From Microthyrium microscopicum (taxonomy: Eukaryota): a DNA stretch of 64,000 nt. The notes under the pieces are model-generated. The model was not told the origin of the DNA, searched no databases, and saw only the letters and a list, made by a program, of their open reading frames with translations. Location of the stretch: assembly GCA_010405405.1 (NCBI GenBank), contig MU004232.1:639481-703480 (forward strand). Reading direction: 5' to 3'. Within the stretch, counting starts at the first letter, position 1, and every line of letters starts with the position of its first letter. Shown in pieces: positions 1-64,000 of the stretch. Position numbers and translations under genes: made by a program.

Positions 1-1127
1 GTGACCTTCTTCAAGAAAATTAAGGTTGCATATATAAGAACATGACGGCAGGGACTAGTTTGGTCTGTAGCTTCCAGATATAGACGCGACAAAGCGAGGT
101 GACGAGAATATTACATTTCCTGACACCTCGAAAGCACCTCAAGGAGGACAGACGCAGACCAGAAGCGCGTTATCTTCGTGGAGAATAACAGTATCAAGAA
201 CATGCCCAGCCTTAAACACTGTAGTCTACTTGCTCCATGATCTTGAAAGCGCTCGTTATCATGAGGTCTCCAGCTTCTCCGCCTTCAAATGCGTCGCAAA
301 TAGCTGGGATCAAAATGTGCAGAGAAGACGCATGAGGACGTCAGGGACTGAAGCAGAGCCTAGGTCAGAAAGCAGGCGAAAAGAACCTCAATGTAAGAAG
401 AAGATAGCTTTGTGCAAAGCGCAACATGGATAGTAGTTTTATCTAGTAAAATGGTCGAACGACTTGTCAGCAGCGGCTCTTATCAATGGTATCTCACGTT
501 CGGCAAAGAGGAGGGAAAATGGAGTCTATATGATCCTTTTATCTTCACGAGGCTATGGGATCAATTGCTATTCTCCTTCGCGCAAACATAAGCACACACA
601 AACATGATACTAACGCGGCACACCGTTTGAAAGCGCTCGTGGGTCATATGGTGTTCCAAAACCCTGCTTTCTGAAATGACGATGGGCGATGCGCTATGCG
701 CTCGCTTTTTGGAATGATATCGGGAATGCCTGATAAACGTAGGTCTAGTTCAACACCAATTAAATGACCTCTGTGATCAGCGGTGCCTCCTCCAGATACT
801 ACGACATGAGCGGCTCGCTAGGTTTTGCCGTCATGTTTTAGTATCGATAATTGACAATTACAACTTTGAAAGAAGAGAAGGTGACTGGTTGGTCGAGCTT
901 TTGATCAGGTAGTCAGGCCACTTACAATTACCATGATCAAGTCGTCAGCTGTCGCTAAGAAAAGCGCAGTCATTGCTGTGCTGAGCCTTATATATACCGC
1001 TATCTGTGAAGTCAAGATCAAGAGAATCCCGAATCAAGTTATCTGCTCGTCTAAAGTTATCTGGTCGACAGACAACTTTCAAGAGGGCCTGCTTGTTCAC
1101 CGAATTGAACATCTTTATTGCTTCCCT

Positions 1128-2966
1128 ATGCTTCGACATTGCAGTCACTCCGCTGTTCAATTTGAACCATCCCAAGAAGCCATAGATGCTGGCTTTGACT
1201 GGCAAAGTGAATCAGAGCGGGCCAAGGCGGCTGGTACAATCAAAGCTGAGAAAGAATACGAAATTCGAGAAGGAAATCCTGAGCCAGGCACCAAATTGAA
1301 GTGGTCGAGGCAGTCTAAACTTCCAGATGAAGAACCCTATTTTCCAGCCCCGGTTCTGCTCACACGCAAGGAGGTTGAATCAAATCAGAACTGTCCCTAT
1401 CAGTCTCTGGAAAATTGGATAGCGTCGAGAAGTTCTTGGTATAGACACCCAGACAAAGAGAATGTGTACATTGCATGGATGGAGGCAAGTTATGCTAAAT
1501 GATCTTGGTTACGGTACTTACCTTTTTTTGATAAAGCTCGGTTGTCAACTAGCATTTATAAGGGATCTTACATATGGCAGAAAGCGCATCCGAGAATTGA
1601 TGTGCCATTGCATCGTTACTGCCCATTGTAACTGACAAATCGATAGGATCCTGAAGGGCCTGTCGCTTCTCTGGAATCATGGATCAAGCCCCAGTTTGAA
1701 TCCCAGGAACAGATTCACTCAAACAAGTTCGATAGCGATGACCTCTTTTTCTACCTTAAAGATTTCTACTATCCTCGTGGTTTCAAACTAATCGGAGGGA
1801 AACTTGGTCTCACGCTTCACTATCGCCATACAGTGGATGAATTACTGAACGACCGGGGATGTATTGGCATGACGTGGAAGGAGGCATTCTTCCCTATCAG
1901 ATACAGAGAGTGTCCAGATAGGTAAGTAGACGAAAACACCGACGCAACTGATGATAAAACATCTTGACATCGAAACCAGTTCCTCCAAATTGGCAAAGTC
2001 TCTTTATTCCTGTTTCTCGTCATTTCTGTCTCTGGTCATTTCACGTTAAGATGTCTTTGCGGATGCTACTTTCGTACCGAAGCTCATACAGAATATAGAG
2101 CCTACATGAGGCAGTTGAATGCTGATGATCTGCTTCAAGCCTGCATACAAATATCTATGGACGGTGATGGCGTAGCTGGCACCTTGATGCTTATTGTCGA
2201 CTTCGATTTGTACGGAAATGACGAAAGCATTCCATATTACTGCGGTCGTACGAATAAGAAGATGCGTGTATCTGTAGTTTCAACAGCCAGATATCATCCT
2301 GCTCTTGACACATTACAGAAAGTCTCGAGAGAACATTCGTGGCCTGCATCTCATTGTCGGAGGTATATCAGCAAGGCTTGGGCCAATGAAGATGTACGAA
2401 TGGACGAAGGTGATATTTGGTCCAGTCAAGCGGAGTATGATGAACATCAAGAGCTGCGAACGCCGAAAGCCGTGTCAGACTGGTATGAATCAATGCCAGC
2501 GTGGGATCCAGAGAAGCCTCTGGAGCGCTCCTTGGAAACCTTTAAAAGCCTTGCATCAATTGAAGTGATGGCCAAGAAAAATCCATGTACACTGGAAAAT
2601 GTATGGTTGGCGCGAGTTGCGAGAAGAGCAAGCCATGAACTCGGACACTGCTTTGGATTTCATCACTGCGCTTACTATGCTTGTTTGATGCAAAAGTCAA
2701 CATCTATTGCAGAAGAATTGCGACAAGCCCCCTATCTGTGCCTAGTCTGTGGAGCTAAGCTTGCCCGTCTAGGTCCAATTCACAGTAAGGATGAGATGTT
2801 CAGCCTGGAGACCGAAAGATACGAAAAGATGGTTGCTGGATTGGAAGGCTACTTGAAACTGGGAGATTGTCATAACTTTCATGCTCATCGAGCCTTTTTG
2901 AAACAGATATTATTCATGAGACGCAACTACGATGGGCAGACACATGGCTGGAACCTCGTTCCATGA
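1128..2966 (+). CDS. Archaemetzincin-like zinc metalloprotease (peptidase M54), about 3 exons
   Basis: Last exon has HELGHCFGFHHC..Y.CLM..S....E....P.YLC..C..KL, the archaemetzincin HExxHxxGxxHC plus Cys motif. Upstream exons (about 1128-1485 and 1647-1921) were joined by eye; start codon and first donor are uncertain. Confidence 0.8.
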
Positions 2967-3730
2967 ATGACGGTTCTTTTACTTCAAATGAACAGCATAG
3001 ACTTCTAGGTAGCCAGCTATACGAAGAAAGGCGCATAATCTGCTTTCGAAGAGGAATGCTACTAGATGTCATAATGGTTCATGGTGGCTATGCCTTCTTT
3101 GTGGTCCACAGCTGAACCCCACGATACTTCCATGAAGCTCTACATTGATATCGGTGTACCTCTCATGCCAACTTCAGCCCACAAAGTTGTATGTTGCATC
3201 AACTACGGCATGTCGAGTTGGGTTCGAAGTTTGCTTTTGAGCTGAAACATTGATCCAATTCCTCCATTAAGGTTCTGCAATATCATACTCTCATAATCTC
3301 AGCTTAGGAACCCAATATACAGCAGTTTTGATCCGAACAAGCACGCAACATTCGATATTTGGAAGGAAGAACTGCAAGTCGAGTAGCAAAAGGTCAGTGA
3401 CTGAATATTGACGACGCATAACTTCAGAGGATCAGACATACACGTCTATATCTTCTGCTCTCGAAGCTTCCTATCTTCCCTCTCAACTCAACAGTTTTTT
3501 TCACATCCTGAAGCTTGCAAGATTTAGAGTCCTAGATTTACAGAATCCTGCCCCAAAGGCTAAGAGAGCACGGAAATATTAGAATGGCTTGTAGACAGTG
3601 AGTACCACGATAGAATCGATGCAACATTCAGATTATCTGACAGGGACCAGAACACGGAAGGCAGAAAGAGCCTCTGCCGTAGCTACGAGGTGATTGAATT
3701 ATCTGACTTTCCTGCTCCCTCAAATGACTG

Positions 3731-4666
3731 ATGAGGACTAGCAAAATACATAAACGCGAGAGACGTCAAGATGGTGGTCGAGTCAGAAAGGGAGCTCGTA
3801 AAGCCACAACGTCCCCCAGTCCAGACCCGACCCCAGAGCCATATGTAGTAGATTCACTTTTTTTGTCCCCGGAGCCAAGCCTGAAGCCATCTCCAGAGGC
3901 ATCTCCAGAGCCCGCTTCTGCAGATTCATCCCCCGAACCAACATCATCACGCCCATCATCCTCAAGATCATCGCCATCTCCACCTCCAATTCCAGACCTA
4001 CGTGTCATCCTAGTATCAAAGCCAATCGAAGGCCAGTCCTCCAAAACTAAAGCCATGTACGTCTTTCCCAGCTATACCCCGTCCTCCCACCAACTGACCC
4101 TCCCCAGCCAAACTCTCACCCCATTCGCTGCCCAAGAAGCAGCCTTCCGCGTCCGCGACCGGTTAGCCGAGCTCTACCGCCTTCGAACCATGCGCGTCAG
4201 AAAATATCAGCGGGCTCAGCTTCTAAGCCAGATCAAAGTTCCTACTGTCGAAGAAATCCAAGACACTTGGTCCGCACTCTTCGGAATACGCATGACCATA
4301 TCAGAAGCTGAAGCAATTCAAGGCAACCTGCCCAAAGCAAGCCACCTCCTGCTTGCGGCGCCGGCGAGCTATATGGAGCGCGTGCGGTATTTGCAGGCGG
4401 AGATGCCAGAGGCGGTGAGACGGGCAGAGGAGAAGTTTGAGGCTGATCAGAAGAAGTTGGGCGAGATCGGATCGGAAGAAGAGGTATGATGAATTTGGGT
4501 GCGGAGGAAGATGCAGAGGCTGATTTGTGCGTAGGAGGACTGGACGATCGGTGATTTGAAGTTGTGGAAAGAGGCGGATAAGTTTGTGAAGGATACGAAG
4601 GAGGCGAAGAGGGCGCGAGTGGAGCAGATGAGAAAATCAATGGCGAAGTGGCTTAAGGGTGCTTGA
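3731..4666 (+). CDS. Hypothetical Ser/Pro-rich protein, spliced; 5' end uncertain
   Basis: 252-aa ORF; a GTATGA donor near 4483 and a GCTGAT..TAG acceptor near 4534 add an exon EDWTIGDLKLWKE...KWLKGA* ending at 4666. No recognisable domain. Confidence 0.5.
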
Positions 4667-4978
4667 GAGAGATTGCTTGAGATTTGATTTTGTCGAAGGC
4701 GAGGGAGCTGGGTTCAAATTAAAGCGGAAAGTGTATAAAAACTTGCTCTCATGCAGAGAGGGGACACCATTCCAGAAGGAAATTTGCTTTGAGGTGGTCA
4801 TGTCTTAGACTTCATATCATCACTAAGAATACACCATATCAAGTATTGAAGACATAAAGACATCAATTACGAATAGGTATCTCATTGTAATCGTCTCTCC
4901 TATCAGTTGGGTATTACTACCACCAGCTCTTTATCAATACACAAACTCCATGCTCCCAAAGAAAACAACATATTCTCG

Positions 4979-7052
4979 TCATTCAGGAATCGGTTTGCCC
5001 AACCCACTTCTAATAGCTGGACTTCGACTCCTGTTTATTCTCGCCTCCACCCCCGCCATCAAATTATCCCGACTATCCGCCCTGACCAACATACCTTCCC
5101 CCAATATTGCCCTCTTTCCCGGACTTCCCGCGCCATCCGGCGATTCCACGGTAAGCTTCGGTGTCGCCCAGCCAGACGCTCTACCCGTCTCATTGCCAAT
5201 CTCTTCCTCGAAATCATAGCCACCAAGCTCAAACTCGGCGGCTTCTGCGGCGTTTGCTCCGCTAACGCGTTCGTAGGCGGGAGCGAGACCAAAGATTTTG
5301 CTGAGACGGGAGGGACTACCGCCGCTGGAATGTTTGCGCCGGCTGGCGCCACCACAGCCGAAGGCGGTGAAAACGCGCGAGAGGATCCGAGTCCGGCGAT
5401 CACGGCCGCAGAGGAGGAGGGCGGCGACGCACAGGATGAGTAAGAACAAGAGGAGGCCTGGGATACGACGGGGCGAGTCATCAAACAGCGAATCAAAGAG
5501 GTCGTCCGCTTCCGCTATGAGGCCTTTATTCCCAGAGGGCCGTTGAAAGTCCTGAGGCATAGCGATACCAGGAATATTTGAGCCAAAGCCCACAGGATGT
5601 GCGCCTTCTGGCATAGGCACCTCCGAAGACGCATAGAGGACCATTTTGCCGAGCGTCCAAGAAACTTCCGTGCCTTCGATTTTGTTGACTGCCTGGAAGG
5701 GGTTGAGGAAGCCTTTTGATTTAGCGCTATTGATGATTTCTTTAGTGACGTTTTTGCTATCTGGCACGCCTTCGAGACCGACGCGCGGGATACCAATGCC
5801 ATCGTGCAACATATTGATGAGCCAGGAAGCTTTGAAGCAGATTTGGTCTGCAATGCCTTCGTCGACATCTTTACCCCATTGATGCGCGTTGATGCCTTTT
5901 GCTATTTCTTCCCAAGGCTTGCTGCAGAAGTCGTTGACGCGGGTTTGGTAGGTGTTAAAGTCGTATGCTTTTTCTTTGTAGCCCATTTCGAATATCTCGT
6001 GGGTTGTGTGCCAGTACTCTGACACGCCTACGAAGTGATTTACGTCGAAATCGATTGCTGGAACGTGCATGCCTCCTAGAAGACAAGGTTCATCATTACA
6101 TGGTTTTTCTTTTTCGAGAAGGGGATTCGTTTGCCGAAGACACTGGGCGAAGTCGCCGGTCCCGAGTAGGATTTGTCCCTCCGCTTTATCCTTTACAGGC
6201 GTGCCGTCTGTCGTGAGCTTGAGTCCTTTGGGAAGACATGGATCCGGCAATTCTATTATATATGGATCCGTTGACTCTCGAAGCGCATCGACATATCGTG
6301 ATCTAGCTTGATTCGCACCGAAACCCAGCCACGTGCTAGTGAATACTTGATACTCATCATCCCGACCACTTAACTGTCGCAGTCGCAATAGCTTCAAGTC
6401 ATTCGCATGCTTTTGCGTTTCGGTAACATTTGGCACAAATGCGATTTGCGCAGATGCCCCACCCATATCGAGAAAGCCGTATGTATGATGACCCTTTCCA
6501 TGGTTGTGTTCTTCTGGATTATCAAATCCGCCTAAAAGATAATTTGCTGCGATCCATCCATAAAGTCCCTCGGTTTCGCCTGGTATGACTTGTATGTGGA
6601 GATCACAGTCTGGTATTTGAAAGTCCGAGTACTCGCGCGCAAAGCTGCATATTGAGTCCAAAACTTGTTCTCGTTGTATTTGTGGTAGAAGGCGCATTCC
6701 TGCTGTGGCTAATAGGAAGAGGGGTGTGTCTTTGACTTGATTCTTAGGTACGTGTTTAAGGGCATGATCGAGGAGGGGTTTGAGATGATCGGTGCCGACG
6801 GATTCGGGCGTGGGACCAAATGTAGAGACACCGGGATGTGTCTTTAATGTCCATTTCTTCTTCGTTTCGATTTCAGGGAGGGCGTTGAGATCGTGGCCTT
6901 TCTTGCGCGACCATGAGGGATCGTGCCATCGATAAACGTATACGCGGGTTCCGGATGAGCCGGCGTCGAGTATTACACCGTATCGCCCTGGGGTATTGTT
7001 AGTGGACTTGAGCAAGTGGTGATAAGGCTGTAGGGGACATACACTTGGCCAT
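4979..7052 (-). CDS. ynd1: Golgi apyrase / nucleoside diphosphatase (GDA1/CD39 family)
   Basis: Apyrase conserved regions ILDAGSSGTR, LATAGMR, GETEGLYGW and LDMGGASAQ, plus a C-terminal TM helix. A 10-nt first exon (7043-7052) and intron 6988-7042 give the N-terminus MAKWRYGVILDAG. Confidence 0.92.
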
Positions 7053-7819
7053 TACGTGGAATGTGGTATCAAAATGATAAGGAGTATAGTCGCGTAAAAG
7101 AGCAGGATAAAGTGGTAAGGCGAAGAAGGGTTCGTTGAAAAGTAAGGCAGGCAAAGCGAGTGACAGAGTAGGAGTAAGAAAAGGAGTGATATAGGGATTG
7201 AAGTTGAGAATGGACAGATGGCGATAGCAGTGATGATACCAGATGCAAGGCAAGTACGACTAGCGACTAACGTTGGATTTGGGTAGGGGGAAGGAACGAC
7301 TAGACAGGGGGGCAGACCATGGTCGCCGTTTCCGCACCAAAAGCCTCCTTTTTCAATCTCTTGGCATTTCTACAACATCAACAACTTCCTTTGTGATGCT
7401 TTTGACAAGTTATTTTTGGAATGACAGCCACCAAGGCAGCCTGATCTAGATCTGGGATCATGCCCTTTCTCCATATGATCGACCTATACCCAGCTAATAC
7501 AGCTATATATCCCCAGATTTTCGGGTGTTACATGTTAATGTTGACCTGAACAAAGTCTCTGATCAGCTTAAACTTTCTGGTAATAATAGGATTCGAACAA
7601 TGGATGCTAATTCCAGCCTATCAAAATGCAGGTAACTTTGTCTCTTTCTTCAAGACGCGTGGCCTTGCAGACGATCTTCAGCCCTGCTCAAACTACCATT
7701 CCTCTGTCACACTTTTCCCATATATTCCCGTTACCGGCTTGTTCACATACTCCAATCATACTCTTTCAAATCAAGGCTTGAAATTCTTCTTCTATAAGGC
7801 TGTTGATATCCAGCATAAC

Positions 7820-8706
7820 TCAGTCCTCCAACAAAAACCTTAAAAACGCTTGCGCAATAATCACCCCATCATCATGGTCCTGCAACCTCCTAATACCATC
7901 CTCAAACAACCCCTCTGGGAATATCCCCATCTTATTCCTTGACTTCAGTATCTCCTCCACAATATCCCTCGTAAACTCCGGATGGCCTTGCACAGTGACC
8001 AGTCGATTCTTTTGATACATGCCCTGATTGGCGCATTTGTCTGTAGTGGCAAGATGCTCGACTCCTGGTGGGAAGGAGGATACTATGTCTCTATGCATTT
8101 GATATATACTCTGGTGGAAAATGTCAACAACGACACGGACATTGGGATTCGGTACTAGGGGCTGAAGACGGAAATGAGAGGGGGAAATGTACTAATTTGT
8201 CTTGTTTGAACAGCTTCTTGCCTTCCTCAGTAAGGTCAACGGCATGTACAGAAACTTCCCATCCGGCATCACTGCGTCCTACTTTGGCACCCAGCGCTCG
8301 GCCAACAATTTGATGGCCGAAGCAAACGCCAATGGTGCGAACGCGATCTTGGGCGAGGACTTTCTCTGTGAATTCGACGAGTCGTAATATCCAGGGATCA
8401 TTATCAAAAGAGTTGAATTCTAATCACAATTAGTGACACAATCCCAACTCAAGTGGTGTAGATAGTACTTGATCCTGTAAGCAAAATCGCATCAATATCA
8501 TCCAAATTCGGATAGAACAGTTCTGTAGTTATAGGCCAGTATGAAAGTTCCAGTCCTTCCTTCGCACTGAGTCCTGGATGGCCCAGTGCATCAGCAGCTC
8601 TTTCGAGTAGTTGTTTGAAGACGCCTCCATATCCGCCGAACTTGGCTTTTGTTCCTGGTAGAGGAGTATCGCACTCTAGTATCGCGATTCGGAGCGGAAC
8701 TTTCAT
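7820..8706 (-). CDS. Class I glutamine amidotransferase-like protein (GMP synthase GATase-like), 3 exons
   Basis: LRIAILECDTP N-terminus, GVCFGHQ nucleophile elbow in the middle exon, VQGHPEF His-Glu motif. Confidence 0.9.
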
Positions 8707-9323
8707 TGTGAATTGATTTTGGTTTGTGGTGATGGAGTTGTGTTGTTATCGCGAAAGCGGGACTGGTGGCGGCTTGGTGTGTGGTGGGGTCTAGCATTCC
8801 CAATGTCGATAACACACTTGATTCCTCTCAAGACCAATATCTCCTTGACATCTTGTTGATCACCTTTCTTTTTGTTGTTGTACTATTACACTGTCCTCAT
8901 AAAATAGGTCTACATCACTCACTTGAGTTCAAGCTGCTATCAAATCCGCCCTTGGTGTTGCCACCATATCTCTGTTTGTCTACCAACGATCTACAAATCA
9001 CTGTAACATATAACGACTCCACCACCAAACTATTTCATATCGGAAGCAAGGAACTAATTGTACATCTCAAAACAATTTGAGAGCTGGACAGGGGTGTGGA
9101 CAAAGTTTGTCTCTGACAAAGCATTAGATTTGGATCAACTCCTGTCTTATGACCGCAACAGCCTGATCCGTCACACAAATATCTACATAACTATTCTATA
9201 AAAACTAAGGATCTGGAAACGCTTGAGCTGTCCTCAAAATCTAAAAGAGCGAGGGGAAGTGAAGGAACCGATTCACAACTGACGCAATCGAATCAATCCG
9301 GAGTATAAACGGAGACGGTGAAC

Positions 9324-11151
9324 ATGGCGTCGACCACGATACCTCCCGATGACCACTCTCGATTACTCGGAGACCAAAACGAAGATGGCGACCCGCCCAT
9401 TCAAACGTACGGAACTCAACCTGAACCAGAAGATGACCATCATCACAAGAACCCCGACTCCCCATACCTAATAGACGCAACTCGCACCAAATTCTGGTTC
9501 ATATTCGGTCCCATCCTTCTCCAATACTTCGTTGCCATGTTCGACAGCTACTTCATGGCATCCAGCCATCCTGTCATAACATCCTACTTCAACGCCTCCA
9601 ACTCCGCCTCCTGGCTCTCCACCTCCTTCATGCTAACATCCACCGCCACTCAACCCGTCTTTGGCCGTCTATCCGACACCATTGGCCGTCGACCAGTCTA
9701 CCTAACCGCGTTGGTCGGTTTCATGGTAACGACGGCCTGGTGCGCAGGAGCGCAAAGCATAGGATCATTGATAGCGGCGAGGGCATTGTGCGGAATTGCG
9801 GCAGGTGGTGTGTTGAGTATGGCAGGTATAATGACCAATGATCTGGTCAAGATTGAGGTCCGTGGAACATATCAAGCATACATTAACCTCCTCTATGGTT
9901 CTGGTGCAGCTTTTGGTACAGCTTTCGGTGGTGCATTATGCGACACCATTGGCTGGCGCGGTGCATTCGCTATACAGATCCCACTCATCCTCTTCATCAC
10001 GATATGCGCCTACATCAACGTCCCCAGCAATCTCGGACCCCAGCTGGCTAAGCACTCATCACTCACCGTCCGCCAAACAATTCAGCAATTCGACATAGCA
10101 GGCTCCCTCCTCCTCATGCTCAGCGTCGCCCTCCTGATTCTAGGCCTAAATCTCGGCGGCAACATCCTTCCCTGGTCTAATCCCTTCGTCATTGGATCCC
10201 TCATAGTCAGCTTGATCGCAGGCGGCGTGTTAGTATGGGTCGAGTCTAAAGCGCTGCGACCAGTAATGCCATTAGCCATGATCGCCTCTCCACCGCGCTC
10301 AAATATTGTCCTCTCAAACTTTTTTTCCATGATAGGCATAAACCACATCCTCTTCAACGCACCTCTCTACTTCCAAGCCGTGCACTCCGACACGCCCTCC
10401 ATAGCCGGCTTCCGCCTCGCCATTCCCGCCGTCCTCACCACAATCTGTGGCGTGTCAACCGGCTTCTTCCTAACCTACACCGGGCGTCTCCACGCACCGC
10501 AAATTGCTGGCGCCATCTCCATGCTATCTGGCGCCGTCGGCCTCAGTAGCATGCCACGAGATGTGCCAATGTGGATCGCAACGGCCCTATGTGCACCGAC
10601 TGGAATTGGGCAAGGCTTGATGTTTCCGGCGACGACGTTGGCGGTGCTGGCGATTAGTAGCGTGGAGGAGCAGGCGGCTATGACGAGCACGTTGATGCTG
10701 TGGCGGAATTTGGGGACTGTTATGGGGGTGGCGGTTAGTAGTCTTGTTTTGCAGAATACTTTGGTACAGTATTTGGAGAAATACATTACGGGGCCGGATA
10801 AACAAGCTGTAAGTGTACCCTCCCTACGCTTTGGTTATTGATGAGAGATGTGGAGACTAATGGGAGGGGAAAATAGGTTATTGAGAAGGTACGGAAGAGT
10901 GTGAGGGCGGTTTTGGAGCTCAAGGGGGAAACGCATGAGCAAGGTGAGTCACAATCGAAGTGTTGTGAGGAGGTTTGTGCTAATCTTCTACAGCGCTGAT
11001 GGCGTATTCGGATGCGTTGAGATGGACCTTCATATCAGCGATAGGGTTCTTTGTTGTGGTTAATGTGCTTATCATACCAGTCAAGCTTCCTTGGCTTCGG
11101 AAAGATCGGGTAGCTGCTAATGTAGAAGAGGATGGCGAGTATCAGGACTGA
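9324..11151 (+). CDS. MFS transporter, DHA2/Vba (vacuolar basic amino acid or multidrug) type
   Basis: Multi-TM protein with motif A (FGRLSDTIGRR); two 3' introns extend the frame to TGA at 11149-11151. Confidence 0.9.
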
Positions 11152-11561
11152 GGAGAAGGATAAGACTCGATGAAGCAGCTTTGGTTTAAGGTTAATATGA
11201 TATGCCAGATGATGCAAGCATTGCCACGCACGATAAAGTATGTGGGAGATTGTAACTCATGACAGCAGCGCAGTCCAGGTCGGCGGCGGGAAAGACTAGG
11301 GAGAAAGACGAAGAACAAGTAAACTCAACATGCCCATGACTTCATGGACATTCTCCCCACAGTGGTCGTGACAGGTATTATCAGGTAGCTGGTAGCGGTT
11401 GTCATGGAAGCTTTTCGATTAGTGAAACACGGAAAGCCATTGTTGGCTTTAAAGATGATCATCAAGCGAAAGACTGTCTTGAGATAGGCTAGTACTTTAT
11501 ATACAGTCCATCCATTTCAGAGATTCGTCATCCAGTCCTAATACAACACGATCATCTATCA

Positions 11562-12762
<1,201 letters not shown>

Positions 12763-13664
12763 TATGCTGCTCGCAGCTTTTGGAGAGTCGAGAAGATGTC
12801 GGTAGGAAGGGGCGAGTTGTTTGATGAGAGGTAGGTTATCGGGATGAGGTTCGTGTAATGACGTGCGCACGAGGACAAGGACAGAGGACAGGCGGTAAAA
12901 GTTGAGCCAAAAGAAAAGGGTGCAAAAGACAGCGGCTATGCGGGCCCAGGTCAATATGAAGAATGCAAAAAAGCGAGATTATGAAAGGGGTATTGGTTGT
13001 TGTTGGATGTAGTTGGAGGGGTTCACAATGGAGAGAGAGAACAGTGGTTTGGTTTACGGTAGCTTGGTGATGGTTTGGTGTTTTGGTTGAAGCGCAAGGG
13101 CCACCAAGGCTGCGACCTAGCCCTAGCAGGGGCTAGTGTGAAGTCACTGCCAATTTTAGCTGAATGTTGTGTTGCCCCTGAATTGAATGCTCCTGCCATT
13201 TTTAAACTGACAGGATTCGATTCTTCTCTTCCAGTTGTTTGATGTATCGTGGTGCGACGTGCTTTTCAAAAACCCACAAGTCTATGAGTTGGATTTCAAA
13301 AAGGTCAGGATCCGACGTCAAAGTAGTCTGGAACTCGGAGAAACACCAAAAGGAGCATGATTGTGGAAGGCTGCCAGGCTCTCGATCCAAATGGACCATT
13401 GGAGATCACTCGACGCGGACGAGCAGTTACTGAAAGTGTTTGGTAGCCATGCCTCCGACTCGAGCGATCAAGTTCATGGACACGTCAAGATCACCTGATT
13501 CTACAGAGAGAGATGAACCGGTATCAGCAATATCTGGACAGTCTGCGAAACCAATATCCAGGAGTGGAATAGACTACTTCATACCAAAGCATCTTTCTAG
13601 AAATACTGCGCACGGAGGGCCTTCATATGCCGCATTGAGGAAGTTCGGTGTTCATGTTGCTTAA

Positions 13665-15077
13665 CTAATGCTTGTAGTCCAGCCAAGGGTCATCAAGAAG
13701 CTGTTCTGCTGTCTTTCGATCTTCTGGTCTCCACTGCAATAAACCGCGCACGAAACGTAAAAACGCGGCCTTTCGCTCACCATCGAGGCTGTTCGATGAG
13801 TTTTCAAGAGTCAGGTTCTTGGGTATAGGAACACCAGCCTTCCAATGACCTAGCTAAAGTTAGCAATTATTGCCTATCAAAAGCAACTCAACATACCGTC
13901 AGTATCAAAAAACTCGCCGCTTCGAGCTCCTCTTTTAAGCAAATCCAAGGGCGGCGGACCCAGTACTGCAACAACCTCAGCAAGGTGTGCCCGCGTCTTG
14001 TACCCGCTTCCATCAGGATCGTTCCCATAAAATAAATGCTTGTCCTCGAAAATATCCCAGATCTAGAGTCGTCAGCTGCAGGACTGATTCTTGAGGTAGT
14101 CAACAAACCATGGCGCCTACGTTCCAAACATCAGCAGGATAGCTCCATTCCGTTTTCAGCATCACTTCTGGACAGCGATAAACGTTAGGCTGAGCATCAT
14201 GTTTCTGAATTTCATCTCCGCGTACTGCAGAGCCGAAATCGCTCAGTACAGTTCTTCCAAATCTCTTAGGGCGTTCGAATTTGCGTGACTGATAAACTGG
14301 CTTCTCTTGCACAAACTTTCGCGGCGACGGATGATCTAACTCTGCCTGGGTGAAAGAATCCAGTAGTGATTTGTCTGCTATCTCCACTAGGATGTTGTCG
14401 GCCTTGATATCTAAAATTCGTTAGACGACTGCGCGAGTTAAAAAGGCTGAGGGGTTTACCAGTGTGAACTATCTTGCACTCTGAGTGAAGATAGCTCAGG
14501 CCTAGAAAGATCTGAGTAAGTCCAACGCGGAGAAGATCCTCCGTAAATCTATGAGTGGGATTTCTGTTCAAAAGATCTTTGAAACTGTCCCACATGGGCT
14601 TTTGTACCAGACACTTGTGGTCTCCGCCTAGTCGTGGTATCGTAAACACATCTAGTGCAGTTCTGACATGGCTGTATCCAGGATGGAAACGGTTTGTCTT
14701 GTTTATGATCTGATAGATATTGAATTCTTCTTGGTCAACACCCCCCCGAGTGTAAATCTTCAGAGTTTTAAAATCATGGCCCCTATTGATTAGCATACAT
14801 ATATTGTTGCAGTCTAAACAAGGACTTACACTAAGTCGCGCGCTAACCATACTGTTGATGTGAGTCCAAACCCTAGCTTTCCCACCACCTGATATCGAGT
14901 GTGGAAGATGTCTCCTATATTGACTGGATAGTATCTACCAGCTTTGAACTCCTCAAATTGCTCTTCCTCGATGATCTCGTGGTCGTTGATAAGTTGGAAG
15001 CCTGTCGCAGGAAATTGTAGAGGCGTTAGAGGTCGTTTCTGCACTAAACTTCTTGCGTATTTGAAAAGGGTTTGCAT
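13665..15077 (-). CDS. SRPK-like (CMGC) fungal protein kinase, 5 exons
   Basis: YYPVNIGD..RYQVVGKLGFGLTSTVWLARD, HTDIKADNIL, LSDFG, YRCPEV, ADVWNVG; ends LLDDPWLDYKH*. Confidence 0.88.
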
Positions 15078-15832
15078 CCCAATCTTTAATTGATACAATG
15101 CAAGTCTAAGATGATGAGAAGGAATCTAGGATGACAAACAGTTCAAGATGTAGTCCTCCATGTCCGGCTTGAATGAATAAGATCCCTGTCAACCATAAAG
15201 CAGCCAATCAAATATGAGCACTGAGTACGGTACAGCCTTGAAGCTCGAAAATTTCCTGCCATGATTGAGCTCAACTCGAAATTATCTATTATGCATCGAT
15301 TACGTGGTAGAGTTGGAAACTTTTCAAACCTATGGATTAAATTTCGAAATCTAACCACATGCATTTCGTCAAGTAATTGTGGGTTTTTGTCACATCAACC
15401 TTCAAACTTGACTTTGGTTCGCATACATTTGGCATTTGGTCATTAGTATGCAGAATGGTATGTATATAATATTTTCCAGATCTTGATATTCATCAGCTGA
15501 TTGTCCAAAGATCAGAATAAACCGACAGAGTATGAAATGCTACATTTCAGATGCTAGTACAAACTTGTCCCTTTGTCCCTTTCTGTACGCTTTGCATCCA
15601 ACCAGTCATTGACGACCTCGGCAAGAGCCGCAACACACCAACCCCGGATTATCAATCACATCCGCCTTAACTACAGGTACATTCTGCTAGCTTTTCTATT
15701 TTCTCCAAAGCAATCATGTAAACTGCACAATCTCAATATCACGCGAGTTCAGCCTTGTATCTCCAAAGTATATATTCACAGATTCCTGGGTCATCCAGCC
15801 AAGCGACAAGCCTTGTATGATCTGGTACCGCC

Positions 15833-17709
15833 ATGTCACATCAGCCGCATGATTCCGCAGGCGAGCATGAGGCTCTGCTAAGCTCTCAACGAACTTCTAG
15901 ACCGACAGTCGAATCTCAGCATTCTTATTCAAGCTTTAGAGATGTCACCCAGCCCGAGCTCTCTTCCTCGGTTGCATCTTTGCCTTCAGTTAGTTCGGTT
16001 AGCTCAGATAATGCTTCAATATCAAAACTCAGGGGCTGGGGAATAGTAGCATCACTAGGACTTTTAATATTTCTTCAAGGTAAACATATTTCCTATGCTG
16101 ATCGCATTGACTGTCAGAAGTATCGTTCATTTACTCCTTACTAACACTATCTTAGCATCAAACATATCACTCTTAACAACAACTCAAGGCGTCATCGCTG
16201 AAGATCTCGATGCTTTCGAAGAAGCAAGCTGGTTTACATCGGCCTATCTAGTCAGTCACTGTCCCTTGACTACTTCATCATACTAATAATCCCCAGGTCG
16301 CAACAGCCAGCGTCGCTCCAGTCTCTGGCAAACTAAGTTACATCGTCACCCCGCGAATATGCATGTTCGTCTCAACCATCTTCCTCAGCCTAGGCGGACT
16401 CATCACCGGCTTCGCCCCAAGCCTCGCAGTCTTCCTGCTTGGACGAGTTGTTAGTGGAGTCGGAGCAGCTGGAGTTCTTAGTGTCGCCATCATCCTCGTA
16501 ATTCAACTCTCACCACCCAAAAAGCGCGGACTGTATACGGGAATTCTCAACACCGGCTTCACCATCGGCGTAGCCTTCGGAGCCGTAGCAGCCGGCGCGC
16601 TGCAACCACTCATCGGCTGGCGCGCCCTGTTCTGGGTGCAAACACCGCTCTCCATGCTCGCCGGCGCAGGGTTGATGCTCAGTATACCACCCACCCTTTC
16701 CGCCAACAGCACCACCAAAGACCAGCAACAAGCACCCATGCTCCAACGCCTAGCAAAAGTAGACTATCTCGGCGCCCTCCTCCTAGTCCTCAGCACAGTA
16801 TCCCTCCTCCTCGGCCTCTCCACCCCAAAGATATCCTGGGTGCCCATCATAACCTCCATCCTCGTATTATTCCCCCTCTTCCTAGCCCAAGAAATCTACC
16901 ACCATCCCGACCCCATAATTCCCATCACCGTCCTCCAATCGCGCGGCGCCCTGCTCTCCAACCTATCAACCCTAGGTTTCATGATGTCGCGCTGGTCCGT
17001 CCTCTTCTATACGCCGATTTTCGCGTCCGCAGTACGTGGATGGAGCCCCGCAACAGCAGGTTCGATATTGGTGCCGACGAACTTTGGCTTTGCGATTGGT
17101 GGATTGGCCAGTGGTGGGATACATATTCGACGGGCAGGGAGCTGGTATGTAGCGTGTTTGGTTATCTATGCGCTATTTCCGGTTACTATTTTTGCGTTGG
17201 GTTTGAGTGCGAATAAGGACACATCGACGTGGATCATTATAGCATGCACATTCTGCAACGGAGCAGTCGCTGGCGCAGCACTGAATTACGTCCTACACCA
17301 CGTACTGCATTTGGTCGTTCCGGAAGTACGCTTCATCGTCACCTCTTTACTGGCTACATTCCGGGGTTTTGCGGGTACTTTTGGATCTGCTATTGGTGGC
17401 GGAATATTCGTTCGCGTACTGCGATCTCACCTGGAGACTGGTTTCTACGAGCACGGCGTTGGCAACAAAGATCTCATCAGGCGATTACTGGGCAGTCCAA
17501 GAGCAGTGCAGGAGCTCAGTGGGGTGGAGAAAGATGTTGCAGTAGAAGCATACACAGCCGCCATTCAAACATTATTCTTCGCAGGCACGGGATTATCCAT
17601 TCTAATGCTGTTTGTGCAGGCTGGGACTGGGTGGAAGGGTCCAGTGACCGAGGAGGAACTGGAAGGCTCATTGACGGAAGAAGAGGAGCCGTATAGTGAT
17701 AATGTATGA
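15833..17709 (+). CDS. MFS transporter, Vba/Fnx-like vacuolar amino acid permease
   Basis: 448-aa hydrophobic last exon plus two upstream exons (EEASWFTSAYL); N-terminal acidic dileucine-like EHEALL. Confidence 0.88.
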
Positions 17710-18182
17710 TTAATTGGAGCTTCGGAATCTGTAAGATTAGAAAATATAGACTTGATCGTTTACAGTTCGTATCACAAGAGAAATATTGAAACAACATATT
17801 GAATTTTACCGCAACGTCATTATTAGGTAGCTTGACACAGAAAGTGCCTTGTTGCCCCTTATAATGCAGAATAAACCCACCCGAAATTTGTATACACAGT
17901 CCGTGAAGAATCCCCCTGATGCAATATGTACAGTTTCCACGCACACCCAGTGGAAAGACCAGAACTCAAGGACCTTAAATAACCCAGTTCTTGCCATCGT
18001 GCCAGGCTACAAGCAATCACAAACAAAAGAACTTTTAGAATCGCACTGCTAGTGCTATGCTACAATGAAGAGAAGAGGAAAAGTCGATCCAGCCAGGCGC
18101 ATGTCATATTCGCAGGTGATACTTGCAGGTCTTGCCGCAGAAATTCACGTAAACATGAGAGCCAGAATATAGGAGTTCGTAC

Positions 18183-20579
18183 TTATCGGAGGTTGAACGG
18201 AAAGCCAGGAATCGGCGCACCGAACGTCGGCACTGCTGGTGGAGGACCGACGTGATCAGGAACATTGACGTGTTCGGCACGTTGATTGCGTGGAGGGCGT
18301 TGGTGGCCAGAGTCGTTGGCCGCGTGGTTAGCGTTACCTCCTCGTCGACCAAAGTAGTTGCCTCCGCGTCCTTGGTTACCGCCTTGACCTCGTCGATGGA
18401 TGGCTGTGAGATGGTTAGTGTGTGCTACTAGAGCGACTGGGAAGGAGGGTGGTATACCTTTGGAAGATGGACCGGCGCCGATTTCAATGTCGGGCTCTTC
18501 GACAATCATACCGGGCACTATGTTCTTGCCACCAGTGCCACCAAACTCGGCGTTGAGCATCCACTTGCGGTCAGCGTCGGTGAGGAGGTCAATGGGGATA
18601 GTGCTTTCGCCAACGTTGTAGTCAGCGCAGTGAGTTGGGCCAAAGCCAACAGCCCAGTTGACCTAGTGATGTTCAGTATTAAGTAGATTATGGCGTAGAG
18701 AGACTTACTCGTTCGAACAAGCTTCGGTACTCTGGTTCGGGAAGGTTCCAGATGGCTTGTCGAGTGGCCATGGCATCTGCGTGGGTCACCAGTTTCAAGA
18801 ATGCGTGTCGCTTCTCATGATTGACAATACAAGACTGGACTGTACCAAATTGTCGGAAGAAGGTCTTAAGATCAGTCTCGCTAGTCCTGGTAATGGTCAA
18901 TAAATGAAATAGAGTCAGGTTGGAGAAGACTTACTTTACGCCACCAACAAACAAAGTTCTACTGAGGACTAGATGGGTCAGCAAGTGATGATAGGTATAA
19001 TCTGTCCTGACTTACCTTTCACGCTACCTGGAGGAAGCTTGTTATCGAAACCAACAGGTTTGGGTGCTGAGCTGTGAGGAACGGGAGAATCTCTAGACAC
19101 GGGTTGTGGTGATCGCTGACGAAACTCATTACGGCCACCCATACCGCCACGCTGCTGTCTACCACGTCTACCACCACGATCATCTTGTCCACCACCCGGT
19201 GCATTGGGATCATAGTTGCCATACGTAGGGCTATCACGTCGGGCCGGTGGGGAATAACGATTTCGCTGTTTCCAATCTGGAGATCGGCTACGGTCACGAG
19301 CACCTGGGCCAGTATCTTGGTTACCATATCCGTGGCCGTTAAGATGACCACCGTTTGTAGGATACGCTACAGGTTGCTGTTGAGCTACTTGCGCCGGTGG
19401 ATACGTAGGCTGTTGGGCAGCAGCTTGCTGCTGAAGGGCTTGTACTACTTGCATTACGCCATCTTGTCCATATTGCTGTTGCAATTGGGCTAAGAGTTGG
19501 ATTTGCTGCATCAAGGCAGCTGGGTCCTGAACACCACCCGGAGCTTGTAAAGCTGGTAATAGAGCGGCGAGTTGACCCAACTGGCCCAATTGGGCTAGAG
19601 GGTTAGCAGCTGGTGCATTCACTGGCGCTGGAGGAGCTACAGGAGGCTGCTGCTGCGGCACAGGAACTGGGGCTTGCCGCATATGAATAGGAACTTCTTG
19701 AGGGTAGTTTGGGACAAACTGCTGAACATTCTGCGGCTGGCTAGGAGCTTGAGGTTGGGTTAGACTTGAAAAGGCAGAAAGGAAGTTAGATTGCGGAGGT
19801 TGTTGAGCCATTTGAGGCTGTGGAACGGGCTGGGGCTGTTGCGGTTGTGCCGGAGGCGCGGCGAGAGCAGCTAGCAGACTCGCGGGATCGGATGGCATAG
19901 CGGCAGGTGGTTGCGCAGCGGCATAAGCTTGGAGATTCTTAGCATCGGAATTCTTGTCAGGCAGCAGGATTGAGGTCTTACACGGCTGCTGAGCAGGATT
20001 GTTGAGTCTACGTTTGAACTCTGCGAGCATTGGAGTAGGAAAGGTTGAGCTGCTGGTCCAGATATCAAACAGCTTGAGAAGACGGTCCTACATGGATATT
20101 AGAAATCTAGCAATATACAAGATAGATGCCGATGAACAGAGCATGGAGGGCTTGTGGATGGAAGCGATTTGTATGCGCACCTTTTGTCCTTCAGGAACAA
20201 CGGGAATGAAGTCGTTCATCAATGAAGGCAGAGAATCAGTCATCTTGCGGACGCCGCCAGCATGAGATGCGCCGGTCACGACCCATTGTCTCATTATCGA
20301 GTCTATGATGTACAATACACCGAGCTTATGGGTTTCTGGATTCTTTTGGAATTGAGCAACCAAGGCACTGACAAGCTGTGGTTCAACCTGCAAAGTGTTA
20401 GGTCGGATTCCATGGTATCGAGTCCATTCGACAAGTCTTACCGTGATGTTTTGCGGATCCATGCATATTTTAGTGGCGGCTTCGACAGACTTCTTATTTA
20501 CTCCAGGTGGTTTGAGTGAGGTCAAGTTTTGGAGCATTTTCTCCAGCTCCTGCACAGCAGGATGGATTGGAATGGCCAT
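18183..20579 (-). CDS. seb1: RNA Pol II CTD-interacting RNA-binding protein Nrd1/Seb1 (CID + RRM)
   Basis: N-terminal CID (HKLGVLYIIDSIMRQW), P/Q-rich linker, RS motif, RRM (VLSRTLFVGGV, FGTVQSCIVNHEKRHAF), WAVGFGP and MIVEEPDIEIGAGPSSK motifs typical of Nrd1/Seb1. Confidence 0.92.
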
Positions 20580-21649
20580 AGCTACGGTCTAGTATTACCT
20601 GAGGCTCAACAGCGTACGATGGTCAATAATATGACAGCCAGCTAGATGCTTAGAGACAGGAAATAGTATCCGACGCGATGGGGAGACTCGAGAAAAGCTA
20701 GAGTAGTAGTTGGACGAGCGAACAGCTAGAGGTCAGAGTAGAAGATAGTGTTGTGGGTTTTGTGTGTTGTAGAAGGAAGAGGACTAAGTCAAGCGAAGGG
20801 CCTTATATCTCTGCTATCAGGTACAGAGTACACAGAGGGTGAAGGATTCTAGTCAACCTTGAGAGTCTACTCGATGGGTGAAGGATGTGAAGATGTGAGG
20901 TGTTGCAGTTGGTTGTGAGATTCCAATTGACAGTGACGTGGCGAAAGCAATCTACGGGGGGAAAGAGCAACTTTCCTGGGTGGGACAGAACGAGGTGAAA
21001 GGGAGAAGCTACGACAGGCAATTACTACTGTATACGGAAAGAAGAGAGGATGTAATTAGGTGGTCGCGATGATTGTTGTGGCAGGAGCAGGAGAGAATGT
21101 GTTGGGAGTTTGAAGATGGAGTTGGAGAATCTTGCAAACGCGGAGGGAGAGGTTGCAATTTCCTGCCTCCTGATTTGGCTAGCCATTTAGGGTAGGGTTC
21201 GGCTTTTGGTCTATTCACATTCTGCTCTTTTTTCATTGGTATGGCGCTAGAACGCGGTATTTCTTTGACTAAGCTCTAGTCCATTGCATAGCGGTGGAAC
21301 AGGGGGCGGAATAGTGGAACCACACCTTGGCAAGTCTCGGACAATCAGCGGCGGCTGCTCTTTCCCTCTCTGCTGCGGCTCCTTGCAAAAGTCCGAAGGC
21401 GCTGAGGGGCTTGCGAGGCGGTCAAGGGGGTGGGCCAGCTTGCGACCAACCACTTCGAGCTGGAGCGGATTCTGAAAAAGCTTGGACCAGCTTCTTCGGA
21501 TCAAACTGGGGAACATCTTTTCTTCTTGCGCTTTTTACTCCAAAGCTCACTTCTCAATTCCTTTTACTTTTCGCCCAAATATATCCAAATCCTCTCCTCT
21601 CAATCCTTTAAACCAATTCACAATCTCTTGTCCTTTGACATTGCACATC

Positions 21650-23332
21650 ATGTCATCTTCGTTGCGCCTAGCCTCATCGGCTTTGCGCTTATCTAAAGCT
21701 TCAACCGCTTCCCCATTGAGAACTGCGGCCTTCAATGGACTCCGAGCATACTCCTCGGGAAAAACCACTGTAAGCCGAGGAACTCCAATTGACCTTCACA
21801 ATTGCTAATACATTTTGTAGAGCTTGAAAGATACCTTTGCGGCCAAGATCCCCGAGAACGTTGAGAAAATCAAGAAGCTCAAGTCGTATGTCATCATACC
21901 TACCCTATCCGCAAAGCTCAATACAGCTCTAACACAATCACAAACAGAGAATATGGCGACAAGGTTCTTGGAGAAGTCACTTTGGGCCAAGTGTATGGCG
22001 GAGCTCGTGGCATTAAATCTTTAGTTTGGGAGGCAAGCATTGTGCATCAAAGAGCTATGATCAATTACTCACAATTTATAGGGTTCAGTTTTGGACTCTG
22101 AGGAAGGAATTCGTTTCCGTGGCAAGACCGTATGTCTCCAATCTTCAAGGCTCGTTCCTCTTCTAATCATCACAGATTCCCGAATGCCAGGAACTCCTTC
22201 CCAAAGCTCCAGGTGGAACAGAGCCTCTTCCAGAAGGTCTTTTCTGGCTTCTGTTGACCGGAGAAGTCCCATCCGAGCAACAAGTTCGTGATCTTTCCGC
22301 CGAGTGGGCTGCTCGTTCCGATGTCCCCAAGTTCGTTGAGGAGCTCATCGACCGATGCCCTTCAGACCTCCACCCAATGGCTCAATTCTCCATCGCTGTC
22401 ACCGCTCTTGAGCACGAGTCTGCTTTCGCCAAGGCCTACGCTCAAGGTATGCACAAGTCAAAATACTGGGAGCACACCTTTGAGGATTCAATGGACTTGA
22501 TTGCCAAGCTCCCGACCATTGCCGCCAAGATCTACCGCAATGTCTACAAAGATGGAAAGGTCGCTCCTATCCAGAAGGACAAGGATTACGGTTACAACTT
22601 GGCCAACGCTCTCGGATTTGCTGAGAACAAGGACTTTGTTGAGCTTATGCGTCTTTACCTTACCATCCACACTGATCACGAAGGTGGCAACGTCTCTGCT
22701 CACACCACTCACTTGGTTGGTAGCGCTCTTAGCTCGCCATACCTGTCCTTGTCTGCTGGTCTGAACGGTCTTGCTGGTCCTCTTCACGGATTGTATGTAT
22801 CTCCTATTTCTCATCTGCAATTTCCAAGCTAACAATCACCAGGGCCAACCAGGAAGTGCTCCGCTGGCTCGAGAAGATGAAGGAGGCCATCGGCAACGAC
22901 CTCAGCGACAAGGCCATCACCGACTACCTCTGGACCACCCTCAAAGCCGGTCAAGTCGTTCCCGGCTACGGCCACGCCGTCCTTCGCAAGACCGACCCCC
23001 GCTACGTCTCCCAGCGCGAGTTCGCCCAAAAGCATCTTCCAGACGACCCAATGTTTAAGCTCGTCAGCCAAGTCTACAAGATCGCTCCCGGCGTTCTCAC
23101 CGAGCACGGAAAGACCAAGAATCCATACCCCAATGTCGATGCCCACTCCGGTGTGCTACTCCAGTACTACGGACTCACTGAGGCAAACTACTACACTGTC
23201 CTCTTTGGTGTGTCCCGTGCGCTCGGTGTCCTCCCACAACTTATCATGGATCGCGCGTATGGCATGCCAATTGAGCGACCAAAGTCTTTCTCTACTGAGG
23301 CATATGCCAAGCTTGTTGGCGCGACTTTCTAG
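21650..23332 (+). CDS. cit1: Mitochondrial citrate synthase
   Basis: Presequence, [50 protein letters not shown]; multiple introns. Confidence 0.97.
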
Positions 23333-24033
23333 ATGTGCTCTAGAAAGTTTGTTGGTTTCTGCAGGACTGTTCTCATTTACATAGGGATGGAATGCTTGGG
23401 CAATGGGTGTAAAAATTACAAGTTGTGACTTGGGAACTGTAGGCAGGACATCTTTTCAGCCGGTTGGGTTTGGCTGTAGTATATCCGTGTCTTGTTTTGC
23501 TATTAGCGTTGTGTTTGTAGTTATTGGAAACTGGTTAGACTGTATTCTTGTAGAGCTGAGCGTCAGTGTCAGTCAGTCAAAAATTCGGGGACTTGTTTTA
23601 GGAGAATTTGCTTCAGAGCACATATACAATTTCATAGCGTACACTTCCACTCCCCAGGCCCTCACAGCTCTTGATAGATGAAGTATGACGTGCTTCGTGT
23701 TTGATGCTCTGATATCATTTTTTTCAGAATAGCCAAGGCTGAATACACGATGCCTCGGCCGAACTAGGGGGCGATAGAGGGATTTTTTGCCGCGTGGGAT
23801 ATGTCCTAGGAGGTAAGTTGTACCTCGACTAGTTGAAACTTTGTGGATATTTATAAGTGCATCGGGAATTTTAGCTTTGGCATGTGTGAAACAATGTTTC
23901 ATGAATTTTGCTCAGCGAATCTGAACTGGACAACTCACTGAGATAAGCGATGTTGAAGTTGAACAGCATTGAGAACGATGGTCATCGTCGTAAGTTGATT
24001 ATTTTCTCATCATTTTCAGCGGTATGAAGAAAG

Positions 24034-24441
24034 TCGTACAAATTCGATGGGAGGTAAAGACTTTGATGGGAAGTAGCGCACTTGATGGGAGATGGCGCAT
24101 TCATCGGGAAATGTGTACGCGGAGAAAAAATGGACGTCAAGGAGATATATTGCATTTCAAGCGAAATTTTGATTACACTCGATGGGAGATATCGCACTTG
24201 ATGGAGCCTTTTAAAGAGCGATTGACGATACTCGAAACGAAAAACAAAAATTGAGACCTGGTTGGACCAGGGAGCCGCTTGCCATCATAAAAATAAGAAG
24301 TGACGTTCACCCTCTAGTTTGCGAGTAGTTACCGAGACCAGGAGTTATATCGCTGTCAGGCTATCAGTCTATCATAATTAATTTGATCGCTGTGCTGTCT
24401 TTCGACATGAGATGCGATGGTAGCCATCAAGTGCTATGGGT
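24034..24441. repeat. Clusters of 19-bp-period CCCATC-N6-GATGGG units (degenerate)
   Basis: GATGGGA recurs at 24046, 24065 and 24084 (period 19); again at 24181 with GATGGAG at 24200; units gacatgagatgcgatggta and gccatcaagtgctatgggt at 24404-24441. Confidence 0.75.
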
Positions 24442-24493
24442 GCCACGTTTCTCGGGTTGAGCACACAGAATGGCAGCATAAAAGTGCATTTGC

Positions 24494-25454
24494 TCAACCT
24501 TTATTCGGCGCGTTGCCATAGATGTGCGGAGCCTCGCGTTTAATCCAGTCCGTAAGTTTGGAATTTTCCACTATTTCAGCAGCCCATCGATCCGGCACTT
24601 TGACCTCCAGTATCAAGCTTAAATACGCTAATACCAATGCATCCAGACTACTCGGAGATTTGTTAGACAGGAAATACCGCTTCTTGCCGAGCAGCTCCTC
24701 TAGTGGCTCCAGAAATCTAGCGACAATCGACTCGAGTCGCATACGTTTCTGAGCCTTTGAGAGAATCTCTTTGCGATTGCCAAATCCTATCTTTTCGGTG
24801 AAGCTTGCGGAGGCCGATGCTGATGGATCCACACCCCCAGTTCGCAGGCTGATTGGCTGCATGCGTGGCTCATCGTCAATCTCGCCCAGAATAGTCGCGA
24901 GACCAAGATGTTCTGTCCGCTTCTCTGCGGCTTTTTGATGTGCTGGTGGGATAGTGTAGTTGGCGTACAGTGGGAGAAAGGCGGTGTATGCTGGTCGGGT
25001 TGTTGAGTAGTAGTTTTCGTAGGTAATAAATAGATAGAGATCCAGGAGCTGAGTTCCCAGTGTTAATACATGGGATGACCATCTAAAGGGAGTTAGTTTC
25101 CAAGCTCTGTTGGCTTTATAAACTCACTCACGCTGTGCAGTCCGCCAATTCGTCCTCGTTCATCCAAGAGTTGAGGTCCGAATGCCCATTGATCGAGTCG
25201 CAGCTCCCAACATGTTGAAAGATGTTTAATATTCCGGCAATCTCCTTTTCACAAGAACAACTCAAAACTGGAAATTGTCCATTTGGACTTTGAGACGCGT
25301 CCCAATCCGATATTATGGTCCAGTTCACTGCATTGTCCGTCGTTCGCCAGAGCAGTTGAAAGTACGCGATCGCCGCCAGACAATCAACGTTCAACGATGG
25401 AAATGGGAAACCATCTCCGCTTGGCCAGATTTTCAGATTCAGCCTCGATGTCAT
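24494..25454 (-). CDS. sam37: Mitochondrial SAM complex subunit Sam37 / metaxin
   Basis: N-terminal PSLNVDCLAAIAY..SPNGQFPVL; exon 2 has LLDLYLFITYENY..TRPAY; C-terminal GST-like LEELLGKKRYF...PSSLDALVLAYL; one intron at about 25082-25130. Confidence 0.85.
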
Positions 25455-25622
25455 AATTGTAAAAGTTGACAGATGCAAAGAAAACTTGTTGAGAAAGATC
25501 GATATCACATGATGCTGGTAAAAGTCCTTATGTCGCCCCTTCCCCTTTTGGGGCGATATAAATCGCTACCTCAGAACAACATTCAGATCCAACCTACGTC
25601 TATTGGAACAACCAACACAAGG

Positions 25623-26401
25623 ATGCCTCCTATCAGACGGTACCTACGAGTGACACGCTACACAGTCCTCGAAGTCCGGATACATCTCGATGACCCCGGA
25701 CAAATAGCATGGCTCTTAAGAGGCAGCGATCCAGCACTCCGACGCATCATCGACTCCATCCGTCCACTAGTATTGCCCAAGTTACGAGAAGAAAATGAAA
25801 GAGCAAAGGGAAAATCAGCAGCCAAAAAACGCGGCGTCAAAGACACTGTCATCCAAGGTAACTTTCATGAATCCAACAATGCCCTAGAGATAGTGATGCC
25901 TTTGCTCATGCGAACAATATAGATGATTTCGAAGTATCGGTCTTTCTTACAGATTCGTCAACTCGCCACCAACTTCTGACGAAGAGCAAGACTTTTTCGA
26001 CTGCGAAACGTGGTAATCTCAAGGGCTGGCTGGAAGCTACTGGCTCTACGCGCAAGACCGCTGAGGGCACGGCTGATGATGCGATTGAAATCCGCGCTGA
26101 GTCGCCAGATAACGACATTTCGCTAGCGGACATCCCCATGGCTGGGAACGACGCGGAAGCGGACGCTGGCAACGAGCCGGTGCTAGCGAGTGGGGGCGGT
26201 GATGATGACAAGAAGCTAATACCGCGCACCTTCTACGATGGCTTCAGCATCTATGGCCGGGTGTTATGTCTTGTGATCAAACGACGGGGCCTTGCTACCT
26301 CGACAGTGTCAAAGGCATCATCGAGCCAGCAGATGATGGAGAGTTGGGTGTCGACTCAGGCCGCGCAAGGCGGAACTGTGGATGACGGAGACGCCGGCTG
26401 A
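25623..26401 (+). CDS. Hypothetical protein resembling a fungal uncharacterised family, 2 exons
   Basis: MPPIRRYLRVTRYTVLEVRIHLDDP...; GTAACT..ATAG intron at about 25858-25922; C-terminal DDKK...YDGFSIYGRVLCLVIKRR. Confidence 0.85.
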
Positions 26402-29186
26402 ACTATAGTTCTGAGAAACGGGATACTTGGATGCTTGAACCTGGCAGGTGTGGAAAGAGTTGATTGCGCTGAGGAATTCCACTTCTTCTCTAACGCGGGG
26501 CTTGCTGATGTTCGTAAGCATCTAGAGACACGACCAATTGCTATCGGGCCACTTGTTGGATGCATTCTCCTGACTGGTTTTGGGACGGTGTCCGATGCAT
26601 ACTGCGAGAAGTTCTCATGTTGTGCAGCATGAATGCAAGAACTTGCCTCGCATTCGCTTCGATGGCGTATCAGAGATGAAGCTATTGGTCCCACCTCACA
26701 AGCAACACTTCAAGAGGGGAACACACATCGACATGCCTGCCCTATATCTCGACAAATATCAGATTGGACGGAGTAAGATAGGCGAAGTGGGTGTACGTCC
26801 ATTTGGAGTGCCTGCGAAGTTGCGTAAGACAATCAACGACAGAGCTATCACTTTAATTCTGTCACCCTCCGTGTCTCTTACAAAGGAAAGACAGATATAA
26901 TCTACCTTTTCATCTGATATGGCGACATAGGACGCCTAATCCACCAGATTTTCTTTTTGCAACTCGGCTGAGCGGGAAGGGACGGACCGGTACCTATATC
27001 ATACAGGGAATATACATCACTCTTTCAATATACAAAGCGGAGACTACATACAAGTTCCATATACCTTGCATACCATTACAGAGCATTCTAGATCTTAGGT
27101 TTCAGGTACGTATTGATTAGCAGTATATTTGTCGCAGGGCGCGTACATGCTATAGATCCAGCACATTGGCAACTTACAAATGTTCACGACCCTCAGCTAA
27201 ATTGCCTGTATACAAGTCAGTCCACCTCCTCATCTAAACTGGAATCCGACTCGCTGGTAATCCAGATGGCGGCGGTTTGTCCGCACCTTCATCGTCAATG
27301 TCATTTCCTTTTCTTTACATGGATAGACTATGGTAAGGTACTCTATTGATGTTAAGGGCTTAGAGAAATCTTTCTATGTCTTTGCATGACGAGAGAACTG
27401 GGGTTGAACTGATTGAATATCTCAATTGCGATATTGACCAGGCAAATCGAAATAACCTGTCAGCTTAGCAACCAAAACGGAGCCATATATGAGTAAATCA
27501 GGCAACCGAATATAGCCCTCCGAACAGCATCGCTGCATCAGAGAGACCAGGGAGCCGTATTCGGACGTACTCCCTCCTTTTACATCGCAAGAAACTCGGA
27601 CAACAGCCAAAAACGTGTTACCGCCACCAGCCTTGCAAGTTGCGGAAGCGCAAAAGAGGAAATCTTACCCCGGAAACAGGAATATTCTAATCCTCGTTTG
27701 ATTCTGCATGTATCGTCAGGGTATACGTAGGCGAAGCATCTCACAACCTCCAACTATTATTCCGTAGCCGCCAATATAGCACTCGCATTACTCACCAGCC
27801 AGCCGGAAGCGTAGGAAAGAAAGATACTCGACCGGGTAATCAGCACACACATTCAGACCAAGCAATACCGCTCCAAGCGCGCTATATAAAAATATTTGAG
27901 CCACCAGTGGATAGTCGATGACTGTGCCATGTGGGATGGCAGCACTAAAGCATTTGTTGGATCTCGATGGGCTACCATGAGTGGATATGTTTCTGAAATT
28001 CTAACTATGATATGTTCCAGGGAGTACATCTCAGTGGTTACTGTCGCGGATAGACAAGTATATACAAGATTTAGCGTGGGGGTAGCTGCTGCTCTAATCC
28101 TAGGTTGGAGGGTTGGTCCGTTGAGATATAGGTACTATAGGTAGGCTCCATGATGCAAGCGCTCTGCTCCGGGCTTTGTCATGTTTGAGAATTTACATCG
28201 GGTGAAGCAGGGGGCTGAAGTCATCATGGATCTGCTGCATGGTATGGATACTTCTGGGATCTTGTGAAAGTGAGAAAGTTGGCGATTTGCGAAATTGTAC
28301 AGGGTGGCGAGAATAAAAATGTTTGGACAGTGCATGCGATTATCCCTTCGGGAATCTTGCGATTTCTTTGGAGTTTAAACGAGCACGAGAGATTTTGGAT
28401 TTGAGTTTGAGAATTATTATGCTATAGCGGTGATGCGTTATGCTTCAAGGTATTCAAAGAGAAAACGTGGTTACTCTAATTGAGTTTCCTCAAACATGCA
28501 ATTGATGAAAGTGCGTCGCACAACTGAATAACACAAGATTTTGAACAAGTCTTGGAATGTGAGAGTTTGAAACGTTGTAAATTCTTGTATTTGCCTTCCG
28601 TTTGCATTAAATATCATGACTATGCTACAAAAATCCTTGGGTATCACAATTAAAGCCTAAATATCCATCAAAACAAATCCCTGATCATCACCCGAGTAAG
28701 GGTGAGAGTAATATAGTAACAAATAAACGCCGGCTGCCATGAATTGATTCCTTGTTGTTGGCCACCTGCTCAACAGCAGAAAAAGAAAAAAGAGAAATTG
28801 TTGATTTGAGTGTACATGACGTTGTTGAGGTTGTGAACCGGGTAATCAAGAACAGCAAACCCAAATAATCTTAGTTGGATCCAGCCGAACAAGAGTAAGA
28901 GTGAGAAGAAGAAAAGGTGGTGGTTATTGATAGAGTGGGCCCGACGGTACGGCCGAGGAGTGTGCTGGTGCATGGCAAGGCGCAGGTTGACGTGGGTTGA
29001 TTTCGTGTGCCTTCAGCCTCGCTGGGTGGGGATTGTTTGGCCAACCACATGTAGACGATACGAGTAGGATTCGTTGACTGAATTCCGAATACGAGGTGGT
29101 GTGTTTGCAGCAACAGGCAATGGCATGCGTGCCAAGGTCCATGAGGGTGGTTCGCATCCCAAGAGGATGGATTCTGGTTCGATGGG

Positions 29187-29267
29187 CTACTGTTTAGGGA
29201 CCGGAGGTAATGGTCGATTGGGTGGTGGACCCGGGCAGGGTGGTAGACTGATCATGGCTGGCATCAT
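29187..29267 (-). CDS. Candidate 26-aa proline-rich micropeptide MMPAMISLPPCPGPPPNRPLPPVPKQ
   Basis: Short ATG-TAG ORF preceded by a C/A-rich leader and a TATATAT element about 310 nt upstream, followed by a UTR-like stretch; contains RPLPPVP. Confidence 0.6.
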   Translation of the reverse strand: MMPAMISLPPCPGPPPNRPLPPVPKQ

Positions 29268-29412
29268 GGAGATGGTTTGTGTATGGAGTGAGCCAAAGGG
29301 CTGGATACTTTTGAGTGTTGTAGGATGAGAGTATAGTGCACTGTGTATGATGAGAACAGACAGACTGGTATGGGCGTTGGCGGTGTTTATGAGCAAGACC
29401 AAAGGAGTAGTG

Positions 29413-29434
29413 GATGATTGATTGATTGATTGAT
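29413..29434. repeat. (GATT)n microsatellite
   Basis: gatgattgattgattgattgat read directly. Confidence 0.85.
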
Positions 29435-32400
29435 GGAAACAGGTCAGTTGACTAGAGCTGTAACGTTTGAGGTAATACGTAGTAGTTTAGTGGTTGATAA
29501 TAGGAGGTAGAGGAAATGTGATGCAGTTTGTGACCAAAAAGTAGAAACAGTTGGCCTCGATGAGCGGAAACGTGGGAATATATACTCGAGGCAGCTCCGT
29601 GTACAGGCACCAGACATTAGACAGACACTGGCACACATAGTACAGGTAGTAGATTTATTATGAAGGAGACTAGGACTCTAGGAGACAGTATGGGAATTCC
29701 TAGTCACTTTGCAGCCTCGCATCAAGCCAGCAGTACCCAGCAGGAACCCGGTCATGGTGCATGCGGATGGGCGCAGGACAAAATGCGAAAGCGGTGAAGC
29801 GTACAAACTACAAACAAAATGCCCACAATCCCATCTGGTCATGGCTCAATCAATTAAGGGGAGTTTGAGACATACCCTTTAGACTCAATTTCATGATCCC
29901 ATCCCAAGACTCATACCAGCCCTTTGAGACAACAATCTCTGCCATCTGGAACTCTTGGACTTGCTGCCGAGCACTTTACCCAGCCTGGTAATACACCGGT
30001 ATTGTGTATGATATTAGCCTTTTTCCCTCCGTCTCGAGTGGAACGTCATCAATCTGCTCTCTACTCTACTCCATCATGATACAAGCGCTCTTGTTCTTAA
30101 CCTTGGACGTGCTCGTAGAAGGCAGTCAACATTGAACTGACGGGCGGACCAACCTGCAGGGGCCCAGGGCGCAGCAACTTCGCTTGCATCAAAAATAATT
30201 CCATCGCGCTCCCCAGCTTCAACATTCCAGAACAACTGTGCTGACTGTGAAATGCGCGGTAGGCGCATACAGAAGCATGACCTTGAAAGCTTACCTTGAG
30301 GCGTTGACCGGTGTACTCTAACCCTCTGCCTGATAGGCATGATAGTTGTGCGTGTTGGGCATCTAATTCCAAACATCAGACACGAAGCCTTAGCACAACA
30401 ACGAAAAAATAAAATCGCCGTAGTGGGTTTCCTTCTGCGCGTCTCACACAGGCTACCGCACAGGCTGGCAAACCTTGGGCTGCGTGTTTCAGGAGGAGTG
30501 GTTGGCGATCCACAACTTGGAACCTGTCCACTTGCCTCTCCCACCAAGTGATTTTTTTTTATTTTCCGGTGGTGATCCACACAACAAAAAGAGGAGAGAC
30601 GTGCCTTTGTTTAATTCGCTCCTAAATCAAGACATTACACCCGCAAAACCAGGTGGAGGAGTTCATATGAGGGAGTACGGCATGGGCTGCGTTGTTCAAG
30701 CTGGTTGCGAACCAAAATTACGTGCAGCCAGGCGGTTGGCAGGATCAAGCGAGAGCATGAATTGAATTATTGGCTCAATATTTCTCACCCGTAGTTCGAG
30801 GCTTTAGGTTGGATCCAATGACAGATTCCAATGTCATCCTAAGTCAGGCTCTACAATTCCACAGTTTGAAGTTGAATATCCCACTATTGCTATTTAGTAC
30901 AGAATCGGCGACACCGGGGGACATCACGAGGCGGTCTACGGAGTATCATAAATGGCGTTTCGTTATAGGCATCCATACTGGCCAGCTGCTTGGCAATATT
31001 CCCTTTTCGCAAATGAGCCACAGTTCAAATTGCTTTTTGCGTTTCCTGAAATCCTTTTTTCGCCCGTGCCGAATCCCAGGAAGTTGGGTGAGGTTACAAG
31101 ACCTGGAAAGATCTTTTAATTTGAATCGGATAGGAAATTAGGAGAAAATCAATGAAGTTAAGAAACATTGCAAGCAGCTAACTAATTTCGGTAATCATAC
31201 CCTCGAGTACCCTCTCGTCAAAGGTCCGTTTTGGTACCTGCCGTCAAGGGTGTAACAGTATATTTTGTGGCACGATGTACAGTGTAATGAGGCTCTTTTT
31301 GGCGATTGATTTGCAATTTAGGCGTTTGGCGTTTTGGCCTTATGGATTACTAGGTGCTACCTGTCAGTCAATCTACGGTACCCTAAAGAGAATAGTAGGG
31401 GAAATAGAGCGGGAGTAATAAACTTCCTTCAATCCACAATGGCGCACGTAATCTCCTACGTATTGGTTCTATTGACTGTAGCGAGAATGTATGAATCGAC
31501 AGCCGACTGTAGAATCGATAGTTGTATCCTTTCAGAGTATGACGATGTCATCTCTTGTCGATATCTTCGAGTTCAATCATCTCGCCGCGAATGCGCCGAA
31601 GCTCGGAGAATTCATGGGTTAGATAGATTCATTTTCAACAGCTTCAGCTTGCGATGAGGATCAAAGTGCCACACTTGAATGGTTAGTTCCTCAGGGGCCA
31701 CACGTGGCAACCGTTAAGACTCGACTAATCAAAACTCGGTATTGAGCTTCAAGCTAAGAAAGTGGCAAGTTTGTATGCAAGGGGCATTGAAGCAGTGATG
31801 TGACTGATGTTCGCGCAAGGAGAAGGCTTGTTGGACTTGAATCGGATTATGACGGATTATAGCTTCGGTTACGATATTATTCCTTTCCCGAATCCGATCG
31901 TTTGGAAGTTTGCGATAACCAGGCGATCACTTCTTTCAGGTTACTTTCAAGTGTCGAATCTATCGGACCGACTCTATCCACAACATTTGACTTCCATAGT
32001 ATCCAATAATGGATGAATACTCCCAGGGCAACAACTCAAGAAAACTGACTCGAAGCCAAAGTGACGCTAGGATCTATTCAATTGAGGAAAAGGCCCGTGT
32101 TTGTGTACAATTTCACGATAGCAAGCCTCTTCCTTCCGAATCCCACGGGACGGTGTTGATGCGGTCTGGATCGTGAAAATTTCTGCTTGCACCCATCTGC
32201 AAGCCTCGGGAGTCTCGCAAAAGCTTCTCGAAAATTCCAGCGGCTGGATTCCGGATTAGGAGAAGATGGCGCAATCTCTCCCATCAAGCCTTTTCCCTCT
32301 CTCAACGCTGGGAAATGGAGATTGTGGAGCAACTCGAGCCACGTCGCGGTCCCAAAACAAAGCCAGATCTTGAAACATCAAACATCGGAACCCCCACATG

Positions 32401-35400
32401 CAAAAGAGACACCAACCGCAAAATTCCTGAAACTCCAACCACCCCACTCTATTATTGAATTGTTTGCGAAAAGAAGTTCTTGAGACTTGCCTTCTTTAGA
32501 CTTCTTGGGGAGGTTCTGTCTAGACGCTGTGCCTCAGACACTGCTTGTGCCTGGCATCATGAAACAAAACCTTTTGAACATGACTCTCTGTCTACCGCCG
32601 TGTTGTCTAGGACCTGAGACTGCATTGCACCGGGAGGCTGGTTCGGCAGTCCCTGAGAAGTTAGCAGCATCGTTTGCAGTAGTAAATGTGGGTGCCTGCC
32701 TATTCCCATCGATGCGACATGTTTCAGCTGCTAGCTTGCCCATCTTGATCACCGTTCGTGTGGGAGAAAAAAAAACATCCCGGAACTGACAATCAGCCTA
32801 GCCGGATGATAGACTCAGGGAACTGCTTCTGGAATTTCCTGGATTTGTGACTTGTTGGCCCCCATTACTGGTGTGGTTGGAGCGTTCTTACGGTCGATCT
32901 ATCTATAGGCAATCGAAGCTGCGAGCTGACTCAGTAACTTGGATGTTTGAGAAGTGCGATCTCACTTGTGAGACGGAAATATTTTGTTTGCATAATCAGA
33001 TCTTTTCCGCTTTGTGTCTCGAGTTTCATTGGCCAGCATTGGAATCCTTCCCCCAGCTTCGCCACGTTGGTTTGAGCAATTGCTGTCCAGGTGTCCAGGT
33101 ACAGTTACGCTAGGATGGCCTTTCCAGTTGCTGCGAACGCCTGCAGGGCGTGGCTGAATGGTTGGCACCATTTGCTGGTATCACTTTGATTGAAACCTGG
33201 TACCTGATTGAACGTGGCCTTTGTCGTCTCTGGATGCCCTGTTCTATATCGTAAACCTCCGTCAAGAAACCTCCGAGACACTAATGTCTTGCCCTTGGCA
33301 TGAGTGGGATTGCGTGGGATGGTGTCAATGTGCTTTAGCAGCCAAGGCAGTATCGTGAACATTGCTCTAGCTGTCACAAAATCTTCATTTAGAGTCTTGG
33401 ATGTGTTGATCTAGTGATGCCCTGTTTGACCGCGTAGTGCGCCTATATCTATTGCATTCGGCGCTTGGAGATATATATGTTCACAATAATGGGATACACG
33501 TTATAGCTTGCTATTTTGGAATTGGCAGTCAGAAGCGTCAGACTTGGACGGCAAGTTACGCGTATGACATGGGATGTATCAGGCAGAGAACTTATTGGTC
33601 AAACAAAACTCACGATGTTGGATTGGTGGTTGATAATATCGAGTCGCTCACCTATAACACTTCTTATAATCGATATAATATATGGATTTGACCATACAGC
33701 CAAACAGCTTACACCTGCAAAATGAGAAACGTACACCTGACTGCGCGATAGGTTACGTGGTTTTGGATAATTCGTCAATCACTTCATGAAGACGTAGGCT
33801 TACTTGTTTGTTTAACAAGCTTTTGCCTACTATTTTTTTGGAAGAATTTTTTTGGATTTCCCCACAACATAGTCGGTTTCATATTTGTTGTATATTCCCA
33901 ATACCAGCGTCATACTCTAGGCATACGAGGCTACTACGAAGCACAGTGTAGAATTGAAGAATCGTTGATGTTTATGATTCCTGGAATTAATTCCGTTTGC
34001 TGGAGATTCATTATCCGGTTCTCTAATCATTCGTGTTTCTGTGAAGTTTAATCATCATTTGAATTTTACTACGGAAAGTTAAAATGACCCTTTAGGGGAT
34101 TATGCTATCAAACAGTCTGGAATGCTTCATCGCATCATACCAAGTTTTCAAGTCTTAGAAAGTCAGCTGAACATATTTGATGAGAACTTCACTAGAATAT
34201 CAGGCTGTGTTAGCTCCAATTGACCAAGAACACACAGTACTGATACATTTACTTCTGCCAATTAAGGAAGAGACTCGAAATACTTGTTCATAATTGGGTG
34301 GTTGACGCTACGTGAATCACCATCTCTATTGGCTCAATGGATATATCCGCATTTGCCGCCATGGTGTTTGTGACTTCCGGGAGGCGAATACTGGCCTGAC
34401 TGCTAAACTTGACGTTGAAAGCATAATCGTACATCATTGAAGCATCTTATGGGTATTCATCCATTCGGAGCCGCATCTATCCTTACTCTCCATCCATCCA
34501 GTTACATCTCTTTAGTCACTCCCATCAACCTCAATCGGAAATCTTCTACCGACGCTTACACGAGCCCTCGATTGTCCATCCGCATTGCGTAAAGAGTGAC
34601 GATATTCGTATTGCGCTTTTGTTTCGCGTGGAGAGCCTGATCATCGATCCATATCCACACAAATGATGATGAGGCGTCAACAAACTGCATAATCAGTTCT
34701 CAATATCGACCAGCAAAGTTGCTCTCAACGCAGTAAACGGTCCGACTGAATTGAAGATCTTTACATCCCATAATGTTTCAGCAGCGCGGATATGTGCAAA
34801 GTTTTTCTCCAAACTAACATGCATACTAACACAACAGCGCTCTAGTTTGCTCATGCCTTGCAGAACTCCTGATTATTCCAGGAGGTTATATGGAGAATCG
34901 TGTCGATTCAATTGATGGCCATTTCTGCTAAGCTATTATGTGCATTCGACTTGTCTGTATCTGTTAGGAGTAAGCGCCAGTGGATACTCCAACAGTGTGA
35001 ACTCGCGCGCGATAGCCACAATAATAGCACACGAGAGCATATTGACTCCATATAATCTATTTGGTAAGACAGGAACGATTGAATCCGCGACGGGAATACT
35101 GTATTAGCTTGCAGTATGCGTACTAATAACCGAAGACGTTGGTGTTGGTTCCTTGCCTGCTGCAGAGCTTAATTTTGCTGCACATAATCATGCATTAGCT
35201 GGGAAGTAGGTTCCACCGACGTCCTTTGTTAGCACTATTTTAGCGATAGGCGAGATACTCAGATAAACTTTGAGGTCATGAGCTTGATAGACTCAGACAT
35301 GATGCCCAAGGTTGATTGGCATGTAATGTCATCATTGAGCAAACAGATAGGAGCAGATGGCTGAAGAGTAGCCGACGGTCTCCATCAGCGAAAGATTCAG

Positions 35401-36709
35401 CATCATGTCCAAAAGCACTCCTGTTAGAGCATTACACCCAGGTAATTCTCTAAAAAGCTGCGTGCTTTGAATTTGCATCTTTCGATTTTGACACGCTTCA
35501 TATATGCAAATATTAGATAGAACTGCTGAAAGTATTACTGCTAGGTCTAGCTGCCTTAAAACATAATAAATGAGCGCTTTCAGACTTAGGCGTCATGCAC
35601 TGGATATCGACGATTGCTTCCTGAGGCAGAATATGCTCGAATATAGATGGCCGACCAAAGCCCAGAGTCTGGAGATGTTTGTTGCGGCAGAGTGAGTGCT
35701 GAGGGAGCGCAAGACAAGCAGTGGTCGGCTTTGACTGAAAGCTTTGGGCTCATAACATCATGTTTTGGCATCTACTATAGAGCAAACCGCACGTTTGGAC
35801 TATTCCAACTCATTCTTCAAAATGTCAAGTCAAACAAACTCTTTTCTCCTTATAGAGTTGGCCACAAGCCCAGTTCCCACGATCCCAAAATCCCGAACTT
35901 CCCAGGAACCATGACACAGTGCCCGGTACTTCCGTCTGCAATAAGTAGCTCTGTTAACCACTACAATATCCCTCGGGATGGGATGAAACCATGGAGCCGA
36001 CTTCCATCAACTTCCTTCTCAGAAAAGTCGCCGGCATATGGATCGCCCGGACAAGTCTATGCGGTGTTAATCCAACCTGGTCTGCATGAATTTGGTAGTG
36101 GTCTCCTTGTGTATTTTGCCATCATGCCTAGCAAAATCCGAAAGTATAGCGTAGTATAATAGCATTTTGCTGATTCATCCTTGTGGCCTCAAGCCTCAGG
36201 TAAAACAAGCAAGATCATTATCGATTGAAATTTCGAAGGAGTTTTGCTCATAAGTCTTAGTACTTTTCCCGGCTTCAAACCCATTCGAGTTGCTCTAAGG
36301 CTATACTTGATTTCTTAGCTCTAATCTAGCGCAAGATAATAGTAGTTGAGTCCGAGAGAACTTTAGCACGAAGGATTACAGCTCCTGATTTGTTGATGGA
36401 GATAGAAAATTCAAAGAAGGAACGTGAAGGCGAGGCCGGGCTTGGACATCACAAAGTCCATTTGTCCCGGATAGAGAAATTGAAAAGGTACATATGTAGA
36501 TACCTTATTGAGCCAAGACTCTTTAGTATTTTTATTTTATGTCTAACTCCACTGTTGTGGTATATACTTATGTTTATATACACTTGAAGTCATTAAAAAC
36601 AAGGCTACCGGTATATGTTTAGCAAAATGACCCAATTCGGCTGTTCTAGATTTTAGTAAAAGATCCAAAGCCTCAAAACAATTATCGCAGAGATGGCAAG
36701 TGGAAAGGT

Positions 36710-36922
36710 CAACGGCATGGCAAAATAAATGGCGTACTCCCATCAACTCTGATGGCTACCACCAGCGCTGCTAACCAAAAGGCGCTTTAATTCCCATCGT
36801 ATCTAATAAATACTCCCAATCCGAACGCCCATTATGGCAAATAAAGCACTTAATAACAGACCGTAGCCTCTGGGCGCCATCAGAGTTGATGGGAGTACGC
36901 CATTCATTTTGCCATGCCGTTG
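36710..36922. mobile_element. MITE: 213 bp, 47-bp TIRs, 6-bp target-site duplication AAAGGT
   Basis: 36710-36756 is the reverse complement of 36876-36922 with 1 mismatch; aaaggt lies at 36704-36709 and 36923-36928; no ORF inside. Confidence 0.9.
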
Positions 36923-37534
36923 AAAGGTATTTGTGACCGTTGAGCTAGCTATAAGCTGCTAGAATTGACTTATCCGATACTTACTCTCTTGATTTTCGCA
37001 AGTGTACTTTAGCAAAACTCCCAAAAGTACGCAAAGAAGAGGAACTTGAGCGCCAGAGTAGAGCCTAACTGATCAATTAGTAAATACCAACTTAAAAACC
37101 TATAAGCATAAAGTGACAGTTAGAAGTAATGCTTAGCTCTGCCGCTTTCAAAATGGCTTCTATGCTATTATATATAAGCTTAAAGACTCGACATGAATTT
37201 TAAGATCTCCTAATCTCTAAGCGTCTTTATATCCAAAGTTCGAAGCTCTGTTATAAGGTTTACAGTCAAGAAAAGGATATATATAGCTCATGAAACAGCA
37301 TGATTGGTAGCGCGGCGGCCCTCAATTGAACGCTTCGTTTATTCTAATCTTCACTGCCTAACAATAGTCTCAACGCAGATGGCTAGGCTCCGGAGCCAGA
37401 CGATGTAGACTGTACCTCCTCAAGCAAAGCAATATGACCTTCAACGGGAACATCTCCACACTCAATTCCCCATCAGTCGATTGAGGCGCTTTTGTTCAAC
37501 ATTTCCATAGATAGGCCATTCCAACACAAACTAC

Positions 37535-38821
37535 TCATCCCCAGCTTCCCCAAACCCCCGACGTAGCACCCACCAGATCATCCACATTCAACACATCAAC
37601 TCCCATCTTAACCAACAACGTCCAGATATAATACCTCAGTCCAACCGGCCAGCCTGGCGTATCCCAATACCTCGCCTTCAACCCCGCCTTTTGCGCACCC
37701 TGCATATAGTCCTGTATCTTTTCTTGCTGTGCCTCCGAGTACCGTCCCCACCAGGGAATGCCAATGGCGAGGTTGGCGGAAGTGGAGGCGTAGTAGGAGT
37801 TGCTAGGACTGTAAGGTTCCATGTTTGGTTCGCCCACCGGTGCCTCGTCTTTTGAGTTTTTGAGAGAAAACAGTTGAAGTGGCGCATCAAAGAAAATGTC
37901 GCGATATGTGCTGTTTTCGACGACGCGAGTAAATGGTGTGTTGCCGGTGCCTACTACTGTTATGGCACGTCGAATTACGTTTGTTCCGTCCCAGTAGCTT
38001 AGATATCCTCGTTCCCGTAGAGGTGCTAGATGTTGCATAACTGCGCCCCATGTCCCATTGCCCTCCGTCTTAAAGTCCACGAGCAGCACGAGTGTCTGGC
38101 TGGGCAATGTGTCAAACACGCCTCTGCCGCTTGCTTCCACGAACTCCGTCTTTGGATTCTGATGCGCTAATAGGGCCAGTAGTGGGTTGATATACAAGCT
38201 CTCGATAGTACGGCTTGCCGTCAACGAGGGAATGTCATGTCCGACGTAGAGGTTCGAACCGTAGTGCCAGACGTCTGCTTCTACGCTGATGCAGCCGGCA
38301 TGGAGGGCGTCAAAGAGCGGGATACGGCGCCAGTAGTCGTTGTGTGAGTGGCAGGGGACGGGAGTGATGTCGCGAGTGACATCTAGGGGATAGTTCGTCG
38401 CATTGGCGCCTTCATACTCCGGCCAGAAAGTGTCGCTGGACTTTAGAGTGAGATAACCCAAGAGCACACCGAGGATGGCAGCAAGACCGCTGATGGCGAG
38501 GGTGATGTAGCAGCAAGAGAAGACGATTGACGATATGGGCCGTTTGCGGTGGCGTGGGCTTTGAGATGGTGAGCTGGAGTGCATGCGGTCCTGAAGCTCG
38601 TATATGGGCAGCCAATTCGAGCGACGTCTGAATGAGAGCTTTGAGTTTAGACGTTCGAGCAGAGAAGGTACTCGTTTGTCTGAATATTTCCTTTCCTGGC
38701 TCTTGAAGTCTTCCGATAAATCCGGTTGATCTTGTTCATCACCCGCAAGGAGACCTTCTGCTTCGTCCTCGCGGTCGCCATGGGGCCCGTTCATAGAATC
38801 ATGATCTATTTTACTGACCAT
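37535..38821 (-). CDS. aim6: PLC-like phosphodiesterase, Aim6 family, single-pass membrane protein
   Basis: PVPCHSHNDYWR..PLFDAL..GC.SVEADVW, LLVDFKT, ARYWDTP, LNVDDL; TM helix near residue 100-125. Confidence 0.88.
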   Translation of the reverse strand: MVSKIDHDSMNGPHGDREDEAEGLLAGDEQDQPDLSEDFKSQERKYSDKRVPSLLERLNSKLSFRRRSNWLPIYELQDRMHSSSPSQSPRHRKRPISSIVFSCCYITLAISGLAAILGVLLGYLTLKSSDTFWPEYEGANATNYPLDVTRDITPVPCHSHNDYWRRIPLFDALHAGCISVEADVWHYGSNLYVGHDIPSLTASRTIESLYINPLLALLAHQNPKTEFVEASGRGVFDTLPSQTLVLLVDFKTEGNGTWGAVMQHLAPLRERGYLSYWDGTNVIRRAITVVGTGNTPFTRVVENSTYRDIFFDAPLQLFSLKNSKDEAPVGEPNMEPYSPSNSYYASTSANLAIGIPWWGRYSEAQQEKIQDYMQGAQKAGLKARYWDTPGWPVGLRYYIWTLLVKMGVDVLNVDDLVGATSGVWGSWG

Positions 38822-39980
38822 GCTGTCACTGTGGACAAGAACATTCTTTCTAAGAATTTGTCGATTTCCGTTGTTTACGAATCCATCAACGTTGAAGTTA
38901 GAGTTCGATGCTGGCGTGGAAGCCGTTCCAAATGTGATTGGCCAGGTCGCAAAGGGGTTGTTGAATGGGGGTCATTGAATCGACAGGGGCGTTGTTGTTT
39001 GAGCCGATTTTATGTGAGAAGCACTATTGTTCATTTTTGGCGTATTGCTAGTAATACCATTTTGAAACCTTGTAAAAGCAGCAGAAAGCCGATGACAATG
39101 AGGTCTTGTATCGAAAGCTGGGAAGCTAGGCCCAAAGTGATGGGAACATCCTCGTCTTCATGTTCCGATGATATCTTTTTGGAGGTTAATTAAAAAAGGC
39201 AATAGCCTTTTGGGCTCTTGTATCCATGATTAGTGTTGGTTCGGGTTTTTCTTGTGGAGTCGGTATTAGTTGATATCTCAGCGTTTCCCAACGTCTTTAT
39301 CTTGATCAAAATACCTTAGTCTCTACATCAAACATAAAACCTAATAGTTCATGCTAACTTGCCTTTGAAGAGTACGAAAATGAAGTGCTAATATAATCAT
39401 GCGCAAGATACACCAGTCTAATGTCAAGCGGGAAGAGGACGTAGGCAGGGGAGTAGATACACTTCATTCACTATTCAGCTAAACTGTCTATTACTCTCCC
39501 ACGCACAAGACGCGGTCAAGAGCCAGACTATATATAGCCTACAACTACAACTCCCATTGAGCCATCAACCGCTAGCTCATGCTCCCATGATATCTATTCG
39601 CGCCACACTGATCAACCTAGGATCTAATTGTTGGTAAGAGACTGAAAATGTCCAGAGTCCAACACAATGTAACTTTTGATTTGTTTTCGTGGATGATGCA
39701 TTCGTGATTAACGTGATGGTGTTCGTAAATGTTTTGCTATTGTCCGCAGAGGGGCCACCGGTTCTACCGTACGGAAAAGGCTGCTGTCTCGTCACCGACA
39801 GCTCCAAGGAATTAGTGTTTAGTCGATGAGGATAGCATCATTGATGGATACTGTGTGGATATATGTCGACCAGGAGGTATCGCAGAAACAGAGAACACCA
39901 AAAAGCAAACTACTACCCGCCCGTACGGCAAGGCAAAGTCTTTCAAACAACAACAAGAAGCCGCTCTCGAGGAGGATAAC

Positions 39981-40843
39981 TTAGCACGAGTACTTCGCCT
40001 TTGCACGCGTGCTACCAGCATGCGCAGAGTCCGTATGTCCCGAGAACTCCACCTTGTCCGCCTCCTCGAGACTAAGCGTCTCCTTGAACCGGCGCCCAAT
40101 CTTCATCAACGTATCCGCACCAGCATTATTGGGCGCAGCGTTGCGTTTTCCGCCAGCACCAGTGGAGCGGGTCCAGAGACCGATACGGTAGAAGCCCTTG
40201 CGGACGTTCACGACAACGCCCATTATTTCATTGTCGTCTTCGTCTTCCAGGGTTTCACCGATGGCGGCAAGCATTATGTGCAGCCAGAGATTGTCGATGT
40301 TGACGCTCTTCTTGTCTTTGAACTGGTAGGCCCATTTCCCGCCGTGCTTGTTTTGGAGGTCCTCCCATTCCGGGCGGACGCCTTGCTTGAAGAGATGGTA
40401 GTCGGATTTGACGGCGAGGTCGGATGTTGGTGTGATGTTGTTCTAGAAAAGGTCAGTGCTGGTGATGTAGTAGATGGTAGGGTGACGTACGTAGATGCCC
40501 CAGAATTCTTCGACGGAGTCGAAAGAGATGACCTCTTTCAGCAGATCGTTCCAGTTTTTGTCCTGTAGAACAATTAGTATTTTGTTTCGTATGCTGTATG
40601 ACGTGGACTGACATTTGCGGTGGGCGGCTTGGTAAACCAAAGAGTCCAGGTGTTCATGAGAGGATGCTTGACGTTGAAGTTGTCAGAGTCATGGAAGACA
40701 GTGCGGACGGAGCTTGGATCATGGATGGCTGCCATAATGCTGGCATCTATCTTGGAAGCGTTGTCATTGCTGCCATCTTCTGGTGAGATTGGGATGGTAT
40801 CCAGAGGTACGGGAGAGGATGAGTGGCTAGCAACAGAGGCCAT
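39981..40843 (-). CDS. tif45: Translation initiation factor eIF4E
   Basis: KHPLMNTWTLWF, FDSVEEFWGIY, VRPEWED, GVVVNVRKGFYRIGLW; 3 exons. Confidence 0.95.
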
Positions 40844-41838
40844 GATGAGGTAGTCTAGGGTTGGAGAAGTATTGTAGGGTAATGTGTAGGCTGAGGCTCA
40901 AGAGTGCAAATAGTGAAGACTGAAGGGAGCGTTGATGAGACTGGTGGGTAATGTTGACGGAGAATTGTGTTGGGGGAGAAATAGAGGAGCAATAGGTTTG
41001 ACGGAACGACAACAAAAGAGGCTTGCAGGTAGCACCGGCTGTCAAAGCAAGTGTGTAGAGCAAGCAGAGTGGAGTAATGGAGTTGGAGAGGTGTAGGAGG
41101 GTAGGATCTGAGGTCTTGAACTGGTGGAGTTGAGGCGAGAATTTCCAAATGTGAAGTAGAAACTGCGCCGCGCTTACTTGACGCGCGCATCTCTCCTTCC
41201 TATCAACCAATCAACCCACGCGATCATTTTTATATGGTGTTGACAGTATGAGAAATCTTAGGAACTGACGACTACAAGCATGCCAAATGTTTGATATTCT
41301 ACTAGACTGGTTACAGCGATCCAAATACCGTCATTTGCTATTCCTGGCCACCCAATTACCAAATAGGACAACTGCGATACTCTTCAGCCTTGCCTACTCT
41401 GGCTGTACCAAGTCATGACATGCATTTCTTCAAACGCAATTGCCACCCCTTTCATCTTGTTCTGCCATATACTGATGGGCACTGCAGTCACCATTCTCTG
41501 TGTAATCAATTTGCAGTAAGATATGTAGACATTCCTCTCACCATCAAATCCCTCATAGACAAGGATCGTCAGTGAGAGCCTCGACGCATTACACGGAGTA
41601 CATGTCCAATTTAATCTCAGCATTTCTCGGCGCAACAAAGACCACTGAATCGGTCGTATTGCAATTTGACATCCATGCTTGACTCCGGCCCCATCTCCTC
41701 ATCGCCAACACCACAGCACCTTCAATGGCACTTCAAGAACTCTCAATTAGTAGTATTATTAGCATGTGAAAATATGTACTTCATCCGACGCTCAAAGCCA
41801 GTATCGAACAGACCTGCTTCCCCGTATGCAATGCCTCG

Positions 41839-43449
41839 TCAAAGCTCAACATGCCCAGCATCGACAGTTGCGGTCGACGTAATAACCTTCGTCACCACGG
41901 TCTCTGCAGCATCTTTGGGAAATAGAGTTCCGCTGGTCAGTTCTTGCCAAAGAAGATCAAAACGTGCGCCTGCAAGGTAAGCCACGCCCACCTGTCACCG
42001 TTTGTCAGTTGCTGAAAAAAAGGTGGAAAGGGGTAATACGTACCATGGAAATAGAGCAAACGAAAATAGTAGCAAGAACAGCAAGACCCATATAAATAAG
42101 CTCCCACGTGTTTTCCTTCTCTACGGCGCGCTCCTTCTCGATTTGTTCTGATGTTTTGGCATTTGCTGGCTTGGCTGCTTTTTGGGATGGGAAGAGCTTC
42201 TCGATGAATTGCTCAATCTGAACACAGCTTGTTAGCACGGACTCCGCCATGTTTTGAAGAGTGGTTACTTGCCTTGCCGCAGGCGATGCTTATTTCCAGA
42301 TAATGTGGGTCCTGCGGTGAACTCTTCTTGTGAATTTCTCTCGTATACTTCTTGAATACTTCCGTAACCAGCTTCAAATTCTGCGTGCTCTGCGTCATGA
42401 TTTCACATGCCTCGCCTTTCGAAATCTTGACGTTTCGTTGAAATAGGGCGTAGTTCCGGAAGCATGCGTTCAACGTTGCGATTGCCATTGTTTGTGGGAT
42501 GGCGCAGAAGTTGAAGACGGATTGTTCCTTGATGCCGGCGAGATAATAAAGACATTCATCGACCTTGTGAAGCGCCAAAAGAATCATCTCTGCGCTACAG
42601 TTGAGTGCCTTTTCGCGGTTTTCCGGCTTGAATAGATCTTCAAACTCATCCACATATTGGGACCAGATTTGTTTCGGATAGAAGCGTCGGTTGTCATCGT
42701 AGTCTTCTTTGATGTCGCGGATGATGTTGGTCTGCTGGAGGAATTGGCCCATGCTTTCCATCAGTTCGGGACGTTCGAGGAGGGCGGGAAGAGCCAGACC
42801 AGCTTCTACGAAGAGTCGCGTGCAGCCTTCGCCGACTAGTCCGGCCACGTAATGGCAGTACTTCTCGTATTCTTCCACGGTATTGACACCATTTTCGTTA
42901 TGTTCCGCATTGTCGCAGTAGTAGGCCATACCATCTCCCATGCGCTTGGTAATGTCTGTGATGATTTTCTGGTACGCAGGCTTGATCTTCGCATACTCCT
43001 GAATAACGCAGTCAAACTCAACCAGAAGTTGTCTGTCTTTCTCGCGCTCGTGGTTTCCATCAAAGCTCCAGCCTGGTTGTTCCAATATCTTATCAAAGCC
43101 TTTTAGAATGGGGAGCTTGGTCTCGAGGGGAATTGTCATGTCATCTTCGATTGTGTCGAGTCCTCGCAGGATGAGATAGAAGATGCATACTGGCACGAGA
43201 AGCTCAGGGTGTAGCTCTTTGATGACGGCAGCGAAGGATCGGGAAGTAAGGTCGAGGAAGTAAAAGCACTTTTTGGTGTTTTCGGATTCGGCTTTTTCGT
43301 CGCGCTCATGAACAGGGAGATGGTAAAGTTTCCTATTTACCATTAGTCTTCGAAAGTATCGGAAAACCCACGGGCACCTACCATTGTATTATAGCTCGTA
43401 GCTCTGTTGGATGTGTAAGGTAATGAACGACACTGCCAGCGGAAACCAT
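41839..43449 (-). CDS. erg9: Squalene synthase (farnesyl-diphosphate farnesyltransferase)
   Basis: [39 protein letters not shown]-terminal TM exon; ends GHVEL*. Confidence 0.96.
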
Positions 43450-43999
43450 GTTGAGATGTTTCGAGGTGCAGTAAAGCTGCAACAAAGCCCCTGAGAAGTG
43501 GAAGTTTGTCAATGTTTCAACACCAAATCCACTGAAATAGACAATCTCGCAAGAACAAAAACTTTTGCAGAGTCGAAAACGGCAATCAAGGGATGCAGAA
43601 AGTTGGGAAAGAGGAGTTGGAGCGAATCCGCAAAAGTGAAGTCAGCTTAACCATGGATTGTACCCGAGGTTCCGCCGAAAATTTCTCCGCAAATTGCCTA
43701 TCTCAACTGCCCGTTTAGGCAATCTGAGAGTGTCATGCATGGCAAACCCGCCGGATTTGGCCATGTCCGTCGGTATGCGCCCTATTGGTCAACTACACCC
43801 TATACATTTATTTAGTCACGCCATATAATCTGCAAGAGAGACGCGAAGCGTAAACGGAACATTAAATCATATCCTGTCCGATCCATCAAATCTATAGGGG
43901 CTGGGGGATAATACAAGCGCAAGCTTCGAGACAACGTAAAATCAACAGATAGACACATCCAAATTCAATTCGCGTTACATTGATACCTACCTAACGTCA

Positions 44000-45719
44000 C
44001 TACCGCTTCTCCCGATCCCAACTCTCATTGAACTTCGTATCGCCATACTCCTCAGCTTTGCTTGATGCAGCCGTCTTCTTAGGCACCGTCTCCTTCTTCT
44101 CCTTATCTTTCTTCTTCGTGTCCTTCTCCTTCTTGATTTGCGCCTCCGCCATCAACTGTTCAAACGCCATGAAATCACCTTCCTCGTCTGGATCTCTCGC
44201 AGCTTTGGCAAACATATCGCCAATGATCACGAGGCCTTGCGCGCGCTCCACCCGCTTCTCGAGCTTAACGGTCTTGTCGTTGAGGACGCGCTCACAGACT
44301 TCTCTCAGGATGCTTTGGATTTCAAACTTCGAGCCACGCCACGCGGCAGCCAAGATTTTGCCAGTGAGTCGTTTTTCGTATTCAGCCTTCTTCTCGTCTG
44401 TCCAGTCTTCGCCGCCCTTTTCTTCCATGCGTACCATCTCCTCCATAGTGACCTGCGCGTCTATCGCAGTCGAAATGGTAGTCCATGTTTCCTTGGCAAG
44501 GGTTCCCTTCTCCTTCATCCGGCTCCAGATACCACTAAGTCCAAAGAGCTTTTGACTTTTGAGGAAACTGGTACCTTTCATGACGTACGTCTGGCCCATG
44601 GCGTGCAAGATTTCGATACCAAAGGATTCCATCTTGAGATTTTCGATTTCAAGCTTGATTTGCTCCTTGAAGGCGTTTGTGACTTGAGGATCGCGGTCGG
44701 TTTCTGTCCAGACAGAGAGACGATCGACGAGTTTCTTGGAGAGGGTGGAGACTCGTTCTTCGCGCTGTTTTTTGCGCTCCATTTCGTAGGCATGGAGCTC
44801 TTCGCGCTGTTCTTTGGATAGTCCTTTTTTCTTTTGCTTTTCCCGGAGATTCTTCTCTTCTTCTGTCATTGCGGCTTCTTCCGCTGCAGTCAAGGGTTCG
44901 TTGCTGTGTTCAAGGGCGAGACGGCTTGGAACTCCACCAGGGCGCGGGGTGCTTGTACCAGAGGGCGTAGGTGACGTGCCTAGAGCAGGCGATTCAACAC
45001 CAGCGTGGAGGTTAGGTTCGGCGGGTCGGAGTGGAATATTGACATCGGCGGGCTTCTCGGTAGAAGCATCTGCGGCGGTAGGTTTGACATATGCTTTTGT
45101 AGATGGATCCGCTCCTGTTGCTGGATCTGCAGGCTTTTCGCCAGCTGGTACTTCGCCAGCATGGGCAGGATCTTGAGCTTCTGCTTCTTCAGCAGCAGCG
45201 GCGGCAGCGGCAGCTTCCTCTTCTTCGCGCATAGTGATGTCCATGGTCTTGGTCAGATCCTTCATGAGAGAAAGCTCTCCGATCCTATATATGTGTTAGC
45301 TGTAGTCTGGGACAGTATCAACAAGCCTACCAGTCCACAAAAGCATCGCCACCGAATATCATGGTAAAGAATTCAGACGGATCTTCGAAGCCTGAGCTTG
45401 GCATAGCCCTTTCTTTGCCATATTTGTCGTATTGGCTCCGAAGAGCTTTATCGCTCAATACTTGGTATGCCTCGCCAATCTAATCAAATAGCACCAGGTT
45501 AGCGCTACGTTCGCTGTTTCAAGAACCGGCCAAGGTCGAAAAATAATTATCAGAAGGCAAAGAACGTACGACTTGGAACTTCTCCCCAGCAGTCTCATCG
45601 TCCGGGTTTTTATCGGGATGTAGCTGTATAGCCTTCTTGCGATAGGCCTTTTTGATTTCCAGCTCGGTAGCAGTAGGGGTGACGCCCAAGGCGTCGTAGT
45701 ATTCCGTGTCGACAACCAT
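44000..45719 (-). CDS. DnaJ co-chaperone with DnaJ-X domain (Caj1/Djp1 family)
   Basis: [20 protein letters not shown]-domain, [12 protein letters not shown]naJ-X region; 3 exons. Confidence 0.92.
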
Positions 45720-46481
45720 GGCTGCTGTCGGAACGTAGCTTTGCAACAGGAAGTACTAAGAATGGGCCAGTTGAGGATGTTTGCGGAGCGTATCTGCGTA
45801 AGGTCGAGGTATGGAGGAACGGTGGTGGGGGTCGTAGGCGGCCGTGGCAGCGCCGCGGATTGAAGGATGGGCGGATATATAGGTGCTGTGTGTTGTTAGG
45901 AGTGTATGAGAGAAGATGGGAGGCTATGTAAGACCACAGCTGTCTCGTTCACTCGAGGTCAGAGACAGAGAAAAAGTGAAGCCTGATCTCAGTGCAGGCG
46001 CGGGCAGTCTAAAGTGTCGATGCGGCGGTTGCAGGAACGGCCAATTTAATGCCAAGAGCGGCTCGGGAAGACGTCACTTTGCTGAGCCACGTCTGCTTTC
46101 CGCCCTTAGCCACGATCAAAGACAAGTTGACTAGTATGAGGAGAGACGTGATAGAGATCTCGTGAATGTCTTTGACAGATCTCTTTGAAATGAAACAGCA
46201 TAATGAACAACAATAACAAATCAATTCGCAAAGTTTAGCCTAACCAAAAAGAAGCAAAAACGCTACAATCCCATCCCGCCAACGCCAACATTATCAATGG
46301 GTATCAAGCGCCCTCAAGAGTCTTCTAACAAGCACAACAACCCCAAAGACTCCTTTCTAGTCAACGTATGTCTCCCCGTGAACGACTTTCTCCTGTCAAC
46401 GACCCCTTCTACCTTCCCAAGGCTTCTCTGCCTCCCAAGCTTCCCAACACTTCCCTTCCTGTCAAGAAACCACCTAAGACC

Positions 46482-49400
46482 CTAACTACGATCATGGCTC
46501 CTCAACTTCCGCCCAGGTCTCACACTGCCCACGCCAACACTCGCACTGAGTTCCGGCACTTTGACATTTTCCCCCATCATATTCTCCCCTCCATGGCGGT
46601 CTAGTGTTCCTGTCACAGTGCTGCGTGCGCCGACTCGGCGCTTAACCGGGCCGTCACGCTCTGCTGCTGCGCGCGGTCTCTTAAGCGTTGGTAGAGCGGC
46701 GAGAACATCTTTTGTTGGTGATGGGATTGTTGGTAGTGTATTGAGTGTGTTGTTGACAGTGTTTGGATCCAATTCGCGTAGACCAGTCGACGTATTACTG
46801 CTGGTGTTTGACGAAGAGGTGGTTGGGCGCACAGGGGAGTTGGAAGATGCGGTGAAATCGATGTAGACGCGTGGTTTGGATGGTGATTTTGCTGGACTAC
46901 TATGTGGATGTGGGCCCGCAGATCTTAATCTCGCAAGGATGGTGTCGCGCGACGCGGTGCGTGGGAGGGAGGTTGGGTAGGCGTAATCTTTTGGTGTTGG
47001 TGAGGTTCCTGTTGGTACATACTCGTCTAGCTTTGCCCCTGTGATTTGGTCGCGTAGCTCAGTGAGTGGTTGGCGGAGTTCAGCGATTGGTATGAGAGAG
47101 TGAAGAGTTGCTTGGAGACCAGTTGTGGTTGAGGACATATCTGTGTCGAATGTGTTGGTGTGGTCGAGAGTGGTGGAGAGGGTGCTGAAGATGGAAGAGT
47201 ATGTTTCTTGTACAGTGGACGCGAGAGAGTTGAACGAGGCGAGGCGGGTGGCGTGGGCGGTGTTGTTTTGAGTTTGGATTTTGGAGACGATGGTGTCGAG
47301 GGTGGACATTTCTGTGTCGAGGTGCTCGACTTGCTCGGCGACGATGCGGGTTGTTTCGGAGTGGACTGATGATGTTACTTCGGTTAGAGCATCGGTGTGC
47401 TTGTTTGCGGCCTGCGAGATATTAGTATTGGCGAGGAGTGAGAAGTGAGTGGAACTTACAGCAAAGTCTCGTTGTATCTTGCTCTTCATGGTATCTCGAG
47501 ATTTGACCAGCTTACCGCTAAAGTCTCTGGATCTGGCTACCAAGAGCTCGCTATTCTTCTCGAAGGTCTCGCCAGCTTGTGCATGAGTTGCGCTGACCGA
47601 TCTAAATTGTTGTGGTAGACTTCCAATCTCAAGCATACGCAAGTCTTGCTGTTCGGTTGTAGCCTGAACCAACTGCTGGATCTTCGACATAAGCTCTGCA
47701 TTCTCTTTCTCTCGGATCTCCTTCTCCTTCTCCACCAAGCCCTCGAGGCTATCAACTGTTTGGGCCTGTTCTGTCGCAAGCTGAGAGTTCGCTACCGTCA
47801 TTTGACTTCGCAATTGGTCCAGCTCTTCCCGTTGCTCAACAATCTCTGTGCTCATCTCATCAAATGTACTCCGAAACTCTCGTCCCAAAGTAGCATACGA
47901 TGTATGTAAATCAGCATGAAACGCCTGAATTTCCTTCATAATTCCAGCAGAGATCCGTTGTGCTGCGACTCCAAGATCTTCCAGTCCAGCGCCAACTTTG
48001 GCCTTGACGTCCTCACGCAACGAGGCGACTTCGCCAAGAACTTCACTAAGCTCTGACTTTGCCTGCGCTGTTTGTTGTATAACGTCCTCACGAGCTTGTG
48101 TGAATGCTTCGCTGTTGTCTTTGAGAGTCTGTTGCGCGGCTGAAAGGTCGCGTACTTCAGTCTGTACAAATCCCAACATACGACTCGCAAGCTGATCAAC
48201 CAACATCGTCTGCTCAACCCGCAACTTCTCCAGCCGCTCATCCACCGCACTCGTCGTATAGCCAACTTGTTCCTGCGCCTCAACCCACCGGGAACGATGT
48301 ACACCGCTCAACTCAGACCGTCTTCGCACTTTCGCATGCAAACCCTCCACATCACCCGTCGCCTCATCAAGCGATGTGATTAACGAATTGGCGCGATCAG
48401 CCAACAACTGTTCACTTCTCGCATGCTGCGCCGCAACATACGCCTCCTCATCCAACGCCTTCTTCGTATGCCTCAACATCAAATCAGTACGCTCCAACAC
48501 ATCCTTCGTAGAATCAAGCTGTGCCTTTGTAGTCTCCGCATCCTTCTTGAGAAGCTGTGATGAAGCTGTGAGCGTGAAGAGCTCCTGGATCTTCCGCTCA
48601 AGCTTATACTCCATACTCTCAATCATCTCCTTCTGCTCCTTGATCATCGTCTTTTGCGCATCGGTTGATGCTGTCATTGCATCAAACGCATCTTGGGAGA
48701 TATAGTGCCCATTTTTGTGTCTTGTAGCCAAGAGCTCACTCTTCAATTTTTCAATTTCGAGTGTGAATTCTTTGAGTAGGGTCTTTTTGGGAATTATTTG
48801 ATTGATTTGCGGTTTATTTTTGATGTTCTTTGCGCGGAAGGCGTAGTCGAGTGTTGAGAGCGTTTCTTCAAGATTAGAGCGTGCGGGTGAGAGGGTGGCG
48901 ATGATGCATGTTTTTGTGCGACCACCGAGGGAGTCTTGGAGGAGACGGGTGAGTTTTGACTCGCGATAAGGAATATGTGAAGTTCGGTCGACGAGGCCGT
49001 TTATTACGCGCCCGAGTGCGACAAGGGATTTATTGATGAGACCAGCTTCCGTAGCACGCTTCTTTTCGGCGCCAGAATTCTTGATGTTTTCAGAGCCCGC
49101 GAGATCAACGAGATTCAATTTTCCTGTGGATACGTGCTCTTCGCCAGAATCGGTGGTATGTTTTGATTGTACGGAAATGGTGAAGATTGTGTGAGAGCGG
49201 GAAGAGAGATCGTTGCATTTTGTGGCTGCTACTTGGCGTTTATTGGAGCCTAGACGGAGGAGCTGGACACCTTTGCGGGCGTTGGTGATGTACGTTTCTT
49301 CCATGCCTTGGACGTAGGTTGTAGAGCCCTTTTTGTTGTCGCCGGAGACGATATTGAGCTTGATTGAGTCTTCAGTGGAGAGAAGATCGCGGAGCTCTTC

Positions 49401-50066
49401 GTTGTATAGCTCAATAAAGGAGATGCGGACTGTATTTTCGGGTGCGGTGCCAGATTTGGGAGAGTTTGGAAGAGCATCTAGGCGGGCAAAGAGTTCGTGA
49501 AGTACGCGAGGAACGATGCCGGCTGCTTCTGGCAAAGGGTCTTGATCGGTTATATCGCCGGACATTGTGTATGTCTTTCCGGTTCCAGTCTGGCCATAGG
49601 CAAATATTGTACAATTCAGGCCTCGAAGAACCTCGTCCAGCACTGGTGTAACAACTTCGTCAAAGACCATAACCTGATCTGCTGCCTGGCTGAAAACGCC
49701 ATCAAAGTGATATGTCTTATTGCTAAGAGCATTTGGGCCCATGGATATATCGACGCTCTGGCCTTTGACACCATTGGTAGAAACTACCACGCCAGAGTTT
49801 TCGCGGACTTCGCGATCATTTCTGCCTCGACATCGGACAAAAACGTTGATATTGGTTTCGCCTTCAGTGCTTTCTCCTTCATATTCGCGCTCCTTGCGCT
49901 TGGTACCAGCGGTAACTTGAGGAGATGATCTCGCCCGGCCAAATTCTGCGGGAGACTGGGATCGACCGGTGAGTGATGGGGTGACTGAGTTTGCTCGTAG
50001 GCCTGACATTGCGCGTCGTGGAGGTGGTGGAGGCATATTACGCACTCTAGACGGAGGACGCGACAT
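46482..50066 (-). CDS. bimC: Kinesin-5 (BimC/Eg5) mitotic motor
   Basis: Motor motifs FAYGQTGTGKT, SSRSH, LVDLAGSE and HIPYRESKLTRLLQDSLGG; coiled-coil stalk; BimC-box-like YVPTGTSP; probable 48-nt intron at 47412-47459. Confidence 0.96.
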   Translation of the reverse strand: MSRPPSRVRNMPPPPPRRAMSGLRANSVTPSLTGRSQSPAEFGRARSSPQVTAGTKRKEREYEGESTEGETNINVFVRCRGRNDREVRENSGVVVSTNGVKGQSVDISMGPNALSNKTYHFDGVFSQAADQVMVFDEVVTPVLDEVLRGLNCTIFAYGQTGTGKTYTMSGDITDQDPLPEAAGIVPRVLHELFARLDALPNSPKSGTAPENTVRISFIELYNEELRDLLSTEDSIKLNIVSGDNKKGSTTYVQGMEETYITNARKGVQLLRLGSNKRQVAATKCNDLSSRSHTIFTISVQSKHTTDSGEEHVSTGKLNLVDLAGSENIKNSGAEKKRATEAGLINKSLVALGRVINGLVDRTSHIPYRESKLTRLLQDSLGGRTKTCIIATLSPARSNLEETLSTLDYAFRAKNIKNKPQINQIIPKKTLLKEFTLEIEKLKSELLATRHKNGHYISQDAFDAMTASTDAQKTMIKEQKEMIESMEYKLERKIQELFTLTASSQLLKKDAETTKAQLDSTKDVLERTDLMLRHTKKALDEEAYVAAQHARSEQLLADRANSLITSLDEATGDVEGLHAKVRRRSELSGVHRSRWVEAQEQVGYTTSAVDERLEKLRVEQTMLVDQLASRMLGFVQTEVRDLSAAQQTLKDNSEAFTQAREDVIQQTAQAKSELSEVLGEVASLREDVKAKVGAGLEDLGVAAQRISAGIMKEIQAFHADLHTSYATLGREFRSTFDEMSTEIVEQREELDQLRSQMTVANSQLATEQAQTVDSLEGLVEKEKEIREKENAELMSKIQQLVQATTEQQDLRMLEIGSLPQQFRSVSATHAQAGETFEKNSELLVARSRDFSGKLVKSRDTMKSKIQRDFAVSSTHFSLLANTNISQAANKHTDALTEVTSSVHSETTRIVAEQVEHLDTEMSTLDTIVSKIQTQNNTAHATRLASFNSLASTVQETYSSIFSTLSTTLDHTNTFDTDMSSTTTGLQATLHSLIPIAELRQPLTELRDQITGAKLDEYVPTGTSPTPKDYAYPTSLPRTASRDTILARLRSAGPHPHSSPAKSPSKPRVYIDFTASSNSPVRPTTSSSNTSSNTSTGLRELDPNTVNNTLNTLPTIPSPTKDVLAALPTLKRPRAAAERDGPVKRRVGARSTVTGTLDRHGGENMMGENVKVPELSASVGVGSVRPGRKLRSHDRS

Positions 50067-51270
50067 GATGTGAGATATTTCCTGAGGATGGGGTTGAAAT
50101 ATCGGAGAAATCAGGGGTGGTGAAGAAACTGCCGGTTTTGAGCAGTGTTGATGATGTACAACATGTGGTGGAGGGGAGAAAAGGTAAACACAAGCAAAAA
50201 GGTAAACAAAGCACAGACCAATCGTTCCTGCTCTAGCAAACTCAACACCATAATCCTATCACCACTTTCATTTTATGATAGAAATTCTTCTAAAGCTCAT
50301 TGTCTTTCAGTGTCGCATCCGTATGTTGCATTTCAGGCATTATTCCAACTCCAATCTCCAGCGATTCGTCGGATACTGTATCAGACTCACGATCAGGGGT
50401 GAATTTCCCTCATGTAAAATCACATTTCCTGATGATATGTGATGAGACAACAAGAACATCGTATTCCCATTGCACTCGATGGCTACCATAACATGCGCTG
50501 GGCACCACCAAACTTGATAGGAGATTCGATGTTTTGTCATTTGGTCCTTTCAGAGCGTGTGCTTTGATTGATCTACACTGACCAAGTCCATGGGCTACTA
50601 CTGAGAAGTCGTCTCAGCAGTGATGCTTCCATGATTTGTACTACCATGAGGCCGAAGATTATCGGAGTGGTGATGATAAGTCTACTGGCTATTTTGGAGA
50701 TATAATTTCGCCCCGATGTTGTGTTCTCCATGCTAAAGATCTGGAACATCTCTCGAAAGCCACGAGGGCCACGAGAGCCAGGGACCAGGCCTGCAGCTCT
50801 GCTTCATTAGTGCCGATTGACATCCGCCTTGCACACCAACCTGGACCTGGTAACATCTGATCTCTCCTTAAATTCTGATCCACGACTGAAGCCAAATGTC
50901 CTTGGATCTTGTTCGGAATCTACTCCGTAACTTCATTCCAAGTCGAGGTTTACGTACATTTTAACCCCACATTTCGACCCCACACATGCAGCAAGGGTAA
51001 GCAACTCAACACCATCAGATCACAACTGTGGAGCAGAGCTCTAAGAAGACGGCACGGCACACGACTTGCTCTTCAAAGCTGCAGGTCGTCTGCATCACAC
51101 CATTATCCCCTCTCAAAAGGTCCATACCACTGCAACCAACCTCACGCGAGCACTTGAGTTTCTTCCGCTTCGCTTCTGCAATACGACTCTTTTAGGAGCA
51201 TGATAGTTCGCAAGATACTTCATTATACAGAGTACACGACAATAGAGATAGAGTAGATCCGTCATAGAAA

Positions 51271-52418
51271 ATGTCTTCCTCAAACGATCCAGCCGCTGGC
51301 TTCAACGAGCGCTTCTTTCGATACTTTCAACATGAGGTTACCGCCCTGCAGGAGCAAATGGATAGACTCGCCACCACGTCAATCGTGGGAGGCGAAAGAA
51401 ATGATGCGGTCGACCATTGTCTAGCCGGGATTGCAAGACTATCGCAAGAAGTAAAAGATGCGTCCAGCTACTTGCCCGCCTACGACCAGCGAACATACGG
51501 CGAAGTAAGATACCATTCCCCAAAGCCGCACCAATCCCCCATTTGGAACTTGAAGTCTGATATGTACAATAGGCCGTAAAAGCTCTTACCGAAAAATTGA
51601 ACACCGTCCGCAATTCCTTCGCCCCTAGGCCAAAGTTCACGTTTAAATCAGCACTCAAAACCCGAGCCCGTCCAACACCAGCTCCACCACCACCGCCTTC
51701 CGAATCACCCATTACCAACGGTACCAACGGTACCAGCACTATTACCAACTCCACCAACTCCAACTCTGAGGATGCCATCACCGCCCAAATCAACGACCTC
51801 CTCCGCCAAACAACAACGCCAACAATCCAGCGTCCCTCCTTCGACGCCTCCTCCTCCATCTCCATAACCAACCAAGCATCCATCTACGCCGCCATACAGG
51901 CCCCCTCGCGCGGACGACCAGGCGGTCGCGCCGCAAAAGTTACCGATAACTCTGAAAGTGTCATTGATTTACGGGAGATCGCACCATCGACAGATCCATT
52001 CGCTAGCGTAACCATCAAAGATGTGGAAAAGAGCGTTGTGTTATGTGGGAACGTATCCGGCCCAGTACACATCACAGGCGTGAAGAATTCAGTGCTCGTG
52101 ATGAACTGTCGCCAGTTCCGGATGCACGAGTGTACAGATGTGAAGGTGTACTTGTATGCTTCGAGCCGGCCAATCATTGAGGATTGTAAGGAGATTGGGT
52201 TTGCGCCGCTACCGCTGGCGACGGGAGGTGGAGAGGTGGAGAAGGAGAATATGTGGGATCAAGTAGATGATTTCAAGTGGCTGAAGGCGGAGCAGAGTCC
52301 GAACTGGAGGCTTATCAAAGAGGATGATAGATTTGGAAAGGAGATTTGGGAGACAATCAAGGGGGAGGAGAGCGTTGATGCATTGGGGACGGCGTTGAAA
52401 GCTTTTGGGTTGACATAG
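51271..52418 (+). CDS. Tubulin-specific chaperone C (TBCC)
   Basis: N-terminal helical domain (YLPAYDQRTY) and C-CAP/TBCC domain (CRQFRMHEC...SRPIIEDC...F.P...NMWDQVDDFKWL....SPNW); one intron. Confidence 0.92.
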
Positions 52419-53025
52419 AGCCATATATTGGCGCGTAGCCAGTGGTTTATATTCGAAGACAAGGCCTTACATGAAGTCTTATTGCATAATCACTTCGTTT
52501 ATCTCTTGGAATAATTACTAAGAGTCAGAAAGAAAAGTTGTCGTCTCCTTGACCTCAACCTTCAAAGCTCGACTTGAATATCGAAGTCTGACATAAAACC
52601 GTATTTTCAACGTGCATTTGTCTTTAACTCCAGCATTTCTATATTTTGAAAGGCGTTATGGGTCCCCACTATGATTTGAACTGTATCATAACAACCAACC
52701 GGTGTGACATAGCCTCCGGTTCGTTCATTTTCATCTGCACTTACACAGCCTCCCTCCTCCGCCTGATATAGATTGCTGTCCCGCAACACATTTTCAACAC
52801 GCCAGAGACGATTTTTCATCAATCCTACTCACATTCGCACAATACGATCAACTGCTCTGGACACCATCGACTCTGCTGGGAATTAGCGAGTGCGCTGGGA
52901 GCCATCAAGTACGCTACCCAAATCTTGCCAACTCATCACCTCCATCTCAAAGCCGACTCCGACTGCCATATCACCACTCACATCCCTCCCGATCCAGCTT
53001 CCAAGCCACATTCCAGAAGAAAACG

Positions 53026-53739
53026 ATGCCAAAGAACAACCTCATCCAACTCTCCGGCCCACCCGGTTCCGGAAAGTCAACAACAGCCCGTCTTCTCAGC
53101 GGCCCGCTCAACGCGACCATAATCGACAATGACCTGCTAAAGTCGTTCTTCCTTGAGAACTCCGTCACGTCTGGTGCTATAGATCCCTTTGACGAGGCGG
53201 CGAAGTTGGCGTATCGACTGCAGTGGGTTCTTGCTGAGGAATTTATGGCCCAGGGAAGCACATCTGCGTCTCAGGAAGGAAAGAGCCAGGGGAGGGAAGG
53301 AGCTACGAGGAGTATCATCATCGACTGTGTCGTCAACTACAACGAAGTACTGGAGACAGGACAAGCACTAGCGGACAAATATGGCTGGATATATCACTAC
53401 GTGGAAATTCGGGCGGATAGTTTGGATTTACTGGATTCGAGGATGAAGAGAAGGGTGCCGTTGAGGAGTCAGAGGACGGGTGTTCTTGGGCGGCCGAGGG
53501 ATATGCCGGCTAATGCTCAAATGATCGAATCTGAAGTTGGAATGGAGGATTCTGGGGCGAGAAAGAACGGTTCTGGTGAAGATATCGGCGTGGAAGTGGA
53601 GAAAATGAAGCAGAAATTGAAGGAAAAGTGGATGAATCCGAAGCGGCCGGCAGATGGAGGCATCGTGGTGAGTGCTACGGGCGATCTAGAGGAGCGGAAA
53701 GTGTATATCTTGGACAAGATATTGGGGACTGACAAATAA
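53026..53739 (+). CDS. P-loop nucleotide/sugar kinase-like protein (AAA_33-like), intronless
   Basis: N-terminal Walker A SGPPGSGKST, IIDND, SIIID, and an LDSRMKRR lid motif. Confidence 0.82.
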   Translation: MPKNNLIQLSGPPGSGKSTTARLLSGPLNATIIDNDLLKSFFLENSVTSGAIDPFDEAAKLAYRLQWVLAEEFMAQGSTSASQEGKSQGREGATRSIIIDCVVNYNEVLETGQALADKYGWIYHYVEIRADSLDLLDSRMKRRVPLRSQRTGVLGRPRDMPANAQMIESEVGMEDSGARKNGSGEDIGVEVEKMKQKLKEKWMNPKRPADGGIVVSATGDLEERKVYILDKILGTDK

Positions 53740-53747
53740 TGCGTTTT

Positions 53748-53800
53748 CCCATCACATTCAATGGGCGCTATCGAGTACGTTAAACGAAACGTTCAATGGG
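53748..53800. repeat. 19-bp palindromic unit array
   Basis: cccatcacattcaatgggc then gctatcgagtacgttaaac; closely matches 55804-55841. Confidence 0.75.
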
Positions 53801-54624
53801 AGAAATGGCTGATGGCGATGAGTGGTTTGGATCAGCAAATATCACAAAAGTTCTGACCAAAATCTTACGAGCATGATCAAGCTCTGTCCGAAGTGTCTGA
53901 GCTGTTCCATAAGCTCTATCTAGGCATTTCATTCCAAGAATTAAGGTCTTGTTGCCGACATCGGTAGCGGTTGATTTCTGCCCACATTCGTCGCTCATGT
54001 ACTTCACTGATTGCCAGTACCGTCAACGGGTATGAAACAAACAGATACAAGCACATGCCAGCTACAAGGAGCAACATGATATGACCAACTCGACCGCCAT
54101 TATCTTCAGCATCACAGTCGAAGTCCCAGTCTGCTGCCATGGTGCCAAAATCAAAATATGATTTGGATGCTTGATTGAGTTATGTCTTACTACGGTAGGG
54201 AACGCAGGAGGCGGAGAATGTAGCAGCGATGAACATGCTGGATCTGAGGACTCAACAACTCTTCATGACCAACACCTGAAGAGCTTCAGCGTGTTATAGT
54301 GTTTGTACCTCCTTATTGTTTGGAAGGTGCTGGAAAGATGTCTTTGGAGGTGATGTTCTTGAGATCCACCTCAAATACCTACACAACCTCAAATCCAAGG
54401 AATCACAGGTAAGAGCAGTGACCTAAGTAGTTCACTTATGAAGCAATGGCGCCTGGAAGGTTCGAGTTGAGTAGAACCTGCTTTTCTACACACAAGCTCA
54501 TGCGCCTTTCATAAATCCATCTTCCACTACTTCCTCCACAACACTACCGCTTTACAGTATCGCTTTTCTCCAACAAGCAACCTCGTACAAGTTTTTCGCA
54601 CAACCGCCTTATTGCACTATCAGC

Positions 54625-55752
54625 ATGACGCAACATCCTGAAGTCCCGCGCATATCTCTATTTGACTCAAGACGAAGCGAAAGCAAACGACAACGATTTC
54701 CTCCACCAAAGCGACCATTGCGTCCTAAAGCTCTGCCACCATTAAAAGTCCTGAATCCGAAGACGCAAAAATTCGGATGCTACATCTGCTATTGTTGGGG
54801 CGATGAGCTCCAACATGACGAGATTCGTTGCCCTCGCATCAAGTACGACAAAGTCAAGCTGTCCCAAGATTGCAAAGCATGCCTTGAGCTTCACAAGCTG
54901 GCTGTCCAAAAAGCAGCACAACAAGACTCGCTCGCAGTTCGACCAGAACTTTATGCCGAAGAGCACGCTCTGATTGACTGCCCAGGCCTCCGCACTGTCA
55001 AAGATGAGCTACTTTTCTTGAAAAGCGTTTACGACGATAACCAGAAGATTGCGAACGGAAGTCGATCCAGCAACTCCGAAATCAAGGCTCATCGGACAAG
55101 AGTGCTTAAAGATATCAATTCGGCACCAAATACTGTGGGTTCAACAGCAAATCAGCTAACTTCTCCACTTCGCAAAGATACGAATCATGCTAGGTGGGCT
55201 AATGCCTCCATTCGATTAGCCATGACCCGGGACTACAGCAATGTCGACAGCGCTGCCACAGACTGTAAAAGTTTCTTGCAAGCTCAATTCCGCATCATGC
55301 ACATCTTTGGGACCAACGCCCAAGATCTGAGCTTTGTCAAACCGTCAAACTGCCCACAGCTGCTCTGGGATTGGTTCAAGGACGAAACACCTGAGGATGC
55401 AGAAAAATGGGCTCCAGGATGGTACAATGAAGGACCACAACATTACTGGTTCAAACGATGGCAGAAGGGCGAGCTGACACGTCGGGAACTCTACGGAAAG
55501 ACTCGCGTCGGGTTTGATACCACTCCTCCCAAAGTAAAAGAGTTCTGGTGGGGAGATAAACCGAATGATATAAGTAACAAACAGGAACCTGAGAAGCCAA
55601 AGCCGAAGTCAGCACCCTCAGTCCAGCAGACAGTAACATTTGCGAACTTTGATCAAAAGCTCGATTTTCTCACGCCTTACCTGGGGATGTGCTCGCCGCT
55701 GAAGTTTGGAAGCATGGACATGGACAAGATGGACATTGACGACGCTATATGA
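54625..55752 (+). CDS. Hypothetical intronless protein (375 aa), no recognised domain
   Basis: Long ORF with a C/A-rich leader; scattered Cys/His (CYICYC..H...C, C..C..H) and a Trp-rich C-terminal segment. Confidence 0.65.
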   Translation: MTQHPEVPRISLFDSRRSESKRQRFPPPKRPLRPKALPPLKVLNPKTQKFGCYICYCWGDELQHDEIRCPRIKYDKVKLSQDCKACLELHKLAVQKAAQQDSLAVRPELYAEEHALIDCPGLRTVKDELLFLKSVYDDNQKIANGSRSSNSEIKAHRTRVLKDINSAPNTVGSTANQLTSPLRKDTNHARWANASIRLAMTRDYSNVDSAATDCKSFLQAQFRIMHIFGTNAQDLSFVKPSNCPQLLWDWFKDETPEDAEKWAPGWYNEGPQHYWFKRWQKGELTRRELYGKTRVGFDTTPPKVKEFWWGDKPNDISNKQEPEKPKPKSAPSVQQTVTFANFDQKLDFLTPYLGMCSPLKFGSMDMDKMDIDDAI

Positions 55753-55803
55753 GCTGTCAGTTCTAGTTCTAGAAAGGCGACTTTCGACTGAATGATGTGA
55801 GCT

Positions 55804-55984
55804 CCCATCGCATTCGATGGGCGCCATTGAGGGCGTTAATTCCCATCGTCATTGATGGGAGTTTTGTGGTTATCGGATCGAGGAGCCTTCAGAGTAAAAA
55901 TGCTAGATTTTGATCATTTTTTGGTGTTTCTTGAATAATGAGTTTTACCATCGCGTTCGATGGCAAATAGCGAGTGCGATGGGA
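55804..55984. repeat. Two 19-bp palindromic unit arrays (3 + 2 units)
   Basis: cccatcgcattcgatgggc / gccattgagggcgttaatt / cccatcgtcattgatggga at 55804-55860; accatcgcgttcgatggca / aatagcgagtgcgatggga at 55947-55984. Confidence 0.85.
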
Positions 55985-56154
55985 GACCAGAAGATGACTT
56001 GGTGAAATATGTCTTGTATTGTGTTTTATGGGTTCTTGCTCTTCCAATCGAGCCAACAATGGTATTAATTACCCAAAACAGCAATCAGTCCTCCTCGCTC
56101 TTTCCAATTGAGCCCAAATCCCTTCCCCAATCCGGAAATCACCTCCCCAAAAAC

Positions 56155-56923
56155 TCACTTTCTTCTCTTGTTGGGGCACTTGCCCATTTTGTGGCCCTCT
56201 GAAGTGAAGATTAGGCACCGAAAACTTGAAATTTTGGGGGAAAACTCACCTTGACCACAGGAGAAACACTTATCGCTCAAAATGGCATCTCTCGTGCCTG
56301 GAATGGGACAGGCAGAGGAGAGATGACCAAATTGGCCACAACCGCGACACTGAGTGCGCGGGCACTCCCGGTACATGTGACCGACGAGGCCACAACCGTC
56401 ACAGGTAGGAGCGTGCTTGTATTGACGCGCACGCTCCTCGCTCACCGGCTGAGCTTGGTATGGTCCCGCAGGACCGCCGAAATGGGTAACGGCATTGCCG
56501 TTTTGAGGAACGCCAGCAAGAAGACCAGCAGCACGGAAACCGCCATAGGCAGGGACGGCAGGAGCAGAAATGGTGTTACCATAAATGGTAGCAGGACCGG
56601 AAACGTAAAGACCGCCTACATAGGCGGGCGCCACGGCGACAGAGGCAGCAGCAGGCGGGGCAGGGGCAGGAGCAGGAGCAGGAGCAGGCGGACGGAGATA
56701 CGGGCACACCCCGTAGTGGTGGCCAACTGAAAAAGTGAGCTTCAGGCGACAAAACTTGAAAGATTGAAAGACTTACAGGTGCGGCAATGACCGCAAGGAG
56801 CGTTTCGGCACTCGCGAGCGCCGTGGCCATCTAAAAGCGAGTGTTAATATTGACATTCTGAGCGCATTGAGGTTTAGGCAACGTACTTAGGCCACAATTG
56901 AAGCAGAGGAGGTTGCTGGACAT
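56155..56923 (-). CDS. CCHC zinc-knuckle nucleic-acid-binding protein (CNBP/Gis2-like), 4 exons, 5 knuckles
   Basis: Splicing restores CX2CX4HX4C units: CFNCGLNGHGAREC, CGHCRTFGHHYGVC, CDGCGLVGHMYREC, CRGCGQFGHLSSAC, CFSCGQEGHKMGKC. Confidence 0.88.
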
Positions 56924-56983
56924 GGTGGTGGTGGTTGTGGTGGTGGTTGTGGTGGTGGTTGTGGTGGTGGTTGTGGTGGTGGT
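56924..56983 (-). repeat. (ACCACCACCACA)n simple repeat abutting the ATG
   Basis: 60 nt of ACC/ACA triplets immediately 5' of the start codon at 56923. Confidence 0.9.
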
Positions 56984-57291
56984 AGGTCTGTAAAAAAGGT
57001 TGTTGATGAGGTGAAGAGAGTGGGAATTTGAGGTGCGGAAGAGGCCTTTTAAGGTGAAGAGATCGGAAGCTAGTGCCTTCGTCACTGCCTAAACTTCAGC
57101 AATTGAGTTTTTGACAACGGCCATTGTCGGAGGCCGGTTGTTGTTTGGGAAGGAAGGGGTGGTTGTTACTTCCCTTCCAGGCAAGCACGAGCCCACGCTC
57201 TTGCCAAACGGGGAAGTCTGAGCTTGAGCCTCTTGCACTTGGAGAATGAAAGTTGAATTGGTGAGGAAATGATTGATTTATGGGGATAGCA

Positions 57292-58236
57292 TCAAGTGTT
57301 TACCAGGTTGACTTTTGGACGTTCTGGGCAATCGATCTGTAATGTGTTAGTGAAGAAAAAAATTACATAACGTGCTATGGGAGCCACCAGATGCGATGGG
57401 CAATTCAATTAAGTGTCAAAGATACAGTACTTTGAGGACTTGGGACGTCCAAATATTGGATTTTTGAGGATTTTTGAGACTTATCGAATATCCAATCGAG
57501 CATGATGGCCCCCATCGAGTGCGATGGGAGCCATCAGCTGCGTTGACTATATTGACGAAGTGCCAAAAAAGTGAGATTTTTGGCATTTGAGATGTCAGAA
57601 TACCAAAATCTGGAAGATTTTCCACACTTCTACAAATATCCCATCAAGTGTTATGGCTCCCATCGCACTCGATGGCGGCCATCAGATGCGTTGGAAGTTA
57701 TGAATAAACGGATGCAGGTGATCGAATCTTACCATTTGATGTCCGGGCTGGCCACATGTGAAGCAAAGATCGTTATCAAGAGCGCGCTTCACGTCTTTTG
57801 TGGCAACGGGGCAATTCGCAACAACGTGACCTATGCCGCTGCAGACTCTACAGATCGCGGCTGAGCAATTGCGACCAATGTGTCCTTGCTCGCCGCAGAT
57901 GTTGCATTTCTTGTCTGGACAGACTGAGGAGTGGTGGCCGCGACCTCCGCATTGTGCACACATCTGTTTTATGGGGTCAAACTGATTCGAACAGTCTTTA
58001 AAGGTGTGTCCGGTTTCGCCGCAGTTCCGACATGTTATGATGCGCTGCGGTTTCTTTGGTAGAGCTTCCCTGAGTGCAACCTTCTGAAGTAGAGAGGGTT
58101 TTGATTTGAAGGGTCGTGGATGTCGGAAAAGCCAGGATGATCCGGAAAATGTGCGCGCGCTTGTATGAGTGATAGGCGTTGAAGCAGATGAGCCTCTACT
58201 GGCTCTCTGGACTGCTCGTACGGATGATTGAAGCAT
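57292..58236 (-). CDS. CCHC zinc-knuckle protein with putative mitochondrial presequence, 2 exons, 5 knuckles
   Basis: Four complete knuckles in exon 1. The fifth (CFTCGQPGHQM|IDC) is completed only by splicing the GTAAGA donor at 57732 to the ACTAAC..CAG acceptor at 57337; last exon IDCPERPKVNLVNT*. Confidence 0.88.
57364..57696. repeat. Three intronic arrays of 19-bp palindromic units (2 + 3 + 3)
   Basis: Units at 57364/57383, 57492/57511/57530 and 57640/57659/57678; 57504-57535 and 57652-57683 are inverted copies (30/32). Confidence 0.9.
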
Positions 58237-58959
58237 TGTATGATAGTTGGAAAGCGTTTCTAGAAATTGAAGGATGTATTGGATGAGGACTGTCCGAATC
58301 GTATGGAGAGGACTTAAAAAGGCGAGCTAATATTAGTGACATGGCGCGCAATCATGGAGGTCAAGGCTTACAACAGGATTTTATGTCATCTCGTCAGATC
58401 TTGGAACAAATCTCGTTTAGCGAGCGAAAAAGGAGCAAGATCAGATATGTTGTTGAGATTCTAAAGATGAGATGTCGTTGGAAAATGAAAGGCGCGCCTT
58501 CCTCCAAAAAAAGTTCAGGCTTGCAAGAACAGGGGTATCCAACAATTAGCCAATCAGGTAGCTCTGAATGGTTCAGCCTTATGCGACAAGGCTGTAAAAT
58601 TACTACACTCCGTCCAACATAGAGAGCATTTGCAGATTCACGTACCCTTCGCACCTATCCTCTAGCCTGTATGGCGCCCTAAAGTACTTGGAAATAAGAC
58701 AGACGTAAAACACTACTGAGAAATGTGCTGTTGCTATTGCAGTTTCCGATATCTAGTCGGGAAAATACTATCGACGAGAACACTTGCGCTCCTGCCCATA
58801 ACAATAATGAGCTGTATTATACTCTGGAATCATTTCTTGTCCTTGTCTGCCATGGAAGCAAGCTGCTAGAAGATGATGTATCTGATAAATTCTGGCGTCA
58901 TTGACAGAGCCAAAACGATATCATGTCTTCTTAAACCTGTTGACCTTGTTTTTCTTAGG

Positions 58960-59124
58960 CTATTGGAACTGTTCCTTGCGTCCCTCTTTGCATTTAGCTC
59001 CTGCTTCATGCTGAGGTTTCTGGCTGCACCCCTTTCCATTGCACATCTTGGGCTTTGACTTCTTACTTCCCGCTGCAAGCTCAGCGTCTTTTTTTGCTGC
59101 TTTTTCTGCGTGTTTCTTTGGCAT
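58960..59124 (-). CDS. Possible small Lys-rich protein (54 aa)
   Basis: MPKKHAEKAAKKDAELAAGSKKSKPKMCNGKGC...H....C has a biased, protein-like composition; no family recognised. Confidence 0.35.
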   Translation of the reverse strand: MPKKHAEKAAKKDAELAAGSKKSKPKMCNGKGCSQKPQHEAGAKCKEGRKEQFQ

Positions 59125-59632
59125 TGGAACCGCTTGTTGTGTGAATACTAGGGTTATTTTTCGGTAACGCTTGTGTGTAAATGTTTTGGTATAAGAGGGT
59201 GTATTGAGGGAAACAGAATGAGTATAGGTTTGCGGAACTTGGCATATTATAGCTCCCCCCAATAGCTTGAATATGAATTTATTGATGACATATCGACTTA
59301 GTGGGATCTTTGCATATCATATCAGTTGTGAATTTAGGTCACAGGAGCCTCTCTGATTGACTGGCCAAAATTTTGGTGTCATATTGATGAAAAGGTAGGC
59401 AATGGTAGCCGTCCAGATACGCATGTTCGCTTGTAAGATATCACACTGCGGAGCTAATCACTTCATACCCACGAGACACATGCCATCAGATTATATGTGA
59501 TATGAAAATGGACTTCGTTCTCTTACTGAGCATCCTTAGACCACATGAGACTTATTGAAATCTAATTTGAGATTTGCGATCCCACCACTCACTCATGGCG
59601 ATAACACAAATCTGCCACCAAATACGTTGGAG

Positions 59633-59670
59633 ATCTAAGCTGTCGATGGCGCCCATCGAATGCGATGGGC
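59633..59670. repeat. 19-bp palindromic unit array
   Basis: gatggcgcccatcgaatgcgatggg (59645-59669) is the reverse complement of 55804-55828 at 24/25. Confidence 0.85.
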
Positions 59671-60575
59671 AACCACACTATCCATTGACCTATTGAAAAT
59701 GTCCAATATTGGAGATAGTAGTAAAATATCCCAGCCTTGTCCTCAGCCTCATTAGTGAAATGTGTGGTCTAATTGGCTGCAACCTTTAATTCGCTGCATT
59801 GAATATATTGAGCAAGAACGGTGTGGCTGTTGAACCTGAATGCAATAATAAAGCTTTGTCATGTAGAAGATAGCATGTATTTCAAAAAAAGGTCGACATT
59901 TGGCCAAGAACCGCTATGAAGCTTAGTCGTTAGTCTACGTAGATCGTGGTTCGGTCTCGTACCGGTGATAACTCTAAAAATTGCCGTATTTAGTGGCATG
60001 TCGAAGCTCGTTTTCGCGGCTCGGATTCAAATGGTTTCCGACTACTTGAGTGCCCTAAAGCAATTTTGCTCCAATTCTCAAGCTCAGGCGCTTGGTAAAA
60101 GGAAGCAATACAGAGAACTTTCACAGTGAACTTTTCTTGAGCTCCTGAAGGGGGAGGATCCAGGAAAAAAAATGAGATTGTAATGTCACCGATCAAGGTA
60201 ATACGGCAAGTATCATGTTTGCATCAATCTCGCTGGTCTGATTGCTGAAAGTCTCTTCCAAGTACGTACTAAGCTACAAGAGGCTATATGCAGCGCTACA
60301 GCAAAGGCCATCTTCCCCGCAAACCATCAGAACTGGCAGGATATCAGCTTCAAGGTCCCTTGAACCGCGGATCATGGGTAAATTGCTCTCCGTTAGACCT
60401 AGAATGACCGTATCGCCGTATGCATCTTTGTCCTTCCCCGCACCAATCCATAATGCACAGGTGATGAGCATCGGTATGCCAGACGAGGTTTCTTCATAAG
60501 TTGCTGGTAATTCCAGGTCCGGATAGGTATTTGGCCCTTCTTCCACTCCTTTTTCAAGCACAACCTCCAATCACC

Positions 60576-61412
60576 ATGACTGGATCCTTATACAAAGACA
60601 AGACTGTCATAATCACTGGCTCTGCTGGTGGCTTAGGTCTTAGCATTGCGCAAGCTTTCTACGAAGAAGGAGCTAATGTCGTCGTAACCGACATCAACGA
60701 GAAGCTACTGGCGGATTGCCCTTCCCACTTTCCTGAAGCGGACCGGGACACTCGGCTACATCCCGTCAAGTGCGACGGGACTGATGGCGATGCAGTGGAA
60801 AAGATGGTTCAGGAAGTCGTGGCCAAGTACGGAAGACTGGATGTACTGGTCAACAATGCGGCCGTAAACGATAGCATGCAGCCGGTACACGACTGCCCGC
60901 GTGCTGTATGGGACATGAACATTGCAGTCAACTTGACTGCGCCATTCCTCAGCTCTCAAGTAGCGATCAAGCAATTCCTTGCCCAGGAACCTAAGGGCGG
61001 TGTGATCCTGAATGTTGCCAGCGCGGCTGGTCAGAATGGATATCGTGCAGGTAAGTCTCAGGTTTGAAGATCTGCGACAGATTCCGGTAGCTAATCTTGA
61101 GTAGGAGCTGCATATACAGCTTCCAAACATGGACTTATTGGGCTGACCAAAAATACTGCTGCATTCTACAGTCAACAGGGCATTCGCTGTGTTGCAATAT
61201 GCCCGGGTCCAATGCAGACGCCATTAGCAAGCAAAGATGCTTCGAAGTATCACCCTGAAGGAGTAAAATTGGCCGGCTCTTCTATGGCCTCTGGCCTGTG
61301 GTGGAATCCGCTTAATGAGGTTGCTAAAACTGTAACTTGGATGTGCAGCTCTGGCGTTGGAACTATCAATGGTGCGATTGTTACGACGGATTACGGCTGG
61401 ACCGCAATTTAG
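60576..61412 (+). CDS. Short-chain dehydrogenase/reductase (classical SDR)
   Basis: TGSAGGLG, LDVLVNNAA, NVAS, and YTASKHG (YxxxK) after a single intron. Confidence 0.93.
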
Positions 61413-61769
61413 TCGTTCATCATGTCTGATACATGTAAAAGCTAGGTATATTTATCCTTGATTTCTTTGGTGCCTTCATGTGTCTGGCCACGTCATGTAT
61501 TCGACGACATGACAGATCATGTTTATACCAGCACGATGGGAAGATTTAATCTTATTCCATAAAGAGGCGATGACAGCCAGCAAATGCGATAAGGATATAC
61601 CACTTGTTTTGCCACTCATTGATCAAGGTTTCTAGATGCAAGCAAGTTGATAAGAATGTAAGAAATTGATATCGTGATAAGGTATAGCGCTCTAAATCGT
61701 CCAAAACATGCCCTCAATCAACTCTTAGCCCTTCAATTGGTACTGTGTAATGAATGATATCAATCCTAC

Positions 61770-63470
61770 CTAGCTTGTCCGGTGAGACCGGATAGGAACA
61801 AGCTGACATTTGAGCTCTGGCTTATCCCACATTATATAGATCTTCTGGTCAATCCACTGGCTCGACTCTTCGCATAACTTAATATCAAAGTTGTACAGAA
61901 GTTTCGCCAGAATCAGGCGCATTTCGTGGTATGCCATACTAGAGCAACGTTAGTCAGGATGATTTTATTGACATTGTGTCGGTAACGAAGACTTACTTCT
62001 TTCCTAGACAATTCCGTGGTCCGTACGAAAATGGTTGAAGAGCATGTTTTTTGTCCGTAGCATACTCGGTATTATCAGCGAGCCAACGCTCAGGAACGAA
62101 ATCGTACGGATCTTTGAAGTTCTTGGGATTGCGATAGCAAGAATATTGCGTGAGTGAGATGGAAGCCTGTGTTTGTTAGAAATATTCCACAGCATGTCAT
62201 CGACGACTTACGCCTGGTGGAACGAAAGTATCATCAACCATTACTCCACCCTCAGGAACAACGCGCGGGAGTCCATTGGAAACTGGTGGATACATTCGAA
62301 GCCCTTCTTCTATACACGCGTGTAGATATTTGAGTGACTGAAGCTTTTCAATTGAGATGTCGTCTGTTGATGGGAATGCGCCTCTAATTTCGTCGGCAAG
62401 TAACTTCATCTTATCGGGGTGAGCGAGAAGATAGTAAGTGAGTCCACTAAGCAATGTTGCAGTGGTTTCCGTTCCAGCGATCATGAAGAGTTGAGCATTC
62501 GCATACATCTCTTTGCGCGTCATACCAAGTTCCTCATCTTTTTCAAGCACAAGGCCCCAGATATCTGGTCGTTTTTCTTTGATTTCCATCCGTTTGTCTA
62601 CACGAGCTTGTGTGAACTGGTGGTGTAGCTTCTGTTTCTCAGCCATGCCGGGGTTGAGTCGAGGAATCAGAGCGAGAAGCGACTTCTCAACGACTTGATA
62701 GTAGCGGATAGTGAACAAGTAGATGCCGTAGCGAAAGTTGGCAAACATTGCTGCTACCCAAGAGTGATACTCCGTGTTCTCTAAGAGATTCAAGGGCTCA
62801 CTGAAGCAGAGATCTGACATGACATCGAAAGTGGTAAAGTTGTACTGATTGACCATGTTGAATTTGGCATTTGGATCCGCCTTGGTGTCTCTTAAGAGAT
62901 TGCTCACGAGCTTGTCAACGTATTTCAAGAATAGTTGTTCTTGTAACTTGAGCGCTCGATCGCTGAAGGCGTTGGAGAAAATTCGGCGGATACGTGTGTG
63001 GTTTACATTGTCTGAATCAATGATGTTGAATACGCGCTCATGTTCATTTGCGACTGGTGCCAGATAGAACTTGGGATTTTTCTTGAGAATTGGCTGTCCT
63101 GCTTTTCGGTGTCCATAGATGTCCTTCCATGCATCACCAGAGCTGAAGCTCAGCTCATTTGGGCTGTAGCGAACAACCTCTCCATATTTGGCATGGAGTT
63201 CGGTAATCCAAAACTGTTGATCTCCAGAGAGATTCTTTCGACAAAGGGGTAGGCAACTGGCAGCAGACAATAGCGGGCCTGGAAATTTTCGTAGAGGGTG
63301 GAAGAAGATGTTGTAGACGTAGATGGAAAGCTGATAGGTTACGAGCTTGGAAAGTCAACAATCAAAACTCGGTGGCAATGTTTATGAGCAATACTTACAG
63401 CTAAAGCTACAATTACTGTGAGGTTGGAGATGCGACTGCCTAGCGCTCCGGCGCTTTCTATTACACCCAT
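61770..63470 (-). CDS. Cytochrome P450 monooxygenase (CYP65/Tri11-like)
   Basis: HPLRKFPGP, AGTETT I-helix, EGLR (ExxR), PERW, and QPFSYGPRNCLG heme motif; 4 exons. Confidence 0.94.
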
Positions 63471-64000
63471 CTTGTAACCAGTCTTCGAAGACGTACTTGA
63501 AGAAAGTTAGATATAAGAAGTGGCGACGATGATGCTAGAAGAATGACGAGCCCCAAGCCTTATAACTTGTCCAGTCCTGGAGGCATGGAGATGCCTTGAT
63601 TGTCTTGTACTCCCAAGTCCATGCGAACCATGTTACTTGCAGAAACATGGTTAAACATAATCGCTGCAAGCTTCTGGGAACTTGTAAGGTTTGTTTCAAC
63701 TCTCGAGGTGACTTCCAGGATTTTCTGGCCCGTAGTTGGTCAATCAAATGTTTGCGAGAAACCTTGTCGTAGGAATATCCGTTGATCGACACAAGTGGTT
63801 CGAAAATCCGGGGGTACCTCCTTGCTCAAAGAAGTCGGCCCTGTCGCTCCACACTCCATTGTATTGTAGATCAAGCGGTTCATTCATGGATCCGAGTCCC
63901 GGGGCGCGAAAGCGAAAGCGAAAAGATCGGGGTGTGTTGAATATGCATGCGGAGTAAATCTTGTGCGACCTACTATGCAGCTTGTAGTTATATGTCAAGT

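Follow-up and report, generated by a model that had tools for sequence, protein, structure and literature searches.

What kind of sequence repeats the same 19-bp palindromic unit, in step, at scattered non-coding positions of one 64-kb window (the whole stretch of DNA analysed here)? The DNA is that of the leaf-litter fungus Microthyrium microscopicum: the kinesin-5 ORF of the window shows 100% identity to the NCBI protein of this species. The preliminary description left a choice between a mobile, non-autonomous family by which arrays of a dyad protein-binding site are spread, and a cis-acting DNA or RNA hairpin system. The phased palindromic arrays are real, and they form a single family of short repeats that are non-coding and resemble transposons; their frequency and register, the homology among the copies and the settings in which these lie are considered in turn below.

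The unit, its frequency and its register

The repeat unit, CCATC-N6-GATGG-N3, is 19 bp long and forms 13 arrays at eight non-coding loci of the window (Table 1; the doubtful copy H is left out of this count). With at most one mismatch, CCCATC-N6-GATGGG occurs eight times against 0.12 expected, a number reached by none of 100 dinucleotide shuffles, and by the same kind of shuffle CCATC-N6-GATGG is found eight times (0.055 expected) and GATGG-N3-CCATC, which is equally a dyad, five times (0.065 expected). Spacings of exactly 19 between GATGG/CCATC pentamers on the same strand number nine, against 0.195 (maximum 2) in 200 dinucleotide shuffles and 0.17 (maximum 3) in 500 shuffles within 200-bp blocks. 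All 16 CCATC-N6-GATGG dyads of the window with no more than one arm mismatch are inside the array loci. When a weight matrix (PWM) of the unit was scored leaving out one locus at a time, with the rest of the window as the null, 32 of the 37 in-register units gave p<1e-3, the other five being decayed to the point of being indistinguishable from background, and each of the eight loci had at least one unit outscoring every null position.

The claim that the motif is enriched and phased is borne out by the comparison with shuffled DNA, which puts both properties far above chance. The 19-bp register is indeed exact within arrays of two to four units, the 13/14-bp stem described earlier is reproduced by the fold at 57504-57536, and no array was found in a coding exon, as far as the window is annotated. 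Recurrence had been recognised at six loci, with K and P overlooked. The array reported at 59633-59670 exists, but the copy that holds it (F) spans about 59547-59704; likewise, of the supposedly palindromic units at 24034-24441, those of A3 are palindromic, but A1 and A2 (24035-24207) have only the GATGGG arm. The six central nucleotides, described as varying, are not free: most units have GCAYTC at the centre, or else GARTGC, which is the same sequence reverse-complemented. Pairwise identity falls from 0.70 in the arms through 0.58 in N6 to 0.42 in N3, close to the flanks (0.39): the pentamer arms are better kept than all else, yet not as pairs.

Table 1. Arrays, copies and the host intron in the window (strand "." where no orientation is assigned)
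Feature	Position	Strand	Structure and score	Setting
Array A1	24035..24110	+	four 19-bp units with only the (GCAYTY)GATGGGAG arm, direct repeats; TRF period 19; leave-one-out p 3e-5 to 4e-4 for 3/4 units	between convergent citrate synthase (+) and Tom37/Sam37-like (-) genes
Array A2	24170..24207	+	two A1-type units, 88% to A1 unit; starts 135 bp past A1 start	
Array A3	24405..24442	.	two palindromic units; the one at 24424 outscores all null positions (leave-one-out)	~50 nt past stop (24494-96) of minus-strand Tom37/Sam37-like ORF (Pfam Tom37/GST_C_6 on ORFs 24494-25565)
Element M	36709..36923	.	215 bp; 53-nt terminal inverted repeats 36709-36761 / 36871-36923	
Copy K	50430..50526	+	three units and left flank; 3/3 units above null	between kinesin-5 ATG (50066, minus strand) and TBCC ATG (51271)
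Array P	52864..52920	.	three degenerate units, GCTGG for GATGG; 3/3 units p<3e-4	105-160 nt upstream of first ATG (53026) of AAA_33-domain gene; covered by RNA contig
Copy C	53733..53875	+	left flank, array and tail, ~140 bp; aligns to F over ~110 nt	left flank overlaps TAA stop (53737-39) of AAA_33-domain gene; covered by RNA contig
Copy D1	55771..55921	+	aligns in reverse with F (87 nt, 75% identity)	starts about 40 nt past TGA stop (55750-52) of 54625-55752 gene
Copy D2	55912..55995	+	truncated second monomer, head-to-tail with D1	
Locus E	57365..57697	.	about 2.3 tandem monomers, period ~147 bp	intron of zf-CCHC gene
E arrays	E1 57365-57402, E2 57493-57549, E3 57641-57697		E3 matches family profile in minus orientation (57730-57635)	
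Intron of zf-CCHC gene	57337..57732	-	396 nt	holds all of locus E
Copy F	59547..59704	-	full monomer; profile E=1e-38 as training row	intergenic
Copy H (doubtful, degenerate)	61565..61613	.	PWM 17.2 bits at 61571; profile E=0.068	~150 nt past stop of short-chain dehydrogenase gene

Homology among the copies and their settings

Copies C, D1, D2, F, E3 and K and both arms of M have in common the order of unit variants and a left flank of about 15 nt, so they cannot be treated as site clusters that arose independently. A profile built first from C, D1 and F alone, which align over 110-140 nt, matches E3 (E=2.2e-8), K (8.5e-5), E2 (2e-4) and D2 (2.4e-4); an eight-row profile matches, among rows on which it was not trained, E2 (6.6e-8), P (1e-4), E1 (2.1e-4), A3 (1.1e-3) and A1 (1.8e-3), and outside the array loci it gives nothing stronger than E=0.07 in the window. 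A2 alone is not significant against the family profile (E=0.21). The monomer measures about 140-148 bp and stands in tandem at D, where the first dyads of D1 and D2 are 143 bp apart and D2 keeps the conserved left flank (AATAATGAGTTTTA), and at E, where the period is 147 bp and 57372-57545 resembles 57519-57693 (67% over 175 nt). Arrays had been seen to come in pairs some 60-120 bp apart, and these pairs prove to be head-to-tail copies of the monomer, of about 143-148 bp. The copies are only about 60-75% alike and lie in both orientations among unrelated flanks: when spacers and flanks were compared with one another (342 comparisons), clear likeness was confined to the two E spacers (z 9.5), and the next-best pair proved to be the tails of C and F. 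Judged by these alignments, the family copies descend from a common sequence.

Element M is the only copy with MITE anatomy, namely inverted termini and a flanking direct repeat; for the others, ends and target-site duplications could not be defined. Its arms are 94% complementary, each with one strong dyad (36740, 36877) and a weak second unit, and its terminal 29-mer occurs at only these two places. The bordering direct repeats, as read from the sequence, are AAGG or AAAGGT and measure 4-6 bp, as the terminal T/A may or may not be part of the repeat. The earlier linking of the arrays to the inverted termini of this 36.7-kb element was sound, but the similarity is limited: membership of the family would depend on one dyad per arm (16.0 bits with M excluded from training), a flank of about 15 nt which with the first dyad aligns with other copies, and an internal 16/17 match to D1 (GCTTTAATTCCCATCGT), the C/D1/F profile giving E=1.3 only.

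The family has more copies elsewhere in the genome. In a genomic DNA run (X1), 26 of the 28 contigs placed on the window align there only in part. Sequences within 5-8 differences of 57653-57704 occur in at least four further places of the genome, three of them on other contigs and one far away on the contig that holds the window; loose contig ends fall at array edges (50465, 50497, 55802, 57537, 57657 and 57693). Further copies are on contigs of an RNA run too, and RNA contigs of other loci also end in arrays, one of them at a depth of 3223. Presence/absence polymorphism indicating recent movement was not seen in the comparison with run X6, which looks to be of the same strain.

The copies lie in non-coding and mostly transcribed DNA: 5' UTR, 3' UTR, intron and convergent intergenic DNA. 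Copy K is probably in a 5' UTR, since it lies between the kinesin-5 and TBCC start codons and inside a plus-strand spliced transcript (RNA contig; GT..AG joint 50199-50309), while C and D1 are in 3' UTRs in sense orientation, because the left flank of C overlaps the stop of its gene and D1 is just past the stop of the 54625-55752 gene. Array P is within a stop-to-stop frame, yet ahead of the first ATG of that frame. The setting of locus E is insertion-like, to judge from the structure of the intron: 63 nt would remain without E, neighbouring introns being 50-59 nt long, and E includes none of the splicing signals of the intron, neither GTAAGA at the 5' splice site nor the branch site ACTAAC nor CAG at the 3' splice site. 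The RNA joint 57336->57733 has CT..AC ends (one contig, with a shorter side of 29 nt), and once spliced the frame, with a zf-CCHC domain from Pfam, runs on to a stop at 57292. We also note that in all four loci for which both copy orientation and transcript strand are known (C, D, E3 and K) the orientation is sense, and that three arrays are within about 10-55 nt of a stop codon.

How might the arrays have spread?

We take the family to be an old, non-coding interspersed repeat. Most likely, though by no means certainly, it consists of cut-and-paste DNA elements that are non-autonomous and of MITE/foldback type. Elements of this kind are ordinary, though this particular family appears to be undescribed. 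Of the two earlier alternatives, the mobile family spreading dyad arrays is the one favoured, by the homology that extends beyond the motif, the two orientations, the copies elsewhere and element M. The core of the family comprises about three 19-bp units, CCATC-GCAYTC-GATGG-NNN, preceded by the flank of about 15 nt (AATAATGnGTTTT) and followed by a tail of about 70 nt, and M, the best-preserved copy, carries such arrays as its 53-nt terminal inverted repeats, together with the short direct repeat. The phased GATGG/CCATC half-sites may serve as multimerised targets of a DNA-binding protein that acts as a dimer, most likely the transposase of an autonomous partner outside the window, as with the subterminal repeats of other DNA transposons. 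Such a partner is hypothetical, because Pfam found no transposase or other mobile-element domain in the 37 distinct ORFs scanned. Solo arrays and tandems could have arisen by abortive repair, or by unequal exchange or slippage between self-similar arrays. Repeat-induced point mutation acts above a certain length, and the copies, being shorter than this, may have been able to persist.

Might the arrays instead be, or have become, phased sites for a lineage-specific DNA-binding protein acting at gene ends, the repeat family having merely spread them? The protein could be a domesticated transposase or else a factor of general regulation, of boundaries or of roadblocks, and it would work in the nucleosome-free regions of promoters and terminators, although we know of no protein that binds these arrays. 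This is an unlikely explanation, if not a negligible one. The retention in A1 and A2 of GATGGGAG alone, at exactly 19 bp, in units otherwise diverged would suit it, as would the excess of arm identity (0.70) over N3 and flanks (0.39-0.42), and in a soil metagenome contig (L002) these arms and this N6/N3 geometry recur in three units around a different centre. Purifying selection on host-factor sites would likewise leave the arms better conserved than the spacers, but the same gradient is expected if only transposition-competent master copies kept their arms. Arrays also stand at gene ends, with C on a stop codon, D1 and A3 some 40-50 nt past stops and P 105-160 nt before an ATG, and 4/4 orientable loci are in sense to the local transcript. 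The sense orientation and the nearness to stop codons might point to a role in the host and not to neutral debris, although the numbers are too small (two-sided p about 0.12). On the other side, the settings are mixed, the genes nearby share no function, decay is severe in many units (5/37 to background level), and the unit order and flanks common to the copies argue for spread by copying and not for convergent gain of sites.

The hairpin alternative we regard as improbable. In it the arrays would act either as REP-like stem-loops of transcripts, which stabilise 3' ends, terminate transcription or give rise to small RNAs, or as cruciforms for a hairpin-binding enzyme of the HUH type. Several copies are directly past stop codons, a run judged to be RNA by its spliced joints has contigs over most of the copies at 41-61 kb, and the folds of four of eight arrays are far better than those of shuffles (E2 z -5.84, D1 -4.92, F -3.27, A3 -2.90). 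The other four have z above -2, K (+0.28), P (-0.67) and A1 (-0.40) doing no better than shuffles and E3 (-1.86) being borderline. Covariation is absent: arm-to-arm pairing is 66.7% against a shuffled mean of 66.7%, with 265 of 500 shuffles equally high, and changes in the arms break pairs without compensation. A1 and A2 have no inverted arm at all, and no Rfam family was found in the window. As the two arms decay independently and only half of the arrays fold above shuffles, a hairpin function is not supported. A last proposal is scarcely credible. It takes the arrays for products of chance or low complexity, or else for the common PAC-like promoter motif GCGATGAG, accompanied by RRPE-like stretches rich in A/T. 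PAC and RRPE are promoter motifs of ribosome-biogenesis genes; GCGATGGGAG is one position off the PAC core and A/T runs occur between some arrays, but the neighbours encode kinesin-5, TBCC, DnaJ, squalene synthase, citrate synthase, Tom37 and SDR proteins, with no ribosome-biogenesis gene among them, several arrays are past stop codons or in an intron, and the copies are homologous beyond the motif. A chance origin of the arrays is excluded by the shuffles.

Comparison with known systems

Bacterial REP/REPIN elements, with their RAYT transposases, are short palindromic units, single or in small clusters, intergenic or just past genes, in many dispersed copies. The preliminary description was right to see a likeness, but it is one of form only: the window family is eukaryotic, no RAYT/HUH gene was seen in the window, and the palindrome shows no compensatory change. 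En/Spm has subterminal motifs of 12 bp. Transposase-family proteins bind the subterminal repeated motifs of a MITE in the Emigrant/Lemi1 system (PMC1636448). The putative sites of the window resemble such repeats in being short direct and inverted motifs near element ends, with a core that is kept while spacers drift, but their strict 19-bp phase and alternating N6/N3 dyads are not known to be features of Emigrant/Lemi1 or En/Spm.

Foldback-type elements with internally repetitive inverted repeats are exemplified by Drosophila Foldback, Galileo and Tetris (PMC3573991, PMC4079207). Inverted arms of short tandem subrepeats, strong structural plasticity and a tendency to seed tandem arrays are all points of likeness; in those elements, which fall into known superfamilies (Galileo = P), the arms extend from hundreds of bp to kb, whereas the window family is fungal, has 53-nt arms of two to three units and is linked to no transposase. 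The introner-like elements of Dothideomycetes (PMC3609843, PMC4457414) are from the same fungal class, multi-copy and structured, and one copy here is in an unusually long intron, but those elements are introns themselves, whereas only 1/8 loci of the window is intronic, with its splice signals outside the repeat. Fungal MITEs are reported near genes and in UTRs and introns, with 13 families in Epichloe festucae and mimp of Fusarium cited alongside (PMC3227409). The window family differs from them: most of its copies have no recognisable inverted termini or target-site duplications, what is conserved at its core is a set of 19-bp dyads arrayed internally, and it forms head-to-tail tandems as well; yet it is, like them, short, non-coding and multi-copy, with degenerate copies by genes and in UTRs and introns, and in M it has one copy that combines inverted termini with a short duplication on either side.

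The repeat unit and its copies

The recurrence of a REP-like palindromic motif, reported in the preliminary description, is real and above chance by both dinucleotide shuffles and 200-bp-block shuffles. CCCATC-N6-GATGGG with at most one mismatch occurs eight times in the window against 0.12 expected, a count reached by none of 100 shuffles. Compared with 200 dinucleotide shuffles, the pentamers GATGG and CCATC are in excess (222 against 145 +/- 12), as are the exact same-strand spacing of 19 (nine against 0.2 expected), the N6 dyad (eight against 0.06) and the N3 dyad (five against 0.07), and the block shuffles agree (0.17 and 0.05 expected). A position weight matrix gave 38 matches of at least 14 bits against 1.1 in shuffles, a circular figure, as the matrix was trained on the same window; scoring was redone with each locus excluded from its own training, and 32 of 37 in-register units then reached p<1e-3 relative to the remainder of the window. 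Of these, 17 beat every null position, and each of the eight loci had one or more such units. A chance origin of the arrays is excluded.

Read in register, the unit is CCATC-N6-GATGG-N3 (19 bp), and arrays contain two to four of them, so that GATGG-N3-CCATC is as much a dyad as the CCATC-N6-GATGG originally chosen. The central six nucleotides had been said to vary, but they are constrained: in most units they are GCAYTC or its reverse complement GARTGC; where these orientations alternate, the palindrome is extended, and folding recovers the long stem that had been quoted. A1/A2 is a variant keeping only (GCAYTY)GATGGGAG, as direct 19-bp repeats. The six loci first reported all stand, but K and P had been overlooked and F is longer than was thought; a ninth locus (H) is doubtful by the family profile.

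Positions (within the window) and settings of the repeat loci and of other features discussed
Feature	Position	Setting or remark
A1/A2	24035-24207	Intergenic
A3		About 50 nt after Tom37-like stop
M (inverted-repeat element)	36709-36923	Intergenic
K	50430-50526	Plus-strand spliced transcript, upstream of TBCC ATG
P	52864-52920	105-160 nt upstream of first ATG, 53026
C		Begins at TAA stop of AAA_33-domain gene
D1		Begins about 40 nt after stop of next gene
E, matching segments	57372-57545; 57519-57693	Within last intron of minus-strand zf-CCHC gene
F		Intergenic
RNA joint around E	57336->57733	CT..AC
Direct repeats bracketing A	23989-24020; 24551-24580	562 bp apart
Left-flank segments of C, D1, F with stop triplet	53733-53745; 55789-55800; 59690-59680	Last on minus strand
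GT..AG intron	50199-50309	Plus strand
12-nt repeat	56923-56983	Inside TGG x20 run
ORF with the 12-nt repeat	56923->56155	Minus strand
ORF with HSHNDYW motif	37535-38971
ORF between C and D	54625-55752
Stretch of short frames	26000-36000	About 10 kb

The arrays are copies of one element and not separate clusters of sites, and common descent is evident at several levels. D1 matches F (in reverse) at 75% identity over 87 nt (BLAST within the window); the alignment of C to F covers about 110 nt, of which a tail of about 70 nt lies past the array, and the homology of these two copies extends to about 140 nt; and C, D1 and F all align together. A profile built from these three only picks up E3 (E=2.2e-8), K (8.5e-5), E2 with its spacer (2e-4) and D2 (2.4e-4), while among the rows on which an eight-row profile was not trained it finds E2 (6.6e-8), P (1e-4), E1 (2.1e-4), A3 (1.1e-3) and A1 (1.8e-3), and elsewhere in the window nothing stronger than E=0.07. 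The copies have in common an order of unit variants (a GCATTC-type, then a GAGTGC-type with decayed right arm, then a GTnTTT-type), a left flank of about 15 nt (AATAATGnGTTTT) and a tail beginning ATTTGTG. Their surroundings are unrelated: in 342 comparisons of spacers and flanks between loci, only the two E spacers were alike, and spacer sequence seemingly shared by A with E and by A with D was discarded, the similarity being restricted to the units. The monomers are non-coding, about 140-215 bp long and dispersed over eight loci within 64 kb; their identity to each other is 60-75%, with no sign of recent activity.

Tandem growth, element M and copies beyond the window

Arrays had been described as coming in pairs 60-120 bp apart. 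These pairs are the tandem monomers of D and E: D consists of two head-to-tail copies with first dyads 143 bp apart, and the two E segments match at 67% over 175 nt, with a period of 147 bp.

The 53-nt arms of element M are 94% complementary and contain, in register, a strong 19-bp unit and a weak one; the whole element is 66% self-complementary. A short direct repeat stands on either side, read as AAGG (4 bp) or as AAAGGT (6 bp) according to where the arm is ended. Its terminal 29-mer is found nowhere else in the window, and a scan of the terminus against viral contigs, uninformative in itself, gave no matches. A matrix trained without M gives its inner dyads 16.0 bits, more than any null position, but its second units do not stand out in this way; its flank and first dyad align with other copies, and its internal GCTTTAATTCCCATCGT matches D1 at 16 of 17 positions. 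Because M does not score significantly against the C/D1/F profile (E=1.3), we regard its membership of the family as likely but not secure.

Outside M the ends of the copies are fuzzy: terminal inverted repeats could not be shown for C, D1, D2, F, K, P, A or E, and target-site duplications are not definable (none is convincing for D1, F or C); an imperfect repeat of 8-9 nt around E (TGAAGAAA / TGAATAAA) might, speculatively, be one. Two direct repeats of about 30 nt bracket locus A and resemble mini-introns (CGTAAGTT...TTTCAGC). They were rejected as element ends and are taken as a coincidence, since one of them, the second, falls within Tom37/GST_C_6 coding sequence.

Comparison with three public sequencing runs was limited to 41001-61000. 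In X1, a genome DNA run that may be the source of the assembly, 26 of 28 aligned contigs show just a partial fit; sequence matching 57653-57704, with 5-8 differences, occurs in at least four other parts of the genome (on three other contigs and, far away, a second time on the contig that carries the window); and loose ends accumulate at array edges (50465, 50497, 55802, 57537, 57657 and 57693). From these observations, the family is dispersed beyond the window. The second DNA run, X6, has the same sequence wherever it covers the stretch, and parts that it leaves uncovered do not count as evidence here. The third, X5, is taken as RNA on account of contigs with canonical GT..AG or CT..AC joints of 46-109 nt, its RNA label being otherwise a guess. 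One X5 contig (46310-56198) crosses K, P, C and D, which are therefore present in RNA, although a contig over several genes does not amount to a single transcript; RNA contigs from other loci also terminate in arrays, one of them at a depth of 3223. The contig of 46310-56198 is 10.3 kb long with introns removed and takes in four genes on both strands (kinesin-5, TBCC, the AAA_33-domain gene and the ORF between C and D), a sign that UTRs overlap or transcription reads through in this compact part of the window.

Gene context, and the case for half-sites

The window is eukaryotic and gene-dense (kinesin-5, TBCC, DnaJ-X, squalene synthase, citrate synthase, Tom37, MFS transporters, P450), and as far as it could be annotated no array falls in a coding exon, just as had been claimed. 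Its kinesin-5 frame has 100% identity to the NCBI protein of the Dothideomycete Microthyrium microscopicum. At E, the repeat has inflated an intron. An RNA joint (one contig, shorter side 29 nt) excises 396 nt including all of E. The splicing signals (GTAAGA at the 5' splice site, ACTAAC at the branch site and CAG at the 3' end) lie in the 63 nt outside the repeat; neighbouring introns are of 50-59 nt. After splicing, the zf-CCHC frame runs for about 14 more codons to a stop at 57292, and retention of the intron would place E in the 3' UTR. Four loci (C, D, E3 and K) have a known transcript strand as well as a known copy orientation, and in each the copy is in sense, though with n=4 such a bias is only a lead. 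In the aligned left flanks of C, D1 and F, a stop triplet (TAA, TGA and TAG, respectively) occupies one column; the one in C is the triplet that terminates the AAA_33-domain gene, the last codons of which may derive from or overlap the repeat.

Some further features of the region deserve mention. The plus-strand GT..AG intron seen in RNA contigs begins about 130 nt upstream of the minus-strand kinesin-5 ATG (50066), that is, in its 5' flank, which suggests that TBCC (ATG 51271) has a long spliced 5' UTR, or else that the transcript is divergent and non-coding. A perfect 12-nt repeat, GTGGTGGTGGTT (4.9 copies), lies at the 5' end of a minus-strand ORF with only a weak zinc-knuckle match. The stretch of short frames has no frame above 180 codons, no Pfam family in the seven frames tested and no copy of the repeat family; its G+C content is ordinary (44-49%), and it may comprise intron-rich or lineage-specific genes, or non-coding DNA.

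Of the two explanations offered by the preliminary description, a cis-acting DNA/RNA hairpin system is unsupported. Single-strand folds of four of the eight arrays are far stabler than shuffles (E2, z -5.84; D1, -4.92; F, -3.27; A3, -2.90), but the other half have z > -2 (E3, -1.86; K, +0.28; P, -0.67; A1, -0.40). In 36 in-register units, 66.7% of cells pair, which is the mean of shuffles in which 3' arms were dealt randomly (265 of 500 were as high), and no measure of covariation rises above shuffles, so the arms decay independently. It is half-site sequence and phase that persist, not the helix: pairwise identity among five copies is 0.70 in the arms, 0.58 in N6, 0.42 in N3 and 0.39 in the flanks. 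A structural role is accordingly disfavoured.

The other explanation, a non-autonomous mobile family, is supported by what the copies show: shared descent, dispersal, locations that are non-coding and transcribed, growth of tandems, inflation of an intron and, in M, inverted termini with a flanking repeat. The most economical account is an old family of non-autonomous DNA repeats, of the MITE/foldback kind. Counting against it, no transposase domain was found by Pfam in the 37 ORFs of the window, ends and target-site duplications are definable in M only, and the copies, 60-75% identical, give no sign of recent activity. The ORF between C and D, a candidate for transposase or binding protein by virtue of its position, belongs to no Pfam family and gives no hint of being a transposase; the ORF with the HSHNDYW motif also has no Pfam family, and from that motif it may be an AIM6/PI-PLC-X-like host gene. 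On the MITE/foldback account, the phased half-sites would be multimerised sites bound by a dimeric protein, for which the transposase of a parent element outside the window is the likeliest candidate; this protein, how the elements moved and how solo arrays arose are steps that we infer. The main rival, to which we give a small chance, holds that a host factor at gene ends has come to use the sites. The conserved arms, the variant at A1/A2 and the sense direction of the copies would fit this view, but it leaves the origin in a repeat family in place.

A more ambitious reading, which we consider improbable, is that the family is a eukaryotic counterpart of REP/REPIN: repeat-spread phased dyads (GATGG-N3-CCATC-N6, 19 bp) would be bound cooperatively by one host-encoded or domesticated transposase-like protein, and copies kept in sense at gene ends would delimit transcripts, through roadblock termination or 3'-end definition for example. 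A metagenome scan for two phased units returned five contigs, four of which look like unrelated palindromes or direct repeats of other compositions and were set aside. The fifth (L002, from soil; 2891 bp, 45% G+C) has at 1599-1700 three units in exact phase, CCATC-AAAAAT/AAAAGT-GATGG-N3, next to which stand more CATCAAA half-sites; its arms and N6/N3 geometry are those of the fungal family, its centre is different, and its five ORFs have no Pfam family. Were the REP/REPIN-counterpart reading true, this geometry with another centre would point to a wider system of protein sites. The PAC/RRPE motifs of ribosome-biogenesis promoters have the core CGATGAG and lie upstream of ribosome-biogenesis genes. 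We reject a reading of the arrays in these terms: their core is GATGGG, their neighbours are not ribosome-biogenesis genes, and several lie past stops or in an intron.

Significance and relation to known systems

Among 15 of the 22 papers naming Microthyrium microscopicum, no published repeat analysis was found in titles or the openings of abstracts, and we provisionally regard the family as undescribed, judging from this species literature. With a consensus unit, its flank, the length of the monomer and an intact copy with inverted repeats, there is now a cross-validated seed from which to annotate a repeat family in a Dothideomycete genome. The presence of the family in UTRs and an intron affects gene models (the 396-nt intron and the stop codon overlapping a copy are examples), and the phased dyads are a ready probe for finding a binding protein. 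If sense orientation and proximity to stops were to hold genome-wide, they would represent repeat-borne gene-end elements in fungi.

Published accounts present fungal MITEs as degenerate elements that abound near genes, also within UTRs and introns (PMC3227409); transposase-family proteins bind subterminal repeated motifs of a MITE in the Emigrant/Lemi1 system (PMC1636448); and Galileo and Tetris have internally repetitive inverted arms and seed tandem arrays (PMC3573991, PMC4079207), although classical foldback arms are far longer than those of M. The introner-like elements of Dothideomycetes, which are described as long, structured, multi-copy introns (PMC3609843, PMC4457414), are a different matter, since here the splice signals lie outside the repeat and seven of the eight loci are not introns. 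Nor is there a likeness to SINEs, with their Pol III-type tRNA, 5S or 7SL head and A-rich or simple-repeat tail: the window contains no Rfam family and no tRNA (ARAGORN), and the aligned copies have no A-tail. The likeness to bacterial REP/REPIN elements drawn in the preliminary description is one of form only, for those have a bacterial host and a linked RAYT (HUH) transposase, whereas here the host is a fungus, the window holds no such gene and the stem-loop is not kept as a structure. On present evidence, this is an ordinary, old MITE-like family.
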